A stretch of DNA of 64,000 nt. Origin: Candidatus Bathyarchaeota archaeon. GTDB taxonomy: Archaea > Thermoproteota > Bathyarchaeia > Bathyarchaeales > Bathycorpusculaceae. The DNA lies in assembly GCA_963827165.1 (NCBI GenBank), contig CAWGZR010000005.1, positions 736,001 to 800,000 of the forward strand, written 5' to 3'. Shown here one piece after another: positions 1 to 64,000 of this stretch (within the stretch, counting starts at the first letter, position 1; every line of letters begins with the position of its first letter). Under the pieces are notes generated by a model that saw nothing but the letters and a program-made list of their open reading frames with translations, had not been told where the DNA came from and did no database searches. The position numbers and the translations under genes are program-made.

Positions 1-516
1 AACAAAGAACTCCTATCAGAAATGAAATCTGCGGGCTGCCAAACCATGTTTTTCGGCGTCGAATCTGGATCGCCTCGGATTCTGCAGAAACTCAACAAAG
101 GCATTGATCTGCAGGAGGTTGTGAAGGCTTTTGAGCTCTGCAGGCAAGTGGGCGTGCAGACTGTGACGTCTTTTATGCTGGGGATTCCAGGTGAAACCGT
201 CGACGACATGAACGAGACTTTCGACTTTGCTAAGAAGCTGAAGGCGGATTGGTGTCAATTCAACATCTATATAGCCTGCCCAGGCAGCGCGCTCTACGAC
301 GAAGTAATAAACAAAGGCCTCTACGATCAAATGTACGGCTATCTTGCACGGGTCAAAACCGACCAATTCGATTACGACACACTCACCACGATTCAACGCG
401 ATTTCCAGAGAAGCTTCCAGAAATCCGCCGCCCAAAACTTTATGCGGGTAGCAAAGCAAGAAGGCTTAGGAAGCGCGGTCAAGAAGAGTGCGTCGATGGT
501 TTTTCGCCGCTCATAA
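1..516 (+). CDS. B12-binding radical SAM protein, C-terminal part (5' truncated by window edge)
   Basis: Frame is open from base 1 (NKELLSEMKSAGC...). FGVESGS, FMLGIPGET and CPGSALY motifs match the class B radical SAM barrel and the neighbouring paralog. Confidence 0.85.
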   Translation, partial: NKELLSEMKSAGCQTMFFGVESGSPRILQKLNKGIDLQEVVKAFELCRQVGVQTVTSFMLGIPGETVDDMNETFDFAKKLKADWCQFNIYIACPGSALYDEVINKGLYDQMYGYLARVKTDQFDYDTLTTIQRDFQRSFQKSAAQNFMRVAKQEGLGSAVKKSASMVFRRS

Positions 517-670
517 AAGGCTTTAATCACCAGAAAAGGGTTCAAACTTTAGTTCGGTTTCTTTTTTTTAGCATTTTCAAGAGGATGCAACATCTTTGTT
601 GCCAAACTAGACAACTATATTAACGCGTGGAGTTAATCTAACTAAAATATTACGAATTTAGGGGAGAAAG

Positions 671-2107
671 ATGAAAACTCATGTAACCCTTGTGAATCCA
701 CCCTACCCCGGTCACTCATTTCCACATCCGCCTTTCCCGCCGCTGGGCATTGGCTACGTAGCCGCCGTTTTGGAGAAGAACAAATTTGTCGTCGACGTCG
801 CAGACGCCCTCGTCCTTGGAGTAAGCTACGAAGGGTTAAAACAGGAATTCCTCAAACGCAAACCAGACATCGTCGGTTGCACATGCAACACCCTAACTTA
901 CAAATCCGCCCTTGCATGCCTGAAAGCCGCCAAAGAAGCCAACCCCAAATGCATAACCGTCATCGGTGGACACCACGTCACCTTCGAAGACGAACAAGCC
1001 CTTAAAGACGAGCAGACGCTAGACCTCGTCATCCGAAACGAAGGTGAATACACTATGCTAGAGCTCGCCGAGCGGGTGGAAGCCGGCAAGGATTACCGCG
1101 ACATCATCGGCACAACTGTAAGAGGCAAAGACGGTGCAATAGTGAGGAACCCTAAAAGAGCTCACATCGAAAACCTCGATGAACTCCCATTCCCAGCCCG
1201 TCACCTATGGCCGCTGGAAGCCACCTCAAAATATGGCAAAGTAATGTTCGACATTATCGCAAGCCGCGGCTGCTCCTTTGCATGTGACTTCTGCATCGAG
1301 GTCCGCATGCACGGGCAAAAATTCCGCAAACGCAGCGTAGCAAACGTCTGCGAAGAGCTTGAACAGTGTAAGAAAGATTTCGGCGCAACATGGTTCAGCT
1401 TCGTCGACGCCGCCTTCACGGTGGACCAGCAGTTCACCTCAGACCTGTGCGACGAAATCATAAAGCGCAACCTCAACATCAACTGGGTTGCTGGAACCCG
1501 CGTAGACATGGTCACTGAAGAATTGCTCAAGAAGATGGCTAAGGCAGGCTGCAAATCCGTTTGGTACGGCGTCGAAAGCGGCGCACAAAACGTGCTTAAC
1601 GAGATGCGTAAAGGCATCACGTTGGAGCAAACCAAGAAGGCGTTCCATTGGACTGTTGATGCGGGAATGAAGCCTGACCCGAACGTTGTGTTGGGCTTCC
1701 CAGGTGAAACCAAAGAGTCCGCGTGGGCAACCATAAAGCTGTGCCAGGAAATCGCCCCATACTACATGGCGTCTTACACCATAGCTACACCATACCCAGG
1801 CACGCCGCTCTACTATCAAGTTAAAGAGAAAGGTTACCTAAAAGACACAGACTTCGACCACTACGACACAGCCACGCCAACCTTCGAAACCCCAACCATG
1901 ACCATCCAAGAACTCCGCAAACTCCGAGCAAAAGCGTGGTCAAGCTTCTACGAACGACCAAGCTACATACGAGCCATGTTCAAAAAAAGCTTCATCTACG
2001 GATTAGCCGCCATGAAAGCAGCCGCCACCTTTAGGCTCATCGACCTGCGAATGGCACTGCAACCAAACAAAGTACCGCCAAAGCCGCCTTCAAAAAGCCA
2101 CTTCTAA
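671..2107 (+). CDS. Cobalamin-binding radical SAM protein (class B methyltransferase/BchE-like; includes Grs/Gmm-type enzymes)
   Basis: N-terminal LVNPP/PPLGIGYVAAVL/GGHHVT/NEGE B12-binding domain. SRGCSFACDFC (CxxxCxxC), GVESG, GFPGET and PYPGT motifs. Confidence 0.92.
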   Translation: MKTHVTLVNPPYPGHSFPHPPFPPLGIGYVAAVLEKNKFVVDVADALVLGVSYEGLKQEFLKRKPDIVGCTCNTLTYKSALACLKAAKEANPKCITVIGGHHVTFEDEQALKDEQTLDLVIRNEGEYTMLELAERVEAGKDYRDIIGTTVRGKDGAIVRNPKRAHIENLDELPFPARHLWPLEATSKYGKVMFDIIASRGCSFACDFCIEVRMHGQKFRKRSVANVCEELEQCKKDFGATWFSFVDAAFTVDQQFTSDLCDEIIKRNLNINWVAGTRVDMVTEELLKKMAKAGCKSVWYGVESGAQNVLNEMRKGITLEQTKKAFHWTVDAGMKPDPNVVLGFPGETKESAWATIKLCQEIAPYYMASYTIATPYPGTPLYYQVKEKGYLKDTDFDHYDTATPTFETPTMTIQELRKLRAKAWSSFYERPSYIRAMFKKSFIYGLAAMKAAATFRLIDLRMALQPNKVPPKPPSKSHF

Positions 2108-2181
2108 GCGCCCGGCCAACATTTTTCTTTTCTCCGTTTCATTCTTAAGAAAGATTTCCCTTGCAAAAACAAGCTGTTTTT

Positions 2182-2478
2182 CTAAAAGGTAACGTTGATT
2201 GCATTAAGGATGTCTCGGTAAGCTTTAAGCGGGGTTTCTTTGTCATGCACGCCCTTAATCAGCATCCGTCCACCATCGAAGAGGCTTACATCCAGTTTCA
2301 CGTAATCAAACATCAAGACCATCGGCGACTTCACACGGATTTTGCAGCTTTTCTTGATTTTTTCGCAGGCATCGTTCATATTGAACTTTATGGGTTGCGC
2401 AGGAGTTATATCCGCGGTTGTTCCTCCGCACAGCCAAACGACGCTGAGGTTGCCGACAACTTCTCTTTCAACCATCAT
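2182..2478 (-). CDS. Small protein resembling the C-terminal extension domain of long ThiF/MoeB-family adenylyltransferases
   Basis: LCGG-T-I and SLFDGGRMLIKG..D......Y pattern; 98 aa. Confidence 0.5.
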   Translation of the reverse strand: MMVEREVVGNLSVVWLCGGTTADITPAQPIKFNMNDACEKIKKSCKIRVKSPMVLMFDYVKLDVSLFDGGRMLIKGVHDKETPLKAYRDILNAINVTF

Positions 2479-2573
2479 GCATCATCTCCAGCCTTGCTAT
2501 TTTAGGCGTAGGTTTACTTAATCAACATTGTCATAGAACATCTTAAAAATGGGGCGACGCAAAAAGGGGCTGG

Positions 2574-3305
2574 TTAATCTTTGGGTTTGAGGGTTGCTTC
2601 TTCCACGTCCATGTAGCAGAAGTCTCCTTCGCGGAACGGTGACCCGCCGAAATCAACGACTTTGCTTTTCTTTGTGAACTTGGTAATCTCGACCCGTTGT
2701 TTGAACAGCGGCGCATCAAGCGATGTGGAGTGGTATTCTCCTGGTTCGCCTGAAACATCGATTCCTTTGCCTGCAGGACCAACCAGCGGCTGCATGTCCT
2801 CAATGCATTTGCGGTCTATTTGCCTTGCCAGCCATTCCTCACCAAAATACCTTTTGTCGATGCAGCTGAGGATGGCTTTTACGCCTGTTGACTGCTCCAA
2901 CTCCATGATTCGTTTTCGGTGGCGATTCCCCGGAATCAGGTTTAGGGGACGGTCCCAAAGAGGCATGATAAGTTCATACCCCAGCTTCTTGCAGGCATCT
3001 TTCCAGACGCGTCGGTGGTGCACATTGTCGATGTCGCCTGTCACGATAGCTTTTGCGCCTTCTTCTTTGTGCAGGCGTTCCAGAGTTCCCATGATGTCGT
3101 CGTAGCGGTTGTCAGTGATTTTTACGAATTGGTGAGGCATGCCTAAAGCTTTGGTTTGTTGCTCGATGACTTTGAAGCTGTGGAAAACATATGGCTCCAT
3201 GTAAACGTATGTAACCAAGCAGGCCACTTCATGACCTTGCTCGACAACCTTATGTAGCGCTGTGCAGCAGTCTTTTCCGCCGCTCCAATGAACAACAACC
3301 TTCAT
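2574..3305 (-). CDS. DUF71/Dph6-like PP-loop ATP pyrophosphatase (divergent copy)
   Basis: WSGGKDC PP-loop, TGDI, PLW and GEPGEYHS motifs. Confidence 0.88.
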   Translation of the reverse strand: MKVVVHWSGGKDCCTALHKVVEQGHEVACLVTYVYMEPYVFHSFKVIEQQTKALGMPHQFVKITDNRYDDIMGTLERLHKEEGAKAIVTGDIDNVHHRRVWKDACKKLGYELIMPLWDRPLNLIPGNRHRKRIMELEQSTGVKAILSCIDKRYFGEEWLARQIDRKCIEDMQPLVGPAGKGIDVSGEPGEYHSTSLDAPLFKQRVEITKFTKKSKVVDFGGSPFREGDFCYMDVEEATLKPKD

Positions 3306-3647
3306 TTTTGTTTAACACCTAAGGTTAATTTTGGGTCTATTGAAATATGCATAAAATGGCCGAGACCTAATAAGCATTTACAGAAACGGCTTCAAATGAA
3401 CTTAAGATGTAAACTAGCTATTTTCCCCGATTTTCCTAAGGGTTAAGCTTTTCGTGTGGTGGAGTCGTGTTCACAATTATTAAACAGCGTCGTGACTATA
3501 TCATCAGCTTTTAAGGCAAAGTAGGAAAACATTCTTGAAAGAAACTTTTACCACCAACCATTAACTGCAGTCTCAGACGACCAAAATTATCTTACTGTTA
3601 GCAATAATTGAATCCATTTCATGGTTTCTTGGCTTAAAACTAATTTG

Positions 3648-4760
3648 TCACTTTTCAAGTATCTGTTTTATTGCTCGTACGAGTTTTTGATTGTCTTTTG
3701 CTGAGCGGACTGTGACTCTGAAGTATTTGTCGTCCAAGCCCATGAATGTGCAGCAATCTCGAATCAGCATCAGTTGCGTAGTCAATGCGTCCTTCAGCTT
3801 GGTGGAGGTCACTTTGCCGTTTTGAATTTTTATAAGCAGGAAGTTTGTCACGGACGGGTAAACGTGTAAGCCTTCGATTTCGCCGAGGCTTTTAGCAAGA
3901 GTTTCTCTTTCTTTGGCTATTGTCTTTTTGGTGTTTTCGATGAATTCTGTGTCACTGAACGCCGCAAGAGTTGCGCAACTTGCGAGGCTATTGATGCTCC
4001 AAGGCAACCTGACATTCTCCAGTTTCCCAACCATGTTCGGCGCTGCTAATCCGTAGCCTAATCGTATGCCTGCCATGCCGTAGAACTTTGTAACTGACCT
4101 AATCACAAAAAGGTTGTCGTATTCTTTCACCATGCCTGCCATAGTGGTTTCTTCCCCTTTGTCGGCAAATTCTATGTAGTTTTCGTCTACGCTGAATATT
4201 ACGTCTTTTTTGTGGCAGAAGTCGACCAGCTCCAACACTTCCTCCATAGTGTACAGTCTTCCCGATGGGCTGTGTGGGTTGCAGATGGAGAGGATTTTTG
4301 TTTCAGGTGTTATTGCCTGCTTTATTTTTTCGTTGTCCATGGCAAATCCGTCTCGTAGCTGAAGAAAGTTAACTTCGCTTCCAACTCGCAGTGCTGCCTT
4401 CTCGTACTCGCTGAAGGATGGAATCGGAATTAGCGCCTTGAATCCTCGAGGCAAAATCTCAGTGATGGCGTAGATAAGCTCAATTGAGCCGTCTCCTAAA
4501 ACGACATTTTCTTCCTCGACGCCGTGCCCGACATATTTGGCTATTTCCGCTTTGAACTCGACGGGGTTTGGGTCAGGATAGAACTTTATGAGTTTCGCCT
4601 GCTCTCTCACGGCTTCGACGGCTTTGGGTGATGGTCCGAGGAAATTTATGGGTCCGCTGAACTCTAAGACTTCTTCAATGGGTACTTTGTATTTTCGACT
4701 GAAGCCCCAGATGTCTCCGCCGTGACTGACGAATCTGCGTTCTCTACATTGACCCTGCAA
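3648..4760 (-). CDS. cobD: L-threonine-O-3-phosphate decarboxylase CobD (PLP fold I; HisC-like)
   Basis: N-terminal HGGD typical of CobD, NPHSPSG, VDENY and RSVTKFYGMAGIRLGY (PLP lysine); cob gene context. Confidence 0.75.
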   Translation of the reverse strand: MQGQCRERRFVSHGGDIWGFSRKYKVPIEEVLEFSGPINFLGPSPKAVEAVREQAKLIKFYPDPNPVEFKAEIAKYVGHGVEEENVVLGDGSIELIYAITEILPRGFKALIPIPSFSEYEKAALRVGSEVNFLQLRDGFAMDNEKIKQAITPETKILSICNPHSPSGRLYTMEEVLELVDFCHKKDVIFSVDENYIEFADKGEETTMAGMVKEYDNLFVIRSVTKFYGMAGIRLGYGLAAPNMVGKLENVRLPWSINSLASCATLAAFSDTEFIENTKKTIAKERETLAKSLGEIEGLHVYPSVTNFLLIKIQNGKVTSTKLKDALTTQLMLIRDCCTFMGLDDKYFRVTVRSAKDNQKLVRAIKQILEK

Positions 4761-5298
4761 CTTTCTCTTCCTCCATCAACCTTGAGATTTCTTTTTCCAC
4801 TACAACATGAGCCTTAAAGTGAGCATTATACAGGTTTACAACCTTGTATAGCCAGTAGATTCCGCCCACTCCGAGCGTAACAATTGTGATTAGAACATAT
4901 GTTTTTATCGGTATCGTCTGAGGCATGAACATCCGCTCTGGAAAAGCAGAAGCCAGAAAAGCATCTTGGTTCCGTTCATGTAAAAGCAAATCCTTAGACA
5001 ACATGTAAGTGATGATGAAAGCAGGGATAATCAGTATTATGCTGACCGCCCACGCCCTAGAGTTCCTTTCAGGGAAAACCGCACTTGCAGGAGGTGCCTG
5101 CCTCCCATTGCCTTTGAGGTAATCAATAACCTTTTTCTCCAAGTCAGCTTCGCGTTCAAAATGTTTGTTCCTGCCTTCAAGCAAGCGGTGGAACATTGGG
5201 AAAAAAGCGATCCCAAAAGTCACGATTGCCGACAGAAACCACATGGAAAACCAAACTTTCCTGTCGCCGTTCAATTTGTTTTGCGATGCGGTTTCCAT
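4744..5298 (-). CDS. DUF4234-like membrane protein
   Basis: Repeated 'IVTFGI/IVTLGV...YW...N.H' hydrophobic segments. Confidence 0.6.
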   Translation of the reverse strand: METASQNKLNGDRKVWFSMWFLSAIVTFGIAFFPMFHRLLEGRNKHFEREADLEKKVIDYLKGNGRQAPPASAVFPERNSRAWAVSIILIIPAFIITYMLSKDLLLHERNQDAFLASAFPERMFMPQTIPIKTYVLITIVTLGVGGIYWLYKVVNLYNAHFKAHVVVEKEISRLMEEEKVAGSM

Positions 5299-5394
5299 TT
5301 TAAGTTACTTTCCGTTTGGCTGCTTAAAAGGTTGGAGCACCCAAACTTTATAAGGTCTTCCATTGGCATCTAAGAATAAACTGGGCGAGGGGAA

Positions 5395-6078
5395 ATGCTG
5401 CTTTCCATAATAATTCCCGTGCACAACGAGGAATTAACGGTAGGCGACATTATCGACCGCGTAAAAGCAGCAGCAAAGCAGACGGGTTTGCAGACGGAAA
5501 TCATTGTTGTGGATGATCATTCTTGTGACAGATCCCTCGCCGTTGCTGAGAAAAAAGGCGTTAGGCTTTACTCGCTTAAGCAACATCTTGGCAAAGGCTA
5601 TGCGTTGCGTGCAGGCTTCGCTAAAGCAAGCGGAGACGTGATAGTCACCATCGACTCGGACGGTAGCCACATGCCTGAAGAACTCTCTGAGATATTAAGG
5701 CCGATCCTTCGTGATCAAGCGGACCTCGTCATCGGATCAAGATATATGAACCACAAGCGGGTGTCAGCACGCAGGCTAAATGCATTCGGTGTACGCATGT
5801 TCAACTACTTCATCCAGCTGTTCACAGGTGTAGCCATCACCGATTCTCAGTCAGGTTACCGCGCCATGACACAGAAAGTCCTTAGAAGCCAAAAGCTCTA
5901 CTCTGGCGAGTACGAAATAGAATCTGAAATGCTGGTTAAAACCGCCAAAAAAAAATTCCGCATCGCCGAGGTTCCCATCAGTTTTGAGCAGAGAACCTAC
6001 GGCAGATCGGGCGTTGATCCCCTGTGGGACGGCTCAAAAATCTTGTTCTGGATAATAATGGCAAGTACGAAGGGTTAG
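5395..6078 (+). CDS. GT2 glycosyltransferase (Dol-P-sugar synthase/DPM1-like)
   Basis: IIIPVHNE, VDDHSCD, GKGYA, DSDGSH, GSRY and DSQSGYR motifs. Confidence 0.92.
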   Translation: MLLSIIIPVHNEELTVGDIIDRVKAAAKQTGLQTEIIVVDDHSCDRSLAVAEKKGVRLYSLKQHLGKGYALRAGFAKASGDVIVTIDSDGSHMPEELSEILRPILRDQADLVIGSRYMNHKRVSARRLNAFGVRMFNYFIQLFTGVAITDSQSGYRAMTQKVLRSQKLYSGEYEIESEMLVKTAKKKFRIAEVPISFEQRTYGRSGVDPLWDGSKILFWIIMASTKG

Positions 6079-6080
6079 CC

Positions 6081-7073
6081 GTGGACGACGAAGCGTTACC
6101 TAAAGTTTCAATCATAGTTGCTTCATACAATAACGAGCAAACCATCGAGGAATGCCTCAAATCCGTCTTGGCCCTCGATTACCCCGCAAGCTCAATCGAA
6201 GTAATCGTGATGGACGGCGCCTCAAAGGACGCCACAGTGAAAAAGGCGCAGCAATACCCCATTAAAGTGGTCTCAATCCGCCTGAACGCGCCTGCCGCTT
6301 ACAACTACGCTATGAAAAACGTCGCGACAAACCAGATTTTAGGTTTCATCGACTCAGACGCGAAAGTCGAGCCCCAATGGCTGCGAAAACTTGTTCCCCG
6401 CTTAAGAGAACCACAAATTGCAGGGGTAAGCGGCAGCATAGAAACCTGGAACGTCGAAAACCCATGGGCCAGAAGCATCGGGTACGAACTCAAAAACCGC
6501 TACCAACGCATAGGCAAATATACGAACCGCATCGCTACCATGAATCTGCTCCTCAAAAAGGCAGTTATCGAGGAAGCTGGCGGTTGGGATGAGAATTTGC
6601 CGAGTCAGTACGATACGGATTTGGGTTTTCGTTTGAGTGCCAAAGGCTACAGGATCGCTTATGAACCAAGTGCGGTTTGTTATCACTACAATAGACCGAC
6701 GCTTACGTCTTACTACAGGCAGCAGCTCCAATATGGGAAGAACACTTTGAAGCTGTATTTCAAACATGGCGGTTTAGCGAAGGGCGATGAAATCACGGAT
6801 TTTGGGATGAACATTCAGCCCGTCCTCATTTTGGCGGTCATTGTCTTTTTCCTTGTAGGGATCGTCCCACCTGTAAGGCTTCTCTGGGCTGGCTCAGCTT
6901 TAATTATAGTCATAATGATTCTCTATTTCAATTATTGTGCGACTCGAATCGTCGTCAAATTCCATGACGCAAACGCTTTCCGTTTGGTTGTCTTGTATTT
7001 TGTTCGTGCATGGGCTTGGTTTGTCGGCGCAACAATAACCACCATTCTGTACGTTGCTGGGAGGCGTAAATGA
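6081..7073 (+). CDS. GT2 glycosyltransferase with C-terminal membrane helices
   Basis: VSIIVASYN, DGASKD, FIDSD, GGWDE, YDTDL and RQQLQY motifs. Probable GTG start at 6081 (ORF track starts at 6024). Confidence 0.9.
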   Translation: MDDEALPKVSIIVASYNNEQTIEECLKSVLALDYPASSIEVIVMDGASKDATVKKAQQYPIKVVSIRLNAPAAYNYAMKNVATNQILGFIDSDAKVEPQWLRKLVPRLREPQIAGVSGSIETWNVENPWARSIGYELKNRYQRIGKYTNRIATMNLLLKKAVIEEAGGWDENLPSQYDTDLGFRLSAKGYRIAYEPSAVCYHYNRPTLTSYYRQQLQYGKNTLKLYFKHGGLAKGDEITDFGMNIQPVLILAVIVFFLVGIVPPVRLLWAGSALIIVIMILYFNYCATRIVVKFHDANAFRLVVLYFVRAWAWFVGATITTILYVAGRRK

Positions 7074-8269
7074 TTCCCCCTAAGGTTTGCTTCATCTCGC
7101 CCGAGTATTGGCCTCTCACAGGAGGCACAGGCTCCTACGTCTACTACCTTTCCAACGAACTCCTCAAGAACGGCTACAAAATCTATGTTGTCACGGCAGG
7201 TAACCAAGCCCAAGACATCCAAGTCAACCCGCGACTAAACGTCTCTTTCCTTAAAATTCCCAAAACCCCCATTGTCAAATCGTTTATGCTTGCGGGCGCA
7301 AGCCACAGAAAACTCCAAAGTGTCCGCGACACCGCCGGCGTAGATGTCACCCATCCGCAGCTCCCGTTAACACCAAATTTTGCGGTGCCACCTAAATTTG
7401 GCAAAACCCTTGTATGCACTGTGCATTCAACGTGGAAAGGTGAAGCGGAAGCCATCCGAGGTGAACCTTACAGCCGCTTAAACGCCAACGAAAAGTTTCT
7501 TGTGAGTTTCAACAGATTTTTGAGGTTTTTTGAAGAAGGCATGCTTCATCGTGCACGAAGAATCATCGCGGTAAGCCACTTCACGAAATGGGAACTAACA
7601 ACCTACTATAAGATTCCTCCGAGCAAAATCCAAGTCATACACAACGGTGTTGACACGCGAAAGTTTCAACCAACCTCGGACAAACGCAAAGTCAAGCAGG
7701 AACTCGGATTCAACCCCGACGACTTGGCCATCGTATCAGTCGGCAGGCTCTACGCACGCAAAGGCTTATTTACGCTCATCGATAGCATGCCAACCGTCGT
7801 CAAAAGTTTCCCAAACGCGAAATTCATCGTTTCAGGCAAGGGACAAAGCGACGAAATGCACAAACTCACCGCCTATGCCGAGAAAATCGGGATGAGAGAC
7901 AACTTGGTTTTCACTGGTTACTATCCTGACAAGAAGTTGCCCCTGCTCTATCAAGCCGCAGATGTATTCGCTTTCAGCACCTTCTACGAACATCACCCCT
8001 TCGCAGTATTGGAAGCGCTTTCCACAGGTTTACCCGTAGTGACGACTCGTGTCGGCGGAATCTCCGAAACTATACAAAACGGCAAAAACGGCTTTTTAGT
8101 CGAGCCGTTCAAACCAAAGCAGTTCGCTGACAGAATCCTCTACCTCCTGGAGCATCCCGCGGAGGCCAAGGAAATGGGGGCGCTTGCGAGAAAAACTGTT
8201 CTTGATGAATATGATTGGCGAATAGTCGTCAAAGATGCCATGAAAGTATACGATAAAGCGCTGAGCTAA
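7070..8269 (+). CDS. GT4 (GT-B) glycosyltransferase
   Basis: PEYWP..GG, AVSH, HNGVD, VGRL..RKG and EHHPFAVLEA motifs. Confidence 0.92.
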   Translation: MIPPKVCFISPEYWPLTGGTGSYVYYLSNELLKNGYKIYVVTAGNQAQDIQVNPRLNVSFLKIPKTPIVKSFMLAGASHRKLQSVRDTAGVDVTHPQLPLTPNFAVPPKFGKTLVCTVHSTWKGEAEAIRGEPYSRLNANEKFLVSFNRFLRFFEEGMLHRARRIIAVSHFTKWELTTYYKIPPSKIQVIHNGVDTRKFQPTSDKRKVKQELGFNPDDLAIVSVGRLYARKGLFTLIDSMPTVVKSFPNAKFIVSGKGQSDEMHKLTAYAEKIGMRDNLVFTGYYPDKKLPLLYQAADVFAFSTFYEHHPFAVLEALSTGLPVVTTRVGGISETIQNGKNGFLVEPFKPKQFADRILYLLEHPAEAKEMGALARKTVLDEYDWRIVVKDAMKVYDKALS

Positions 8270-9216
8270 GCGATTTGAACTGGCTCTTTTCTATATGCCA
8301 TCGTGACCTTCTGGAACAGCTTAACAATATCAAGCGAGCAAAAAAAGAATTTCGTAAGTAACTCATGCTGATAAATCATCATTTGCGCTTTCACTGGTAA
8401 ATCGATCCTAGGCGGCTCAAACCTGTGTTTAACAGTGGCAATAGGCAAACCTTCAAGTCTGATGTCGTCTTCGGCCATGCTCGTTTTGTCGGCAATGTAG
8501 CCGAGATAGGTTTCTTTCCAGTTTAGCCGCATGATTTTGGCGGCTGTAACATCAACTGCTAAAGCGTCGTTGCCAATCAGCATCAACCCCATCTTGACCG
8601 GTTTGCCTTTGGTGGGTCCGTTGCCTTCGATTCCAACTCTTGCATCCATAATTGTCAGTTGCGGTTTGAACAATGTGTAGAGGCGGTAGAAGACTTCAGG
8701 CAAGAATGGATGCAGGTAGATGCGTTTGTTGCTAGGTACGCAGCCAAAGAGGTTTTTGACTGCGCCGCTATAAGCCATAAATTCATGCGTCTTCATTAAA
8801 GGCAAATCCACCACAGCGTCGGCTTCTAGGACGGTTTTGGGTAGGAACAGCCGCTTCAATGGAGTGTTGCTTTGAAATTTTACTTCGACGACTTTGTCTT
8901 CGGAGAGATTTATGACACTGCCGCCTCCAGCTTCCACTGCGGCTTGTACGCCTGTTTTATCGAACGCCGTCCAGCAGGGATAGTTAAACCCATTAGATTC
9001 ACCCACGAGGACCTCGCTGTTGCCGTCACGGAGCAAGCCGACGAGCTGTTTCATCAGCTCTGGGCTTGTCACGACACCCGGCAGGTATTCGGGGTGGCTT
9101 AAGTTAGGTTTTATGAAAATTTTTCCCTTACCTCCCAACCCAGATTTAGCGACGGCTTCCTTAACGATCTGGCTTATGTCATCTGTTGCACGGGAAATCT
9201 TAACGGTTTTCTGCAT
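8266..9216 (-). CDS. DUF362 family protein
   Basis: IKPNL, VGES, PLMKTH, AVKNLFG and GIEGNGP motifs. ATG at 9216 lies just downstream of the radical SAM stop. Confidence 0.85.
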   Translation of the reverse strand: MQKTVKISRATDDISQIVKEAVAKSGLGGKGKIFIKPNLSHPEYLPGVVTSPELMKQLVGLLRDGNSEVLVGESNGFNYPCWTAFDKTGVQAAVEAGGGSVINLSEDKVVEVKFQSNTPLKRLFLPKTVLEADAVVDLPLMKTHEFMAYSGAVKNLFGCVPSNKRIYLHPFLPEVFYRLYTLFKPQLTIMDARVGIEGNGPTKGKPVKMGLMLIGNDALAVDVTAAKIMRLNWKETYLGYIADKTSMAEDDIRLEGLPIATVKHRFEPPRIDLPVKAQMMIYQHELLTKFFFCSLDIVKLFQKVTMAYRKEPVQIA

Positions 9217-9220
9217 TTGT

Positions 9221-10654
9221 TCAGAAATTTTTTGCAGCCTCCGCTTGTTTTCCCATAATGCAACCTGGGTCAGAATTGAACATGTCACCGTTGTGGTACG
9301 CGGCTGAGCGTGCCCTGCAACCACCGCAGACGTACTTGTAAGTGCATTTTCCGCAAGCTCCCTTGAGGTTGCCTCGGTTCCGCAGTGATTTGAATAGGGG
9401 CGCGTTTAACCAGATGTCTTGGAACTTTTCGGTTTTGAGGTTGCCGACTTTCACTGGCAAAAACACGCAGGGATGAACATCTCCTTGAGGCGACAATGAA
9501 CAGTAGAGTCTGCCAGCCCCGCAGCCGCCAATGAAGTCCGCAAGCGGGACAGCTTTCTTGGTTACTTTGACGGTTTGCATGTGAGCCATAGACATGGTGA
9601 CATCGCCTGTGCCCTCAGGTCCCTGACATTGCAGTCCAACTCGGGCCAGCTGAGGCGCAGTGGTAAGAATTGTTGTTTTGCATCCTTTCGACATGCGGGC
9701 GAGGAGGTAATGCATGAGCTTTTCGCGTTCTTCAGGCGACAAGTCATCGTCGTAGTGTTCTTTGCCCCTGCCTGTGGGGATAAAGTTGAAGTAAGTGAAA
9801 CGTTCCGCGCCGACTTCTTCGGCAAAAGAAACAATCGCTGGAAACTCTTCAAAATTGTTCTTAGTCGCCGTCGAAGCAATACACACGCATAAGTCGGCTT
9901 CAACGCAGTTTTTAAGCCCAGCAACTGCCCTGTCAAATGCGCCTGGTACGCCTCGGAAGTCATCATGCGTCTTCGCAGACGCTCCATCAATGCTGATGTC
10001 AAGGTAATTGACTTTGGCTTGCTTGAGCTTTTGCACGTTTTCCTTGGTCAGCAAAGTGCCATTGGTAGCTACCGAAACGTAAAGTCCTCGGTCAGCAGCA
10101 TACCGAGCAACTTCAAAGAAGTCTTTGCGGGTCAAGGGTTCGCCGCCTGAGAAAGCCAATGCAGTCACCCCCGCGTCTGCAAGCTGATCAACAACCGTCT
10201 TTGCCTGCTCTGTCGTAAGTTCCTTCTCGTCTTCAGCGCCACTGTTCGAGTAGCAGTGTTTGCATCTGAGGTTGCATTTGTGAGTGAAATCCCAAACGAT
10301 AAGGAAGGGGGCATAAAGGGAAATGGGTTTTTTAATGCCAATATAGCCGAAGCTTTTAGTCAAGTTCAAAACCGCTCGGCGTGCGTACGGATCAGAGAGG
10401 AGCTTCTCAACTTTTTCACGTTTTATGTTTAGGCTACGCCTAAGGAACTCAACCCAGAAACCTATGATCTGCGAGTACAGGATGCTGCACTTTGGGCAGA
10501 TGTGCTCTGTTTTTCCCGAGTAAGAATCCAACGCCGCTTCCAGCACGGTTCTGCCACAAGCTTGGCATTTCCGAAGCGATAACCGTAGCATCCGCTTAGT
10601 CATAGGCAGCGTTATCACCGCATTCCAGAAGCTATCATGGCTAAGCAGACTCAT
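9221..10654 (-). CDS. Radical SAM/SPASM protein with N-terminal CxxC...CxxC extension (candidate GMGT synthase Gms-like)
   Basis: APFLIVWDFTHKCNLRCKHC, SGGEP and ATNG motifs. SPASM cysteines GCGAG..C...PC...CGKC...CGGC. N-terminal CQAC/CPKC and DPYARR. Radical SAM/SPASM is secure; the Gms assignment is inference. Confidence 0.85.
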   Translation of the reverse strand: MSLLSHDSFWNAVITLPMTKRMLRLSLRKCQACGRTVLEAALDSYSGKTEHICPKCSILYSQIIGFWVEFLRRSLNIKREKVEKLLSDPYARRAVLNLTKSFGYIGIKKPISLYAPFLIVWDFTHKCNLRCKHCYSNSGAEDEKELTTEQAKTVVDQLADAGVTALAFSGGEPLTRKDFFEVARYAADRGLYVSVATNGTLLTKENVQKLKQAKVNYLDISIDGASAKTHDDFRGVPGAFDRAVAGLKNCVEADLCVCIASTATKNNFEEFPAIVSFAEEVGAERFTYFNFIPTGRGKEHYDDDLSPEEREKLMHYLLARMSKGCKTTILTTAPQLARVGLQCQGPEGTGDVTMSMAHMQTVKVTKKAVPLADFIGGCGAGRLYCSLSPQGDVHPCVFLPVKVGNLKTEKFQDIWLNAPLFKSLRNRGNLKGACGKCTYKYVCGGCRARSAAYHNGDMFNSDPGCIMGKQAEAAKNF

Positions 10655-10720
10655 CCAAGGCAGATCTCCCGAAACACTAACAGGTTTAGAGTAGGCTTTG
10701 ACGGGATGTTAAATATTTCC

Positions 10721-11344
10721 CTAAACATAGACTTTGCTTTTCAGGATTTTTTCCGCTATTTCCAGGTCTTTAAGCGTGTTAATGTTAAGAAGCACTTCAA
10801 GTTCCTGAGTGATCAGGGCGTTTGTTTCTATCTTTCCTTCCATTTGGCATTTTGCGCCGTTGATGACGTTTACACCCGAGACAGCGTACCAATGTCCATT
10901 GTACTCGTCGGTGGAATCAACGGAGAGCCCCAACGATTCGCGTGCCTTGATCGGCACAAAAACCGCGTAGAAGTCAGTGTTGCATTCTTGGAACTGGCCA
11001 ATGATTTTGTCAAGGAAATTGCCTGTGATAGCTGGAGAATCCGCTGGAATCGTCAAAACAGGACCCATCAACTTGGCTTCACGCGTTGCCTGCTTCAAAT
11101 CATTATGATATCCTTTAGCGTCGGTTCGCAGAACCTTCCATCCCCTGCTTAGACAGTGCTTCTCCGTTTCAGGCGTATTCGGGCTAGTTACCACATAAAA
11201 TTCGGAAACCTTTTCGGCACTCGCGACTGCTTCCCCCACCCAGTCTAGTAACGGTTTACCCAGAAAAGGCAAAAGCGGCTTCTCAACCGGTAACCCGATG
11301 CGTATGCCTTTGCCGCCAGCCATAATCAACGCGGGAACCTTCAT
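10721..11344 (-). CDS. cobY: CobY-like NTP transferase (adenosylcobinamide-phosphate guanylyltransferase paralog)
   Basis: MAGGKG.R, EKPL, SPNTP.T, GY..DL and NINT..DL motifs; translationally coupled to a cobS paralog. Confidence 0.8.
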   Translation of the reverse strand: MKVPALIMAGGKGIRIGLPVEKPLLPFLGKPLLDWVGEAVASAEKVSEFYVVTSPNTPETEKHCLSRGWKVLRTDAKGYHNDLKQATREAKLMGPVLTIPADSPAITGNFLDKIIGQFQECNTDFYAVFVPIKARESLGLSVDSTDEYNGHWYAVSGVNVINGAKCQMEGKIETNALITQELEVLLNINTLKDLEIAEKILKSKVYV

Positions 11345-12171
11345 AGAAGAATTAACACGCCCGCAAACAAAATAAGCGTAACTGCGCGAGCCACTTCATT
11401 GGTGGCACCAATCATGTCGCCTGAAACCCCCCCGAAAATCTTTTCTGCAACTTTCTCCATGACCAAAGCCACTGGGATGCTGACCAAAACCAACCCAACC
11501 GCGACTAAGCCCACAATGGGTTTGCCTATCAATGCGAAATAGGGGAAAACAATCAATATGCAGAGTATGTAGGCGATTATGTTGAGTTTGTTTTTTGCCT
11601 TCTGCAGGAAAATTGAGCCTAACCCTTTATGTGTAGGCTTTCCAATCCAAACGATTGTGACCATGGACAGTTTGGCCGACAGTTCTGCGGCGAGGATGGC
11701 TCCGAAAGCGTAAAGCGGGCTTATCAAAAACAAGCCTGCAAAAGCAGCGAACTCGACAACCAACGCCAACACCGCGCCCCAGTAAGTTACAGTCCAAGCA
11801 TGCGCGACCATTTTGCGGTCATGAAGGCTTCTCAGTCCGAAGGCGTTGCCTAGGTCGATTAGGCCGTCAAAATGTTGGAGTCCTGTGAGAACAAGCAGAA
11901 AAGCCACTGTCATCGCGGCGACCGCAAGCTTCGACAATGTGTCAATTGGCAAGGCAACAAGAGGGTTAACTAAACCAAGCAGGAATTGGACAATGACATT
12001 TGCCCCAAGAAAATAGGTGCCTGCAAGCGTGCCAATTAAGCCGCCGATGATGGGAAAAAGGTAAACGTGCTCCGCCGTCGTGAAGATAAAGTCTTCTTTT
12101 CCCCCTGTAGGGATAATTGTTAGGAAAGACAGCAAATCCCTAAAAGTTTTTATAGCTTTCTCAGGGGACAT
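11341..12171 (-). CDS. cobS: CobS-like membrane phosphotransferase (divergent cobamide 5'-phosphate synthase paralog)
   Basis: SFLTIIP, FP.IG, TGLQHFDGLID and GGVSGDMIGATNE motifs. The downstream conserved DG and MxD motifs are substituted. Confidence 0.78.
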   Translation of the reverse strand: MSPEKAIKTFRDLLSFLTIIPTGGKEDFIFTTAEHVYLFPIIGGLIGTLAGTYFLGANVIVQFLLGLVNPLVALPIDTLSKLAVAAMTVAFLLVLTGLQHFDGLIDLGNAFGLRSLHDRKMVAHAWTVTYWGAVLALVVEFAAFAGLFLISPLYAFGAILAAELSAKLSMVTIVWIGKPTHKGLGSIFLQKAKNKLNIIAYILCILIVFPYFALIGKPIVGLVAVGLVLVSIPVALVMEKVAEKIFGGVSGDMIGATNEVARAVTLILFAGVLILL

Positions 12172-12209
12172 ATACCCTACACTAATTAAAAGGAAATATA
12201 GACTTTGTC

Positions 12210-13148
12210 GTGGTAGCTATGGGGGAACTTAAGGGGAGAAAAATACTTGTAACGGGTGGAGCAGGGTTCATCGGATTCCATCTATGTACGCGTCTTTCAG
12301 CTTTATCTTCTGATTTAACGATCTACGATGACTTGTCAAGCGGCAAAATGGAAAACGTCAAAGACGTTGGCAAAGCAAAGTTTGTAGAAGGCAACATTCT
12401 GGATCAAAAAAAGCTGCTTTCACTGGAAAAGCCAGATTTGATTTACCATCTAGCAGCCCAAGTAGTTGTCCCCTACAGCATGGAAAACCCAATGATAGAT
12501 TTTGAAACCAACGCCAAAGGAACCCTGCAAGTTCTGGAAAAAGCCCGCAAAGACGACGCTAAACTCGTCTTTTCATCAAGCGCAGCAGTTTACGGAAATC
12601 CAAGTGTGTTTCCAACACCCGAAACCTACGGGTTCCATCCATTTTCGTGCTACGGATTATCCAAGGTAGTTGGCGAAGAATACTGTGAAATGTACCGTGA
12701 CCAATACGGGTTAGACGTCACCATAATGAGGTTCGCTAACGTCTATGGATTAAGGTGCCACGGTGTAATTCACGACTTTTTAGATAAAATAGCCAAAAAC
12801 CCGAACAAACTTGAGATAATCGGTACGGGGTTGCAGTCCCGCGATTTCGTGCATGTTTCAGATGTGGTTGACGCACTCATAACAGTGGGCTCAGAAGAAT
12901 TCACTAATGGCAGAACCTACAACTTAGGCTATGGGACAACGATAAAAATAATCGATCTCGCCCACCTTATGCTTAAAATTCTAAACTTACAAGATAAAAC
13001 GGTCGTGACAACAACAGGTGTCTCTTGGCAGGGCGACGTAACTACAATATGGTTTGATAATACCAAGGCTAAGAGAGAGTTGAAGTGGAATCCCAAAGTA
13101 AGCCTTGAAGACAGTATCAAAGAAGTCATTGCTGACAGGAAACTATAA
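12210..13148 (+). CDS. NAD-dependent NDP-sugar epimerase/dehydratase (GalE-like extended SDR)
   Basis: TGGAGFIG, HLAA, SSSAAVYG, YGLSK, NVYG and RDFVHVSD motifs. Confidence 0.93.
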   Translation: MVAMGELKGRKILVTGGAGFIGFHLCTRLSALSSDLTIYDDLSSGKMENVKDVGKAKFVEGNILDQKKLLSLEKPDLIYHLAAQVVVPYSMENPMIDFETNAKGTLQVLEKARKDDAKLVFSSSAAVYGNPSVFPTPETYGFHPFSCYGLSKVVGEEYCEMYRDQYGLDVTIMRFANVYGLRCHGVIHDFLDKIAKNPNKLEIIGTGLQSRDFVHVSDVVDALITVGSEEFTNGRTYNLGYGTTIKIIDLAHLMLKILNLQDKTVVTTTGVSWQGDVTTIWFDNTKAKRELKWNPKVSLEDSIKEVIADRKL

Positions 13149-14035
13149 TGGCTGCTCCCGCCCCGGCCAGAGGGCTAATCGCTCTTCTGAGGCTCCCCTA
13201 CTGGCTGATGACAGGCGGCTTATCTCTACTAACCGCGTTCGCAATCGCAAAAAACCCCGCGAACCTAAGCGCACAAACTATTCTGCTGATTTTCTTTTCA
13301 ATGGCATTCATCACGTCGGCGGGCTTCGCGATAAACGATTATTTCGACCGAGAAAGTGACGCCCTTATCAAGCCGAAACGTCCCATACCGTCGGGGGCCT
13401 TATCTTTGAAGCAGGTGATGGCTGTTTCAGGCGTTTTGTTCGCTGCTGGATTAGCTATGTCCTTTTTCATTAACTGGTTAAGTTTCGCAATAATCGCAGC
13501 AGACTCTGCTTTGCTTCTAGTTTACTCAACGCTTGTTAAACGCAAGTCAGGGTTCGCAGCCAACGTTATGGTTGGGATTTTGACGGGCACAGCTTTTATG
13601 TACGGCGAAGCCACAATATCGAGTCCTCCAGCAGTAACCATAATCTCCTTAAGTCTTTACCCCATAGCTCTGGGCACTATCGGCGGCAACGTACTTCGCG
13701 ATGTGCTAAGTCTTGACGGCGACCGAAAAACTGGTTACCCCACACTTCCACAGAAAATCGGCATCGGCAATTCGGCGAAGGCTGCCGCTGGGTTATTCCT
13801 GTTGACCGGTTTGCTTGCGCCTTTGCCTTTTTTCGTAGGCAACTTTAACTTTTACTATTTGATACCCATCGTGGCTTGGAGTGTCCTCTTAATCTACTCG
13901 TCTGTTCGTCTAGTTACCGCTGCTTCAACCGTTGCAAACGTGAGAAAATATGAACGAATAGTAACTATGTCGATGATTCTGCTCCCGCTAGCGTTGATTC
14001 TTCAGGCGGCATCCCACTTGATCGGAGGGCTGTAA
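13148..14035 (+). CDS. UbiA prenyltransferase, DGGGP synthase-like
   Basis: NDYFDRESD...KPKRPIPSG first Asp-rich motif, YS..KR and GD...GY.TLP; multiple transmembrane helices. Confidence 0.85.
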   Translation: MAAPAPARGLIALLRLPYWLMTGGLSLLTAFAIAKNPANLSAQTILLIFFSMAFITSAGFAINDYFDRESDALIKPKRPIPSGALSLKQVMAVSGVLFAAGLAMSFFINWLSFAIIAADSALLLVYSTLVKRKSGFAANVMVGILTGTAFMYGEATISSPPAVTIISLSLYPIALGTIGGNVLRDVLSLDGDRKTGYPTLPQKIGIGNSAKAAAGLFLLTGLLAPLPFFVGNFNFYYLIPIVAWSVLLIYSSVRLVTAASTVANVRKYERIVTMSMILLPLALILQAASHLIGGL

Positions 14036-15508
14036 GTGAGCGAAACCAAAAGCATCTGCCCAGAATGCCAGAAAAAAATAGACGCCCAACTACGGCAAGC
14101 CAACGGTAAAATAAAAATCACCAAGCATTGCCCAGAACACGGCGAATTCGAAGCTACACACTGGCAAAGCACACCCGTCTTTAATCACATGCAAACCTAC
14201 GATCAATTTCAGTACCTGGGAGATTTAAACGCTTCAAAAAACCCTGAAGGTTGCCCCTACGTCTGCGAAACTTGCAACAAGCATGCTTCAGGAACAGTTA
14301 TTGGAGTAATCGACGTGACGAAACGTTGCAACCTTCGTTGCGCAATCTGCTTCTCAACATTTCCCGAGCAAGGTAACGATTACGAGCCAACCAAGGAACA
14401 TCTCATAAAAATGCTTGAGTTCGTGAGCCAAGCAAACCCCAAGCCTCCTGCCATTCTGTTTTCAGGCGGAGAACCCCTTGAACGCGAGGACATGCCCGAA
14501 ATTGTCGGCGCCGCCCACAGACTAAAGTTCATGACTATTCTAGCAACCAACGGGACTCATTTGGTTGACACCCCGGGGCTAGCAAAGAAGCTCAAAGACA
14601 AAGGCTTGAACATTGTTTATTTGTCATTTGACAGCTTCCATGACGATTTTAACAAGAAGATTAGAGGAAAGGCGCTGCTTGAGGAAAAACTCAAAGCAAT
14701 AGAGGTTTGCCGCAAGCATGACATGGAAATCATCTTGGTTAATACGTTGATGAAAAGTCTTAACGATAAGGAAGTTGGCGACATGATACGGTTCGCCGCT
14801 AAAAACACGGACATAGTGCGGGGCTTAATCTTCCAGCCAATAGCCTTCACCGGTAGAGCCACGGAGAACCCTTTCCGCGAAAACTTCCGCGAATGGTCCT
14901 TTGCCGAAGACGTTGAAAAACAAACAGGCGGCGAAATCAAAGCAACCGATTTGTATCCCATGTCAGTTATGACGTCGCCGATCAAGATAATGCGAAAATT
15001 CATGAAAAAGCCTTGGCCCCTGTTTTCATGCAGCCCGCAGTGTGGAATTGTAAACTGGATTTACGTTTCTAAAGAGGGCAAAATGTTCCCTATCAACCGG
15101 TTTGTCAACTTTGATCGTTTCTTCTCAACCATTAGAAAAACTGCCGAGTCCGCCGAATCCAAAGGCAAACTCTCGCTGCTCTCTTCACTGTTTATGGCGT
15201 CTATGCTTTCGATGGATATGCTTCTTGTGACGCAAGAAGTGGGTATGCTTACGCTCCTGAATTCGATCATGCGTATGCATCTTTCACCTTCATATCAGTC
15301 ACTTGGCAAAATCCGAAGAAGAATCTTTCTTTTGGGCTGCATGGCTTTTATGGATTCATATAATTTCGATGTAAACCGCGTAAGACGCTGTGTAGTCCAC
15401 TACATTACACCAGACCTGAAAATCATACCTTTCTGCGCCTACAACAATATCCACCGGGTGGCAATCGAAAAAGAATATGCGGAAAAGCAAAAGAAAACTC
15501 AAGCTTGA
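14036..15508 (+). CDS. tes: Tetraether synthase (Tes/GDGT-MAS, MJ0619-family) radical SAM homolog
   Basis: CPEC...CPEHG metal site, CPYVCETC auxiliary cluster, CNLRCAIC SAM cluster, and C-terminal CSPQCG, MAFMD..NFD, RCVVHY and IPFCAYN. Confidence 0.82.
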   Translation: MSETKSICPECQKKIDAQLRQANGKIKITKHCPEHGEFEATHWQSTPVFNHMQTYDQFQYLGDLNASKNPEGCPYVCETCNKHASGTVIGVIDVTKRCNLRCAICFSTFPEQGNDYEPTKEHLIKMLEFVSQANPKPPAILFSGGEPLEREDMPEIVGAAHRLKFMTILATNGTHLVDTPGLAKKLKDKGLNIVYLSFDSFHDDFNKKIRGKALLEEKLKAIEVCRKHDMEIILVNTLMKSLNDKEVGDMIRFAAKNTDIVRGLIFQPIAFTGRATENPFRENFREWSFAEDVEKQTGGEIKATDLYPMSVMTSPIKIMRKFMKKPWPLFSCSPQCGIVNWIYVSKEGKMFPINRFVNFDRFFSTIRKTAESAESKGKLSLLSSLFMASMLSMDMLLVTQEVGMLTLLNSIMRMHLSPSYQSLGKIRRRIFLLGCMAFMDSYNFDVNRVRRCVVHYITPDLKIIPFCAYNNIHRVAIEKEYAEKQKKTQA

Positions 15509-16029
15509 TTTGTAACTTGAATTGGCAAAACGCAGTAGTCATACGTAAACTGGTATGTGCCGCCATCGGCGGGGTTGAATGTGTACAGTTCAAAAACAAC
15601 CCAGTAGCTGCCGACCTGATTCTCTGTGACTGTGATTGACTGATGCCAGCTTGCTCCATTCTTTAGCGTCATGTTGCATGTTTCGGCGGCTGGGGCGTTC
15701 ACTGGAAAAGAGTTAAGATTCGGGGTTATTTTCACCAAAACTTGGTACTGAACGGTCCAACCCATGTTGTTAACGACGGTTAATGGGACGGTAAAGGTGC
15801 TATTCTGATTGGCGACTAAAAGCTGTGGGTAATTCGCCGCTTTATTTTGTGCGTCAAGCAGGTAAATCGTGCTGTATCCTTCAGGCGCCGGCTTAAAGAT
15901 AACGTAGTAGCCGACAAGCATAGATGAGATGATGATCAAGGCGAGAGCGATGGCGACTAAGTAGCCTTTGTCATCGTTTAAGCCGATTTTCTCTCCAATG
16001 CTTTTGACACGTTCTAACTGTATCCGCAT
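15499..16029 (-). CDS. DUF1616-like membrane-anchored extracellular protein
   Basis: One TM helix, then EGYSTIYLLD...A.NYP and beta-rich VVFELY domain. Confidence 0.7.
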   Translation of the reverse strand: MRIQLERVKSIGEKIGLNDDKGYLVAIALALIIISSMLVGYYVIFKPAPEGYSTIYLLDAQNKAANYPQLLVANQNSTFTVPLTVVNNMGWTVQYQVLVKITPNLNSFPVNAPAAETCNMTLKNGASWHQSITVTENQVGSYWVVFELYTFNPADGGTYQFTYDYCVLPIQVTNQA

Positions 16030-16708
16030 CTAAAAATCCCTTGAATATAGTGCTAAATATTTCTATGCCTGACTTAAATGGTTTAAGTTTGGTCTTCCCA
16101 TATTTGCGCGGTTTGTAAGTCGTGGGGATTTCAACCATATTGTATCCGACTTTGGCGAATTGGACCAGCATTTCGGTGGCAAACGCCATGTCTCCTTCTA
16201 CCAATGGAACGTTGTCGATGCATTCATGTGATATTGCCCTGAACCCTGATTGGGTGTCGCTCAGTAGTTGGCTGTAAAAGAAGTCGTAGACCAAGGTTAT
16301 GATTTTGTTTCCGATAAAATTCGTGAATCCCATGGCTTTTTTCGGGTCAAACATGCGAGTGGCTAAAACCATGTCTGCGTCTTTCTCAAGCATTCTTTCA
16401 ACCAAGCGGTTGATGTGTTTGACCTCGTAGGTTCCGTCGCCGTCAACCATGACTATTATGTTTCCCTTCGCGTTTTTCATACCTGTTCGAAGTGCTATTC
16501 CGTAACCGCGTCTTGGCTCGAGAATTAGCCTGCAAAAACCTGTGTCTTTAATGAGCTCCATTGTCCCGTCTGTAGAGTTGCCGTCGACGACGATGATTTC
16601 GTTTGGGTAAGCTAGCTCTTTGTGGATGGTGTTTACTGCTTCAAGTATGTTTCCTGCCTCGTTGAGTGTCGGAATGACTACCGAAACCAATTCGACTTTT
16701 GATGTCAT
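15971..16708 (-). CDS. GT2 glycosyltransferase (DPM1-like)
   Basis: VVIPTLNE, VDGNSTDGT, GYGIA, DGDGTY and DTQSGFR motifs. Confidence 0.92.
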   Translation of the reverse strand: MTSKVELVSVVIPTLNEAGNILEAVNTIHKELAYPNEIIVVDGNSTDGTMELIKDTGFCRLILEPRRGYGIALRTGMKNAKGNIIVMVDGDGTYEVKHINRLVERMLEKDADMVLATRMFDPKKAMGFTNFIGNKIITLVYDFFYSQLLSDTQSGFRAISHECIDNVPLVEGDMAFATEMLVQFAKVGYNMVEIPTTYKPRKYGKTKLKPFKSGIEIFSTIFKGFLDADTVRTCQKHWRENRLKR

Positions 16709-16751
16709 GGCTAACTCCTATCTTGAAGGCTATACTGTTTTCGCATCATGA

Positions 16752-17909
16752 TTAAATAAGCTCTTCGTATATTTCCACGAGAGATTCAACGTTTCGCTCC
16801 CAGCTATACTTTTCTTCCACCGCTGCTCGAAGCTCCAACCCACACGAGGATAACTCAGCATGGGAATATTCTAAGACTGCCCTAGCCATTGGCTCCGGCT
16901 GATTAGGCGGCACCAAAGTCCCACAATTTTCCATCAGAATTTCCCTTATTCCACCAACGTCTGTAGCTACAACCGGCAAGCCACATGCCATGGCTTCAAG
17001 CGCAACCAAAGGCAAGCCTTCCCCAGATTTTGACGGCAACACAAAGAAGTCAGCCGCGTTATAGCAAAGGGGCAAATCAACGTCGCTGACAAAACCCGTC
17101 AACCGAAAATTATTTTCTATTCCCAGTTGCCGAATTCTTTCTTGAACCCCCTTTTGGTCTGGTCCCTTTCCAACAACAAGGAAAACCAAATTAGGATTCT
17201 TCTTGACTGCAAGGTTCGCGCTTTCAATCAATGTGTCGATGCCGTTCTTGTAAACAAGTCTCCTCACCGTTAAGGCCACAACCGCGTTTTTGGGCATCCT
17301 AAATTTAATTCTCATTTCTTCGCGTTTTCCTGGCAGATGCCTGAAATGGCGCAGGTCCACCCCGTTGTGGATGACTTTGATTTTGTTTGGTTTTGCACCT
17401 AAACCAAGAACGTACTGTTTGGTTGCGTTACTTACAGCGATGATTCTGTCTGCTTCTCTTAGCGTCTCTTTCCCCACAGATAGGTCGTTTAGGCGTTCCA
17501 CGTTGTCGAACATATTGTCGTACTGGATGAACGTGTTGTGCTGGGTCAAAACGAACGGTTTGTTGTATCCTTTTGCAAGTTTAGCAGCGATCAACGAGGT
17601 CAAATATGGGTGGCCGTGTGCGTGGACTATGTCGGCTGCGTTTACGGCTTTAAGGAAAGTTTGTAGGCTTGTCGGGGTCGGGATAGAGTAAGGTATGCCG
17701 AGGCGGAATCCGGTGTTTAACGATTCATAGCACTGGACGTCTATGCCATCAACGGTGTAAGTTTTGGGGGTGTTGATGCGGTTGGTCACAACCATGGGCT
17801 TAAAGTTTAGGTTCATCAGCCGCTTGCTCTGTTCATAAACAACCTTTTCAATCCCGCCAACATGAGGCAGAAAAGTATGCGTAACAATGCATAAACTTGT
17901 TTGAACCAT
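16752..17909 (-). CDS. GT4 (GT-B) glycosyltransferase
   Basis: PHVGGIE, HAH, AVS, HNGVD and EGLPLVALEAMACG motifs. Likely ATG at 17909. Confidence 0.92.
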   Translation of the reverse strand: MVQTSLCIVTHTFLPHVGGIEKVVYEQSKRLMNLNFKPMVVTNRINTPKTYTVDGIDVQCYESLNTGFRLGIPYSIPTPTSLQTFLKAVNAADIVHAHGHPYLTSLIAAKLAKGYNKPFVLTQHNTFIQYDNMFDNVERLNDLSVGKETLREADRIIAVSNATKQYVLGLGAKPNKIKVIHNGVDLRHFRHLPGKREEMRIKFRMPKNAVVALTVRRLVYKNGIDTLIESANLAVKKNPNLVFLVVGKGPDQKGVQERIRQLGIENNFRLTGFVSDVDLPLCYNAADFFVLPSKSGEGLPLVALEAMACGLPVVATDVGGIREILMENCGTLVPPNQPEPMARAVLEYSHAELSSCGLELRAAVEEKYSWERNVESLVEIYEELI

Positions 17910-18636
17910 GGAGCCCAACTGCGTAACCTCCACAACCAACATACGATAATAAGCCTTATGGTAAATCCCCAACCAAGCGCGGAAGATAGAAAAATTTCAG
18001 ACTGAAGTGTCTAACCAAGAAACGGGCGTTCTGAAGCCAATGTTTATAAAACTCTTGGAAGGTGACTAATATTAAATCCGTAATTCGTTTCATGAGCGTA
18101 AATTGAACCTGGATGTTCAAAATTTCATTTTATTCGCTCTTGATGGGGCTTGAATCGGGGTTGAATTTGTAAAATATTGCCAAACTGCGCCTTTATCTTA
18201 CGAAAAAGTGAACTTGTGCACCATGGTTTTGTGGTGACTTTGAACTTGGGTGACGTTGATTTGCAGTGAAAACGCGGTAACTTGACTACGTTCGTAAAAG
18301 TGGTCTGAGTTGAGAGATTGCGCCGCCTTAAAATCGTTTTCAACAGCCACTCAGATGTGAACCGCTGACTAAATAGTAATGCTTATATGAAAAGGTTGGA
18401 TAAACCAACCAGTCGTGGGCTGAATAATTTGTTGAACATCGAGAAAAGACCGTTTGTCCCAATCAACTTTCTAACAACTGACCGATTATCTGGATGTTTG
18501 ATGGCTAAAACCCCGTTTTGTTGCCCAAATTGTTCTGAGATTAACACTTCAAATCATTTGCAGTTTACATTCACTTGGACCCAACGAAGAACAGAAGGTA
18601 AATCGTGAAAGAATATTTAGGGAGGAAGAAATTAAA

Positions 18637-19323
18637 ATGAAAGTTGTTGCGGCTTGGAGCGGCGGAAAAGACAGCGCCTATGCAGAGTACTTGGCAACCC
18701 AGCGGGGCCTCGAAGTAGTCAACATTTTGACCATGATGATGAGCAAGGAAAAATCAAACTTCCACATGATACCCGCAGAGATTCTGGATGCACAGTCAGA
18801 CGCCATAGGCATCCCCATAGTGAAGCAGCAAGCCACCCCAAAAACATACGAAGATGACTTCAAAGCTGCGCTGCGGCGTTTCAAAACTGACGGCGCCGAA
18901 GGCTTGGTGACAGGTGACATCTACGAGGTAGCTGGACACGAACAGGGTTGGCTGGGCAGAGTGCTCAAAGAAGTCGGTTTACAACCGATAAAGCCGCTGT
19001 GGATGCTTGACACGAAGCAGATTTACCTTGACTACCTGAAAACAGGGTTTAAGGCAACAGTGGTTAGAACCAACCTGGAGAAGCTGGGCGTAGAGTGGCT
19101 TGGGCGGGTGCTTGACAGAAAATTCTATGACGACATCCTCAAACTCGGCAACGTTGATCCGTGCGGCGAAGGCGGCGAATACCACACTGTTGTGACAGAT
19201 GGACCGACATTTAAGAAAAAGATTGAAATTCTAGAAACACAAAGACACAAGCTAGACAGCGGCTTCGGATACCTCGAAATCAAAAAGTTCGAAGTCAAGC
19301 CGAAAGGCAAGGTAAAACCGTAG
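18637..19323 (+). CDS. DUF71/Dph6-like PP-loop ATP pyrophosphatase (B12-associated type)
   Basis: WSGGKDS, TGDI, PLW and DPCGEGGEYHT motifs; first gene of the cobT-cobS-cobY operon; GGAGG RBS upstream. Confidence 0.9.
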   Translation: MKVVAAWSGGKDSAYAEYLATQRGLEVVNILTMMMSKEKSNFHMIPAEILDAQSDAIGIPIVKQQATPKTYEDDFKAALRRFKTDGAEGLVTGDIYEVAGHEQGWLGRVLKEVGLQPIKPLWMLDTKQIYLDYLKTGFKATVVRTNLEKLGVEWLGRVLDRKFYDDILKLGNVDPCGEGGEYHTVVTDGPTFKKKIEILETQRHKLDSGFGYLEIKKFEVKPKGKVKP

Positions 19324-19324
19324 A

Positions 19325-20425
19325 ATGGACCAATCACTCGATGTAATAATTGCCAATAATGAGCTGAAAGCGAAGGCTTTTCTGGATGAAGTGGCAGGCA
19401 AAAACCCACTTTTCATATGCACAATCGGCACCACGGAAACCGGCAAAATCGCAGGGATATCTGCGGCTGGAGCAAACCCCGAGTTCACGGACTACACTCC
19501 GCCAGCCGATGCTGAACTGCTTCTCTTAGGCAAATGCAAATCCATCAACGGTGTTCCTATAACTCCAGACGGAATCCCCACGCCTGGGTTGATCACGAGG
19601 TCGGCTTTGCAACTCGCTAACATTCCCGTGCTCATAGCCAGCGGCGGGGTAAAGGTGAAGCCTCAGATTCCTTTTTTGGATTTGGGTGGAAATCCAGGAA
19701 GGGACATTCGAAGCGGCAATGCAGTTGACAATGTTGCGGAAGTTATTGAACGCGCTAAAGTTGCTGGACAAAACCTGGCAAAAGCCGTGGATTACCTTGT
19801 GATTGGCGAAAGCATTCCAGGCGGAACAACAACCGCGCTTGGCGTCTTATCTGCTCTGGGAGTGAAAGCAGAAGGAAAAGTAAGCAGCACGCTACCTCAA
19901 AATCCTCACAGTTTGAAGGCTGAAACGGTTCGGTCGGGTTTGACAGCTGCAGGCGAAGATTTCGGCACTTTAGCGAAGGATCCTATTCGGGCTATTTCCT
20001 GTGTTGGCGACCCCATGATGGCGGCCTTTACGGGTTTGGTTATTGGGGCATCAAGTCAGGTTCCTGTTTTGATGGCGGGTGGCACTCAGATGAGCGCTGT
20101 CTTGGCCCTGATTAACGCTTTGGAACCCGATGTTCTGTGCAACGTGGCTGTGGGCACAACTCGCTGGGTTGCGAAGGACAAGTCATCTGACCTTAAAGGA
20201 ATTGTGAAGCAGTTCTGCGACGTGCCGATTTTGGCGGCTGACCTTAACTTTTCAGAATCCCGTTTTCCAGGCTTACAAATCTATGAGACGGGTCTAGTCA
20301 AAGAAGGGGTCGGCGCAGGCGGAGCTTCTATCGCTGCGATGGCGAAGCTTGGTGGCGCTGTAACGGCTGACCTATTGCTTAAAGAGATAGAGCGCAATTA
20401 TGGTTCGCTTATGGGTTTGAAGTGA
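19325..20425 (+). CDS. cobT: Archaeal-type base phosphoribosyltransferase CobT
   Basis: GISAAG, TPPADAE, PTPG.IT, GESIPGGTTTA, GGTQM and KEGVGAGG motifs. Confidence 0.88.
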   Translation: MDQSLDVIIANNELKAKAFLDEVAGKNPLFICTIGTTETGKIAGISAAGANPEFTDYTPPADAELLLLGKCKSINGVPITPDGIPTPGLITRSALQLANIPVLIASGGVKVKPQIPFLDLGGNPGRDIRSGNAVDNVAEVIERAKVAGQNLAKAVDYLVIGESIPGGTTTALGVLSALGVKAEGKVSSTLPQNPHSLKAETVRSGLTAAGEDFGTLAKDPIRAISCVGDPMMAAFTGLVIGASSQVPVLMAGGTQMSAVLALINALEPDVLCNVAVGTTRWVAKDKSSDLKGIVKQFCDVPILAADLNFSESRFPGLQIYETGLVKEGVGAGGASIAAMAKLGGAVTADLLLKEIERNYGSLMGLK

Positions 20426-20426
20426 G

Positions 20427-21200
20427 ATGGCTATTAAAGAGCTCAAGAACCTGCTGTCTTTCCTCACAATCTTTCCCGTTGCAATGGACAAGGATATGCT
20501 TACTGACTGCGCAAAAGATATGTGGGCTTTTCCGCTGATCGGCTCTTTCATCGGTTTGATTGCCGGCGTTTTCGGTTGGGTTGCTGGCCAGTTTGTTCAC
20601 GGCTTAGTCATCGGCGGCTTAGTTTTGGCAGCTCTTTTGCTAATAACTGGGCTTCATCACACAGACGGGCTTCTTGATTTCGGCGACGGCGTCATGGCTC
20701 ACGGCACACCCGAACACAAGATTGCGGTCATGCATGACCAACTAACAGGCGCAGGCGGCTTATCCATGGGCATCATGACTATGCTTATCGCAGCCTTAGC
20801 CATCGGGCAATTAAGTGGCAATGGGCTTTTCAAAATTCCCCTGATAATCGGCGGCATCATCGCAGTTGAGGCTTCTGCGAAACTTTCGATGGTCGTTATG
20901 GCTTGGGCTGGAAAATCTGTTCATCAAGGCATGAACTCGTCTTTTCTTGAAGCCATGAGTGGAAGCAAAGGCACCTTGCGCTTGGTTGCTGCCGTTGCTA
21001 TCTCTTTCGCTGTTGCTTTGCCTTTCCTGGGCTGGGCGGGCGCTTTCGTTGTCTTAGCCGGCGTGATTACTAGTTTGGTGATGGTTGCGGTTGCCCACCG
21101 GCACTTCGGCGGGGTCACGGGTGACGTTTTCGGTGCCACAAACGAGATAACCCGAATGGTATGCGTTATCGTTTTGCTGGCGGTGGTTGCTTGGGTATAG
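20427..21200 (+). CDS. cobS: Adenosylcobinamide-GDP ribazoletransferase (cobamide synthase)
   Basis: SFLTIFP, TGLHHTDGLLDFGDG, MHD..TGAGG and GGVTGDVFGATNE, all canonical. Confidence 0.92.
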   Translation: MAIKELKNLLSFLTIFPVAMDKDMLTDCAKDMWAFPLIGSFIGLIAGVFGWVAGQFVHGLVIGGLVLAALLLITGLHHTDGLLDFGDGVMAHGTPEHKIAVMHDQLTGAGGLSMGIMTMLIAALAIGQLSGNGLFKIPLIIGGIIAVEASAKLSMVVMAWAGKSVHQGMNSSFLEAMSGSKGTLRLVAAVAISFAVALPFLGWAGAFVVLAGVITSLVMVAVAHRHFGGVTGDVFGATNEITRMVCVIVLLAVVAWV

Positions 21201-21814
21201 CCGCTCTTGTGATGGCTGGGGGAAAAGGGACCCGCATGCAAATCCAAGAAGAAAAACCCCTCATACGAGTCTGCGGAAAACCTGTTATAGAATACGTAAT
21301 TGCAGCATTGCAAAACGCCCAAAAAATTGACTGCATCTTCGTGGCAACAAGCGCTTGTACGCCTAAAACCGCCAAATACCTGAACGGATTTTCAGTTAAA
21401 GTGCTTGATACCCCCGGGAAAGACTATGTTTCGGATATGGGCTACGCGAGCCAAAACTTGAAACTGGGCGTTTTCGTGGCTATTGCGGCTGATTTGCCTC
21501 TTGTCACGAGCGAAGTGGTCGACACTATCGTTGAACGATATGAATGCTGCGGCAAACCCGCTCTTACCGTCGCGGTCCCCCTGGAAACAAAGAGGCGGCT
21601 TGGGATGTGTGTCGAGTACTCTTTTAAAATGGATGACAAAGATGTCGTTCCCGTTGGCATCAACGTTATTGACGGGCGCAAGAGGTACGGTGACGAGTGG
21701 CTTGATCAAGACATCTACCTGCTTGATCTGGACGAATTAGCCATCAACATTAACACAGTAAAGGAACTGCAGCTTGCCGAAAATTTTTTGGCTGAGCGAA
21801 AAACTTGTTTCTAG
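21191..21814 (+). CDS. cobY: Adenosylcobinamide-phosphate guanylyltransferase
   Basis: MAGGKGTRM, EKPL, DY.SD, ADLP and NINT motifs. Probable TTG start at 21191 overlapping the cobS end. Confidence 0.88.
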   Translation: MGIAALVMAGGKGTRMQIQEEKPLIRVCGKPVIEYVIAALQNAQKIDCIFVATSACTPKTAKYLNGFSVKVLDTPGKDYVSDMGYASQNLKLGVFVAIAADLPLVTSEVVDTIVERYECCGKPALTVAVPLETKRRLGMCVEYSFKMDDKDVVPVGINVIDGRKRYGDEWLDQDIYLLDLDELAININTVKELQLAENFLAERKTCF

Positions 21815-22689
21815 GTTTTTTCTGTTTTGGTTTCCAGTATTTCTTTTAGTGTTTCCTTCATTTTTCTAGCGTCAACATCCAAAACTGGCGATTCGCATAT
21901 CATCGTAGGATGCATTTTGAAGTCGGCAATGACTTCAGCTAGCATGCGGAAATCTGGACCAAACCCTTCTTCGTTGAGGGTGTGATGTTTTTTCTCTCCC
22001 TGCGCAGAGAACTCGATTTTTGAGAAGTGACAGTGCATGCTCCTCAATGATTCCGTTCCCAAACGCTCTTCGATTCTTTCGGCAACTGCCCGAAAATCCT
22101 CGGTTTTCTTTAGGCTTCCTTGATGGAGGGCGTGGAGGTGCGCCCAGTCAATGACCAATTGCGTGCCTTCAATCTCTTGGTTGAGCGTCAGGATTTCATC
22201 CAAGCTGCCTACCTGGAATTTTCTTCCCATCGTTTCAGGTCCAAGCTTCACCCGAAGCCCTAGGTTTCGCATTTCGACGCTCACATCTTTTAGCGCGGCA
22301 AGGCACGTTTTGAAGGCGAAATCTTTTTCGAAGCGTCCGTAGAACCCCGTGTGGAATACCATTACGTAAGCTCCCATCCAATCTGCTGCGGTTGCTGATG
22401 CGATTAGCCGTCGTTTACTTGCCTCGACAACTTCGCGTGTGCCCGACAGGTTGATGTAGTATGAGCTGTGAAGGCTAAGCTGCACATCGCTCACTTTTGC
22501 TGCGGCACCCAGCTTCTCCGCCAGATTCTTGGAAATCTGTGGTTTAGGACCCCAGCGGACGGCCTCGTACTCAAGCGCATCCAAGTCTTCTTCACGGAGA
22601 AGTCGTGGAACGTCTGGCAAGTCTGCTCCCATAAGGCGAAACATCGGTGGAACTCCTGCAGGTCCAAAACGGGTACGCTCAGCCATCAA
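21811..22689 (-). CDS. nfo: Endonuclease IV (AP endonuclease 2 family TIM barrel)
   Basis: FGPAG.P, LHSSYYINL, FHTG, PETMG, DWAH, HCHFS, HH and CESP motifs. Confidence 0.88.
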   Translation of the reverse strand: MMAERTRFGPAGVPPMFRLMGADLPDVPRLLREEDLDALEYEAVRWGPKPQISKNLAEKLGAAAKVSDVQLSLHSSYYINLSGTREVVEASKRRLIASATAADWMGAYVMVFHTGFYGRFEKDFAFKTCLAALKDVSVEMRNLGLRVKLGPETMGRKFQVGSLDEILTLNQEIEGTQLVIDWAHLHALHQGSLKKTEDFRAVAERIEERLGTESLRSMHCHFSKIEFSAQGEKKHHTLNEEGFGPDFRMLAEVIADFKMHPTMICESPVLDVDARKMKETLKEILETKTEKT

Positions 22690-22764
22690 ATACCAGCTTT
22701 CTATTTTGGGTCGTCAAACATTAAAGTTTTCGTCTCCTTAAAACTTGCGTAAACCCGAGAGTAG

Positions 22765-23553
22765 CTAAAGATGGAGTAGATGAACTAATGTCGGGACAGG
22801 CACGTAAAGACGGATGTAGACGGCTGCGACTATTATTCCGATAGTAAGCGCCAGCAGTGCGTAATCTCCCTTGTGCAATTTTAGTGAGTAAAGGTTTGTG
22901 CGTTTTTTGGTTGCTCCCCAAGCTCGGCTTTCCATTGCCTCCGCCAACTCCAGGCTTCTTCGGATAGCACTGACTATTAGTGGAATGAGCACGGGCACGT
23001 AATTCCGTATCCGCTTCATTAAGCCTCCTTTCTCAAGCTCGAGCCCCCTAGCTTTCTGAGCGTCCATTATCGTTTGGGCTTCCTCAGCGAGTACGGGGAC
23101 GAAACGCACTGCTGTAGTGAAGGCGAAAGCGAATTCGTATGGCACGTGTGATTCTTCCAACGCCAAGCCGAGGTGATCTGGCGAGGTGGTTAGAAAGAAA
23201 ACTGAGAAGGATTCAACTAGCACCACGAAACGCAAGGTCAAAGCTAACGCGCTCTCTACGGCGGGAGGAGCCACCTTGTACCCTGCGTAGAAAAAGGACG
23301 TTCCAACGTTTACTGCGAAGATGACGACTGCCAAGAAAGCTGCCCCCCGCAACGAGCGAACCCATTGCCGCTGCACCCGCGCTAGAAAAACGAATGGAAT
23401 CTGTAGTGCGAAGAGAAAGAGCAGAGGGATGATCTGGGCGAAAATGATTGCGACGGCGAAAACTGATATTACATAGACGAATTTTATTCTGGGGTCTAGG
23501 TTGTGGATTGGAGAGTAAACTTTGCGGAATTTTAACCCGTCGAAAACGCTCAA
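22765..23553 (-). CDS. ecfT: ECF transporter transmembrane component T
   Basis: LDPRIK, RFVP, AQKARG and AMESRA motifs. Confidence 0.92.
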   Translation of the reverse strand: MSVFDGLKFRKVYSPIHNLDPRIKFVYVISVFAVAIIFAQIIPLLFLFALQIPFVFLARVQRQWVRSLRGAAFLAVVIFAVNVGTSFFYAGYKVAPPAVESALALTLRFVVLVESFSVFFLTTSPDHLGLALEESHVPYEFAFAFTTAVRFVPVLAEEAQTIMDAQKARGLELEKGGLMKRIRNYVPVLIPLIVSAIRRSLELAEAMESRAWGATKKRTNLYSLKLHKGDYALLALTIGIIVAAVYIRLYVPVPTLVHLLHL

Positions 23554-24374
23554 TGGGTTTTGCCTTCCTTGGCGTTTAAGATTATTTTTTCTGCCTCGTA
23601 AATGTCAATCACGTTCTTGGGAAAACCCAGCGGCGCCAATTTCGCGAATACTTGCGCTATTTGAGGAAGAACAATCGAGGATTCAGCCAAAACCTCGGCG
23701 TCAGTCAAAATTTCTTTTCCAGAGCCTTCAGCAACGATTTTCCCCTCCTTCATCAAAACAACACGGGGGTTGCATTCGGCGACGAATTCCACGTCATGAG
23801 TGACTATGACGACGGTTTTTCCTTGCGCCTGCATCTGCATAATGAATTGGGTTAGCTTTTCCTTTTGTTCGTGATCTTGGCCAATTGTAGGTTCGTCCAA
23901 AATCAGGGTCTGCGGGTTCCAAGCTAAAACCGAAGCTAATGCGACACGTTTCCGTTCGCCACCGCTTAAGAGGAAAGGTGAGGTTTTGCGGTACTGGCTA
24001 AGAGAAAGTAACTCAAGCGCCCACGTTACCCTTTTTTCAACAACGTCTGGCGTGAACCCGAAGTTTTTGAGGGCAAAAGCGATTTCTTCTTCGACTGTTT
24101 CGCTGAAAAGTTGGTGGTCAGGGTTCTGGAAGACAAAACCGACGTTTCTAGCGAGTGTTGCAACGCTGGTTTTGGTGGTTTCAACTCCGTTCACAATCAC
24201 TTTTCCCGAGGTGGGTTTCAGTAGCCCGTTGAAGTGCTTGACGAAAGTTGATTTTCCCGCTCCGTTTTGCCCCATTATCGCCAAGAACTCACCGTCTTTC
24301 ACTGTTAACGATACACCTTTGAGGGCTTCCACTTTGTTCGCGTATGAAAAGTGAATGTCCTGCGCCTCAATCAT
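23550..24374 (-). CDS. ecfA2: ECF transporter ATPase
   Basis: GQNGAGKS, FQNPDHQ, LSGGE and LDEPT motifs. Confidence 0.92.
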   Translation of the reverse strand: MIEAQDIHFSYANKVEALKGVSLTVKDGEFLAIMGQNGAGKSTFVKHFNGLLKPTSGKVIVNGVETTKTSVATLARNVGFVFQNPDHQLFSETVEEEIAFALKNFGFTPDVVEKRVTWALELLSLSQYRKTSPFLLSGGERKRVALASVLAWNPQTLILDEPTIGQDHEQKEKLTQFIMQMQAQGKTVVIVTHDVEFVAECNPRVVLMKEGKIVAEGSGKEILTDAEVLAESSIVLPQIAQVFAKLAPLGFPKNVIDIYEAEKIILNAKEGKTH

Positions 24375-25222
24375 TTAACTGCGAAAGCCTCCAACAGCTG
24401 GTCTGCTAACTCTTCAGAAGATAGGGGTGTGTTGTCGCCAACGTTTAAGCCGTCTTTTTTGAGCAACTGATAAAGTAGAGTTGCCTTTGGTATCCCTACG
24501 CCGATTAAGCGGGTTTCTGCCGAGTTTAGGATTTCCCTGGGGTTGCCTTCTAAACAAACTTTTCCCTCATCCATCACTACAAGGTGATTCGCGTACTTCG
24601 CCGTCAAATCCAGCCTGTGCTCCACGAGCACAACGGTTATGCCTTGTTTTCTGTTCAAATCGTAGATGACATCAAAAATTTTCTCGGCGCTAAGCGGGTC
24701 AAGAAAAGACGTGGGTTCATCTAACACTATGATTTCAGGCTCCATCGCCAAAACGGCTGCAATCGCTACCCGCTGCTGTTGTCCACCGCTGATTTCATGT
24801 GGCGACCGTTCCCGTAAATCGTAGATGCCTGTCTGGTTGAGTGCCCAATCCACTTTTTTTCTGATTTCTGCTCGAATAACTCCAAGGTTTTCCAGTCCGA
24901 AAGCCACGTCTTTCTCAACTGAGAGGGCAAAGAGCTGGTTTTCGGGGTTTTGGAACACTAGCCCTACTCGTTTAGCCATCTCGTAGGTATGGCGTTTTAG
25001 TACGTCTTCGCCTGCAACAGTAATTTCACCTTTGAGTTCGCCCTGATAAAAATGTGGGACTAACCCATTGAAGCATCGGCACAAAGTTGTTTTTCCACAG
25101 CCGCTTGGACCCGTGATTAGAACGAACTCGCCTTTCTCCACTTTGATGGAGACGTCGGCGATTGACGGTTTAGTTGCGCCCGGATAAGTGTAAGTGAGGT
25201 TTTTGGTTTCGATTATAGCCAT
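24371..25222 (-). CDS. ecfA1: ECF transporter ATPase
   Basis: GPSGCGKT, FQNPENQ, ISGGQ and LDEPT motifs. ATG at 25222. Confidence 0.92.
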   Translation of the reverse strand: MAIIETKNLTYTYPGATKPSIADVSIKVEKGEFVLITGPSGCGKTTLCRCFNGLVPHFYQGELKGEITVAGEDVLKRHTYEMAKRVGLVFQNPENQLFALSVEKDVAFGLENLGVIRAEIRKKVDWALNQTGIYDLRERSPHEISGGQQQRVAIAAVLAMEPEIIVLDEPTSFLDPLSAEKIFDVIYDLNRKQGITVVLVEHRLDLTAKYANHLVVMDEGKVCLEGNPREILNSAETRLIGVGIPKATLLYQLLKKDGLNVGDNTPLSSEELADQLLEAFAVK

Positions 25223-25335
25223 ATTTGTGCCTGCACTTAAGCGTAAACGACTGTTCATTTAAGCGTAGCTACCCAACTTTGGCTGTTTTTTAAATCTACA
25301 CATATCCAAAAAGAAAACCCGTTGAGTGAAGATTT

Positions 25336-26361
25336 TCACACCAAAGAAGGAACTGAGTCTGGGTTAAGGGAATTACCTACAGCCTTTCGCAAAAGTGCAA
25401 GACATTGTTTAAGCGTCGGTCCTATTTCGCCTGTGCCGCTTACTCCTGCCGCCATGGCGTGTCCTCCACCAACTCCTTGAAGGAACTCACCTAGAGGCGC
25501 TGCAATATCCTTTCCTAAGTTTATACCTGTCCCCTCTGTGAACTGCCGGATACAACGAAGGCTTACTTCGATTTTTCCGTTCTTGAGTCCTGCAACTGCT
25601 GAGGCATGGGCGCCTATATCAACTAGAGACTTTGCTGCTGGAGCTTGGTAGGCACTGACATGGGAAACAGCGATTATCCAACCGTTGATCCTGACAATTT
25701 TAGCTCTTTTGCATGCCTTCAGTTTAGCTAAGCGTTCTGAAGTGTCGATTGGCAAGGCAAACTCCTGTAACGTTGCTTGCACATCAATACCCGTGCTGAC
25801 CAGCTTAGCGACGACTCCGAAGGTCGAGGCGCTCGCCAAAGAGAAATGCCTTGTGTCAAAAGCTATCCCTATAAACAGCGCTTTTGCCTCGTTGAAATTG
25901 GGCTTAACTTTTGCCTGCTTGAAGAGTCTATAAACAATTTCACAGTTGGCTGGGGCTTTCTGATCTATGATGCAGAGCTTGCAGATTTGGGTGGTTTCGG
26001 GGCTTGGGTAATGATGGTCAACGATTATTTTAGGGGCAGGTGACCTTCTTATGGTGTCCGCGACCTCGTCCAGTTGGTCAATCGTGTTTAGATCTAGAAA
26101 AACAATCACTTCTGCCGATTCAATGTTCGGTTTAAGATTGACTGTTATAGGCATGCGTTCCAGAAGAAGTTTAGCTGGCTTGTTGACGCCCTGGGGGCAG
26201 CCGACTTCAAACACCACATCGGGCATAAACCGTTTCAGTAAGCCCTGCAAAGCGTACGCTGAACAGATTGCGTCAGCGTCGGCGCCACGGTGACACAGCA
26301 AAAGGACAAAAGACGCATTGTTTTCCTTGAGAATTTGGAGAAAATCTTGGAATTCGTTCAT
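25336..26361 (-). CDS. DHH/DHHA1 family phosphoesterase
   Basis: H..ADAD, D, DHH, DT and GGGH..AAG motifs. Confidence 0.9.
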   Translation of the reverse strand: MNEFQDFLQILKENNASFVLLLCHRGADADAICSAYALQGLLKRFMPDVVFEVGCPQGVNKPAKLLLERMPITVNLKPNIESAEVIVFLDLNTIDQLDEVADTIRRSPAPKIIVDHHYPSPETTQICKLCIIDQKAPANCEIVYRLFKQAKVKPNFNEAKALFIGIAFDTRHFSLASASTFGVVAKLVSTGIDVQATLQEFALPIDTSERLAKLKACKRAKIVRINGWIIAVSHVSAYQAPAAKSLVDIGAHASAVAGLKNGKIEVSLRCIRQFTEGTGINLGKDIAAPLGEFLQGVGGGHAMAAGVSGTGEIGPTLKQCLALLRKAVGNSLNPDSVPSLV

Positions 26362-26648
26362 TTTAGCTTTCTCAGATAGGTTTCGACGGCTTGATGTGCC
26401 GCCCCTGTTGCTTCATTAACCAGCGCCTGCGCGTCAACATCTTTGGCTTCGGGCGTTAATTGAAGGTCTATTTCTACGGAGACTTTGAGTGGTTTTGCCC
26501 CTTCAGCTTCCACGCTGATGTCCAAGAGATCAACCATTCTAGAAGAAACTTTTGACAGAACATATCTTCTGGCTTCCTCTTCAGCTGCCGCGCATAAAAT
26601 TTCTATTTGCTCGGTGGATAACTCTGGTATCCCGAGCTCACCCAACAA
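26358..26648 (-). CDS. DUF3194 family protein
   Basis: IPELS.EQIE.LC..AEE pattern; usual position between pfdB and DHH. Confidence 0.7.
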   Translation of the reverse strand: MLGELGIPELSTEQIEILCAAAEEEARRYVLSKVSSRMVDLLDISVEAEGAKPLKVSVEIDLQLTPEAKDVDAQALVNEATGAAHQAVETYLRKLK

Positions 26649-26656
26649 TCATTCAC

Positions 26657-27031
26657 CTAAGAAGTAGGTGGTTGATTGACAGGGCTTAGGTCTTCTTGGA
26701 GTTTCGTCTGCGACTCTTTTATTTGGCTGCGCATCCGCTCTTCTTGTCTTCCCAGAACCGTGCTTCTTGTTTCCAAAAGTTCTTTGCGTTCAACAAGTTC
26801 CTCAGTTACTTTCGGTTTCTCTGCTTTCACAAGCAGTGAACCAACTGCCTTGTAAATCACCGCGGCGTCAGCCGTTTTCTGAAGTTCGGCAATGGTCTGT
26901 TCAACCTCTGATTTTTCCATTTCAACCTGCTGTTTCTGCTGAAGAATTGACTGAAGCGTTTGCTGTAATTGCTGCAGTCTAAGAAGCCTTTCTTGAACGT
27001 TAGCCGGTAACCTTGAAATATCATCACTCAA
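26657..27031 (-). CDS. pfdB: Prefoldin subunit beta
   Basis: Q-rich coiled coils flanking an IYKAVGSLLVK hairpin. Confidence 0.92.
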   Translation of the reverse strand: MSDDISRLPANVQERLLRLQQLQQTLQSILQQKQQVEMEKSEVEQTIAELQKTADAAVIYKAVGSLLVKAEKPKVTEELVERKELLETRSTVLGRQEERMRSQIKESQTKLQEDLSPVNQPPTS

Positions 27032-27110
27032 ATTTTATCCTTCCGTACCCAGCAATACGAGACGCTATTAATTAAGTATTTCCAACAAGCGAAACGCTGC
27101 CGAAAACCCG

Positions 27111-28424
27111 TTAAATCCCCGTTTGGTTCCAATAGTAGATGTGCTGATAACCCATATTCGATACTGGGTACTGCGGGTCAGCGTAAACTATGTCAAGGCT
27201 TACCCTGTACTGTGACAGAAGAGTGCTTGTGGCGACGGCTATCTGCATGGTTTTGTCGTCTGTGAGCCAGAATCCCCAGATTGTATCATTTGGGTTACGC
27301 ATGCCCCAACCATAATTTTGAGGCAAAACCAGCACTGCGTCTGGCTGACTTAAATCGGGGAACTGTTTTTGGTGTATGTCGTTCCAAAAGCTTTGCATGG
27401 CGATTAACTGGGTGTTTGTCAATGCGCCGTATAAGCTTCCGTTGTTATATGGGTAGTTGAAAACGGCGATGTATTTTGCTCCTGCTTCATAGGACGTTAG
27501 CATTTGGTCGTAGATTTCGGGTCCGCTGTCAAGATAGTAAGGTTCATCATTGTATTTCCAAGTGATCATTGCGCCCCAATCTTTTCCCTGTAATCTTGCG
27601 GCTCCCTTAACAAGCGCGATTTGCTCAGCGACGCTGCAGTTCCAACCTAACTCAGCAAACATTACGTTGTATCCGCCTAAGTAATCATACCAATAAAGCC
27701 CGTAGTCAGAAGTGAAGGTTGTTATATCCGCTGCTTTCAAAGTGCTAAGGCCGCTGTCTCCTTGAAGGATGTCTTGGACAAAAAAGTTGGCTTCCAAATT
27801 GTAGTTTGGCGGATCGGTTCCGTTTCCCATGTACCCAAGCATTTTCTGGTAAATTTTGTCGAGGTCCATGGTTGCATTTAAGTAATCCTGACTAAAGTTA
27901 GCTGCCCTCGAAAAGTTGGTGTTCAAGAAATACCTTTGAAAAAGCGTAAAATATGCAGACCAGTTCCCATCCAGCTGTATTCCGCCTGGTTCATCGTTGT
28001 AGTACATTCCCAGGAATTTGTTGCCCCATTTTGCTTTCCATTGCTCAGTGACGCTTAACGAGTTGTTCCAAAACCAGTAGCGACTGGCATCCAGGTGCGC
28101 CTGAACGCCAACGTTTACTATCACGCTTAATCCGTTGGCGACTGCGTAATCGCAGATTTCATTCACTGCCGTTTCGTTTTGAGTGAGTGCGTTTCTTCCC
28201 GCGTCTAAAATGAAGAGATTTGTGTAGCCTTTTACTTTGTCGATTAGGACTTTGGCTTCTTGCGTGGTGTTTCCACCGAAAGCTACCCCCACGTAAACGT
28301 TGTTCGGGTTGGCCTTAGGCTGGCTTCCAACGTTGTAAGAAGTGTATGCGCCCACTGAGACCGCAAGTAACGCTATGAGGAAGGCAGGAATCAAATATTT
28401 CTTGGATCCTTTATGGCTACTCAT
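27111..28424 (-). CDS. Secreted/membrane-anchored glycoprotein of unknown function, possibly glycoside-hydrolase-like TIM barrel
   Basis: N-terminal basic plus hydrophobic signal; Y/W/N-rich; YYNDEPGG; about 12 N-x-S/T sequons. Confidence 0.6.
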   Translation of the reverse strand: MSSHKGSKKYLIPAFLIALLAVSVGAYTSYNVGSQPKANPNNVYVGVAFGGNTTQEAKVLIDKVKGYTNLFILDAGRNALTQNETAVNEICDYAVANGLSVIVNVGVQAHLDASRYWFWNNSLSVTEQWKAKWGNKFLGMYYNDEPGGIQLDGNWSAYFTLFQRYFLNTNFSRAANFSQDYLNATMDLDKIYQKMLGYMGNGTDPPNYNLEANFFVQDILQGDSGLSTLKAADITTFTSDYGLYWYDYLGGYNVMFAELGWNCSVAEQIALVKGAARLQGKDWGAMITWKYNDEPYYLDSGPEIYDQMLTSYEAGAKYIAVFNYPYNNGSLYGALTNTQLIAMQSFWNDIHQKQFPDLSQPDAVLVLPQNYGWGMRNPNDTIWGFWLTDDKTMQIAVATSTLLSQYRVSLDIVYADPQYPVSNMGYQHIYYWNQTGI

Positions 28425-28605
28425 AGACGAACCTGCAGGAAACTGTTAACTTACCCCATCCTTAATGTCTTGCTGTAGAAACCCATCCCGGCTGATTTAT
28501 CAGAGGCGACCAGTTTTTGCTTTTACCAAGCAAACTCATCAAAGGTTCTTGTGAAGTTTTTAAAGGAGTCCAGTCATTCAACACTGGAAAGGAAGCGAAA
28601 ACAAA

Positions 28606-28977
28606 ATGGAACGAGCCAACGTTACAAAGGAAGAGATTCAACAGCAAGATACTCGTTTCCTAGCGGTTTATGTTGAATCAAAGAACTCATGCATGGTTAT
28701 GCTAAGCGAAAAGGAAGACAAGCTTGGGACCATGGCGATAGCTGTTCCCAAACCCAAAGAAGGCGTAGGAGCCGTCACGTCCTCAGTGCTTTTGGGCGAC
28801 AAAAACATTATTTCAGCACGGATGTTCGCCGAATACGTTGCCACCAAAAAAGGAAAAATCGCGCTTGTTTCAGTTTACCTAGAGAAGGTAAGTGAAATTC
28901 AAGCTCAGGGCTTCTTCAATAAGCTCATTGACAAACTAATTAAAGGGGACAGCCAAAAGGAGCCGACAGCAATCTAA
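28606..28977 (+). CDS. Proteasome assembly chaperone PAC3/PAC4-like protein
   Basis: KLGTMAIA, TSSVLLGD and A..A.K..K..LVS..L match my recollection of the human PSMG3/PSMG4 patterns; 123 aa. Confidence 0.6.
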   Translation: MERANVTKEEIQQQDTRFLAVYVESKNSCMVMLSEKEDKLGTMAIAVPKPKEGVGAVTSSVLLGDKNIISARMFAEYVATKKGKIALVSVYLEKVSEIQAQGFFNKLIDKLIKGDSQKEPTAI

Positions 28978-29019
28978 GAACAAGCTGCTCGTGCAGGCTG
29001 CTGTGAACGGTGAAATCCA

Positions 29020-29514
29020 ATGATTTGCCAGTTGACAACCGAGGATATTCAAGCGATTCTAAATGTTGTTAACAGCGCCGCAATCACCTATGAAGGCAAA
29101 ATCCCTAGCGACATGTGGAATCAACCTTACATGCTAGCGACGGAACTTGAAAAAGAAATTCAGAGCGGCGTTCAATTTTACGGCTGCAAAGAAAACGGCG
29201 TTTTAACGGTGGTTATGGGAATCCAACCGGTGAAGGGTGTCACCCTTATCAGGCATGCTTACGTTTTGCCTTCATGGCAGCGGAAAGGGCTTGGGCAAAA
29301 ACTGCTGAAACACCTGCTGAGTTTAGCTATTACACCTCTGGTTTATGTTGGTACATGGGAAGCAGCAATCTGGGCAGTGAAGTTTTACGAGAAAAACGGG
29401 TTTCAACTTGTGCCAGAGTCGGAAAAGAACAGGCTTTTGAGGAAGTATTGGGATATTTCGGAGCGACAGGTTGAAACATCAGTGGTACTCAAAATGGAAA
29501 GGCACCCCCAATGA
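29020..29514 (+). CDS. GNAT family N-acetyltransferase
   Basis: YVLPSWQRKGLG acetyl-CoA motif and AVKFYEKNGF. Confidence 0.9.
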   Translation: MICQLTTEDIQAILNVVNSAAITYEGKIPSDMWNQPYMLATELEKEIQSGVQFYGCKENGVLTVVMGIQPVKGVTLIRHAYVLPSWQRKGLGQKLLKHLLSLAITPLVYVGTWEAAIWAVKFYEKNGFQLVPESEKNRLLRKYWDISERQVETSVVLKMERHPQ

Positions 29515-30572
29515 AAGAAACCCTGCTGCTCAAAGTTGATTCTGAAAAACCCGATACATCCAAAATCGAGGTTGCTGCGCAGTTCATCCGCAAAGGCGGT
29601 CTCGTGGCTTTCCCCACCGAAACAGTTTACGGCTTAGGTGCCGACGCGCTTAACGCTGACGCTGTCTTAGCTCTCTTTGAAGCTAAAAAACGTCCTTTAG
29701 ATAACCCACCAATCGTCCACATCGCCGATCCGCGCGAAGTTTGCCGGTTGGTTGAAGAGGTGCCTAAGAAAGCAGATTTGTTGATGACGCATTTTTGGCC
29801 TGGCCCGTTGACGCTGGTTTTTCGGCGTTCAAGCATCGTGCCAGACGTGACAGTTGCCAATTTAGACACGGTTGCGGTTCGAATGCCCAAACATCAAGTG
29901 GCTTTAGCTTTGATTAGGCAAAGCGGCTGCCCTATTGCTGCTCCAAGCGCGAACTTGGCAGGGAAACCCAGCCCGACAAATGCCCAGCATGTTTTCGAGG
30001 ATTTAAACGGACGAATTGACGCTATTTTAGACGGTGGTCCCACAAACATCGGGGTCGAATCAACAGTTGTCGATGTAAGCGTTGATCCGCCGATGGTTCT
30101 TCGTCCAGGCGGAACCCCCTTTGAAGCGCTGAAACAGGTTTTAGGCGATATGAGGCTTCATCCCTTCGTTTTGGCTGAGGCTGAGTTGCCGCTGGAAAAG
30201 ATGCGTTCCCCCGGAATGAGGCATAAGCATTACGCACCGAAAGCGGACGTGCTTCTCGTTGAGGGAGACGTTTCAGCCGTTGTAGCAAAAGTTAAAGAGC
30301 TAACTGAATTTTACGTGCGAAATGGTGTAAAAGTGGGCGTATTAGCCACCGACGAAACCCAAAATAACTATAGAGCCGACGTCGTTAAATCGCTGGGAAG
30401 CCGCTTCAATTTGGAGCTTGTTGCTCAACGCCTTTTTAGTTTGCTAAGAGAGGTCGACGCCCAAGGGGTCAGTGTAATAATCGCTGAGGGTGTTTCTTCT
30501 GAGGGGCTTGGGTTAGCCGTCATGAACAGGCTGCGCAAAGCATCGGGCTACCACATCGTCAAAGCCAACTGA
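29511..30572 (+). CDS. sua5: L-threonylcarbamoyladenylate synthase Sua5
   Basis: FPTETVYGLGA, KKRPLDNP, WPGPLT, APSAN, PGM..KHYAP and NRLRKA motifs. Confidence 0.95.
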   Translation: MKETLLLKVDSEKPDTSKIEVAAQFIRKGGLVAFPTETVYGLGADALNADAVLALFEAKKRPLDNPPIVHIADPREVCRLVEEVPKKADLLMTHFWPGPLTLVFRRSSIVPDVTVANLDTVAVRMPKHQVALALIRQSGCPIAAPSANLAGKPSPTNAQHVFEDLNGRIDAILDGGPTNIGVESTVVDVSVDPPMVLRPGGTPFEALKQVLGDMRLHPFVLAEAELPLEKMRSPGMRHKHYAPKADVLLVEGDVSAVVAKVKELTEFYVRNGVKVGVLATDETQNNYRADVVKSLGSRFNLELVAQRLFSLLREVDAQGVSVIIAEGVSSEGLGLAVMNRLRKASGYHIVKAN

Positions 30573-30980
30573 GCTCACCTGCGAATCAACGCAAGAAGAT
30601 CATCTATAGCCATAGTTGCTACATATACCACACTGTCAGCGGGCCGTATTAGATCAAGAGCCTGCTGTCAATGATTACATTGCCGCAGCTGAAAACAACG
30701 TTGGGCACTTTGCCGAAACGTCCTAGTCTCTTTTAGGACCCAAATATGCTCTTTTGAACGATGCAAAATCTGTTCGGAAAGCTCCCAGACTTGGTTTTAC
30801 GCTGGTGACCTTATGCCTCCAAGAGACATTGAAAGCGACAAGAGGAAAAGACAATAGATTAAACAATTCTTGATATTGGCCTTGCTGAGTCTAAAAGGAC
30901 ATGAGGAAAAAAATACAAGTGTTAAGTTCAATTTGACCTATTCTGAAATAAGCGATTAGAAATGGACGAAATTATTATCT

Positions 30981-31200
30981 TCACGGCTTCTTTTTTCTTC
31001 ATACCAAATGAGTAGATAGTAGATTATACCATATGCTATTAAAGCAGAAACACCACTAAGAACACAAAACCCAAACTTACTACATTTATTGTATCATACA
31101 AATAAAAAACTAATACGAAAATATAGGCAAGAAAAACAATAGCCAGTACTGTTCTTGCCCTCGATGTGCTGTAAGGTTGTTTTTCTTTTGCTGTTTTCAT
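30981..31200 (-). pseudogene. Small hydrophobic ORF, probably frameshifted
   Basis: ATG at 31200 gives MKTAKEKQPYSTSRARTVLAIVFLAYIFVLVFYLYDTINVVS..., stopping at 31039. A shifted frame from the T-run near 31073 continues FGFCVLSGVSALIAYGIIYYLLIWYEEKKKP* (stop 30981). Confidence 0.35.
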
Positions 31201-31657
31201 CTAATTGCCGTTGTTGCTCTTAGTATATAAAATTAAAGCTTTATGGAAAAACAGACCTAAAATAAGATTAAGAAAGAGATATGGGTTTATTGTTGGCTCT
31301 TAGCCCTTTCAGCTACTTCTTTATCCATTCAGTTTTTAGCATTTTTATATGCTCTTTTAAATGCTTTATCGTCTCTCTGAAGTCTTTCATACTTTTCTTT
31401 GGTTGGGTCTGATTCTTTAACTATTTCCATGACTTCTTCATTTTTGCGTTATAGAAGTTTTCTTACGCTTTCAAAGCTAAGTAGCCATGCCTTATCACTC
31501 GGTCAATCGGCTCACTGTATGTCGCTTCTCAACAAACTTAAATTAAAGAATTGTGGGTTTGCATGGTTTCCAATATCTGACTCTCCCAAAAAATTTATAT
31601 TTAAATATCTGATTGTTGAATTCCGTTTATATTAAAACAATAAAAATTGGTGAAAAT

Positions 31658-33337
31658 ATGTCTCAAGGTGGAACAGTTCCAATTCTAGTACTTAAAGAAG
31701 GAACAGGCCGAACAACAGGCCGCGAAGCACAGAAAAATAACATCATGGCTGCAAAAATAGTGGCTGAAGCAGTGAAAAGCACGCTTGGTCCCTGCGGCAT
31801 GGATAAAATGCTTGTTAACAGCATGGGCGATGTCGCCATAACAAATGACGGGGCAACGATAATGAAAGAGCTCGATATTCAGCATCCAGCAGCAAAAATG
31901 CTCGTTGAAGTTGCTAAAGCTCAAGACAACGAAGTAGGCGACGGCACAACAACCGCGGTGATTTTAGCAGGAGAGTTGCTTTCAAAAGCTGAAGGCTTGC
32001 TTGACAAAAACGTGCATCCGACAGTTATTATTGAAGGTTACAAGAAGGCAAGCGAGAAAGCTCAAGAAATACTGAATCAAATAGCCATTCCTATTTCGTT
32101 CGATGATGATAAAACCCTCAGGGATATAGCCATAACTTCCCTGGCAAGCAAAGGTATCAACGTTGCTGAAGATCACTTTGCAAAAATCATCGTTGAATCA
32201 GTCAAACAAGTTACCGAAAAGGTCGAAGGCAAATGCAAAGCTGACATTGACCTAATAAAAATCGTTAAGAAACACGGCAAAAGCTTGGATGAAACAGAAC
32301 TCGTCAAAGGGATGGTTATTGACAAGGAAGTCGCAAGTTCACAAATGCCCAAAGTAATTGACGGTGCAAAAATTGCCCTGTTAGACACGAAGTTGGAGAT
32401 TGAAAAAACAGAGTTCGATGCCAAAATTAACATTGAAAGCCCCGACCAAATGCAGGCTTTCCTCGACGAAGAAGAACGCATGCTCAAAGAAATGGTTACG
32501 TCAATCACGAAATCTGGCGCAAATGTCGTGTTCTGCGAAAAAGGCATTGACGACATGGCATTGCACTTCCTAGGCAAAGCCGGAGTTTTAGCAGTTAAAA
32601 GCGTAAGCAGTAGCGATGTTGAAAAACTTTCCAAAGCAACAGGCGCCACAATAGTTGCAAACGTAAAAGACTTGGGCGCTGATACACTCGGCAAAGCAAA
32701 ACGGGTTGAAGAAGTCAAAATCGGCGACGACAAACTCATCTATGTCCGCGATGCAAAGAACCCCAAAGCCGTAACCATCGTTATCCGAGGCGCATCTAAC
32801 CATGTCATCGACGAAGCAGAACGATCACTCCATGACGGTTTATGTGTTGTTCGAAATGCGATTGAAGACGGCAAAATCGTTGCAGGCGGCGGCGCACCAG
32901 AAGCAGAACTAGCCAAAGGCTTACGTGCATACGCAGTCAAAGTCGGCGGACGAGAACAGCTCGCCGTGGAGGCTTATGCAGATGCGGTCGAAGCAATTCC
33001 ACTTACATTGGCGGAAAACGCAGGGTTGGACCCGATAGACATCATGGTTGCGTTAAGGGCTCAGCATGAAAAGCCAGACAGCAAATATTTCGGCATCGAA
33101 GTTACAACAGGCAAAATCAAGAATATGCTAGATCTACTCGTCATCGAACCACTTCGCGTGAAACAGCAAGTCATAAAATCAGCCACAGAAGCCACAAACA
33201 TGATACTCAAAATCGACGACCTAATTAGCATCAAAGGCGGCGGAAAAATGCCTCCAATGCCTCCAGGCGGCATGGGCGGTATGGGCGGCATGGGTGGAAT
33301 GGGTGGCATGGGCGGTATGGGCGGAATGCCCTACTAA
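31658..33337 (+). CDS. ths: Thermosome subunit (group II chaperonin)
   Basis: STLGP.GMDKM, TNDGATI, GDGTTT and GGGAPE motifs; GGM tail. ATG at 31658. Confidence 0.96.
33266..33328 (+). repeat. (GGM)7 coding repeat of the chaperonin C-terminal tail
   Basis: Seven 9-nt GGNGGNATG units. Confidence 0.9.
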
Positions 33338-33456
33338 AAGCCTAAAATTTCTTCTTTCTTTTGTAGTTTAGAATCCATTCGATCTTATTGTTTTTCTCAA
33401 AGCAACCTTATATTTGGAAATGCTAGACATTATCGATATCTTGGAGCCTCACATTT

Positions 33457-34185
33457 ATGAAGCATGTCAACATCGCTGCGTTTGATTGTCCAGACGCATG
33501 GTTCAAAACGCTGAAAAACATTTGGAATGAAGGCGATGCCTTCCAGGTTGGATATGGCTCTGAAGAAACAGAGACAAAGAAACTGAACCTCACCATAGAA
33601 ATCATGCATCCAGAGAATCGTCCGCTTCTCAGCGACAAGGCTCCCTGCGACATGGCTTACGTGCAGTGGTACGCGTTGACTTACCTGTGGTGCGGCAAAG
33701 AGGGAAAGCAAGATGAAACCTACACTTACGGTAGCCGGCTTCGGGATCCAGTGGACCAAGTCGAAGAAGCCATAAACCGCTTTGTAGAAGAGCAGAGGGA
33801 CAGGCAAGTGACAATGGTGGTGCGGTTGCCCGAAGACATTCTAAAAATTAGCCCCAAAACAAAAGAGCGAATGGAACCGCCTTGCCTGAGCCTGATTGAC
33901 ACGGAAATCCTGAAGGGACAAATGCATTTGACGTGTTACTTCCGCAGCTGGGACGCATTCGCTGGGTTGCCTGCAAACATCGCAGGGCTCCAACTTTTCA
34001 ATGAAGCTTTTGTCACAGAAATCAACGAGCGAGGAAACCTTTCGCTCAAAACTGGCAAATTGATTTTCCACTCCAAGAACTGTCACATCTACAAGCGCCA
34101 GTTTCACCTTGTTCAGGAGCTCTTGGAACCAAAGGATAAACTAAGTCGCATGGCAAAAGCAATGGTTGAAGAAAAAGAGGAATAA
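33457..34185 (+). CDS. thyA: Archaeal-type thymidylate synthase (ThyA fold)
   Basis: YTYGSR, PPCL, FRSWD, PAN and H.Y motifs. Confidence 0.82.
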   Translation: MKHVNIAAFDCPDAWFKTLKNIWNEGDAFQVGYGSEETETKKLNLTIEIMHPENRPLLSDKAPCDMAYVQWYALTYLWCGKEGKQDETYTYGSRLRDPVDQVEEAINRFVEEQRDRQVTMVVRLPEDILKISPKTKERMEPPCLSLIDTEILKGQMHLTCYFRSWDAFAGLPANIAGLQLFNEAFVTEINERGNLSLKTGKLIFHSKNCHIYKRQFHLVQELLEPKDKLSRMAKAMVEEKEE

Positions 34186-34359
34186 GCTGGCGCAAGCTCA
34201 GGCAGCACACCGTCATGTAGCTGATTAATTGCCTCTTTAATCTGAGATTTCTATCTTCCGAAAAAAATCGTTACCTCTGCAAAAGTATCAAAGCGCAAAG
34301 GATTTATTCCCTTCCAAAGTGCAAAGAAAGGTTTTAAAGGCTACTTTTGCCTAGAAAGA

Positions 34360-34887
34360 TTGGGGAAACTAATGGGTTACGCTGCGAAATGGAAGGCGCT
34401 TGAGGACCTGATGATCGCGCTCAACATGAAAGGCTTTGCGACTTCGCCAAAAATAATTGGTGATTTAAGAAGCGCTAAGCTGATGATTAAAATCTCTGGT
34501 GCAGGTGAGGGCAGCGACGACGCATCCATGAAGCTAGATGAAATTCTTGGAACAGTCGAATCGGAACTTGTATCTGGGGCACAAAACGTACTGACGTCAG
34601 AAGAAATTGATGAATGGCTCAAACGTTTAGACGGAGCCAGCTTGCCAACATGCGAGGTAAAAGGAGAAAGTGAAGCCGCCTTCGTCACAGGTGTTCCAAG
34701 AGACCAAAAATGGATTAGAGTCGAACCTATTGCCCGCTTGTCAACCTTGAAGCTTCAGCAAATCGCCAAGGAAAACAGCCTTTCGCTCAACCAGCAAAAA
34801 GACGGGCGGCTAGTAGTTTACGGTCAACAGGAAGGCATAAAGGCGTTTCTGAAGAAGATGACAGAAGAAGCTCAAACGAAAAAATAA
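34360..34887 (+). CDS. DUF2096 family protein
   Basis: W..L..L, DLRSAK.MI, VE..L and G.PR...WIRV pattern. Confidence 0.7.
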   Translation: MGKLMGYAAKWKALEDLMIALNMKGFATSPKIIGDLRSAKLMIKISGAGEGSDDASMKLDEILGTVESELVSGAQNVLTSEEIDEWLKRLDGASLPTCEVKGESEAAFVTGVPRDQKWIRVEPIARLSTLKLQQIAKENSLSLNQQKDGRLVVYGQQEGIKAFLKKMTEEAQTKK

Positions 34888-34954
34888 GCGCCAGCTAGTC
34901 AGCGATTAATTCGGCGTTTTTCGTTTCGATATGTTTTTTACGTAAAGTTCGCTA

Positions 34955-36217
34955 GTGTGCATTAACGTGATTGTCGTGGTGAAGCTTAAAGGATTCCAGA
35001 AATTGACGTTAACCGATAAAGCCCTCCAAACATGGCTTGAAACGTTGCAGATAGGCAAACCCAATGTTGAGGCGGTGTCTTTGCAGGGTGCGTTGGGTCG
35101 GGTTTTAGCCGAAGACCTTGTTGCTCAAGAAAGTTTGCCGCGGTTTGACAAATCAGCCATGGACGGTTATGCTTTGAACTCAGCAGACTCCGCGGGCGCT
35201 TCGCAGTCTAAACCCGGGATCTTTGAGTTAACCGACAGCCAAACGTTGGGTGCAAAGCAAGCCAAGCAGGTTTGGACTGGGAACCCAATTCCCAAAGGTG
35301 CCGACGCCGTCATTATGCTTGAAAACACCGAGAAAAAAGAAGCCAAACTTCAGGTTTGGAGTCAACTAACTCCAGGCGAAAACATCGCAAAAATCGGGGA
35401 AGACCTAAAAAAATGTACATTGATAGCTAAAGCAGGCGCCCGACTAAACCCATATCACATTGGGTTAGCAGCAGCTTTGGGCTTGAGCCATCTTAAAGTC
35501 GCCGTAAAACCCAAAATCGGAATAGTCGCTACGGGTAACGAGCTTGCCGAAGCAGGAGGAAAGCTTAGTGGCAGCCTGATTTTTGACTCCAACAAAATTA
35601 TGATTTCATCAATGTGCAGAGAGATAGGAGCAGATACAACCGACTATGGAATAGCAAAAGACGACGTCGACGAAATCGCTGAAAAAATCGGCGTGGCGCT
35701 TGAAACTCAAGACGCCGTCGTCACCACAGGTGGTACAAGCGTCGGCGGCTTAGATTTGGTGCCTGACGCAGTCAATAAGCTGGGAAAGCCAGGCGTCTTG
35801 GTTCACGGCGTTTCGCTTCGACCCGCAATGCCTACGGCGCTTGCCATGCTGCAGAAAAAACCTGTCTTGATTTTGTCTGGCAACCCAGTTGCAGCAATCG
35901 TAGGGTTCGAAGTCTTCGGTCGTCCGATGGTTTGCAAGTTTCTTGGCATGAATGAAACCGAGCCAAGACCCATGCTAAAGGCTGTTTTAACAAGGAAAGT
36001 TGCGAGTGCTTTGGGAAGAAAAACGTATGTGCGGGTTCACGTTACTTTGAAGGATGGCGAGTTTTACGCTGAGCCAGTAAGTGCCAAGGGGTCAGGTTCA
36101 ATTTCTACAATGACCCAAAGCAACGGCTTTCTCGTGGTTCCTGAAAACCGTGAAGGCATAAGCGGCGGCGAAGTGGTTATCGTGCACATGTTCGGCATCG
36201 CGGAGGCAGTGTCCTAA
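34955..36217 (+). CDS. moeA: Molybdopterin molybdotransferase MoeA
   Basis: GRVLAED, SAMDGYA, TG.P.P.GAD, TGGTSVG and SGNP motifs. True start is probably GTG at 34976 or 34979. Confidence 0.93.
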   Translation: MCINVIVVVKLKGFQKLTLTDKALQTWLETLQIGKPNVEAVSLQGALGRVLAEDLVAQESLPRFDKSAMDGYALNSADSAGASQSKPGIFELTDSQTLGAKQAKQVWTGNPIPKGADAVIMLENTEKKEAKLQVWSQLTPGENIAKIGEDLKKCTLIAKAGARLNPYHIGLAAALGLSHLKVAVKPKIGIVATGNELAEAGGKLSGSLIFDSNKIMISSMCREIGADTTDYGIAKDDVDEIAEKIGVALETQDAVVTTGGTSVGGLDLVPDAVNKLGKPGVLVHGVSLRPAMPTALAMLQKKPVLILSGNPVAAIVGFEVFGRPMVCKFLGMNETEPRPMLKAVLTRKVASALGRKTYVRVHVTLKDGEFYAEPVSAKGSGSISTMTQSNGFLVVPENREGISGGEVVIVHMFGIAEAVS

Positions 36218-37447
36218 TTGTTCAGGAAACTTATGACTTTTGAAGAAGCGCAAAGAGCTATCGCGTCTCAGTTTAAAGCCCCCGCCTTAGGCGAAGAAGA
36301 CGCAGTGCTGCTGGAAGCTTACAACCGTGTGTTAGCTGAAGATGTGGTTTCGATGCTGGATATTCCCCCGTTTAGTCGCTCCACTGTGGACGGGTACGCC
36401 GTAAAAGCTGAGGACACTTTCGAGGGAGACGAAAATCAGCCTGCCTGCCTCAAGGTCAGCGGCGTCGTAAACATAGGCGAACAGCCTAAGGTCACGGTCG
36501 GCAAATGCGAGACGGTTGAAATCGTGACTGGAGCGCCGATTCCGGAGGGCGCAGACGCAGCGGTCATGGTTGAAGATACGGAACGGGAAGACAGCGAACT
36601 GCAAATATTCAGCCCAGTCAAGCCGAACGAGAACGTTATGAAGAAAGGTTCAGACATAAAGATGGGTGAGGTGGTGCTCAAAAAAGGGCAGGTCTTGGGA
36701 TCTTCAGAAATAGGCGTTTTGGCAGCCTTGGGCTTAACCAAAGTCAAAGTTTCAAAAATCCCGATGATCGCCGTCTTATCGACGGGCGGGGAAATAACGG
36801 AACCTGGCCAGCCCCTGTCGCAGGGAAAAATCTACGACATAAACGCTTATAGCATAAGCACAGCAGTTATTGAAAGCGGCGGCAAACCCGTTTACTTCGG
36901 CGTTGTAGCTGACGACAAAGCAGCTCTCTCAAAGGCTTTGCATACTGCGTTGTCTTCAGCGGACATGGTTATCACTTCAGGCGGCGTCTCCGTGGGTCCT
37001 CGGGATTACACTCCGCAAATCGTGGATTCGCTAGGCAAACCGGGAATTATTGTTTATGGCATAGCAGTTAAACCAGGCAAGCCTACGACTGTCGGTTTCG
37101 TCGGGGACAAGCCTATTTTTTCATTGCCCGGTCATCCCACGTCAGCACTGCTGATTTTCTATATGTTGGCTAGACCCCTGATTCAGCAGTTAGCTGGAAG
37201 ACCCGTCACTCCCATGAAAACCATCAGAGCTGCTGCGGGTTCACGCATGTTCAGCGCCAAGGGCAGGCGAACGTTTGTTATGGTCAGGTTGGTGTTTGAT
37301 AAAAGCTGCCGTTTGATTGCTGAACCCGTAGAATCAGGCGCTTCGGGCGCAATAACAACATTGGCGAAGGCTGATGGGTTCGTGGAGATTCCTGAAAACG
37401 AGCAGTTTGTGGATGCGGACCAAGAAGTCGCGGTTTTTCTTTTTTGA
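36218..37447 (+). CDS. moeA: Molybdopterin molybdotransferase MoeA (second paralog)
   Basis: STVDGYAV, SGGVSVG, KPGKP and LPGHP motifs. Confidence 0.93.
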   Translation: MFRKLMTFEEAQRAIASQFKAPALGEEDAVLLEAYNRVLAEDVVSMLDIPPFSRSTVDGYAVKAEDTFEGDENQPACLKVSGVVNIGEQPKVTVGKCETVEIVTGAPIPEGADAAVMVEDTEREDSELQIFSPVKPNENVMKKGSDIKMGEVVLKKGQVLGSSEIGVLAALGLTKVKVSKIPMIAVLSTGGEITEPGQPLSQGKIYDINAYSISTAVIESGGKPVYFGVVADDKAALSKALHTALSSADMVITSGGVSVGPRDYTPQIVDSLGKPGIIVYGIAVKPGKPTTVGFVGDKPIFSLPGHPTSALLIFYMLARPLIQQLAGRPVTPMKTIRAAAGSRMFSAKGRRTFVMVRLVFDKSCRLIAEPVESGASGAITTLAKADGFVEIPENEQFVDADQEVAVFLF

Positions 37448-37599
37448 AACGTGCCAAGAAAAGTTTAGGATCCACTAAAACTCTTTTCTTTTGTAAATCC
37501 TTTCTTCCGGCATCAGCAAAAACCCTGCATAATAGCCTTTCGCTGATTGAATACGATTGTTCGCGGGTCCAAGAAAATCCACAATCGAAAAAAATTGTT

Positions 37600-37956
37600 T
37601 TATGGTTTTCTTCTTATCAATAGCAGATAGATTGCGAAGACCCATGTAAGCAGCAAGTAGCCAAGCAGACTTAAGCCAATAAGAGCGTCGGTGAATCCTG
37701 CTACCACCAAGGTGTAGAGAGAGAAGGTGGTTGCTGCGATGAACAGGATGAATATTAGCCATGGCGCCCAACCGCGTTTTGTGAAAACTCCGTAGGCTAC
37801 GATTAGGCTTAGGATTCCAAGTAGCCCCAGTTGTGGCGCGTAGCTTGCGAAGGGCAGGGAAACAAGAAGAATCAACCCGCTGAGTACGTAGAAGGCTAAT
37901 GATAGCAGTTCGATGCGGTTGAAGTTTTTCAGTCTAGACGCTAAAGCTAAAGTCAC
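37600..37956 (-). CDS. Small four-helix membrane protein of unknown function
   Basis: 118 aa, four hydrophobic segments. Confidence 0.6.
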   Translation of the reverse strand: MTLALASRLKNFNRIELLSLAFYVLSGLILLVSLPFASYAPQLGLLGILSLIVAYGVFTKRGWAPWLIFILFIAATTFSLYTLVVAGFTDALIGLSLLGYLLLTWVFAIYLLLIRRKP

Positions 37957-38218
37957 TTTTTGCTCGCCTTTACCTTATGCATTAAGGGTATAACTAATAA
38001 GTTTTTGCGGTATACAACAAGGGCCTAACAGGCTTTTTCCTTCTGCAAATAACCTTTCCGCTGTTGAACCCACTGGCTTATTACTTTCCTCAAGGAACAA
38101 GGTTTTCCCCTCCAAGAGCGCCGTCTTTCCCCATTTGTGAGATACGAGTTTTTGCAACAGCGAAAAGGTTTAGAACCTGCCTATCAGAAGATAAGCCTAC
38201 ACGAGGCATGATTGTTGC

Positions 38219-39121
38219 ATGAGTTACATTGAATTGTTCGCTTCACAAACCAACGTTTTCAGCGGCGTTCAGAAACCTCTTAAAGAGGCGAAATACGTTG
38301 TTTTCGGGGTGCCCTTCGACACAACTAGCTCTTACCGCAACGGTGCAAGGTTTGCTCCATCCGCGATTCGGCAGGCGTCTTTGAACATTGAAACGTATAG
38401 TTTCCGCAGCGGGGTTGACGTTGAGGATTTGGCTTTGTATGACGCTGGCGACTTGGATGTTTCACTAGAAGCTGCGAAGACGGTTGACATGACGCGCCTT
38501 GTGGTTGATGAGATTTTGGCCGCTGGCAAGGTACCCGTGGCTCTAGGCGGCGAACACACGATTACGCTTGGAGCAGTGAAGGGCTTAGGATCAAAAGCGG
38601 GAAAAACCGCGATAGTCAGCTTCGATGCCCATCTGGATTTACGCTGCGAATTTCTTGGATCCTCACTGTCCCACACTACGTTTATGCAGTTGATAACTGA
38701 GGAGGTTAATCCGGCGAAAATCGTTGAGGTTGGCACGCGTAGCGTCTGCAGAGAAGAGTTGGCTTACGCGAAGAAGGCAGGAATCGAATTTTTCACTTCC
38801 CAAGAAATCCTAAAGCAAGGCTCCTTGATCATCGGAGAACATCTAAAAGAGATGCTTCTGCCTTACGAAAACCTGTATTTGACAGTGGATATGGATGTGC
38901 TTGACCCAGCTTTTGCCCCGGCGGTGCAGAACCCAGAGCCTGAAGGAATCAGCACAACACAACTCATAGACTTAGCTTGTTCCTTATGTGACAAACGGGT
39001 CCTAGGCTTCGACATAGTCGAGATTGTGCCGATTTATGATCAAGGTATCTCCTCGATTGCGGCTGCAAAAGTGGTATACGAAATGCTTTGCCAACTGGAA
39101 AAATCACGAAGAATTAAGTAG
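38219..39121 (+). CDS. speB: Agmatinase
   Basis: GGEHTIT, DAHLD and DMDVLDP..AP ureohydrolase motifs. Confidence 0.9.
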   Translation: MSYIELFASQTNVFSGVQKPLKEAKYVVFGVPFDTTSSYRNGARFAPSAIRQASLNIETYSFRSGVDVEDLALYDAGDLDVSLEAAKTVDMTRLVVDEILAAGKVPVALGGEHTITLGAVKGLGSKAGKTAIVSFDAHLDLRCEFLGSSLSHTTFMQLITEEVNPAKIVEVGTRSVCREELAYAKKAGIEFFTSQEILKQGSLIIGEHLKEMLLPYENLYLTVDMDVLDPAFAPAVQNPEPEGISTTQLIDLACSLCDKRVLGFDIVEIVPIYDQGISSIAAAKVVYEMLCQLEKSRRIK

Positions 39122-39145
39122 ATTCCCGATTTTAAAAAATCGGTA

Positions 39146-39727
39146 TCAACCCAAGTTCTTAGGTGTTAAGATTTTGTTAGCCAATTCTTCCGTCCATTAT
39201 CGGATGGCATTGCAATCCCGAGTATCGTAGATTCCCGGTTCCGCTTCTTTGTAGGCCGCGGCTACTCTTGGTCTGTCCATCGCCATGGCTTTTTTAGCGT
39301 ACCATGGCACGTCGTTGTAGTTGTAGACTCCTCCGAAAAGCCCCAATGCAACAGGATGCAGATTGTACTTAGCTGATTTTTCTTCCAGATATTTCCGTCT
39401 AGCGTTTTCGGCGGCTTCGGGTTTGCTATTGTCGGTGGCTGAGCCACAGCAGACGAAAAGCGCCAGTTTCTTGTTTGCAAGTTCTTTTTGGTGTTTTTTA
39501 AGGAAGTCTTCTGGCTCGCTGGTCCACCGATGCATTTGAATGCCGCTACCGACAACTACGAGGCCGTATTGGTTTATTTCTTTGATTTTCTGTTCCTTAG
39601 CGTTCACTACATCGACGTCTAGGTTTTTTTGCCGCAGAATGTTCGCGATTTCCTCAGATGTGCTGGCCGTTGCGCCATATTGGGTTCCGTAAACTATCAA
39701 TGCCTTACTCACTGTTTTCCCCTCCAT
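39146..39727 (-). pseudogene. Flavodoxin-like (Flavodoxin_5/HemG-type) protein with premature stop near the C-terminus
   Basis: YGTQYGAT FMN loop and LVVVGSGI. ...DTRDCNAIR*(TAA 39197-39199) is followed in frame by WTEELANKILTPKNLG*. Confidence 0.7.
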
Positions 39728-40475
39728 TTACGTGGTGTGTTCGGGTTAGTTGGTACAGTTTTACTCCTATTAGGAGATGCCAAACCATCAAGAGTAAGCC
39801 TGCTCCTCCTATGAACAAGCTGGACCAAACGTAAAAGCCTGCCGCCGGCGCAAATCTCAAGCCCGCCAGATAAGCAAAATCGAAGGTGCCCGCTACGATT
39901 CCAATAAGTGCGGTTGCTTTGTTGAAGATTTTGCTCTTCGACATGACAGCTGATATTATTAGACCCGCGAAGGCGATGAGGAAAAGGCTGATGAGACCTC
40001 CAGCCCCCTGGTAGCCCGCGCCAGGAACACCCTTCGCTAAAACGGACTGTCCCGTAAGCAGCAAAGCTGATTTCTGCGCCTCAATTGTTGCTGAGGCATA
40101 TTGGCTGCTGAGGGAAGCCATATTGAAAGCTGTGTCTGACACAACGTAAACTAAATTGCCGACAAAACACATCAAAGCGGCGGCGAATGCGGCAGTTTTG
40201 CAGTTTTTCCTGAGCACAACATAGAGGGCGAGAAACATAAGGCTGACCATCGCGTAGTTGATTATATCAAAGAAATTGAGGAAAATGACTCCTAGCAAAC
40301 GATCTTTCTGCAGGAGCATGAACCAGCCATCCGCTGTCGTCGGCGCTGACCCGACGAATATTGTAGCTTCTGCGGCTAGATTTCTCCTGAAAACGAATCC
40401 AGCAATGAATGCAGCTACTGCACCAATCCGGATAAGCCGCCGCCAAGGTGGCTTGATATATGATGATTCAATCAT
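39705..40475 (-). CDS. DUF4386-like multi-pass membrane protein
   Basis: About 6 TM helices; SLSSQYA.A motif. Confidence 0.6.
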   Translation of the reverse strand: MIESSYIKPPWRRLIRIGAVAAFIAGFVFRRNLAAEATIFVGSAPTTADGWFMLLQKDRLLGVIFLNFFDIINYAMVSLMFLALYVVLRKNCKTAAFAAALMCFVGNLVYVVSDTAFNMASLSSQYASATIEAQKSALLLTGQSVLAKGVPGAGYQGAGGLISLFLIAFAGLIISAVMSKSKIFNKATALIGIVAGTFDFAYLAGLRFAPAAGFYVWSSLFIGGAGLLLMVWHLLIGVKLYQLTRTHHVNGGENSE

Positions 40476-40477
40476 GA

Positions 40478-40726
40478 TTAGTCGTCCCCTTCTGCCATTT
40501 GCCCGTTTGAACTAGAGATTTTGTCCATTCCAAGGTTGATTCTCAAGGCGCCATTTTTGCCGATAACTTCTAGAATTCCATCTTTCTTGAAAGCAGCAGC
40601 CACCAACTCGCCCAAAGTGCCTTCAAGCAGCACCGCGTCGCTGGAACAGTTGCTCATGGTCACGTTTTTGAGGTTTTTCTTCGATTCGAGTTCAATGGAG
40701 AAAAACCGTTGTCTGTGATTCTGCAT
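40478..40726 (-). CDS. Small hypothetical protein
   Basis: 82 aa, beta-rich; GAGG RBS upstream; first gene of a 3-gene minus-strand unit. Confidence 0.6.
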   Translation of the reverse strand: MQNHRQRFFSIELESKKNLKNVTMSNCSSDAVLLEGTLGELVAAAFKKDGILEVIGKNGALRINLGMDKISSSNGQMAEGDD

Positions 40727-40835
40727 TTTTATTTGCCTCGATTCTACTGAAGAGTCGGCGAATTGTGATTAGTTTTATTTGATTCTGATGCTAAGAAGTA
40801 AGCATTGGAGTCAAAACTTTAGGGGCGAAAGAAAA

Positions 40836-41579
40836 TTGGTGGAAGCATCTGGGTTGGAAAAGCTGTTCTTTGAGTTGGCAAGCGAAAGCCGCCTTGGCAT
40901 ACTGCGTGAGCTTCAGAGGGAAAATTTGAAGATGCAGGAAATCGCTCGCCGACTTGATGTTACGCCGACTGAGGCTTTTCGGCAGTTAGAGCGACTTAGC
41001 GCAGCCATGTTGGTTCAGAGGCAGCCCGACGGCGCCTTCATGTTGGCCGAATATGGGAAAGTTGTGCTTCAGATTTCGACTTCGCTGGATTTTCTCTCCA
41101 AACATAAAGAGTACTTTTCGACTCACGATTTGATGATGCTTCCCCGTCAGTTCATAAACAGAGTGGGCGAGCTTGCGGGGGCAAAGTTAGAGATGGATAC
41201 GATTGAAAGCCTCAACAAAGGTGCAAAGTGGTTTACTGAAGCCAAACAATACGCTTATGGTATGGGCGAAGGCACAATCCCAGCACAGATGATTCCCGTC
41301 ATGAATCAGCAAGCTCAACGCGGACTCCAGATCAAAATGATGATCCCCGCAGAAATCCTGCCTGCCGCAAAACAACCAGGAACACCGAAAAACGTGGAAA
41401 TTCGAGGCTTATCCCGCATCCCAGGAATTATCGCCCTGAACGAGGAGATGGCTGGCATCTGCTTCCGACAACTTGGTGGGCGAATTGATTATGCGGGCTT
41501 CTTTGGAAGTGACTTCGACTTCCGCAACTGGGTTGAAGATCTGTTCACGTATTATTGGAATAAAGGAGAAAGGGCATAG
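40836..41579 (+). CDS. ArsR-like winged-helix transcriptional regulator (DUF1724-type C-terminal domain)
   Basis: LASESRL.IL, HTH (MQEIARRL..T..EAFRQL.RL) and C-terminal W..DLF.YYW. Divergent from the preceding operon. Confidence 0.82.
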   Translation: MVEASGLEKLFFELASESRLGILRELQRENLKMQEIARRLDVTPTEAFRQLERLSAAMLVQRQPDGAFMLAEYGKVVLQISTSLDFLSKHKEYFSTHDLMMLPRQFINRVGELAGAKLEMDTIESLNKGAKWFTEAKQYAYGMGEGTIPAQMIPVMNQQAQRGLQIKMMIPAEILPAAKQPGTPKNVEIRGLSRIPGIIALNEEMAGICFRQLGGRIDYAGFFGSDFDFRNWVEDLFTYYWNKGERA

Positions 41580-41594
41580 TTTGGGTGTGTCGTC

Positions 41595-42161
41595 TTGTCG
41601 TCGGAATTGACTGTTTTCACGATTGGGCATTCGACCCGAACCGTGGACGAATTCATAGGGCTCCTCAAAACTTACGGTGTGGCCTTGGTGGTGGATGTGC
41701 GGACGGTTCCTCGTAGCAGGCACAACCCGCAGTTCAACAAGGAAACTCTTCCCGCCAGCCTCAAACCATTTGGCATACGCTACATTCATATGCCAGAAAT
41801 CGGCGGTTTACGCAGACCCAAACACGACTCCGTTAACCTCGCTTGGAAAAACATGGGTTTCCGAGGCTACGCCGACTACATGCAAACCAAAGAATTCACC
41901 GATAACTTGCTAAAAATCGTCGCTCTTTCTCGGGAAAATTGCTTGGCATTGATGTGCGCTGAAGCCTTGCCCTGGCGCTGCCACAGAAGCCTTATCTCCG
42001 ACGCCCTCGTAGTACGGCACATAAAAGTGCAGCACATAATAACCGCAACCAGTCTCATCAGCCACAAAATTTGCGAGATGGCACGGGTTGAAGGAATAAA
42101 AATAACCTATCCATTATTTACCCAAGAAACACCGCAAAGAACTCTGAGCGATTTCAGTTAG
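41595..42161 (+). CDS. DUF488 family protein
   Basis: TIGHS, DVR..P.SR, GG.R and MCAE..PWRCHR motifs. Confidence 0.88.
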   Translation: MSSELTVFTIGHSTRTVDEFIGLLKTYGVALVVDVRTVPRSRHNPQFNKETLPASLKPFGIRYIHMPEIGGLRRPKHDSVNLAWKNMGFRGYADYMQTKEFTDNLLKIVALSRENCLALMCAEALPWRCHRSLISDALVVRHIKVQHIITATSLISHKICEMARVEGIKITYPLFTQETPQRTLSDFS

Positions 42162-42310
42162 GAATAAATCTTACTTGCCAAAACTTTTATGCTTACCATT
42201 TCGGTAGTGAGAGGCGTCGTCATTACATTTTTGGTGATTCACGAGAAATGGAACCTTTTTGAGGATTTCTGACATGATTTAACCAAAAAAGACTTTATGC
42301 AAACATTTTT

Positions 42311-43654
42311 TTAGTTTCTTCTAAGTTTTGCTATGAAAAATCCGTTGCACTGGTGAAGGTGCGGATAAAGCCGTTGGCACTGGCTTAGCCCACGCAACCC
42401 TGGCAACCCAAGTTCAGGTTTGATTTCCGTCAAGGTAAATTCTGAGTGATCCTTCAGGAACCGCTCAATAATCATTTCGTTTTCTTCAACAGTTACGCTG
42501 CAGGTCGAGTAAATCATAACGCCGCCAGCCGCCACTTTTTCCGCGCATCTGTTAATCATTTGCCACTGGATATCTGACATCTTGCTGATCGACTTCGGAG
42601 TAATGCGCCATTTTGCCGAGGGCTGCTTTGCAAAGATGCCTGTACCCGTGCACGGCGGATCTAAAACCACTAAATCCGCATTCTCCACCAAGGGCAGGGA
42701 GGCGCATGCATCGGCAATAATCGGTTCGGCAATCTGGGTTCCCATGCGGCTTGTTTCTCGCTTCCACGTTTTCATCCTTCGCTCCGAGAAATCCACGGAG
42801 TAAATCGCGCCGCTGTTTTGCATTAGTTGGGCTAAATATGTAGTTTTTGCGCCTGGAGCAGCGCATACGTCGAAAACGGTGCTGCCTTCCTTGGGGTTGG
42901 CGGCTTGTGTGGCGAAGCAGCTTGCCTTATCCTGGACATAGAATAATCCTTCTTTGTAGCTATCTAAACTGTTTAGCGGCTGCTTGGTCTCTTGAACTTT
43001 GTATGTATATTTGATTGGCAGCTGCTCCAGTTTTACTCCTTCGGAGCCTAGTTTTTGTACTATTGTCTCTTCTGTTGCGGCTAAAGTGTTAACTCGAACG
43101 TAAGTGGGGGGCGTGTTCATGCTTCCCTGCAGAAACGCTATTGCTTCGTTGCGTCCCATCAAGTTGAAGCAGTATCTCACGAACCATGCAGGGTGGAAAG
43201 TTTCTAAGCTGATCCGTTCTTCGTCGTTTGCCTCTTCCAGAATGGGTTGAAGTTGGCGCGTCAGCAGAAATCCAAGGAACTGTTCGACTTCCCGCAGGGT
43301 TTCCCATCCCAAAATCGCTCTGCCCATGCTAGCGATGTGTTGTGCCTCTTGAAAATTGATTTTTCCCCAGTTCTTAGCGACGCGTGTCTGGTAAACGTAA
43401 AGGCGAAGAAACGATTGGATGCCCAGGTTGTACTCGCTGATTTTTTTGGGCGCCACTACAATGTTCACGAGTTTGTCTATGAGGTTTCGGCGGCGTGTGG
43501 TTTCAACTACGAGTCCGTAGGCGTAGCGTATGGCGTTCGCGTCTTTTATGCCAAGTTGATCGATGGTTCTTGCCAACGCTAAGTGCTCGCTTAGTTTCTG
43601 CATTTCCATCCAGCTAAGTGTTTCAATAGCGACTGTCCAAGCATCCTTCAACAA
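42311..43654 (-). CDS. RsmB/NOL1/NOP2/Sun RNA cytosine-C5 methyltransferase
   Basis: RVNTL, QDKAS, DVCAAPGAKT, DPPCTG, YSTCS..EENE and GFFIA motifs. Confidence 0.93.
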   Translation of the reverse strand: MLKDAWTVAIETLSWMEMQKLSEHLALARTIDQLGIKDANAIRYAYGLVVETTRRRNLIDKLVNIVVAPKKISEYNLGIQSFLRLYVYQTRVAKNWGKINFQEAQHIASMGRAILGWETLREVEQFLGFLLTRQLQPILEEANDEERISLETFHPAWFVRYCFNLMGRNEAIAFLQGSMNTPPTYVRVNTLAATEETIVQKLGSEGVKLEQLPIKYTYKVQETKQPLNSLDSYKEGLFYVQDKASCFATQAANPKEGSTVFDVCAAPGAKTTYLAQLMQNSGAIYSVDFSERRMKTWKRETSRMGTQIAEPIIADACASLPLVENADLVVLDPPCTGTGIFAKQPSAKWRITPKSISKMSDIQWQMINRCAEKVAAGGVMIYSTCSVTVEENEMIIERFLKDHSEFTLTEIKPELGLPGLRGLSQCQRLYPHLHQCNGFFIAKLRRN

Positions 43655-43899
43655 ATCAGTTCACGTGTATGACATGATGAAGCGCCTATAAAAAAGAATT
43701 CAAGTCGCTTGAGCAAACTGATTGACGGCTTGGCGAACAGTTTCTATTTGAAGGTTCTATCTACAGAGTGATCGTCTTTTTGTATATTCAATTGACCCTA
43801 TACCCATCTTGGTAACAATTTTGAAAAAGTTCAGCCGTCAAACAGGCTAATTTCGTTCAGAGATACCGCGCAAAAAAAGAAAATTAAAAAGAGGCTGGT

Positions 43900-44331
43900 T
43901 TAACCACCTTGAGTGGCTTTGAATGATATTGCGCCTTCTAAGAATATGTAGGACAGAAGCAGAAACGCCACGCCTATTATGAGCAACATGTAGGCTTGCC
44001 TTGGCTTGTAGGCGCTTTTTGTGCTTTGGTAAATTGCGAAGAGACCAACGAATCCAAAAGCGTACAGTATACATGAGATTATTGTGTCGGAGATGAATTG
44101 TCCGCTGACGCTTGGGTACAAGAAGTAGATTGTGGTGGTTCCTAAATAGGCTGGAGCGGGATGTGTGATTAAAGTGTACAAGCCGCCGCCGAATAGGAAA
44201 ATTGCGTAGCCGACTCCGACGATAGTTAGTATTAGTGAAACGGGAGTTGTTGTTGAGACTCTTTGGAACCAGCGACTCAGCGAAAAGGATACGTCTGAAG
44301 ACCGCTTCTTGATTTTACTTGACATTTCCAT
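43900..44331 (-). CDS. OST3/OST6-family (OSTC/DC2-like) oligosaccharyltransferase accessory subunit homolog
   Basis: 3 TM helices. FLFGGGLY...P, FL...SGQF..D and LLIIG...LLS follow the DC2/OSTC pattern. Confidence 0.65.
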   Translation of the reverse strand: MEMSSKIKKRSSDVSFSLSRWFQRVSTTTPVSLILTIVGVGYAIFLFGGGLYTLITHPAPAYLGTTTIYFLYPSVSGQFISDTIISCILYAFGFVGLFAIYQSTKSAYKPRQAYMLLIIGVAFLLLSYIFLEGAISFKATQGG

Positions 44332-44539
44332 TCCCTTCCTTGATTAGTTGCTTTACCACTTCTTTAGCCGCCTCTCCAGTTAATGAATTTTTCTGAATCT
44401 CAACTAGATACTCCATCCAAACCAGCTCAGAAGCCTTGTGCCACACGTCAAATTTCTCTAGAATATTGCGGTAAGCTCTTAGATGCAATATGCAAAAACC
44501 GTCCTCCTTCGCTTCCCGGCTGCAAATCTTGCATGTCAC
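44315..44539 (-). CDS. Small Cys/His metal-binding hypothetical protein
   Basis: CKIC...CILH. GTG at 44539 overlaps the topA stop (GTGA). Confidence 0.65.
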   Translation of the reverse strand: MTCKICSREAKEDGFCILHLRAYRNILEKFDVWHKASELVWMEYLVEIQKNSLTGEAAKEVVKQLIKEGNGNVK

Positions 44540-46611
44540 TCTTTTCTCTCTCCTTTCGCGGGGCAATTAGGGTTTAAACATAGTTTCCAGGAATGCCTTC
44601 CTCTTAGCCACACATTAATCACTGGGTAGCCGCAGCTTTTGCAGGGACTTTTCAAAGGCTTTAGCGGGCCCCTTTGAGGCAGCGGAAAAGTAACGTTACA
44701 TTTACCTTTGAAATAGTTTGTGCAACCCACAAACCGTTTGCCGGTTTTTTGGGAACGCAAAATGACCAGTTTCCCATCTCCGCATTTTGGGCACTCTCCA
44801 ACGGTCCTTTCTTCAAGCCGAGCTTTCTGCAAAGTTTCACTTAACTGTTGACCGATGGCCAACTCGTTTTCCGAAAGTGCAGATATCACTGGCTTCAAAA
44901 TGGAAACAGCGTTATGCAACATGGTGTCCTTCGTTTCTTTGCCTTCTTGGATATCTGCCATTTCTTGCTCAATATTTCTAGTCATTTCAGGTGAAACAAC
45001 CGTGGGGCAATAATTTGTTAGGATTTCAGCAACTTCAAAGCCAAGTTCTGAAACGGCCATATTTCCCGTTCCGAACACGTATTTGCGGTCTTGCAGTGTC
45101 TGTATTGTTGCTGCTCTAGTGGCTTTGGTTCCAATGTTTTCTTTCTCCATTTTCAAAAGCAGACTGCGGGGGTTGTACCTTGGCTGCGGCTTGGTAAAAT
45201 TATTTTTTAGAACCATCCGTTGAACTGCTACCGTTTGGCCCTGGTTTAGAGGCGGCAAAACCACGTCTTTCACTTGGGCATAAGGTTCGTACAGTCGAAT
45301 CCAACCTTTGCGCAGAGTCCGCACTCCGTTCAGGCTAAACTTGTTTCCGTTGACCAGTAGGGTTGCCTTTACGCTTTCCCTCACCGCGGGTTCGCCGAAA
45401 ACAGCGAGAAACCTGCGCACTATGAGGTCAAAAATGTTTCTTTCAGCGTTACCCAGTGGTTTTTCCTGGATGTTTCCAGTTGGGTAAATCGCAGGATGCG
45501 CAGAGTCGATTTTTTCGCCCTCACTTGGCGTTAAAACTGGCTTTGCAAGCAGCTCAGCTGCTGGTTTGGCGTAAATGGGAATCTTAGCAAGCTTTTGCAG
45601 TATGGTTTTGTACCCTATTGCCGCCGGAAGTTTTTGGCTACTCGTTCTTGGGTAAGAGATCAACGCGTCCAGATAAAGGCGTTGAGCAATGCTTGAAGTC
45701 TGCATCGGTGTATTCCTGAAAATCCGGTACGCTTCACTTTGCAACGACCCCAAGTCAAAGGGGAAAGGCTGATTGACTAAAAAGTTCTCTATTGTCATCG
45801 ATTCAACTTCGCCTTTCCCGTTTTTGCTTTCAGCTACAACTCGCTTAGCTTCCTGCTTGCTCTCAAGGACTCTTTCGTATTCTGCTTCATAAAACGCCTC
45901 GCCAATGCTTATTTTGGCTGTCAGGGTCCAATATGGGGTAGGCACAAAGCATAAAATTGATTTTTCACGTTCTTCAACAAACTTTAAGGTTGGTCCCTGC
46001 ACTCGTCCAGTGCTGAGAACTGCGTATTGCCCGCTGCTTTTTTTCACGGCTGACGTCAACGCTCTTGAAAGGTTAATGCCGTAAAGCCAATCGACCTCGT
46101 GCCTAGCCAATCCAGCTTGAACCAGAGCAAAATCAAGATGGGGCAGCAAGTTGCGGAAAGATTTCTGCAGCTCTTCTCGTGTAAGCGTTGAGTACTTCAT
46201 TCGTTTGGCAGTTTGCTCTTTGCCGCCACAAGCGAATTTTAGTATGCAGTAGCCTATGAGGCTGCCTTCAAGATCAAAGTCACATGCATCAACGAAGCCA
46301 TCGGCACCATCGGCAAGCCTAGAAATAACCTTCAGCCAAACACGAATTCTGGACGCCCCTCTCTCAGCTAGGTGCCTGGGAACCCATTCATAGTCGAAAA
46401 CAGGGAATTCACTTTGAGGTTTCTTTTTGCTTGCCACAGTGTAAAGATGCCCAAGAGCTGGAACAACAACCAAGTCTCCCCCGCGATAAGCCTGATAATA
46501 TGGAACGCCGCAGTCAACATTTCTTTTCCCCTTTCCATCAACATCCAAAGCTGCAGCAATCCTGCTGGCTGCATCAGGCTTCTCAGTAATAATCAACGTG
46601 TACTTTCCCAA
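44536..46611 (-). CDS. topA: Type IA DNA topoisomerase
   Basis: EKP, GHL, D.D.EG TOPRIM, GRVQGPTL, ISYPRT (catalytic Tyr) and GTKATR motifs; C-terminal Zn ribbons. Confidence 0.95.
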   Translation of the reverse strand: MGKYTLIITEKPDAASRIAAALDVDGKGKRNVDCGVPYYQAYRGGDLVVVPALGHLYTVASKKKPQSEFPVFDYEWVPRHLAERGASRIRVWLKVISRLADGADGFVDACDFDLEGSLIGYCILKFACGGKEQTAKRMKYSTLTREELQKSFRNLLPHLDFALVQAGLARHEVDWLYGINLSRALTSAVKKSSGQYAVLSTGRVQGPTLKFVEEREKSILCFVPTPYWTLTAKISIGEAFYEAEYERVLESKQEAKRVVAESKNGKGEVESMTIENFLVNQPFPFDLGSLQSEAYRIFRNTPMQTSSIAQRLYLDALISYPRTSSQKLPAAIGYKTILQKLAKIPIYAKPAAELLAKPVLTPSEGEKIDSAHPAIYPTGNIQEKPLGNAERNIFDLIVRRFLAVFGEPAVRESVKATLLVNGNKFSLNGVRTLRKGWIRLYEPYAQVKDVVLPPLNQGQTVAVQRMVLKNNFTKPQPRYNPRSLLLKMEKENIGTKATRAATIQTLQDRKYVFGTGNMAVSELGFEVAEILTNYCPTVVSPEMTRNIEQEMADIQEGKETKDTMLHNAVSILKPVISALSENELAIGQQLSETLQKARLEERTVGECPKCGDGKLVILRSQKTGKRFVGCTNYFKGKCNVTFPLPQRGPLKPLKSPCKSCGYPVINVWLRGRHSWKLCLNPNCPAKGERKE

Positions 46612-46762
46612 GACAGTTTAACCCGCAGCTAACTATCACAAAACATCCATTCTTAAAATAAAGGTTTGCAATGCAAGCACCAAACCCTCAACAATCTCTA
46701 CGGGATTCTTTGTTAAGCAACCAATAAATAATCCATGGCCCTGTAATAGATGGGGAATTGGG

Positions 46763-46933
46763 ATGCCGCAACGTGTTATCTGCCATGGTTGCAACCATGT
46801 TTTATATGAAGGCTCTGAGTTAAAACCGCCGGATGAAATTATTACGCAAAACGGCGGAAAATGCCCAAAATGCAATCGAAAACTCTCTCTGTTACCTATA
46901 GACGTCGAAGTAAAACCCCTAAGTAAACGCTGA
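46763..46933 (+). CDS. 56-aa zinc-ribbon microprotein (not in the ORF track)
   Basis: MPQRVICHGCNHVLYEGSELKPPDEIITQNGGKCPKCNRKLSLLPIDVEVKPLSKR*; two CxxC motifs. Confidence 0.8.
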   Translation: MPQRVICHGCNHVLYEGSELKPPDEIITQNGGKCPKCNRKLSLLPIDVEVKPLSKR

Positions 46934-47274
46934 CAAGACGAAAACAACTCGCATTTTCTTGCCGGACAAAATTAATTAGGCAAAACTGCCTTGGCTGCGG
47001 AAAAATTTTTTTTTGACTAATGGAAAAAAAGATTGCTTCAAGTTCTCCTTCACTTTTCGACGCAGGTTTTCTAAGATCTTAACGGCATTTAAGTCGTTCT
47101 TGATTAAGAAATCAGCGTTTAACTTAGTCTTTTGTTTACTTTGCAAATTCAATGACACGGGTAGCTTCGACAATCCATGCTTGAACATTTTGGAAAGCCA
47201 TAAATAAACCTCTAAAGTGTATAAGTTAAGAATTAACAATTGAATAACCAATCGCTACAGTGAGGATGGCTTAA

Positions 47275-49599
47275 ATGGGGGAAGGAATTAAAGAACGACT
47301 AAGTAAAAGGCTAGCACCTTTCGGCAGACTGCGTCTCGAAGTAAGTCACGGCACAATAATTGCGTATTCCGCGCTAGCACTAATATTGTTTGTTTCGTTT
47401 ATTATCCGTATTTTACCGCTGCGCTGGGAAAACCTGACTTCGGGTGTAACAACACTCAACGAGTTTGACCCATACTATCAATTCACCGTGACGCAGTACA
47501 TGGTAACACACGGTTTACTTTCACCCTACTGGCCTTCACACTGGATAAATACTCAACTTTGGTATCCCTTCGGGCTCAACATGGCTACGGCGCTGCCTTC
47601 AATACCAATTACAGGGGCAGTAGCCTACGACGTTATCCACGCGCTCGGCGCCAACGTTAACATGATGACGCTTTGCGCATTGATTCCTCCTATAATCGGT
47701 GTAGTTTCAGTTTACGTGATGTATCTGCTGGGCAAAGACATCGGCGGAAGGGCAGTCGGCTTGTTTTCAGCACTTTTCATCGCGTTGGAACCATCAATCA
47801 TCGAAAGAACCTCGCTGGGTTTCTTCGATACGCAGGTCCCAGGCACGATTGGCCTGATACTTTTCGTGTTTTTGTTCCTCAGGTCAATTGACAACAACAA
47901 ATCCCTTCGGGCATCGATCTTGTACTCTTTAGGTGCGGCTGCAACCTTGGCCTATTTCATCGCAGGCTGGGGAGGAGCATACTACATGATTGACGCTACC
48001 GTCCTGTTCGTCTTCGTGATGCTACTGCTTAAACGATACAGTCAACGGCTACTCGTTAGCTACAGCATAACCTTCGGGTTAGCCCTTATGATTGCAACAA
48101 AAGTTCCCTATATGGGCTTAAGCTATCTGACTTCAGGAGCAGTTCTCCCCGTAGCTGCTGGATTCGTAATACTCCTAATTGCAGAGCTTCTACGCAACAA
48201 CATATCGCTAAGAAGCAAACTTACTATCTCAGTAACCGCGTTGGTTGTAATTGTGGGAGGGTTCAGCGCTTTAGTAGCAACCGGGCTTATCAACGGCAGC
48301 GGAATCACAGGGAAATTCGAAACGGTTATAGACCCCTTCATCAGGGCTTCTTCACCCATCATCAATTCAGTGGCTGAACAGCAAATTACCGCTTGGGGAA
48401 ACATTTACCTTGAACTAGGCGTCGGCATACTATTCTTCCTAGTCGGATTATACTTCATACTTAGAAACCCAACGACCAAAAACGTCTTCTTCATAGTTTT
48501 CGCGGTAACAGCACTTTTCTTCGCGGCATCCATGATTCGGTTACTCGCAATATTCGCTCCCGCCTTCGCCATAATAGCGGCAGTAGGCATCCTGAGCATA
48601 CTCAAACCATTCTACACACTGCTTAAGGAATCCCCACGCAGCCTTGCAAAGACAAAACGAAAGTTGGCACGCGTCAGCAAAGAATACAGCGGAATAGCAA
48701 TCTTCCTCATATTCCTGATCTTAGTAACCGAAGTGGCTTTCTCTCCGCAAACCGGAGGAATCCCAAGAGCCATCAACCAATCTTACATTCCTACAGCTCT
48801 TAGCGCATCAAGCCTTCCGATTGGCGGCTCAAGCCTCAGCGGACCCGTAACCGCATGGACATCCGCGTTAAGCTGGTTCCAAAGCAATACTCCAGCAAAT
48901 AGCGCTGCGGTCGCTTGGTGGGACTACGGCGACTGGCTAAGTGACATAGGAAACGTTACCACACTTTGCGATAACACAACCTATAACGCCACACAAATCG
49001 GCAACGTAGGCCTCATAATGATGGGCAACGAAAACCAATCCATGATGATGCTCAACCACTACGAGAACTACAATAATCCAGGCCGCGTCAACTACATCGT
49101 CGTGTTCCTAGTCTTGGCGATTCAGCAATCAAACGGCGGCAGCACAACCTACGTAGCAAGCCCCGCTGGATACGGAGATGAAGGCAAATTTGTCTGGATG
49201 GCAAGAATCTCAGGAACCTACGAGCAGGAATACATCAAAGACGGGTATATGGGCACAACTAACGGATTAACAGAATGGAAAGACGAAACATCATTTGGCA
49301 ACTACAGCTCAACCGGAGCATGGACATGGAATGATCAAGGAGAAAACTGCACCATCAACGAATTGATGTATGGAGCAGCTTCACAGTACACCTCACTGTT
49401 AACCCAAGCCGGATACAGCATCTCTTTAAGCTGGCAGGCATCATTGCCAAGCTACTTCACACCAGTAGACATCGCAGGCATAAGCACCTCACCATTCCAA
49501 TACGGTGGACTAGTACCATTAGTCGCAATCTACCAAGTAAACTATCCAGCATACTACGCAGCAACAGGGCAAACAGGCACAGGCGTCACTGTAGGCTAA
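47275..49599 (+). CDS. aglB: Oligosaccharyltransferase AglB/STT3
   Basis: EFDPYY, RT..GFFD, SVAE, WWDYG, DNTTYNAT and DEGK motifs; about 13 TM helices. Confidence 0.95.
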   Translation: MGEGIKERLSKRLAPFGRLRLEVSHGTIIAYSALALILFVSFIIRILPLRWENLTSGVTTLNEFDPYYQFTVTQYMVTHGLLSPYWPSHWINTQLWYPFGLNMATALPSIPITGAVAYDVIHALGANVNMMTLCALIPPIIGVVSVYVMYLLGKDIGGRAVGLFSALFIALEPSIIERTSLGFFDTQVPGTIGLILFVFLFLRSIDNNKSLRASILYSLGAAATLAYFIAGWGGAYYMIDATVLFVFVMLLLKRYSQRLLVSYSITFGLALMIATKVPYMGLSYLTSGAVLPVAAGFVILLIAELLRNNISLRSKLTISVTALVVIVGGFSALVATGLINGSGITGKFETVIDPFIRASSPIINSVAEQQITAWGNIYLELGVGILFFLVGLYFILRNPTTKNVFFIVFAVTALFFAASMIRLLAIFAPAFAIIAAVGILSILKPFYTLLKESPRSLAKTKRKLARVSKEYSGIAIFLIFLILVTEVAFSPQTGGIPRAINQSYIPTALSASSLPIGGSSLSGPVTAWTSALSWFQSNTPANSAAVAWWDYGDWLSDIGNVTTLCDNTTYNATQIGNVGLIMMGNENQSMMMLNHYENYNNPGRVNYIVVFLVLAIQQSNGGSTTYVASPAGYGDEGKFVWMARISGTYEQEYIKDGYMGTTNGLTEWKDETSFGNYSSTGAWTWNDQGENCTINELMYGAASQYTSLLTQAGYSISLSWQASLPSYFTPVDIAGISTSPFQYGGLVPLVAIYQVNYPAYYAATGQTGTGVTVG

Positions 49600-49621
49600 T
49601 GCGCATCGAGGAAGCGGCGCG

Positions 49622-50494
49622 GTGTTTCCAAAGGTTCCAGACCAACATAAACCCGGGAATCCCCCTGTTTCAAATGGCTTAGGCGTTTCTTACGTCCTAT
49701 TTGCCACAGTTTATCTTTTTCTTCTTTACTTCCTTGGATTCATAAAAAATCCCGCAGGTGTTTCAGCGCCAATTTCAGCCCCTTTGATCTTGGCTGCCTG
49801 CATCCTTTTCGGTGGCTTCATGGGTTTGCTTGACGACTGGATGGATCTTAAATGGCGCTACAAAGCGTTTATGCCTTTGATCGCTGCTCTGCCGCTCATT
49901 TACTACGCGAAGGAAGTGGGTGCAAGAACGACGCTGTTTTTGCCATACATTACTACTCTTCATCTGGGCACAGTTTACTTCTACGTTATTATTCCCGTGA
50001 TCGTGATGATAGTTACAAACTCTGTGAACATGCTTGGCGGATTGAACGGCTTAGAAACAATTTGTCCAGCTATCGTTATAATCGGTTTAATGGCCCTTTC
50101 ATCATCATACCTTCTGATGGTTGGACCCCTACTATTCTGGCTCGTGCTCGCATACTTTAATTTTAAAGGAAAAATCTTCGTTGGAAACTCCGGTTCTTTT
50201 GCTATAGGGATGACCATAGCATCGTTTGCAGTAATCTCAGATTTGAAGCTCAGTTTGCTCATAGCGATTCTGCCTTACATCTTCAATTCATCGCTGATTC
50301 TTCTGTCGATTTTCTTTACGCGGCAAAGAGCCAAGGTTAACTTTGACGGAACCAAACTTTGCTCCGACCACCGAAGAAGCCTAATCACCCTGATTACTTA
50401 CCATCGCCCCATGTCTGAGAAACAAGTGGTTAGAATAATAGCTTTGATAGTTGCAGTTTTCACCGTGCTTGCAGTGGCCAGCCAACTATATTGA
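49622..50494 (+). CDS. aglH: UDP-GlcNAc:polyprenyl/dolichyl-phosphate GlcNAc-1-P transferase (AglH/Alg7/MraY family)
   Basis: D.HKP..P, GLLDDW, NSVNMLGGLNGLE and KIFVGNSG motifs; immediately after aglB. Confidence 0.8.
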   Translation: MFPKVPDQHKPGNPPVSNGLGVSYVLFATVYLFLLYFLGFIKNPAGVSAPISAPLILAACILFGGFMGLLDDWMDLKWRYKAFMPLIAALPLIYYAKEVGARTTLFLPYITTLHLGTVYFYVIIPVIVMIVTNSVNMLGGLNGLETICPAIVIIGLMALSSSYLLMVGPLLFWLVLAYFNFKGKIFVGNSGSFAIGMTIASFAVISDLKLSLLIAILPYIFNSSLILLSIFFTRQRAKVNFDGTKLCSDHRRSLITLITYHRPMSEKQVVRIIALIVAVFTVLAVASQLY

Positions 50495-53230
50495 TTAGGC
50501 CAAGAAACTTTCAAGCTTCGTTAACCCGATGATCTCCTCAAAACTCAAGCCCAACGCGTCTAGCACCTGGTCAAAAGTAGACTGTAAGTACGCGATGTAC
50601 TTATCCACATCCACCTCGTTTCTCGACGTTAACTCCACCGGTTTTACGCCTGCATTTACATCATCTAAGGACCCTCTTGAAGATGATTTAAGCACCTTAA
50701 CAAAACTTATCTGGTCGCCTGCTCTTAGTTCCTTGCCGCTTTTCTGCAGAATCCTTGCAGCTTTAACGTGCTGCGGAGTAGTTTTCGTGTAACTAGACAG
50801 TTCATCACCCAAAACCATGTGAAACGCAAGCTCATTGATGTCAGCCCAGTCTCTCCGTTTAAGTTTCTGGTATCGCGCACGGATTATTTCTGCTATTTCT
50901 TTTTTGGCTTTTTCGAAATCTTCGGGGTTTTTGACTTTTGCAAGTTTTTCTTTCATTTTGTTGAATGCGTCTTTTATGAAGATGGGGATGTGTTTTTTCT
51001 TTCCAGTTAACCCTTTAACGTCAACTGTGCCGTCTTCCAAGACACCAAGATAATTCTTTTTGCGTGAACTGAAAACTGCGTAACGGTAAACTTTGTCAAC
51101 ATCTATACCCATGCTAAGTTCGTGCTCTGTGTAGTGAACTAACTCTTCAATTTGCTCTTTAGATGGGTTTTTGAGGAATAAGCTGTCAGTGTCTCCGTAG
51201 AGAACCTGGATGCCTAGCGACTCAGCGTGTTCGATGATGTGTGTGATGGAGTATCTTCCTATGGCTGCCGTGGCTTCGGCTACGGGTGGACAGTAAAGGT
51301 CAAAGCTGTCGGCTCCAAAAACGCCGTAGCTGGCGTTTAATATGACTTTAAGTGCGCCTTGGGTGATGTTGTACCAACTTCGCAGTTCAGGCGGCAATGA
51401 TTTGTCTTTTGAACGCTGCTTGTACCATTGCACTCGTAAATCCCGCAGTGACCCGATGAGCAAGCTTTCCAATGCTCGTTTCTCAGTGCAAACCCAATGA
51501 GGCGTGTCGGGTATCATGCGGCGTTTGCACTCGTTATGTTGACAGTCGATGGACTGGTACCCGAGGTTCCAAACCTTGATTATTGAAGGGTACAGGCTTG
51601 GAAAGTCCATTACTGAAACATTGAAGTGAACTCCTGGTGTCGGTTCAACAACTATGGCACCTTTGTATTTTTTCCCTTTTATGGTGGCTGTGGACGAAGT
51701 TTTGCCCTTCTTTGTGAGAATATCCTCGGCATTTGGAATCAGCATGTTCTTTCTTCGATGTTCACGATGCATGAAGTTGCGTATCCAACGGCTTACGCCT
51801 TGGCGGCTTACGTCCTCCATGGGCATGCTAGCTATTCGTGCCAGCACAAGAATCAGCTTCATCGCGGAATCGTTTTCGAAACTTGTCAGTTTGTAGGTTA
51901 TTTCTGAGTCTCGAAGACAATAAGCCGCAAGTTCAGAGTATGTCAAGTCCCCGAAGGCTTTTTCTAAATGTATTTTTTCGACGCCGAGGAGTGCGTTGCT
52001 GACGTCGTTGAGGGTTACGTCTCTGTAACGGTTGCCGTAAGCGTAGATTTGAACTGAACGGTTGAAGAAGAACTTGTACAGGTCAATATGGACGCCGTAT
52101 TTGAGCAGGCAGACGCGTTTTCCTACATCGATTGGAATCTCACTTCGGTTAAATCCCAGATTCATAGCCCGATGAGTAAGGTATCGGAGGTCAAAGTCAT
52201 CTCCGTTGAAAGTCAAGATGAACGGGTAATCCATCAAGACATCGAATGTTTTTCTAAGTAGGTCCCCCTCGGTTTCGCAGTACTCAACCGTTATGTCCGC
52301 AGCTAAACGATGACTACCTTCCCGCATCCCTTCGCGCTTCAGAACAAGAACCCGTTTCTCATCGTCTGAACCGTAAATTGACACGGCGATAACGGGGCAC
52401 GCGCCTTCCCTTGCATCAGGCATCCTTGTTGACAGAGGCGAATAGACTTCGATGTCTATAGCGGCTCGGCGAAATTTGGGGGCAGGGTACTCCAGAAGTC
52501 TTGCCCACATCTCCGCGTATTCGCGTTCTTCTTCGGTGCATTCTTTGAACAGACCTCTTATTTGGTTCAGGTTCTCGGTAGCTTCTTCAAACTCTGTTGA
52601 GACAAGGTTGCCGTCCTTAACTTCGTAAATCATGCCTGGCAGCAACTGTCGGTCGTAAATGTATGATTGATAATACTTTATTTTTGACTCCCAAACTTTT
52701 GTGTCGCTATCCGAAATGTTGCATCCACAAACTCTCGGGTAATCTTCAGGAATTATATCCCTAATCGTACCCGTCGGTCTACCTCCAATAGCCAAAGGAT
52801 CCTTCGCCACGATCTTGACTAAGTCAACAACTCTGTTTCCCAAGGGATCGTACTTTTTTAGTTTTTCAAAACCGTAAAAGCCCTCATGGTTCACTATCCG
52901 ATCGAATTTTCGTAATTTATCCACAGTCAAGTTTGTCAAGCAGTAGGGTTTGTGATCAGTGTTGTCGTACCAAAAATAAATCTGTTCAGATTCTGGCTCG
53001 TAAAGCTTAATGACGACTTTCTTTTGGCGCCCATCATAAGTTGCAGAGACAAAGTATGACGCATGAAGATTCTGAGGCGCTAAGGGCGGAAAACTGCGCG
53101 GTTTTCTCTTTTGCTTGACTTCTTGGCGACTTGGGGCATCCGACGGCGCCGCAGCTTCCACTTTAGCCTCCACTTTAGGAAGAGCCTTAGCTGGTTCACT
53201 GATACAGTAATCTAAGAGGGTGCGCCCCAT
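50495..53230 (-). CDS. polB1: Family B DNA polymerase, PolB1 type
   Basis: DIEV and FNGDDFD exonuclease motifs, DFPSLYPSII, KVILNASYG and YGDTDS; crenarchaeal PolB1-style N-terminus (YDG...KLY...HKPY). Confidence 0.93.
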   Translation of the reverse strand: MGRTLLDYCISEPAKALPKVEAKVEAAAPSDAPSRQEVKQKRKPRSFPPLAPQNLHASYFVSATYDGRQKKVVIKLYEPESEQIYFWYDNTDHKPYCLTNLTVDKLRKFDRIVNHEGFYGFEKLKKYDPLGNRVVDLVKIVAKDPLAIGGRPTGTIRDIIPEDYPRVCGCNISDSDTKVWESKIKYYQSYIYDRQLLPGMIYEVKDGNLVSTEFEEATENLNQIRGLFKECTEEEREYAEMWARLLEYPAPKFRRAAIDIEVYSPLSTRMPDAREGACPVIAVSIYGSDDEKRVLVLKREGMREGSHRLAADITVEYCETEGDLLRKTFDVLMDYPFILTFNGDDFDLRYLTHRAMNLGFNRSEIPIDVGKRVCLLKYGVHIDLYKFFFNRSVQIYAYGNRYRDVTLNDVSNALLGVEKIHLEKAFGDLTYSELAAYCLRDSEITYKLTSFENDSAMKLILVLARIASMPMEDVSRQGVSRWIRNFMHREHRRKNMLIPNAEDILTKKGKTSSTATIKGKKYKGAIVVEPTPGVHFNVSVMDFPSLYPSIIKVWNLGYQSIDCQHNECKRRMIPDTPHWVCTEKRALESLLIGSLRDLRVQWYKQRSKDKSLPPELRSWYNITQGALKVILNASYGVFGADSFDLYCPPVAEATAAIGRYSITHIIEHAESLGIQVLYGDTDSLFLKNPSKEQIEELVHYTEHELSMGIDVDKVYRYAVFSSRKKNYLGVLEDGTVDVKGLTGKKKHIPIFIKDAFNKMKEKLAKVKNPEDFEKAKKEIAEIIRARYQKLKRRDWADINELAFHMVLGDELSSYTKTTPQHVKAARILQKSGKELRAGDQISFVKVLKSSSRGSLDDVNAGVKPVELTSRNEVDVDKYIAYLQSTFDQVLDALGLSFEEIIGLTKLESFLA

Positions 53231-53337
53231 CCCATTCTCCTACTCTCTTTCTAGGTACATTTGAGACTAAAATCTTTAGTGACTACAAAACAATGTTTTG
53301 CCCTTCAAGGGGGGTGATCAAGAAAAATTGCGGGTTT

Positions 53338-53490
53338 CTATGCGAGTTTCCATGCATTTGTCATGTTGGGTTCATGCTTTCTGAAGATGTGGCTGTCGAC
53401 TGATTTTTTGTTGTCGAATATTTCGCCGCATTCGGGGCACATGTACTGGCCTGCTTTGGTCTTGGAGGTGATTTTGCGCATTTGACTCAT
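53338..53490 (-). CDS. 50-aa classical C2H2 zinc-finger microprotein (not in the ORF track)
   Basis: MSQMRKITSKTKAGQYMCPECGEIFDNKKSVDSHIFRKHEPNMTNAWKLA*; fits Y-x-C-x2-C-x3-F-x8-H-x4-H. Confidence 0.78.
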   Translation of the reverse strand: MSQMRKITSKTKAGQYMCPECGEIFDNKKSVDSHIFRKHEPNMTNAWKLA

Positions 53491-53675
53491 AAGTCCGCTC
53501 ACTCAAATCAACAATAAGACAAAGCGTGCATAAACCGCTGTGTGCAGATTCCAAGTTACGCACTGAAGCCGCCAATCTGTTTGCATTGACAACCGCGACA
53601 AAAGCACATTGGCGATTTTCTCAGCAAGAATCAAGTTTTTTTTTGCAACAAAACCCTATTAATTAATGTGGTTTT

Positions 53676-54171
53676 TTACCAAGGATTCTTTTTCAGTTTC
53701 AATTTGTAGGCTAAGTAGTTTGTGAACAGATGAATAGGCGGAGTAATCAGCAGGACCGTGACTGCCTAGTTGCCAACTTACGATTGCTAAAGGAAGCGCA
53801 AACACAACTGCCCCAACTACAAAATCGATTTGGTCAACAATAGGCAGTAACCCGCCAGGCGCGATTCCAATTCTTCTCTTCAGAAAAGCGCCTGTCAAAT
53901 CGCCGAGTAACGCTCCTAAAGGAATTAGGAAAGCAAATAAAATTGGGAAATGAAAAGCCACAACCTCCATCGCGCCGACCAATAAGCCGATAGCGAGACC
54001 AAAAAAGAACCCTCTGAAAGTTTTGTTGTTGCCAAAAACTCGTTTACCGTCGAAAAAGTTTTTGCCAAAATCCATCTTCGTTCCGCCCCCTGCAAGCACC
54101 GGCGTGGCGTTCGCACAGTAGGCTGGAAAAATAAATTTCAGTGCATTAACGACTAGCAGGGCTATACTCAT
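53676..54171 (-). CDS. carS: CDP-archaeol synthase CarS with an apparent 1-nt frameshift at about 53765
   Basis: PAY.AN..P, D.G..DGKR..G..KT.RG, GDL..AF.KRR and DQ.D motifs. The conserved tail ITPPIHLFTNYLAYKLKLKKNPW* lies in a shifted frame. Confidence 0.88.
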
Positions 54172-54187
54172 GTGGCTTCAACCGTCA

Positions 54188-54886
54188 TTATTCTCGGATT
54201 TGAGTATCTTGTATTCCAGATTCGAGTATTTGTACATAACAGCTGATTTCTTGAGTGTTTCTCGGCGACTTTTCGATAACGACTTTCATAGTTTGGGGGT
54301 ACTCGGTTGGTTTCAAAAAGATTATGGTATCCGCCCAGAATTTCGTGACTCTGTTGGCGACTGGTGCAACAGTAGCGGTTTCGCTATCAAAAACGCTTCT
54401 GACTTGGCTAAGCACAATCACCGGAATTTTTCGAATTTTCGCGGTTTGCGCCAAAATCGCCAATTGCCGGTTTAACTCACGGTTGAGGCTGAAAGCTTTG
54501 CTCGAACGCTCAGCAACTTCTGCACCGTACAATGAAGTCAAAGTGTCAATTATTATTAACCCAAAGTTCTTCTCCGTGTAATCTTGAATGCAGTCAACAA
54601 CAGCTGTCTGTTCACGGAAATCTTTGGGTTTAATCAAAATGACTTGTTTAGCAACCTGGTCAAAGCTTTCTTTTGAAATCTGTGCCATTCTTTTTGTGGA
54701 GAAGGTGTTCTCGCAGTCAACAAAGAGGATTTTATAGTTTTGTAGTGCGCAGTTAACGGCGCATTGAATGGCGAGCGTTGTTTTTCCTGTTTCAGGTTCA
54801 CCGTAGATTAAAACTACGTTTTCGGGTAAGATTCCTCCGCCGATGTTGTCGTCGATGCATTTGCAGCCCGTGCTGATTGTGACCAT
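54188..54886 (-). CDS. radB: RadB-like RecA-family ATPase
   Basis: ISTGC..ID..IGGG, YGEPETGKT, IIDT and SQVRS motifs; no RadA N-terminal domain. ATG at 54886. Confidence 0.8.
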   Translation of the reverse strand: MVTISTGCKCIDDNIGGGILPENVVLIYGEPETGKTTLAIQCAVNCALQNYKILFVDCENTFSTKRMAQISKESFDQVAKQVILIKPKDFREQTAVVDCIQDYTEKNFGLIIIDTLTSLYGAEVAERSSKAFSLNRELNRQLAILAQTAKIRKIPVIVLSQVRSVFDSETATVAPVANRVTKFWADTIIFLKPTEYPQTMKVVIEKSPRNTQEISCYVQILESGIQDTQIRE

Positions 54887-54961
54887 TTTATACCCAACTT
54901 TATTAAACTTGAAACTAGTAATGTGTTTTGCACTTAAACGTATACTATAAGGTTTGATTGG

Positions 54962-55609
54962 GTGAAGGAAAAAGTTGCGGTTGCAACGGTAAAAGGGAAA
55001 GCTTACTTTCTGATCGTTAATCAGCTGCAAGAACATTGCATACCCTTCTTAAATTTGGTTCCAGGCGAATCAGTGCCTTCAGAAATCAAAGTTGTAATTA
55101 CAACCGAAAACGAACGGGGCTTGATCAACCATGAAAAAATTCTCGTCTTGCCCAAAGATGACGAACTGGACGTTCTGCTGGATGAGGTAAAGCGAATTAT
55201 TCTTGGGAAAGAGGCTTACGAAAAAATAATAGCAGGCGTTGACCCAGGACAAGCAATAGGGTTAGCGGTAATCGCAGACGGAAAAGTCATCGAGGAAAAC
55301 AACTGTTTTAGCCCGCACGAATTAGCGATTGACCTGCTTAAAATAGTCAAAAATGTTAATTTTTCCTTGACGAATGTATCGGTCAAAATCGGTGACGGAG
55401 TTCCCATCTACCAGGAAATAGTTGAAAACTTGGATGAAGCACTTCCTCGGCAGGTTGCGCTTGAAATTGTAAACGAAACGGGAACTAACCGACCACTGAA
55501 AGAAAATAAGCGCAGCCGAAAAATCAGACATATTTCTTCAGCTAAGCGAATAGCTGAGAGAACAGGCTACTTTGTTCCAAGGAGGAAAACGCTTGCAACA
55601 GACAGTTGA
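54962..55609 (+). CDS. Hypothetical protein with RNase H-fold (YqgF/Tex-like) domain
   Basis: GVDPG..IGLAV, KIGDG, VNE.GT and SA..IA pattern. Confidence 0.55.
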   Translation: MKEKVAVATVKGKAYFLIVNQLQEHCIPFLNLVPGESVPSEIKVVITTENERGLINHEKILVLPKDDELDVLLDEVKRIILGKEAYEKIIAGVDPGQAIGLAVIADGKVIEENNCFSPHELAIDLLKIVKNVNFSLTNVSVKIGDGVPIYQEIVENLDEALPRQVALEIVNETGTNRPLKENKRSRKIRHISSAKRIAERTGYFVPRRKTLATDS

Positions 55610-56678
55610 CCCAAATAAGACGTTACTGGTAAACGGTCCAGCCTCGGTCAAGGTAGATTCAGGCAAAGCCGAAGTTTTCGGCTGCCAAGTTAAGATGTCT
55701 CAAAGGGTCGTTGTGAGGGAAGGAAAGCGGCTGCCCTTTTTCGTGCTTGAAAAAGCGGTGTTTAATATATCGTTAGGCCCAAACGCCGCAGTGGAAGAGG
55801 CCGCCGGGAGTACAATCCCTAATTCATGGAGTAAACCCATTGACTCAATCTTTGCGGTACAACATAAACCTGCGGTTGTTTTGGTTTTAGGAAAAATCGA
55901 CTCTGGAAAAAGCAGTTACTGTACTTACCTATTAAATAAGCTGGTGGATGGCAAACGAAGAGTTGCTATTTTAGACGGCGATTTAGGGCAATCAGACATT
56001 GGCTCCGCAGGAACCGTCAGCTACGCTATAGCTTCCAAACCTATATCGGAATTGTACGATTTGAAACTTGAGAACGCTTTTTTCGTTGGTGTCACGTCGC
56101 CGATAATGGCGATTGCCACGGTGATTGAAGGATTGGCTGTAATGAAAACTGAAATTCTGCAGAAATCTGTAGATTTCGTGGTAGTCAACACGGACGGCTG
56201 GGTTGAAGGCGAAATTGCAGTGCAGTACAAAACGTCCTTAGTTAGGGAACTAAAACCCGACATTATTGTCGCAGTTCAAGCTGGGGATGAACTTGCCGGG
56301 TTGATAGGCAATATAGGACAGACAGTGCTCTCAGTTGAGCTTTCTTCATCTCTTAACGAAAGAACCATGGAAAAGCGCAAAAGCCTAAGGGAAATGACGT
56401 ATGCACGATACCTTAAAGACGCAAAACTCCAAAACTACCCACTAAGTCAGGTGACACTTGAACCCACGGGTGCCCTTCCCAAGAATCAAGCGCCTGAGAA
56501 AGGACTGCTTCTCGGATTGTATGGTTCAGGAAACAATTTCCTCGGAATCGGAGTTTTACGTGAAATAAATCAGTTACGACGAGCACTAAAGGTGCAAACG
56601 GCTATTTCAGAAAAGCCCAAAAGAATTGTCATAGGTAAAGTTTGTTTAGATGAGAAACTACGGGAAATTCAAGACTGA
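55593..56678 (+). CDS. Clp1/Nol9-family polynucleotide 5'-kinase
   Basis: GKIDSGKS, DGDLGQSD, NTDGW and R...RE motifs; N-terminal beta domain (LLVNGPASV). Confidence 0.85.
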   Translation: MQQTVDPNKTLLVNGPASVKVDSGKAEVFGCQVKMSQRVVVREGKRLPFFVLEKAVFNISLGPNAAVEEAAGSTIPNSWSKPIDSIFAVQHKPAVVLVLGKIDSGKSSYCTYLLNKLVDGKRRVAILDGDLGQSDIGSAGTVSYAIASKPISELYDLKLENAFFVGVTSPIMAIATVIEGLAVMKTEILQKSVDFVVVNTDGWVEGEIAVQYKTSLVRELKPDIIVAVQAGDELAGLIGNIGQTVLSVELSSSLNERTMEKRKSLREMTYARYLKDAKLQNYPLSQVTLEPTGALPKNQAPEKGLLLGLYGSGNNFLGIGVLREINQLRRALKVQTAISEKPKRIVIGKVCLDEKLREIQD

Positions 56679-58600
56679 ACTTTAAAAAAGGCTCTTATTT
56701 CTTCTGCTAAAACCCCTTTTTCGTTGGGCAGCGTTTTCATGCCGTTGGTTATCCATGAAGGCAAGAAGCCTCGGCAGTAACTTGTGGAGAAGCGGTAATC
56801 CAAAAAGACAATTGCTCCCCTATCCTCCAACGTCCTGATCGGCCTTCCCGCAGCTTGAGACGCTTTTTTCATAGCCGGCAAAATGTACCCGTATTCGCGA
56901 CCCAACCCTGGAAAACGCTTGTCGTAGTACTCGATTTGAGCTTTCACTCGTGGCGTTGGCTCAGCATAAGGGACGCCAACGACGATAACCGAGTTCATTT
57001 GGTTGCCTGGGAAATCCACGCCCTCCGAGGTTCTGCCCCCCTGTACTCCGAGGAATACGGCACCGCCTTTGCCCCCGCATGCTTTGAAGTTTGACACTGT
57101 TTTCTCGTTTTGCTCGGAGGTCATTTCTCTTTTTTCGTGAAAGAGCGGTTTGCTCAATGCATCTTCTAGTCCTTCGTTAAGGATGGAGTTCAAGACTTCG
57201 AACGAAGCGGCAAAAACTCCAGTGTTAGTAGGAGTGTTTTCAGCTACCTCATTTATCCGTTCGATCATCGCTTGGTACATTGACGGGGTTCTTTTTTCCA
57301 TCGAGGTGGTGATGCCGCAGCATACGGCTGAAAATACGTGCTCTTTTGGGAAAGGAGATGGAACAACACATTCAACGGTGCTTAGCGGAAGTTTCGTTAT
57401 TTTTTCGTAGGCTTTTAATGGTTGGAGGGTCCCTGACATTATCACGTTGGCATAGGTTGATGAAAAAACTTGCTCGGTTATTTTAGCGGGATCCAATGCA
57501 ACGATTTCTATCCTCGCTGTTTTATTCCTTTCCCGACCGAGGTAGCAGCTTGCCAAGTTTATGAAAGAGTCATCATCCGCAGTTTCCATCCATCTAAGAA
57601 GGAAATCGCCCATTGAATGAACATATGACCGTGGATTTTTCCCCTCGGCGAGCAGACGTTTCTTGATCGCGGTACCAGCTTCGGACATTCCTTCAAAAAA
57701 TTCTTTGGGATTGTCGATGCCCAGCTTTCTTATGTCGTCGATTACTTCCGTAGGCGAAATTATCTTCTCTCGGCTGACACCTTCTGTGAGTTTCTCAATG
57801 ATATCCTTAAAGAAAAACGCAAACTTCTCTACTTCCTTGTTCCCGAATTTGTTAGCTTCCAACTCAGCCTGCTTAACTGCAAACGAAGATAAACTGCTGC
57901 TGGAAATGTCAATGGCGGTCTCAGGCAGGTTATGCGCCTCGTCGACGATGAGTATGATTTTTGACATTTCAGTTTCCAAGTTTTTCATAAAAGCCATTCG
58001 AATGTTAGGTTCAAAAACATAGAGGTAGCTCAAAGCAATGACTCGGGCTTCCGCTACTGCAGACTTAACAAGCTCATATGGGCAAACCTCTCTTTTCATA
58101 CAAATCGATAAAATGTCAGATGCTAGATAGGGGCGAACAGCCACCGCCCGAGAAAGCTCGATATAATCGACCGACTTCTTAAGAACGTTGGTGTAAAAAG
58201 GACATCTGCTCTTGGCTTTGAGGAGCTCGCAGACTTCCATCATTGACTTTGAGTCAAAAGCACCGCCCGTTGCAAAAGCGTTAAGGCACATTTCATTACG
58301 CCCCCGGATGGAGACACCTACCACTGGTTGCTTTCTATGGATAGCTTTTAGTTCCTCAATAACCCGGTCGTGCTGCCTATGGGTTCTTGCAACATACAGT
58401 ATCTTCAGGTCTTTTTCCACAGCTATTGGAATGCAAGCGGAAAGAGCGGAAATCGTTTTTCCGAGTCCGTTGCTGCCTTCGATGAGAACCGAACGCCTTT
58501 CCCGTACGGCATTGTAGACTGTAGTGATGAATTCGTCTTGATAGGGCCTCACACTCAAGTAAGGGAAGTATTTTGCCACTTGGGAAGGCAACTTAATCAT
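56669..58600 (-). CDS. xpd: XPD/Rad3/DinG-family Fe-S DNA helicase
   Basis: RPYQ, GLGKT, four Fe-S cysteines, DEAHN, SGT, SEGVDF and QAAGRPIR motifs. ATG at 58600. Confidence 0.92.
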   Translation of the reverse strand: MIKLPSQVAKYFPYLSVRPYQDEFITTVYNAVRERRSVLIEGSNGLGKTISALSACIPIAVEKDLKILYVARTHRQHDRVIEELKAIHRKQPVVGVSIRGRNEMCLNAFATGGAFDSKSMMEVCELLKAKSRCPFYTNVLKKSVDYIELSRAVAVRPYLASDILSICMKREVCPYELVKSAVAEARVIALSYLYVFEPNIRMAFMKNLETEMSKIILIVDEAHNLPETAIDISSSSLSSFAVKQAELEANKFGNKEVEKFAFFFKDIIEKLTEGVSREKIISPTEVIDDIRKLGIDNPKEFFEGMSEAGTAIKKRLLAEGKNPRSYVHSMGDFLLRWMETADDDSFINLASCYLGRERNKTARIEIVALDPAKITEQVFSSTYANVIMSGTLQPLKAYEKITKLPLSTVECVVPSPFPKEHVFSAVCCGITTSMEKRTPSMYQAMIERINEVAENTPTNTGVFAASFEVLNSILNEGLEDALSKPLFHEKREMTSEQNEKTVSNFKACGGKGGAVFLGVQGGRTSEGVDFPGNQMNSVIVVGVPYAEPTPRVKAQIEYYDKRFPGLGREYGYILPAMKKASQAAGRPIRTLEDRGAIVFLDYRFSTSYCRGFLPSWITNGMKTLPNEKGVLAEEIRAFFKVQS

Positions 58601-59267
58601 GTTGATCCTCCAAGTTGTTTGATGAGCAATAATCGTAAACTGGGCATTCGTGGCATCGTGGTCGTTGCGACTTGCAGGTTTTTCTGCCGTGGCCAATTAG
58701 CAGCAAATGAACCACCAAATAATCCTTCGATTCAAAAAGCGATTGAAGGCTTAGGCGTACCTCTTCGTAGTTGCCATCTGCAGGTGCCAAGCCGAGTCGT
58801 TTAGACACGCGATTTACATGCGTATCAACAGGTATTGTAGGCTGGTGGGCTGAGAAAAGTAACACGACGTCCGCGGTTTTCGGTCCTACCCCAGGCAAAT
58901 CCATTAGTTTCTTTCTCGCTTCATCTAGCGGCAAAGACAAAACAGGTGTAAGAGAACCACCGAATTTTTCAATTATGATTTTGGATGCTGTGTGTATTGC
59001 TTTGGCTTTGCTTTGGTACAAACCGGCAATGTGAAGGCAGTCTTCGATTTCCCCTAATTTAGCCTTTGCCAAGGTTTGAGGGGTTATTTCGAGATGCTTC
59101 GATAACTCTTTGAAGGCTCGCTCGGTGTTGGTATCCGCGGTGTTTTGCGAAATAATTGTTTCAACCAACGTTTCAAACGCGTCAACATTTGGCTTGATCA
59201 GCCTCGGCAACGCTACGGTATCCTTCAATATCTTTAAGATTGTTGCTCCGCGGCTTTGAGCTATCAT
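58593..59267 (-). CDS. nth: Endonuclease III (HhH-GPD, 4Fe-4S)
   Basis: ISQNT, LPGVGPKTA, VDTHV and CKSQRPRCHECPV...C motifs. Confidence 0.93.
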   Translation of the reverse strand: MIAQSRGATILKILKDTVALPRLIKPNVDAFETLVETIISQNTADTNTERAFKELSKHLEITPQTLAKAKLGEIEDCLHIAGLYQSKAKAIHTASKIIIEKFGGSLTPVLSLPLDEARKKLMDLPGVGPKTADVVLLFSAHQPTIPVDTHVNRVSKRLGLAPADGNYEEVRLSLQSLFESKDYLVVHLLLIGHGRKTCKSQRPRCHECPVYDYCSSNNLEDQHD

Positions 59268-59520
59268 CGTTTGCCTTGCCTTCTCCTAAAGAAAAGTAAT
59301 GCGGAACTATTGATTCCTGAAGCTATAAATAACCATTGGAAAGATCCACGCGGAAAACAAAGCAAAAACGAAGAGTGGTCAAAAATAAAAGTCACAATTC
59401 ACACAAGATTCAGACTTCCAAACCAATGAATCGCCTTATGCTTGGAAAAATTTCCACCCCTAAAGAATCACGAAGCCTCCTTTGATTAGAATTTTATGTG
59501 CTCACTTTGACTTGGTTCCA

Positions 59521-59615
59521 TTGACTTTCGTTGACTTTTATTGACGTCAGCTGACGTTAATTGACTTTAGTTGACTTTAATTGACGTTGGTTGACTTTAG
59601 TAGACTTTAGGAGAC
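59521..59615. repeat. Phased 10-bp tandem array (TTGAC-N5) x about 9.5
   Basis: ttgactttcg ttgactttta ttgacgtcag ctgacgttaa ttgactttag ttgactttaa ttgacgttgg ttgactttag tagactttag gagac. Confidence 0.9.
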
Positions 59616-59922
59616 GCAACCTACAGACGATTCAATCCCCAAACCAAAAAAGCAACTCAAACCACAAAGAGAAAAAATTTCCGCGTAAAAAACCAACCGT
59701 CCGCTCCTACTTTCAAGGACTCGTTCAATCCGCGAGAAGTGTTTTGGGATTTTTTGAGCTTATTGCTGCAACCAATCCAACCTCCCATAAACCAAAAAAC
59801 CAACTCGAAAAACTAAGAAACCCCGCCTGAAAATCACAAATTTCATCAAACCAAAAATCACAACTTAAGAACTTCAAAGAAAAATTCTATCAAAAGAATT
59901 TCAGCGGAATTGGCTTTGGCTA

Positions 59923-59936
59923 GGAAAGGTTTTTAG
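59923..59936 (+). promoter_or_regulatory. Putative BRE/TATA promoter of the psmA-exosome operon
   Basis: GGAAAGG followed by TTTTTA, about 60 nt upstream of the psmA ATG; GTGAGGT RBS just before the ATG. Confidence 0.45.
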
Positions 59937-59990
59937 TGTGGTTATTATATGAGATGTTGAAAAGTGTATAGTGTAAAGTGAGGTTAAATT

Positions 59991-60719
59991 ATGTCAGTGT
60001 TTGCAGCCCCAGGAGCATACGACCGTGCAATAACCGTTTTCTCGCCTGACGGACGACTCTTCCAAGTCGAATACGCAATGGAACTAGTAAACCGCGGAGC
60101 CACAATTCTGGGCATCCAATGCCAAGAAGGCTTAGTTTTAGGCTCAGAAGAAAACATCGAAGTCCTTGAAGAAGCAGGTTACAGTTGGAAAATCTTCAGG
60201 GTAGACGACCATATTGGAGCGGCAATAGTCGGTTTAAGTTCAGACGCTAGAATACTCATCGATCAAGCGCGGATTTACGCTCAAAGTAACAAATTAACTT
60301 ACGATGAACCCATAGATGTAGAAGTCGTAACAAAACGCATATGCGACATTCAGCAGATGTATACGCAGCATGCAGGCGTACGACCCTTCGGAGTATCTAT
60401 AATCTTCGGCGGCGTCGACAAAACAGGTACACGCGTCTTCGGCACACACCCAAGCGGAACCTACAGAGGATACAAAGCCACAGCACTTGGCGCAGGAAGA
60501 GAAACAGTCCTAGCAATTCTCAAAGAGGAATACAAAGAAGACCTGACCATAGACGCAGGCATCAAACTAGCTGTAAAATGCTTGGTAAAAGCCTTAGAAG
60601 CACGCCAGTTGCCCCCGAGAATAAAAATCGCGGTAATACCACTAACGACCAAAAAAATGGAAATGCTAGCGGACGACAAGGTAGACGGCTACATCAAAGA
60701 GCAGGGTTCAAGCAAGTGA
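59991..60719 (+). CDS. psmA: Proteasome subunit alpha
   Basis: YDRAITVFSPDGRLFQVEYA and RPFGVS motifs. Confidence 0.97.
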   Translation: MSVFAAPGAYDRAITVFSPDGRLFQVEYAMELVNRGATILGIQCQEGLVLGSEENIEVLEEAGYSWKIFRVDDHIGAAIVGLSSDARILIDQARIYAQSNKLTYDEPIDVEVVTKRICDIQQMYTQHAGVRPFGVSIIFGGVDKTGTRVFGTHPSGTYRGYKATALGAGRETVLAILKEEYKEDLTIDAGIKLAVKCLVKALEARQLPPRIKIAVIPLTTKKMEMLADDKVDGYIKEQGSSK

Positions 60720-60726
60720 AAATCTG

Positions 60727-61416
60727 ATGAGTGAAAAGTTCACCGTTGCACGCCTAACAAAAGAAAACGAGCATTTTGAGATATTAGTTAAGCCCCAAAA
60801 AGCACTCGACTACCGCAACGGAAAAACCTCATCAATAACCGAAGCCTTAGCCGCTGAAATGATTTTTTCTGACGCAAACAAAGGAACCAAAGTTTCAGAG
60901 GAATCAATGCACAAAGCCTTTGGAACAGTTGACGCACTGAAAATCGCAGATATTATACTCAAAAAGGGGACCCTTCAGCTTACAACTGAGCAGCGACGCA
61001 AAATGGTTGAGGATAAAAAAAGGCAAATAATTGATTTCATCGCGCGACAAGCAGTTGACCCAAAAACAAACCTTCCGCATCCGCCGATGCGTATCGAGAA
61101 TGCGATGGAGCAAATACGTTACCCGATTGACCCATACAAACCAATCGAGGAACAATCAAAAGATATCGTTAAACTGCTACGTCCGATTTTGCCCCTCAAA
61201 ATCGAGCAGGTCATCGTCGCAGTAAAGGTGCCCGCACAGTATTCAGCGAGAGCTTACGGGTCAATAAAAACCTTAGGAACCATAAAAAGAGAAGAATGGC
61301 GTGGAGACGGCTCATGGTACGGCGAATTAGAGTTGCCCGCTGGATGCTACGCCTCGTTGCTGAACAAACTCGGCGACGTAACCAAAGGAAATGGAGAAGC
61401 AAAAATAATCTCATAA
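60727..61416 (+). CDS. sdo1: Ribosome maturation factor SBDS/Sdo1
   Basis: FEILV, IFSDA.KG, DPKT..PHPP.RIE motifs. Confidence 0.95.
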   Translation: MSEKFTVARLTKENEHFEILVKPQKALDYRNGKTSSITEALAAEMIFSDANKGTKVSEESMHKAFGTVDALKIADIILKKGTLQLTTEQRRKMVEDKKRQIIDFIARQAVDPKTNLPHPPMRIENAMEQIRYPIDPYKPIEEQSKDIVKLLRPILPLKIEQVIVAVKVPAQYSARAYGSIKTLGTIKREEWRGDGSWYGELELPAGCYASLLNKLGDVTKGNGEAKIIS

Positions 61417-61444
61417 AAAAATAAAGATGGATGGTGAAGATTTT

Positions 61445-62167
61445 ATGCCAATATTCTTTGAAAAAAAACAGCTTGTGACGCCAGGAGACTTACTTGCTGA
61501 GGGCGAATATCTGCCTGGCGAAAACACATACGTGGAGCAAAACAAGATTTACGCCTCAAGAATCGGACTTGTAGATACCGATAACAAGAAAGTAAACGTG
61601 GTTGCGCTGAGGGCGTTTTATGTACCCAAAATGGGCGACATCGTGATAGGGACAGTCATAGAAGTTGGATTTAACGGCTGGACAATCGGCATACAAGCAC
61701 CCTACACAGCACTCCTGCGCGCTTCAGACGTCTTAAGCAGGCCCTTTAAGCCTCAAAACGACGAGTTATCAGCAGTCCTTAACGCAGGCGACTTGATAGT
61801 TGCGAAAATCGCTTCATACGACCGCGCCCATGACCCACAACTAACCGTAGGAGAGCCCGGCTTGGGAAAGATAACACGAGGACAAATCCTACACGTGACG
61901 CCCACAAAGATTCCCCGAGTAATAGGAAGAAAAGGCTCAATGATCTCCATGATAAAGCAGGAAACAGGCTGTCAAATCATTCTGGGATTAAACGGTGTCA
62001 TATTGGTCACTGGCAAAACAATTGAGGATGAGGACTTAGCAATTGAGGTCATCAAAAAAATTGAGCAAGAATCCCACACAAGCGGCCTCACAGACCGCAT
62101 AACACAGTTGCTTAAAGAACGTAAAGGTAAAGTTGAAGAAAAAGTGGAGGAAAACAAGATTGAATGA
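61445..62167 (+). CDS. rrp4: Exosome RNA-binding subunit Rrp4
   Basis: VTPGD, YVPK.GD.VIG (S1) and [10 protein letters not shown] (KH) motifs. Confidence 0.95.
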
Positions 62168-62897
62168 AAAACCCGAAAAACTGATTGATAAAAAAGGCAT
62201 CAGATCGGATGGTAGAAAAGCCGATGAGCTTCGACCATTAAAGCTTCAAGTCGGAGTTTTATCAAACGCTGACGGATCAGCCTACATTGAACACGGCAAA
62301 AACAAGATTTTAGCCGCTGCATTTGGACCAAGAGAAATGCATCCTAAACATTTGGCTCAGCCAGACCGCATGGTTCTACGGTGTCGCTATCACATGGCTC
62401 CCTTTTCCGTGCAGGAACGCAAATCACCCGCACCTTCAAGAAGAGAAGTTGAACTCTCAAAAGTCATAAGAGAATGTTTAGAGCCAGCCCTGTTTCTGGA
62501 ACTTTATCCGCGGACAGGTGTAGACGTTTTCGTTGAAGTCTTGCAGGCCGACGGAGGAACCCGTTGCGCAAGCATCACCGCCGCTGCTTTAGCCATCGCC
62601 GACGCAGGTGTTCCAATGCGCGACTTAGTAGTAGGTTGTGCTGCTGGAAAAGTTGAAGACACAGTCGTCTTGGACCTTTATGACGCAGAAGACAAACTTG
62701 GCGCCGCAGATGTTCCAGTAGCTTACATGCCAGCACTTAACGCGGTTACGCTGCTTCAGATGGACGGCATCCTCGCTCCAGACGAGTTTGAAAAAGCCAT
62801 AAGCATGGCAATCGACGGCTGCAAGAAAATCTATGAAATGCAGAAGGAAGCGTTAAAAACCAAGTACATGGTTGTTAAGGAGACTGGTGAAGAGTAA
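62160..62897 (+). CDS. rrp41: Exosome catalytic subunit Rrp41
   Basis: R.DGR...ELRP, GPRE, RRE.ELS and QADGGTR motifs. Confidence 0.96.
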
Positions 62898-63688
62898 TGT
62901 CATCACTTATAACTAAAGTTAGACTGAAGCAAATAGAAGGGCTTCTAGAAAAAGGAAAACGCCTAGACGACCGAGGCTTGCATGACTATAGAGAAATTAA
63001 AATCGAGCAAGGCTTAATCGAGCGTGCCGAAGGGTCGGCAAGATGTTTCCTCGGCAAATCTGAAGTTCTTGCAGGCGTAAAGGTTGAAACGGGCGAGCCG
63101 TTCCCAGATACACCTAATGAAGGTGTAATGACGGTTAACGCTGAACTTGTTCCGATAGCTTCACCGAACTTTGAGCCGGGACCTCCTGACGAAAACTCAA
63201 TCGAACTCGCAAGAGTCGTTGACAGAGGCATCAGAGAATCTCACGCAATTGACACTGAAAAACTCTGCATTGAGCCAGGCAAGAAAGTTTTCGTTGTCTT
63301 CGTTGACGTTTACGTGCTGAACCATGACGGGAACCTGATTGATTGCGCTGCTCTAGCTGCTGTTGCTGCCCTATTGAATACAAAAATGCCGAACTATGAG
63401 ATTAAAGACGGCGAATTAAAGATGAAACAGGGATATACACCGCTACCTATGAAAAGCCACCCGATAACCGTAACCATGGGCAAAATAAACAATGTATTGA
63501 TCGTTGACCCTTGGCTTGAAGAAGAAAAGGTTATGGATGCCAGAATAACAATCGCAACTAACAGCGAAGGCAAAATCTGCGCTTGCCAGAAGGGTGGCTC
63601 AGGCTACTTTACACCACAACAGATTTTAGAAGCAACGAAGATTGCTCAAGAGAAAGCGGTCGAGTTACGCAAAAAGCTTGATTGGTGA
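62897..63688 (+). CDS. rrp42: Exosome subunit Rrp42
   Basis: PFPDTPNEG, ELARVVDRGIRES and DGNL.D motifs. Confidence 0.96.
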   Translation: MSSLITKVRLKQIEGLLEKGKRLDDRGLHDYREIKIEQGLIERAEGSARCFLGKSEVLAGVKVETGEPFPDTPNEGVMTVNAELVPIASPNFEPGPPDENSIELARVVDRGIRESHAIDTEKLCIEPGKKVFVVFVDVYVLNHDGNLIDCAALAAVAALLNTKMPNYEIKDGELKMKQGYTPLPMKSHPITVTMGKINNVLIVDPWLEEEKVMDARITIATNSEGKICACQKGGSGYFTPQQILEATKIAQEKAVELRKKLDW

Positions 63689-63693
63689 AAAAA

Positions 63694-64000
63694 GTGCCAA
63701 AAACGAAGAAGGTCGGTTCACAAAGAGGTTTAGGACCACGGTATGGTGCCACAGTTAGAAAACGCTATGTAAAAGTCATCACCGAACTCAGAAAACCCCA
63801 CAAATGCCCAAGTTGTGGCTTCGTGCGGGTACACCGCGAAAGCGTCGGCATCTGGAAATGCGGCAAATGCAACTATACATACTCAGGCGGAGCATATACC
63901 CCACTAACAAAGCTAGGTGTCGTCGCAAAACGTGCAGCTAAAGGTTTACCCGTCGAGCAAGTGGCCAAAGAAGCGGCGAAAGCCGAGGCTGCTGACGTGG
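63694..64000 (+). CDS. rpl37ae: 50S ribosomal protein eL43 (L37Ae), 3' truncated by window edge
   Basis: KKVG....LGPRYGATVRKR, CPSC and GIWKCGKC...GGAY; standard position after rrp42. Confidence 0.93.
   Translation, partial: MPKTKKVGSQRGLGPRYGATVRKRYVKVITELRKPHKCPSCGFVRVHRESVGIWKCGKCNYTYSGGAYTPLTKLGVVAKRAAKGLPVEQVAKEAAKAEAADV

Follow-up and report, generated by a model that had tools for sequence, protein, structure and literature searches.

A conserved Bathyarchaeia island linking tetraether-lipid paralogs with diverged late cobamide genes

Gene content of the island

The window analysed is a stretch of 64,000 nucleotides from a Bathyarchaeota genome (G000). Its open reading frames were scanned with Pfam and NCBIfam profiles, and all gene classes named in a preliminary description of the DNA were found at positions 1-21814. 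The features, including the adjoining transporter block, are:

1-516, + strand: B12-binding radical SAM, 3' part of a gene begun upstream (start G000:C5:735146); Radical_SAM domain
671-2107, +: B12-binding radical SAM (B12-binding 68.7 bits, Radical_SAM 76.4 bits)
2574-3305, -: DUF71a, PP-loop ATP pyrophosphatase (Pfam/NCBIfam)
3648-4760, -: CobD2, threonine-phosphate decarboxylase paralog (TIGR01140, 278.7 bits, cut-off 290.55)
4744-5298, -: DUF4234 membrane protein with about three hydrophobic segments, a conserved island member
5395-6078, +: GT2a, AglJ / dolichyl-phosphate-hexose-synthase-like (profile scans)
6024-7073, +: GT2b, with C-terminal membrane segments (profile scans)
7070-8269, +: GT4a (profile scans)
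8266-9324, -: DUF362 protein (166 bits)
9221-10654, -: Gms-like radical SAM/SPASM protein (AhbD model, 313.7 bits, cut-off 500)
10721-11344, -: CobYa, adenosylcobinamide-phosphate guanylyltransferase paralog (MjCobY 2MZB, E 4.8e-17)
11341-12171, -: CobSa, diverged CobS paralog (CobS model, 110.5 bits, cut-off 110)
12172-12209, no strand: short, A+T-rich spacer between cobSa and the divergently oriented epimerase-UbiA-Tes operon; putative promoter region
12210-13148, +: GalE-like NDP-sugar epimerase/dehydratase (GalE model, 171 bits, cut-off 262)
13148-14035, +: UbiA2, DGGGPS-like prenyltransferase paralog (DGGGPS models are the best matches)
14036-15508, +: Tes2, tetraether synthase paralog (NF045702, 463.3 bits, cut-off 450)
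15499-17972, -: block DUF1616-GT2c-GT4b, starting with the DUF1616 membrane protein (profile scans)
15971-16708, -: GT2c, AglJ-like (profile scans)
16752-17972, -: GT4b (profile scans)
18637-19323, +: DUF71b (Pfam/NCBIfam)
19325-20425, +: archaeal cobT (TIGR00303, 397.6 bits)
20427-21200, +: cobSb (CobS model, 151.9 bits)
21161-21814, +: cobYb (Pfam/NCBIfam)
21811-25258, -: AP_endonuc_2 / xylose-isomerase-like TIM barrel, then CbiQ and two CbiO-type ABC ATPases (ECF transporter)

The island proposed earlier is real but exceeds the extent of about 22 kb first given to it: the window edge splits it, and about 20 kb more lies upstream. This upstream part contributes five more complete B12-radical-SAM genes and the beginning of the one reaching position 516, along with a second CbiB (CbiB2), an Amidohydro_3 protein, a methyltransferase and a third DUF71. 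The region studied makes up the downstream half of an island of about 40 kb that is conserved and lineage-specific, in one Bathyarchaeia order (Bathy-6 / Bathycorpusculum-like; soil and peat archaea).

Tes2 aligns over its full length (residues 3-482) with GDGT-MAS (PDB: 7TOL; E 7.8e-112), including the cluster cysteine motifs. It shares 41% identity with the canonical Tes encoded elsewhere in the genome, which scores 663 bits against 463 for Tes2. UbiA2 retains both Asp-rich motifs, although its scores with the DGGGPS models (163-165 bits) stay under the cut-offs of 269 and 296; its nearest solved structure is the DGGGPS 6M31 (E 1.2e-30), followed at a distance by chlorophyll synthase (E 1.3e-14). 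A better DGGGPS candidate, likewise a DGGGPS-like UbiA, lies elsewhere in the genome (PRK12884, 249.5 bits). The preliminary description had left it to be checked whether a second, canonical tes and DGGGPS exist; both were found, and by sequence comparison the Tes and UbiA of the window are diverged paralogs.

The radical SAM/SPASM protein had been described as carrying DUF362, which proved incorrect: the two are adjacent open reading frames, the DUF362 frame being downstream of the Gms-like gene. The DUF362 match covers residues 69-262, and the true start of that protein is therefore probably inside the listed frame. The SPASM enzyme consists of an AhbD-like core (residues 118-467) and a 117-residue N-terminal extension with a CxxC...CxxC motif. 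Judged from its sequence, it fits the architecture published for the GMGT synthase Gms, an AhbD-like core plus an N-terminal extension (PMC11214058). Its gene is the sole full-length copy in G000 (one match), full-length homologs occur in 79 of 151 genomes of the class, and in the g3 and g7 genomes it is located on a different contig from the core genes defined below.

In total, the island encodes seven B12-radical-SAM paralogs. The gene reaching position 516 has its B12-binding domain in the upstream part (L097:19146-20000) and is 54% identical to the paralog at L097:15260-16636; the protein encoded at 671-2107 is 54-58% identical to two upstream paralogs. The best models for the latter are HpnJ and BchE, both far under their cut-offs (HpnJ 217 bits against 577.6), and the enzyme may methylate or desaturate lipid tails in the manner of Gmm/Ted. 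Multi-copy Gmm2-type B12-radical-SAM genes are noted for Bathyarchaeota (PMC11214058), and a Bathyarchaeon is the source of one distant Gmm homolog that is a GDGT desaturase.

The glycosyltransferase operon at 5395-8269 (GT2a, GT2b, GT4a) keeps its order in relatives and in deep lineages. The block DUF1616-GT2c-GT4b lies downstream of Tes2 in 53 of 70 loci with flank, and also in deep lineages. Given their resemblance to dolichyl-phosphate-hexose synthases, GT2a and GT2c could serve protein glycosylation instead. The window also encodes AglB, at 47275-49599.

Two sets of cobamide genes

The duplicated cobamide genes had been regarded collectively as part of the system, a claim that has to be narrowed. 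DUF71b-cobT-cobSb-cobYb (18637-21814) and the ECF transporter genes are an ordinary cobamide salvage cluster. The block at 21811-25258, with the TIM barrel and CbiQ/CbiO, travels with the canonical cob cluster, and the clustering of DUF71 with B12 salvage genes has been published previously (PMC3541065). For DUF71a, an assignment as Dph6 was rejected (108 bits against a cut-off of 197, EGGE motif absent).

The other set belongs to the island, and five of its enzymes match consecutive steps of one known cobamide pathway; no CobT of its own was detected in profile scans of the window and the upstream part. CobD2 is kept within the island in G090, G098, L104 and L105, and a canonical CobD is encoded at G000:C4:193210-194265 (304.4 bits). 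With 230 bits, CbiB2 clears the CbiB equivalog cut-off of 165.9. Of the 15 island genomes, 13 hold two CbiB copies, against one in each of the 23 other genomes with CbiB. The genome also carries two CbiZ.

CobSa and CobSb are the only two CobS proteins of the genome, both encoded in the window, and the CobSa sequences form a separate monophyletic clade. In the HxDxxxDxxD motif of CobSa the third Asp is replaced by Asn (N109), and A123 occupies the position of M104 in the Salmonella enzyme. Asn at the Salmonella D89 position and Ala at the M104 position are found in 32 of 32 sequences of the clade. In vivo, D89A abolishes and M104A impairs the function of Salmonella CobS (PMC8092220). Since these residues are fixed at functionally tested positions, CobSa is unlikely to be an ordinary cobamide synthase, with the reservation that the natural change is D to N and the mutant tested was D to A. 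The H, D and D of the loop-2 motif and the GxxGDxxG motif are retained.

The cobYa and cobSa genes overlap by 4 nt, and CobYa forms its own clade in the CobY tree. In 13 Bathycorpusculum-type loci, the CobY beside cobSa descends from the CobYb clade (SH-aLRT 96 and 98), which suggests that both CobY types are interchangeable. CobSa and CobYa adjoin UbiA2, Tes2 and the Gms-like gene, none of them from a B12-dependent family, and the pair does not stand beside the B12-radical-SAM genes; a pure cofactor-supply role would not predict this arrangement.

Conservation and co-occurrence

Of 66 related loci with sufficient flank, 64 contain the core, cobY-cobS divergent from epimerase-UbiA-Tes, an arrangement that exceeds chance. 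In these 64 loci UbiA, epimerase, cobSa and cobY lie upstream of Tes2, and the surroundings are rearranged in several. At the 50% coverage threshold, the two misses are L028 (no cobY match) and L087 (no UbiA match). Despite rearranged surroundings the core is intact in L024, L027, L028, L031, L049, L053, L057 and L068. The core is also retained in two deeper lineages, with its proteins 40-57% identical there. Both lineages keep the gene set together: G090 and G098 at 38-58% protein identity, with a changed relative orientation, and L103-L105 at 28-61%, where L103 shows part of the set only and no epimerase match was found between UbiA and cobSa. The linkage of tes, ubiA, cobS and cobY, for which the preliminary description had named a synteny survey as a check, is thereby retained across three Bathyarchaeia lineages and through local rearrangements.

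Co-occurrence was surveyed in 151 Bathyarchaeia genomes, G000 included, with identities of at least 46% for Tes2-type and at least 43% for CobSa-type proteins. Both types occur in the same 15 genomes, counting G148, whose CobSa-type match, a fragment at a contig edge with 38% identity over residues 116-268, was assigned to the type by judgement; in the remaining 136 neither was found. In 14 of the 15 the two genes lie on one contig, about 1.8-2.2 kb apart, and the assembly of G148 is fragmented. The carriers all come from one class and most from one order; being related, they owe part of this conservation to shared ancestry. No description of a linkage between tetraether-lipid paralogs and altered cob paralogs was found in the literature searched.

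Proposed function and alternatives

From gene content, paralogy, linkage conservation, co-occurrence and the fixed changes in CobSa, we infer, tentatively and at a little short of an even chance, a pathway dedicated to a specialised and tailored ether lipid that spans the membrane, coupled with a second late cobamide pathway that has diverged. UbiA2 and Tes2 would supply diether and tetraether core lipid as a pool of its own, the Gms-like enzyme would cross-link the chains, and the seven B12-radical-SAM paralogs may carry out methylation, desaturation or other chain tailoring. The epimerase with three GT2 and two GT4 glycosyltransferases would build a glycosidic head group. Amidohydro_3, CbiB2, CobD2, CobYa and CobSa would constitute a parallel pathway for the aminopropanol linker and the nucleotide loop, lacking a CobT of its own, and would most likely bring a corrinoid, possibly a variant, to the B12 enzymes of the island. 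The modified-tetraether pathway put forward earlier is partly supported by these data: its cross-linked and methylated part is backed by the Gms architecture and by the B12-radical-SAM array. Of the two roles suggested for the cob genes, a cobamide supply of the island's own and a chemical re-use, each has evidence on its side.

Extra cobamide genes close to their consumers have a parallel. In Dehalococcoides, operons for cobamide salvage and remodelling are reportedly duplicated and lie next to the genes of corrinoid-dependent enzymes. The likeness lies in extra late cobamide genes within a region rich in B12-dependent enzymes, which is the logic of cofactor supply. Here, however, the consumers would be B12-radical-SAM enzymes that tailor lipids, the duplicated CobS carries a change in a motif required for function, and the tightest linkage is to the non-B12 families UbiA2, Tes2 and Gms-like. 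Compared with archaeal cobamide loop assembly and salvage (CbiZ, CbiB, CobD, CobY, CobS, CobT, DUF71-B12), the island paralogs cover five consecutive steps and the neighbouring DUF71b-cobT-cobSb-cobYb-ECF block is an ordinary example; in contrast, the island set has no CobT, its CobSa forms a separate, altered clade, and it is tied to lipid genes. Similarly, Tes2 resembles Tes / GDGT-MAS (MJ0619, 7TOL) in passing the Tes model, in its aligned length and in its cysteine motifs, but is a second, diverged copy beside a canonical Tes and is always paired with a DGGGPS-like paralog and CobS/CobY paralogs. Among the radical SAM enzymes that tailor GDGTs (Gms, Gmm, Ted and Grs), the likeness consists in the Gms-defining architecture of the SPASM enzyme and in the multi-copy B12-radical-SAM array noted for Bathyarchaeota (both PMC11214058).

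It is also conceivable, though rather unlikely, that the cob paralogs have been turned to a chemical role on the lipid itself. In formal terms, CobS transfers a nucleotide-activated phospho-alcohol. Kennedy-type transfer and CofC/CofD in F420 synthesis likewise proceed by guanylylation or cytidylylation of a phospho-alcohol, after which a phosphodiester is formed and NMP is lost. In form this equals the chemistry of CobY/CobS; there is no sequence relationship, and the comparison serves only as an analogy for this route. CobD2 would form an amino-alcohol phosphate, CbiB2 may join it to a carboxylate, CobYa would add GMP, and the membrane enzyme CobSa would move the phospho-group to a hydroxyl of a diether, tetraether or glycolipid, giving a new phosphodiester head group or, at its boldest, a lipid-anchored corrinoid. 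Such a route would agree with the constant divergent position of CobSa-CobYa beside UbiA2-Tes2, in the same string as the Gms-like gene, with the strict co-occurrence of CobSa and Tes2, and with the missing CobT paralog, which leaves alpha-ribazole phosphate, the usual acceptor, without a dedicated source. CobSa keeps the loop-2 H, D and D and GxxGDxxG, yet bears its fixed changes in a loop that the Salmonella study ties to binding of the GDP-activated corrinoid (PMC8092220), and only four full-length 50%-identity clusters of its type stand among the 150 matches listed, from 1.84 billion representatives searched. On the other hand, the replacement of CobYa by a CobYb-derived copy in one sublineage is simpler to account for if cobinamide phosphate is the substrate of both, the score of CbiB2 is still that of a CbiB, the amidohydrolase beside it and the second CbiZ suit corrinoid remodelling, and no such head group was found in the literature searched.

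Improbable is a neighbourhood kept by ancestry and co-regulation only, in which Tes2/UbiA2 and the cob paralogs would be isozymes of housekeeping enzymes for particular conditions, while cell-surface or N-glycan synthesis would employ the glycosyltransferases, DUF1616 and the epimerase. The narrow taxonomic range of the carriers, the closeness of GT2a and GT2c to AglJ and dolichyl-phosphate hexose synthase models, the AglB gene in the same window (47275-49599) and the recognition of every paralog by its family model would all agree with it. Against it, the core outlasts both the rearrangement of its surroundings (eight loci, L024 to L068) and the change of relative orientation in G090 and G098, the co-occurrence is 15 of 15 carriers (with the contig-edge CobSa fragment of G148) against 0 of 136 other genomes, and the CobSa substitutions are fixed at functionally tested positions. 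Very improbable indeed is a product other than a membrane lipid, be it a heavily C-methylated peptide, another natural product or a special polyprenyl glycan carrier. SPASM maturases and arrays of B12-radical-SAM enzymes are typical of RiPP clusters, the island combines seven B12-radical-SAM genes with a SPASM enzyme, and RiPP methyltransferases and maturases appear among the low-scoring NCBIfam matches. These RiPP models are far under their cut-offs, however, Tes2 passes the Tes model, UbiA2 is DGGGPS-like, and the SPASM enzyme has the Gms architecture.

Gene content and extent of the island

The window (G000:C5:736001-800000) belongs to a host genome of 3.13 Mb in 14 contigs that is 94.5% complete. 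An ORF listing and scans with the Pfam and NCBIfam models recovered the whole gene inventory that the preliminary description had assigned to positions 1-21814, with one correction. The supposed radical SAM/SPASM protein with DUF362 is not a single protein; both genes are present as separate ORFs.

Features of the island and its flank within the window (suffix a or 2, island paralog; CobSb and CobYb, canonical copies; GT, glycosyltransferase)
1-516 and 671-2107: two tandem B12-binding radical SAM genes, the first cut by the window edge
2574-3305, minus: DUF71a
3648-4760, minus: CobD-like decarboxylase CobD2 (278.7 bits, cut-off 290.55)
Between CobD2 and the following operon: DUF4234 membrane protein
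5395-8269, plus: glycosyltransferase operon GT2a, GT2b, GT4a
8266-9324, minus: DUF362, in a tight string with cobSa, cobYa and the SPASM gene
9221-10654, minus: radical SAM/SPASM gene, same tight string
10721-11344, minus: cobYa
11341-12171, minus: cobSa
12210-13148, opposite direction, 38 bp from cobSa: GalE-like epimerase
13148-14035, running with the epimerase, opposite to the cobSa string: UbiA2
14036-15508, same run: Tes2
15499-17972, minus: DUF1616, GT2c, GT4b
18637-21814, plus: DUF71b-cobT-cobSb-cobYb
21811-25258, minus: AP_endonuc_2-type TIM barrel, then CbiQ/CbiO/CbiO

In the 20 kb that precede the window (locus L097) there are five more whole B12-radical-SAM genes and the start of the gene that ends at position 516, together with a second CbiB (CbiB2, L097:7480-8475, minus), an Amidohydro_3 protein, an AsnC-type regulator, a SAM methyltransferase and a third DUF71. 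The G+C content shows little variation along the window (0.41-0.50), the remainder of which encodes housekeeping functions (thermosome, MoeA, topoisomerase, AglB, PolB, CarS, proteasome and exosome genes). Two tandem MoeA genes are located at 34955-37447. The AglB (STT3) and Glycos_transf_4 genes (47275-50494) and the CDP-archaeol synthase gene carS (53659-54171) lie 25-32 kb downstream of the island; AglB and CarS sit among housekeeping genes, outside the conserved block.

Paralogy with housekeeping genes

The host genome encodes two copies each of Tes (tetraether synthase), DGGGP synthase (DGGGPS), CbiZ, CbiB, CobD, CobY and CobS and three of DUF71; CobT was found in a single copy in the scanned regions. 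Exactly two CobS genes are present, both within the window. The preliminary description had raised the question of a second, canonical tes and DGGGPS elsewhere in the genome, and candidates for both were located. A canonical tes lies at C5:395589-397010 (663.5 bits with the Tes model), and its product shares 41% identity with Tes2. Four UbiA proteins are encoded: a heme O synthase, a MenA-like protein, the window copy UbiA2, and a protein on locus L010, which is the better DGGGPS candidate (PRK12884, 249.5 bits versus 164.7 bits for UbiA2; L010 reaches 189.2 bits with PRK12882). The canonical CobD (304.4 bits) and CbiB1 (280.1 bits) are encoded together on contig C4. Two CbiZ genes are encoded. 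Since CbiC and a strong match to a CobQ/CobB-type amidotransferase were also detected, the host probably makes its own corrins.

Conservation of the linkage

With Tes2 as query, 80 loci of 68-95% identity were fetched and compared gene by gene. The survey of synteny proposed in the preliminary description revealed a conserved linkage: UbiA, the epimerase, cobSa and a cobY lie within 4.8 kb upstream of Tes2 in 64 of the 66 loci that have at least 4.7 kb of sequence there. The two exceptions are L028, with no cobY match at 50% coverage or more, and L087, with no UbiA match at that coverage. The DUF1616-GT2c-GT4b block follows downstream of Tes2 in 53/70 loci with flanking sequence, the surroundings being rearranged in the rest. 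The SPASM gene is placed after Tes2 in L024, L027, L028, L031 and L049, and in L053 cobYa is abutted by CbiQ-CbiO-CbiO-DHH; the core remains clustered in these loci.

The same set is held at 38-58% identity in a deeper lineage, namely in G090, a one-contig genome of another family, and its relative G098. It comprises the SPASM gene, GT4a, GT2b, GT2a, DUF4234, cobD2, cobYa, cobSa, Tes2, UbiA, the epimerase, DUF1616 and GT4b, with cobSa and Tes2 on one strand. Upstream in G090 are six B12-radical-SAM genes, a CbiB2 adjoining Amidohydro_3, a CbiP-like gene and methyltransferases. In this lineage (g18), cobSa and Tes2 are separated by an ORF of about 480-500 aa (L093:9671-11116 in G090; L094:9833-11329 in G098); the G090 copy, the one scanned, affiliates with the pyridine-nucleotide-disulfide oxidoreductases (Pyr_redox_2 and dimerisation domain). 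No such oxidoreductase gene occurs between cobSa and Tes2 in the window. Three further deep relatives (L103-L105) were reached via a CobSa representative at 46% identity. Combined, they carry cobT, cobSb, GT4b, GT2c, DUF1616, Tes2 and UbiA on one side of the UbiA-cobSa boundary and, on the other, cobSa, cobYa, cobD, DUF4234, GT2a, GT2b, GT4a, DUF362, the SPASM gene and CbiB2. Only part of the island set is present in L103, which is the shortest locus, and the epimerase is absent between UbiA and cobSa in all three.

Co-occurrence was assessed in 151 Bathyarchaeia genomes from across the class, the host included. Matches of the Tes2 type (at least 46% identity) were found in 15 genomes, and matches of the CobSa type (at least 43%) in the same 15, counting one contig-edge fragment in G148 assigned to that type; these are not independent events, as the carrier genomes are related. 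In 14 of the carriers both genes share a contig at a distance of about 1.8-2.2 kb, G148 being fragmented. All carriers hold an additional canonical-type CobS match. The other 136 genomes of the class contained neither Tes2-type nor CobSa-type matches, and 26 of them have one canonical CobS match. CbiB is present twice in 13 carriers and once in G086 and G139, as in each of the 23 other genomes with CbiB. The Tes2 match of G139 is split into two abutting pieces (G139:C6:329-1699, residues 186-485 and 3-158), which may reflect a frameshift or an assembly error. Contigs labelled Candidatus Acidoferrum (L047), Limnocylindrales bacterium (L085) and Methanocella sp. (L082) also carry the island, with Tes2 80-86% identical; they are probably mis-binned rather than products of transfer.

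Enzymes related to lipid synthesis

Tes2 passes the NCBIfam model NF045702 narrowly (463.3 and 462.9 bits in two scans, cut-off 450). It aligns over residues 3-482 with the solved GDGT-MAS structure (PDB: 7TOL; E 7.8e-112), with the N-terminal zinc ribbon (Zn_ribbon_HMPTM, 59.8 bits), the radical SAM motif CxxxCxxC and the C-terminal cysteines in register. Its predicted activity is that of Tes, the tail-to-tail joining of two archaeol-type lipids.

UbiA2 remains below both cut-offs for DGGGP synthases (PRK12882, 163.0 versus 296 bits; PRK12884, 164.7 versus 269 bits). Its closest solved relative is nevertheless the DGGGPS 6M31 (E 1.2e-30, residues 25-280). The motifs NDxxDxxxD and DxxxxxGD align, and no variation occurs at N63, D64, D67, D71, D185 and D192 among 28 orthologs. 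An assignment as a tetrapyrrole prenyltransferase resembling chlorophyll synthase or heme O synthase is less likely by the scores, DGGGPS being matched much better (E 1.2e-30 versus 1.3e-14 for chlorophyll synthase; heme O synthase model, 58.6 bits).

The SPASM gene encodes a protein of 477 aa that matches the AhbD model over residues 118-467 with a score of 313.7 bits (cut-off 500) and carries an N-terminal extension of 117 aa with CxxC...CxxC. In the definition of Garcia et al. (PMC11214058), Gms, the GMGT synthase, is a homolog of AhbD extended by 100 aa at the N terminus. The criteria given there are an AhbD homolog of the SPASM/Twitch kind with at least 400 aa, an E value of at most 1e-80 to Gms of T. 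guaymasensis, a position in the Gms clade, and COG4001; the paper reports 188 Gms sequences from Bathyarchaeota and several Gmm2-type B12-radical-SAM genes in many members of this group. Reference sequences that it names include WP_062369926.1 and WP_062369928.1. Judged by its AhbD-like core, length and N-terminal extension, the island enzyme has the architecture of Gms and is a candidate Gms-like protein. Its AhbD- and NirJ-like matches had suggested a tetrapyrrole- or corrinoid-modifying enzyme; this was dropped, given that Gms itself is an AhbD homolog with an extension. Full-length homologs occur in 79/151 class genomes and align from residue 12-20 onward. The host genome has only one, hence the island holds its single Gms-like gene. 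The 120 matches listed in a protein search were all 77-91% identical and named only 'radical SAM protein'.

All seven B12-radical-SAM paralogs combine a B12-binding with a radical SAM domain, the domain layout of the Gmm/Ted type. They are mutually 30-58% identical, and their best NCBIfam models, HpnJ and BchE, are matched far below the cut-offs. Ted has previously been expressed in Methanosarcina acetivorans with induction of the native tes (bioRxiv 10.1101/2025.10.20.683597). Butanetriol tetraethers (BDGTs) were considered as the island product, but no link emerged: BDGTs have been attributed to Baizosediminiarchaeum (Bathy-8), and among the sampled genomes the island was seen in one order only.

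Enzymes related to cobamide synthesis

CobSa barely passes the CobS model TIGR00317 (110.5 bits, cut-off 110; CobSb, 151.9 bits) and clears PF02654 (89.3 versus 23.2 bits). In a phylogenetic tree it forms a clade of its own (SH-aLRT 99). A search of 1.84 billion representative proteins yielded, among the 150 matches listed, four full-length clusters of this type at 50% identity (P0001, P0003, P0012 and P0013), past which the scores fall to the level of canonical CobS. Of 32 columns conserved to at least 80% in 122 canonical CobS sequences, the CobSa clade keeps 27; the five changes form one block and are, in CobSb numbering, D87N (19/19), a gap at G93, M102A (19/19), D104A/V and G108T/S/N. The loop-2 motif HxDxxxDxxD is thereby broken at the third Asp, which is present in 98% of the canonical sequences and replaced by Asn in all CobSa sequences (19/19; 32/32). 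N109 and A123 of CobSa, invariant in 32/32 sequences, correspond to D89 and M104 of the Salmonella enzyme. There, every Asp of the motif was reported as needed, D89A abolished cobamide-dependent growth, M104A impaired it at low cobinamide, and the authors assigned loop 2 to the binding of adenosylcobinamide-GDP (PMC8092220). The loop-6 motif GxxGDxxG is kept in CobSa, with G251, D252 and G255 invariant in the clade and G248 present in at least 90%. A sequence search found no solved CobS structure. A complex prediction for UbiA2 with CobSa, run without controls, gave a score of 0.00 and counts neither for nor against an association.

CobYa remains below the CobY cut-offs (TIGR00454, 124.1 versus 174.7 bits; NF045495, 93.3 versus 250 bits). 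CobYb falls short as well (155.0 and 127.6 bits), and therefore these cut-offs do not separate the two; CobYa matches MjCobY (PDB: 2MZB) with E 4.8e-17. In a quick tree of 106 CobY sequences, 13 genes adjoining cobSa in Bathycorpusculum-type genomes nest within the CobYb clade (SH-aLRT 96 and 98). In these genomes a copy of the canonical enzyme has thus taken over as the partner of CobSa, and G151, a member of this sublineage, still has two cobS and two cobY genes. CobD2 lies under the TIGR01140 cut-off, which the canonical CobD passes. CbiB2 passes TIGR00380 (230.1 bits, cut-off 165.9), and 13/68 conserved columns set its clade apart from 30 class-level CbiB1 sequences. Amidohydro_3, CbiB2, CobD2, CobYa and CobSa match consecutive steps of the cobamide pathway; CobT is not part of the set.

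The neighbouring DUF71b-cobT-cobSb-cobYb genes with the ECF genes are an ordinary salvage cluster, and the clustering of DUF71 with B12 salvage genes has been published (PMC3541065). The TIM-barrel gene (21811-22689, minus; AP_endonuc_2/xylose-isomerase-like) lies between cobYb and CbiQ-CbiO-CbiO in most related loci that reach it and may belong to this canonical unit. The three DUF71 paralogs (2574-3305; 18637-19323; L097:16839-17576) all score under the Dph6 cut-off. DUF71b keeps EGGEYH, and the corresponding sequences are GEPGEYHS in DUF71a and DGQGYHS in DUF71c, whose PP-loop is SGGKE, not SGGKD. DUF71a and DUF71c are located among the B12-radical-SAM genes. In G090, the canonical cobS adjoins genes for a B12-binding-domain protein and an MtrH-type methyltransferase (L099:11843-13343, i.e. 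G090:C1:431842-433342), which, at a distance of about 47 kb from the island, would amount to a corrinoid methyltransferase system.

Function and significance of the island

The conserved linkage, the paralogy and the strict co-occurrence make it likely that the island is a functional unit; on the same evidence, a mere neighbourhood of lipid and cob genes without functional coupling appears improbable. A tailored tetraether lipid is the most economical product, given the assignment of UbiA2, Tes2 and the Gms-like enzyme to lipid synthesis and the array of B12-radical-SAM proteins, and a product other than a lipid would be very surprising. We tentatively favour, at somewhat below even confidence, an island in which the cob paralogs supply the cofactor, possibly a variant corrinoid. 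Both the pathway logic and the replacement of CobYa fit such a supply. Direct chemical re-use of the cob paralogs on the lipid itself seems unlikely, even if several features speak for it: cobSa-cobYa have a fixed place next to genes whose families make no use of B12, CobT is missing from the island set, and the loop-2 motif of CobSa is altered. The sublineage in which a copy from the CobYb clade took the place of CobYa points instead to a corrinoid substrate. The separate clade of CobSa, its block of fixed substitutions and the divergence of CbiB2 pull the other way, towards a changed function.

One specific form of re-use, rather doubtful in our estimation, is that CobSa evolved from a cobamide synthase into a lipid phosphotransferase, no longer makes cobamides and forms a phosphodiester to a lipid hydroxyl. 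CobD2, CbiB2 and CobYa would supply the GDP-activated phospho-alcohol donor, either aminopropanol phosphate in the mild form or cobinamide phosphate in the bold form. The acceptor would be a hydroxyl of a diether, tetraether or glycolipid formed by UbiA2, Tes2 and the glycosyltransferases. If so, the head-group pathway would be borrowed from B12 synthesis and, in the extreme, a membrane-anchored corrinoid would serve peripheral B12-radical-SAM enzymes in lipid tailoring.

Archaeal lipid genes are usually scattered, and tailoring enzymes are hence hard to find. Here, one conserved block unites a second DGGGPS/Tes pair, a Gms-like enzyme, seven B12-radical-SAM proteins and five glycosyltransferases, and provides a list of candidates for the lipids still to be described in terrestrial and gut-dwelling Bathyarchaeia, which are very abundant yet represented by few cultures. 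Searches of the full text of open articles retrieved no description of this cluster, nor any paper that connects Tes, UbiA or Gms with CobS or CobY; the Gms-like and B12-radical-SAM genes of the island may already be in the supplementary sequence lists and trees of PMC11214058. Should the role of the cob paralogs be confined to cofactor supply, this would still be, within the literature searched, the first lipid-tailoring cluster with its own cobamide finishing line. The small CobS clade, whose essential motif is changed and which never occurs apart from the lipid paralogs in the searched genomes, may exemplify the recruitment of B12 enzymes into lipid chemistry. It also makes testable why late cobamide synthesis is membrane-bound, a question raised in PMC8092220.

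Traces in environmental DNA and RNA

DNA contigs in the soil metagenomes of two studies match the region at 99% identity or above, and the present DNA may stem from one of the two; a peat metagenome from a third study contains a relative that is 90-95% identical. One peat metatranscriptome yielded identical short contigs at 12271-12537, 15329-15550 and 15840-15986, which places them within the epimerase gene, at the end of Tes2 and in the DUF1616/GT2c region. With carry-over of DNA possible, they are at most a hint of expression of the island genes. In soil metagenome X2, from another study, and peat metagenome X10, window position 10727 is followed by one extra C, only a few codons ahead of the cobYa stop; this appears to be a difference between strains or an indel error in one of the assemblies.

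Follow-up and report, generated by a model that had tools for sequence, protein, structure and literature searches.

The 64-kb stretch of bathyarchaeal DNA analyzed here, hereafter the window, encodes two copies of CobS, which is less well understood than any other enzyme in B12 assembly, and the second copy, CobS2, differs from the first in otherwise conserved motifs. The locus raises the question of what CobS2 and its neighbor CobY2 make: the product of the canonical pair, a different cobamide, or an aminoalcohol-phosphate headgroup of a membrane lipid. CobY2 and CobS2 are encoded on the minus strand by open reading frames that overlap by 4 bp, and the canonical CobT, CobS1, and CobY1 genes are located on the plus strand at 19325–21814 (CobS1 and CobY1 at 20427–21814). 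The features of the window surrounding the two pairs are as follows:

671–2107, plus strand: B12-binding radical SAM protein, edge of the upstream island (profile matches)
within 671–3305: small open reading frame between the B12-binding radical SAM and DUF71 paralogue genes, edge of the upstream island
2574–3305, minus strand: DUF71 paralogue, edge of the upstream island (profile matches)
3648–4760, minus strand: CobD2, threonine-phosphate-decarboxylase-like PLP enzyme (TIGR01140, match to 1lc5, synteny)
5395–6078, plus strand: glycosyltransferase GT2c (profile matches)
6024–7073, plus strand: glycosyltransferase GT2a (profile matches)
7070–8269, plus strand: glycosyltransferase GT4a (profile matches)
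8266–9324, minus strand: DUF362 protein, 3' of CobY2 on the same strand (profile matches)
9221–10654, minus strand: AhbD/NirJ-like radical SAM/SPASM protein, 3' of CobY2 on the same strand (profile matches)
10721–11344, minus strand: CobY2, CobY-type nucleotidyltransferase paralogue of 207 residues (PF12804, match to Methanocaldococcus jannaschii CobY)
11341–12171, minus strand: CobS2, cobamide-synthase paralogue of 276 residues with HxDxxxDxxN for HxDxxxDxxD (PF02654, TIGR00317, tree)
12172–12209, no strand: divergent intergenic spacer of 38 bp (read from the sequence)
12210–13148, plus strand: SDR epimerase/dehydratase (profile matches)
13148–14035, plus strand: UbiA2, DGGGP-synthase-like paralogue (profile matches)
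14036–15508, plus strand: Tes2, tetraether-synthase paralogue (profile matches, NF045702 score)
15499–17972, minus strand: DUF1616 protein, GT2b (AglJ/dolichyl-phosphate-hexose-transferase-like), and GT4b (profiles, synteny)
18637–21814, plus strand: DUF71 (PF01902) protein, archaeal CobT, CobS1, and CobY1, the canonical set (profiles, trees)

On the upstream side, the island extends beyond the window; there, the CbiB2 gene is located (G000:C5:723480–724475), flanked by genes of B12-binding radical SAM proteins. The divergent gap between the CobS2 and SDR genes, put at about 40 bp by the sequence-only reading, measures 38 bp to the GTG start of the SDR gene and 47 bp to the next ATG. The spacer contains two A/T-rich boxes, each approximately 27–30 nucleotides upstream of a start, which are predicted to be back-to-back promoters of leaderless transcripts. 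No Rfam family reached its gathering score in the whole window. One peat RNA library includes two contigs identical to a part of the SDR gene (12271–12537) and to the Tes2–DUF1616 junction (15329–15550); it has no contig on CobS2 or CobY2, and such contigs cannot show absence and such libraries may contain DNA.

Divergence of CobS2 from canonical CobS

CobS2 shares 35% identity with CobS1 (E 1e-37) and CobY2 33% with CobY1 (E 1e-38), which, together with the open reading frames and profile matches, confirms that they are paralogues of the canonical pair. Against PF02654 (cut-off 23.2), CobS2 scores 89.3 bits and CobS1 136.2 bits, and against TIGR00317 (cut-off 110), CobS2 passes barely with 110.5 bits and CobS1 scores 151.9 bits. 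The strings originally quoted to tell the copies apart are all present, HHTDGLLDFGDG and MHDQLTGAGG in CobS1 and QHFDGLIDLGNA and AHAWTVTYWG in CobS2, and the motif said to be kept, GGVSGD..GATNE, occurs in both.

The loop-2 motif of CobS2 is H-F-D-G-L-I-D-L-G-N and does not match HxDxxxDxxD, which is reported for all CobS homologues in excerpts of a study of Salmonella CobS (PMC8092220). According to the same excerpts, the substitutions D82A, D86A, and D89A each abolish function, loop 2 is the proposed contact for AdoCbi-GDP, and the GxxGDxxG motif of loop 6 holds an essential aspartate. The third aspartate of loop 2, at the position of Salmonella D89, is replaced by asparagine in 18 of 18 CobS2 orthologues. 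Among 126 full-length CobS sequences (125 representatives and the CobS1 of the window), the position is occupied by Asp in 118, Glu in two, and Asn in six, all of the latter from the CobS2 clade. The second motif likewise has no Asp at the corresponding position in any of the 18 orthologues (Ala in ten, Val in five, Arg in two, Glu in one), and the tryptophan that follows is invariant in them, whereas both positions are Asp in 12/12 canonical copies. CobS2 residues N109 and W126 are the same in all 18 sequences. The loop-6 motif is retained as GVSGDMIG, with G251 and D252 invariant among 80 aligned sequences, and H100, D102, D106, E163, K167, N258, and E259 are retained as well.

Since the substitutions are conserved among orthologues, the ground on which the sequence-only reading was to be refuted does not apply, and CobS2 is a diverged conserved paralogue and not a decaying copy. 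Simple decay was rejected, as the gene has no stops in 24 genomes, the identity is 41–100%, and the substitutions are invariant. In the CobS tree, CobS2 forms a single clade (aLRT 99) with a long stem branch of 0.6, and CobS1 and CobY1 cluster with copies from other Bathyarchaeia families in their respective trees. Acquisition of a foreign canonical set by horizontal transfer is not supported: the CobS2 clade has no outside sister among 155 rows, in a tree whose deep forks are unresolved. At E ≤ 1e-30, CobS2 has only about 16 matches among 1.84 billion representative proteins, all of them CobS2-type sequences or fragments. In a literature search of openly accessible main texts, we found no publication that describes a bathyarchaeal CobS paralogue.

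CobS2 is predicted to be a polytopic helical membrane protein (AF2 model with pLDDT of 95.7). CobS is without a solved structure, and a sequence search of the PDB with CobS2 gave no match, nor did a Foldseek search of the PDB with the model at E ≤ 0.001. The best VIA-align match, CDP-DAG synthetase (PDB: 4q2e; Z 8.0, rmsd 4.4 Å, 169 residues), is within the chance range for helical bundles.

Duplicated corrinoid genes and swapped CobY copies

CobS2 and CobY2 belong to a duplicated set, together with CobD2, CbiB2, and CbiZ2, that stands beside the ordinary set. Among 201 Bathyarchaeia genomes, which are related and therefore do not provide independent counts, CobS2 was found in 25 from two families (f1 and f5), always with canonical CobS. 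CobS2-type proteins are encoded in 24 genomes and partially in one more, CbiB2-type proteins in 25, and Tes2-type proteins in the same 25 genomes as CobS2. Ten f1 and f5 genomes are without CobS, nine of them also without CbiB. The tenth, G151 (90% complete), encodes CbiB1 and CbiB2 without any CobS, and in G166 (92% complete) CobS2 is present and CbiB2 was not detected.

CbiB and CbiZ are corrinoid-specific families, and both are duplicated. CbiB2 passes the curated TIGR00380 and NF002281 cut-offs; its gene shares the island with those of CbiZ2 and CobS2, and is 18–87 kb from the latter in most genomes. There are two CbiZ genes in the genome of the window and at least two in each of five other island genomes tested. 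A single CobT copy was found in each of six island genomes, that of the window searched by tblastn and five others with TIGR00303, and the lack of a CobT2 for a second lower-ligand nucleotide in these six genomes counts against a second cobamide line.

The sequence-only reading grouped CobD, CobY, and CobS into one pathway. The CobD-like gene at 3648–4760 is indeed part of the locus in 6/6 f1 loci long enough to include it and in 4/4 f5 loci, where it adjoins the CobY gene. CobD2 scores 278.7 bits on TIGR01140, below the cut-off of 290.55, and is 37% identical to CobD1, the gene of which adjoins CbiB1 on contig C4. CobD2 matches Salmonella CobD (PDB: 1lc5) with E 1e-48, and because CobD1 and CobD2 match it equally well (171.5 and 169.4 bits), their substrate choices cannot be separated.

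The part of the grouping that did not hold is a fixed, co-evolving CobY2–CobS2 pair. A CobY gene adjoins CobS2 in 20/20 f1 and 5/5 f5 genomes. In four of the 20 f1 genomes (G102, G133, G172, and G094), the copies are swapped: the order is CobS1–CobY2–CbiB2, and CobS2 is followed by a CobY1-type gene. CobT was confirmed upstream in G102, which gives a CobT–CobS1–CobY2–CbiB2 operon. The CobY2 clade has members from 20 f1 and 5 f5 genomes and includes the only CobY that family f5 encodes (support 100/99), which is located beside CobS2 in 5/5 genomes. CobU is absent from the 4/4 f5 genomes tested. Family f5 retains CobT (4/4), CbiZ, two CbiB proteins, and a further CobS with canonical HxDxxxDxxD, which is positioned outside the other Bathyarchaeia CobS1 grouping in the tree. 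CobY2 can therefore stand alone, whereas canonical CobS always accompanies CobS2.

Both CobY copies match PF12804 (CobY2 with 60 bits). CobY2 matches the solved M. jannaschii CobY (PDB: 2mzb, 3rsb) over residues 4–203 with E 4.8e-17, and its score against 2mzb is 65 bits, compared with 98 bits for CobY1. The cut-offs of TIGR00454 (174.7; CobY2 124.1, CobY1 155 bits) and NF045495 (250; CobY2 93.3, CobY1 127.6 bits) do not discriminate here, because canonical CobY1 also falls below both. Every CobY2 orthologue has MAGGKGxR, and the C-terminal NINT region is kept. GKGIR and ADSP, proposed as distinguishing motifs of CobY2, are not characteristic of the clade, since GKG is followed by I, K, S, R, or T, and SDVP, SDLP, or ADLP can take the place of ADSP; the clade-wide signatures are GYHxDL, STDEY..WYAVSG, and GEGKIET. 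CobY2 is most likely an ordinary guanylyltransferase that still makes GDP-activated corrinoid and would be interchangeable with CobY1.

The closest and best-conserved neighbors of CobS2 are lipid and glycan genes rather than corrinoid genes. The SDR–UbiA2–Tes2 genes are divergent from and adjoin CobS2 in 13/13 f1 loci, and are within 2.1–5.4 kb of it in 4/4 f5 loci. The radical SAM/SPASM gene directly follows the CobY gene in 8/13 f1 loci. GT2c, GT2a, and GT4a are syntenic in both families, and in f1 glycosyltransferases are located between CobD2 and CobY2. Tes2 scores 463 bits on NF045702, compared with 664 bits for the other Tes of the genome, and UbiA2 scores as a DGGGP-synthase-like prenyltransferase, not as a phosphoribosyltransferase. 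The island combines many B12-dependent radical SAM enzymes with a second tetraether-lipid module (SDR–UbiA2–Tes2 and glycosyltransferases). According to excerpts of a preprint (10.1101/2025.10.20.683597), B12-dependent radical SAM enzymes of Bathyarchaeota act on tetraether lipids, which readily explains why genes for cobamides and for lipids would occur in one island.

Possible products of CobS2

We propose with moderate confidence that CobS2 and CobY2 are part of a second, clade-restricted line of corrinoid salvage and nucleotide-loop assembly, which serves the island rich in B12-dependent radical SAM enzymes. CobY2 would supply GDP-activated corrinoid. CobS2 keeps the histidine, two aspartates, E..K, GxxGD, and NE of the cobamide-synthase catalytic frame, and the third aspartate of the cytoplasmic loop 2 is replaced and the next conserved stretch rebuilt. 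Because the frame is kept and the new residues are invariant, the active site appears to be changed rather than dead. CobS2 would be a truly changed enzyme with an altered substrate. It probably still uses a GDP-activated donor to form a phosphodiester, with release of GMP, but either the linker of the donor would be altered or the acceptor would be another one. In this way, the B12 enzymes of the island may be supplied with a cobamide-like cofactor of a second kind. The sequence-only reading offered two products, a different cobamide and a Kennedy-like lipid headgroup, and the comparative evidence favors the former. The CobY swap, the presence of only CobY2-type CobY in f5, and the duplication of CbiZ and of CbiB, with CbiB2 above the CbiB cut-offs, tie the set to corrinoids. 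The most likely role of the set is to make or rebuild a B12-like cofactor of a different kind, rather than a new membrane-lipid headgroup.

Because the residue whose replacement by alanine is lethal to Salmonella CobS function is missing, CobS2 may not make cobamides at all. The preferred reading also has against it that lipid and glycan genes are the closest neighbors of CobS2, that CbiB2 is encoded 18–87 kb away in most genomes, and that only one of CobS2 and CbiB2 was found in each of G166 and G151. It is conceivable, but doubtful, that CobS2 has left classical cobamide synthesis and joins a GDP-activated phospho-linker, which carries either a corrinoid or only the aminoalcohol made by CobD2, to a membrane acceptor from SDR–UbiA2–Tes2 and the glycosyltransferases, to give a lipid-anchored corrinoid or an aminoalcohol-phosphate glyco-tetraether. 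If either is true, the CobS fold would be seen for the first time in a non-cobamide or membrane-tethered role.

The Kennedy-like headgroup pathway, in which CobD2 makes an aminoalcohol phosphate, CobY converts it to an NDP-aminoalcohol, and CobS2 transfers the phospho-aminoalcohol to a glycolipid or glycan hydroxyl built by the neighboring SDR–UbiA2–Tes2 and glycosyltransferases, is unlikely. The CobD2–CobY–CobS2 trio remains embedded in the lipid and glycosyltransferase cluster in both families despite rearrangement, and the absence of CobT2 is in line with such a role. Cj1436 of the Campylobacter jejuni capsule pathway is a relative of CobD. Excerpts of a study of this pathway (PMC12409886) show that such chemistry exists outside B12: Cj1436 decarboxylates serine phosphate, and Cj1438 uses ATP to amidate a sugar acid with ethanolamine phosphate. 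Also in line with this pathway, the loop that has lost its third aspartate in CobS2 is the proposed binding site of the corrinoid donor (PMC8092220, excerpts). Against this, the CobY copies are swapped in 4/20 f1 genomes, f5 has CobY2-type CobY only yet keeps the remaining cobamide loop genes, CobS2 was never found without canonical CobS, and the duplicated CbiB and CbiZ would have no role.

Plain redundancy, in which CobS2 performs the reaction of CobS1, for example in de novo synthesis versus salvage, is quite improbable. This reaction of CobS is the condensation of AdoCbi-GDP with alpha-ribazole-5'-phosphate. Scores above the family cut-offs and the retained catalytic residues would agree with it, but asparagine occupies the essential D89 position (PMC8092220, excerpts), the second motif has been remodeled and contains an invariant tryptophan, and the stem branch of CobS2 is long. 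Moreover, f5 retains an extra canonical CobS next to CobS2 while managing without a second CobY.

It is very unlikely that CobS2 couples GDP-corrinoid to a membrane acceptor made by SDR–UbiA2(–Tes2), instead of the CobT ribotide, to give a membrane-anchored base-off corrinoid. We know of no corrinoid–lipid conjugate of this kind. Such a product would reconcile the shared CobY and the corrinoid duplications with the tight CobS2–UbiA2 linkage and the lack of a second CobT, and CobS proteins are integral membrane enzymes, for a reason not yet explained (PMC8092220, excerpts). However, UbiA2 resembles DGGGP synthases, and the duplications of CobD, CbiB, and CbiZ would be left without an explanation. 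Least probable of all is a non-catalytic CobS2 to which loop-assembly or B12-dependent radical SAM proteins dock at the membrane or by which they are regulated. The loss of an aspartate essential in Salmonella CobS (PMC8092220, excerpts) would agree with this, but the other near-invariant residues of the catalytic frame are kept, and N109 and W126 do not vary.

Our preferred reading, a second corrinoid line, implies that two different corrinoids may be made or remodeled by some of the archaea abundant in soil and sediment. By connecting B12 supply to B12-dependent radical SAM enzymes and a second tetraether synthase, the island bears on who makes unusual archaeal tetraether biomarker lipids. 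As a natural, long-conserved variant that replaces an essential aspartate and has its own CobD, CbiB, CbiZ, and CobY copies, CobS2 is a ready-made probe of the role of the loop-2 motif. Should a lipid or glycan be its substrate, CobS2 would represent a new transferase class, for headgroups or for the anchoring of cofactors.

Comparison with known systems

CDP-alcohol, Kennedy-, and LicD-type transfers and the C. jejuni capsule pathway (PMC12409886, excerpts) share with the pathway proposed in the sequence-only reading the formal chemistry of an aminoalcohol phosphate that undergoes nucleotide activation and transfer to a hydroxyl or carboxylate. They employ other protein families, and there is no comparative evidence linking CobY2 to small aminoalcohol phosphates. 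M. jannaschii CobY (MJ1117; PDB: 3rsb, 2mzb), an AdoCbi-P guanylyltransferase, aligns with CobY2 over the full length of the latter, and both have the GGKGxR loop as well as the NINT region at the C terminus, whereas CobY2 scores below CobY1 and has clade-specific signatures.

CobS2 is of the same family (PF02654/TIGR00317), length class, and predicted polytopic helical membrane architecture as Salmonella and archaeal CobS. It has in common with them the histidine and the first two aspartates of loop 2, E..K of a membrane helix, GxxGDxxG, NE, and the adjacent CobY gene. In contrast, the third aspartate of HxDxxxDxxD is Asn in 18/18 orthologues, the canonical block [K/H/R]-D-x-x-x-G reads H-x-W-x-V-[T/S/N], and approximately 20 residues are inserted after the second helix. 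Furthermore, CobS2 is limited to two Bathyarchaeia families, in which it accompanies canonical CobS and is divergent from SDR–UbiA–Tes.

The norcobamide route of Sulfurospirillum multivorans reportedly uses a CobD-family decarboxylase paralogue for a second cobamide type, as is proposed for the island, the homologue changing the linker. Only CobD is said to be specialized there, whereas in the bathyarchaeal island CbiZ, CbiB, CobY, and CobS are duplicated too.

Genes at the CobS2 locus and conserved residue changes

The reading frames of the diverged second CobS and its CobY partner, CobS2 and CobY2, overlap by 4 bp. They are 35% and 33% identical to the canonical CobS1 and CobY1 of the same window, respectively. 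The genome has a size of 3.1 Mb and a completeness of 94.5%. The sequence-only reading had placed CobS2 divergent from an epimerase-ubiA-tes operon across about 40 bp; the gap from the CobS2 start measures 38 bp, and every sequence string cited in that reading was located in the window.

Genes at the locus (window positions)
10721-11344 (-), CobY2, MobA-like nucleotidyltransferase of the CobY type, 207 aa
11341-12171 (-), CobS2, CobS family (PF02654, 89.3 bits), 276 aa
12210-13148, divergent to CobS2, SDR epimerase/dehydratase
13148-14035, same operon as SDR, UbiA
14036-15508, same operon as SDR, Tes-family radical SAM protein (Tes2)
18637-21814 (+), canonical row DUF71-CobT-CobS1-CobY1

An AP_endonuc_2 / xylose-isomerase-like TIM-barrel gene (21811-22689, -) separates CobY1 from the ECF transporter genes CbiQ/CbiO. 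Because CbiR, the cobamide-remodelling enzyme of Akkermansia, is reportedly a member of the AP endonuclease 2 superfamily (10.1101/2020.09.02.280537), this gene may encode a remodelling phosphodiesterase.

In a mutagenesis study of Salmonella CobS, the motif HxDxxxDxxD is reported for all CobS homologues, each of the single substitutions D82A, D86A, and D89A abolished growth, and the cytoplasmic loop that carries the motif was suggested by the authors to contact AdoCbi-GDP (PMC8092220). The position of D89 is Asn in CobS2. We aligned 18 CobS2 and 12 CobS1 sequences, and drew 17 syntenic loci from relatives. The loop reads H-H-T-D-G-L-L-D-F-G-D-[G/A] in all 12 CobS1 sequences and G-L-Q-H-[F/T]-D-G-L-[I/V]-D-x-G-N-A in all 18 CobS2 sequences. 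The next block is M-H-D-Q-[L/F]-T-G in CobS1 and H/Q-x-W-x-V in CobS2, where the second-motif Asp is replaced by A (10 sequences), V (5), R (2), or E (1). The substitutions for which the sequence-only reading had proposed a comparison of orthologues are thus real and conserved, with Asn, Trp, and the absence of the second-motif Asp each found in 18/18.

A scan of 1.84 billion representative proteins with CobS2 gave 802 matches at E <= 0.001, only 16 of them at E <= 1e-30. Among 125 full-length representatives together with CobS1, the third-Asp column contains D in 118 sequences, E in 2, and N in 6, and all six with N sit inside the CobS2 clade. The 22 CobS2-type rows come together as a single clade (SH-aLRT 99, stem 0.6) when 155 CobS sequences are placed in one tree; the clade lacks a supported sister group. 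The AlphaFold2 model of CobS2, computed from an 80-sequence alignment, is all-helical (pLDDT 95.7, pTM 0.93). A Foldseek search with the model found no relative in the PDB, and the best VIA-align match was the intramembrane CDP-DAG synthetase 4q2e, with a Z-score of 8.0 and an rmsd of 4.4 Å over 169 residues, values that chance alone can give for helical bundles. The modeled likeness to 4q2e may be an interesting lead to how CobS2 works.

The two differences originally proposed to distinguish CobY2, GKGIR and ADSP, are not kept among its orthologues: GKG is followed by I, K, S, R, or T, and the ADSP site can be SDVP, SDLP, or ADLP. CobY2 orthologues carry conserved signatures of their own. The match to the solved CobY of M. 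jannaschii has an E-value of 5e-17 for CobY2 versus 4e-27 for CobY1. Contigs of a soil run (X2) and a permafrost run (X9) have an extra C behind position 10727, two codons ahead of the stop of CobY2; this may be either a strain difference in the C-terminal tail or a one-base error in the window. In the CobY2 match of genome G127 (C1:119771-120382), one TAA is flagged inside the open frame, and the ORF call is irregular there too (L037).

Co-distribution of a second gene set

The genome has two copies each of CbiB, CbiZ, Tes, and a CobD-like gene. CbiB1 is on contig C4, adjoining a CobD that passes TIGR01140, and CbiB2, which passes the CbiB cut-offs, lies 12 kb upstream of the window on the same contig as the window (C5:723480-724475). 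CobD2 (3648-4760) falls short of the TIGR01140 cut-off, with 278.7 bits versus 290.55, and Tes2 reaches 463 bits with NF045702 versus 664 bits for the other copy. Elsewhere in the genome, the cluster UbiA has a paralogue that is DGGGP-synthase-like and scores better. CobT gave one tblastn match in this genome, and five other island genomes each have a single match to TIGR00303. Tes2 (14036-15508) is about 40% identical to the main Tes at C5:395586-397004. A single X2 contig, with just 22 letters on the shorter side, skips 384 bases in Tes2 (14069-14454), probably as an assembly artefact.

At least six genes for B12-binding radical SAM (rSAM) enzymes lie in the 38 kb upstream of the window, and a seventh is at 671-2107. 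Three further paralogues of the DUF71 (PF01902) ATP-pyrophosphatase are present in the island (671-3305 and C5:700001-736000; L056, L057), often side by side with the B12-binding rSAM genes. The island also carries CbiB2, Amidohydro_3, a HemN-like rSAM, a SPASM rSAM, methyltransferases, and PQQ-propeller proteins. The same kinds of genes recur in G090, a closed genome of family f5.

The CobS2, CbiB2, Tes2, and CobY2 types were each searched in the same 201 genomes of class Bathyarchaeia; the carriers are kin, and the counts are not independent events. CobS2 (at least 41% identity and 149 bits) is found in 24 genomes and as a contig-edge fragment in G148, CbiB2 (at least 57%) in 25, and Tes2 (at least 46%) in 25; canonical Tes occurs in 171. 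CobY2 is present at 60% identity or more in 20 genomes of family f1 and in a form with 37-43% identity in five f5 genomes. All carriers belong to one order, in f1 (genera g1, g3, g6, g7, and g8) and f5 (genus g20). The Tes2 and CobS2 sets coincide once the G148 fragment is counted, and the CbiB2 set departs from that of CobS2 in two genomes: G151 (90% complete) has both CbiB types without any CobS, and CbiB2 was not found in G166 (92% complete), which has CobS2. Each genome with CobS2 has a canonical-type CobS as well. Ten other f1 and f5 genomes lack CobS, and nine of them also lack CbiB, the tenth being G151. Only the canonical CobS type occurs in 32 genomes from other families.

Exchange of CobY paralogues and the probable changed partner

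CobS2 is followed by CobY2 in 16 of the 20 f1 genomes. In the remaining four, which are of the window's genus (G102, G133, G172, and G094), the gene after CobS2 belongs to the CobY1 clade, and CobS1 and CbiB2 flank a CobY2-type gene. CobT is confirmed upstream in G102, completing a textbook loop-assembly operon CobT-CobS1-CobY2-CbiB2. The paralogues have exchanged places with the flanking genes unmoved (e.g. G102:C105:30894-34411; L049:9740-11208), which looks like gene replacement, not inversion.

All five f5 genomes have a single CobY, and CobU was not found in any of the four tested. In the CobY tree, the f5 CobY is sister to f1 CobY2 (support 100/99), and CobY1 groups with CobY of other Bathyarchaeia families (100/99). 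Besides CobT, these f5 genomes retain CbiZ, two CbiB copies, and a further CobS that has the canonical HxDxxxDxxD. Because this CobS falls outside the other Bathyarchaeia CobS1, on a long and poorly resolved branch, it may have come from an outside source. In G090 it adjoins a B12-binding protein and an MtrH-like methyltransferase (L060:2038-4345). CobY2 thus appears able to serve as the sole CobY of a cell, and CobS2 is never the sole CobS in any carrier among the 201 genomes; we therefore infer that the functionally changed partner is CobS2, not CobY2.

Corrinoid and lipid readings of CobS2

Family membership, the conserved residue changes, the paralogy, and the co-distribution are shown by the comparisons. 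Beyond these, we give about an even chance to the reading that CobS2 is a changed CobS in a second line of corrinoid loop assembly. Both CobY1 and CobY2 would make the GDP-activated corrinoid, which CobS2 would use as donor, releasing GMP. The donor-linker or acceptor site of CobS2 would be altered by N109, W126, and the loss of the second-motif Asp and Gly. The duplicated CobD, CbiB, CobY, CobS, and CbiZ would make, attach, activate, transfer, or remove the aminoalcohol-phosphate linker. A different linker would be one attractive version of this idea, because the linker enzymes are duplicated and CobT is not.

The sequence-only reading had proposed either a Kennedy-like headgroup pathway acting on a glycolipid or a cobamide with a different lower ligand. 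Conserved gene order lends real support to the idea of a lipid or glycan role. SDR-UbiA2-Tes2 is adjacent and divergent to CobS2 in 13/13 f1 loci, and lies 2.1-5.4 kb away on the same strand in 4/4 f5 loci. CobD2 is syntenic in all six f1 loci that extend far enough and directly beside CobY in 4/4 f5 loci. In 8/13 f1 loci, the next gene after CobY encodes an AhbD/NirJ-like rSAM/SPASM protein. However, the CobY exchange, the sole CobY of f5, and the duplication in the island of both CbiB and CbiZ, which are corrinoid-specific families, speak for corrinoids, and the headgroup pathway is unlikely. Plain redundancy of CobS2 is slightly less probable again. A corrinoid-lipid conjugate, which would join the two chemistries, is more doubtful still. 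The least probable reading is that CobS2 is a pseudoenzyme; it retains GxxGDxxG as well as the E..K pair.

A literature search that covered sources other than subscription journals and supplements found no paper on a CobS paralogue of this type. Two further points speak for corrinoids. DUF71 proteins beside cob genes were predicted in earlier work to act in B12 salvage (PMC3541065). Modification of tetraethers by B12-rSAM enzymes is already documented for Bathyarchaeota (10.1101/2025.10.20.683597), and the second corrinoid line would stand in an island of B12 supply, B12-binding rSAM enzymes, and a second tetraether module, which needs no direct chemistry between CobS2 and lipids.
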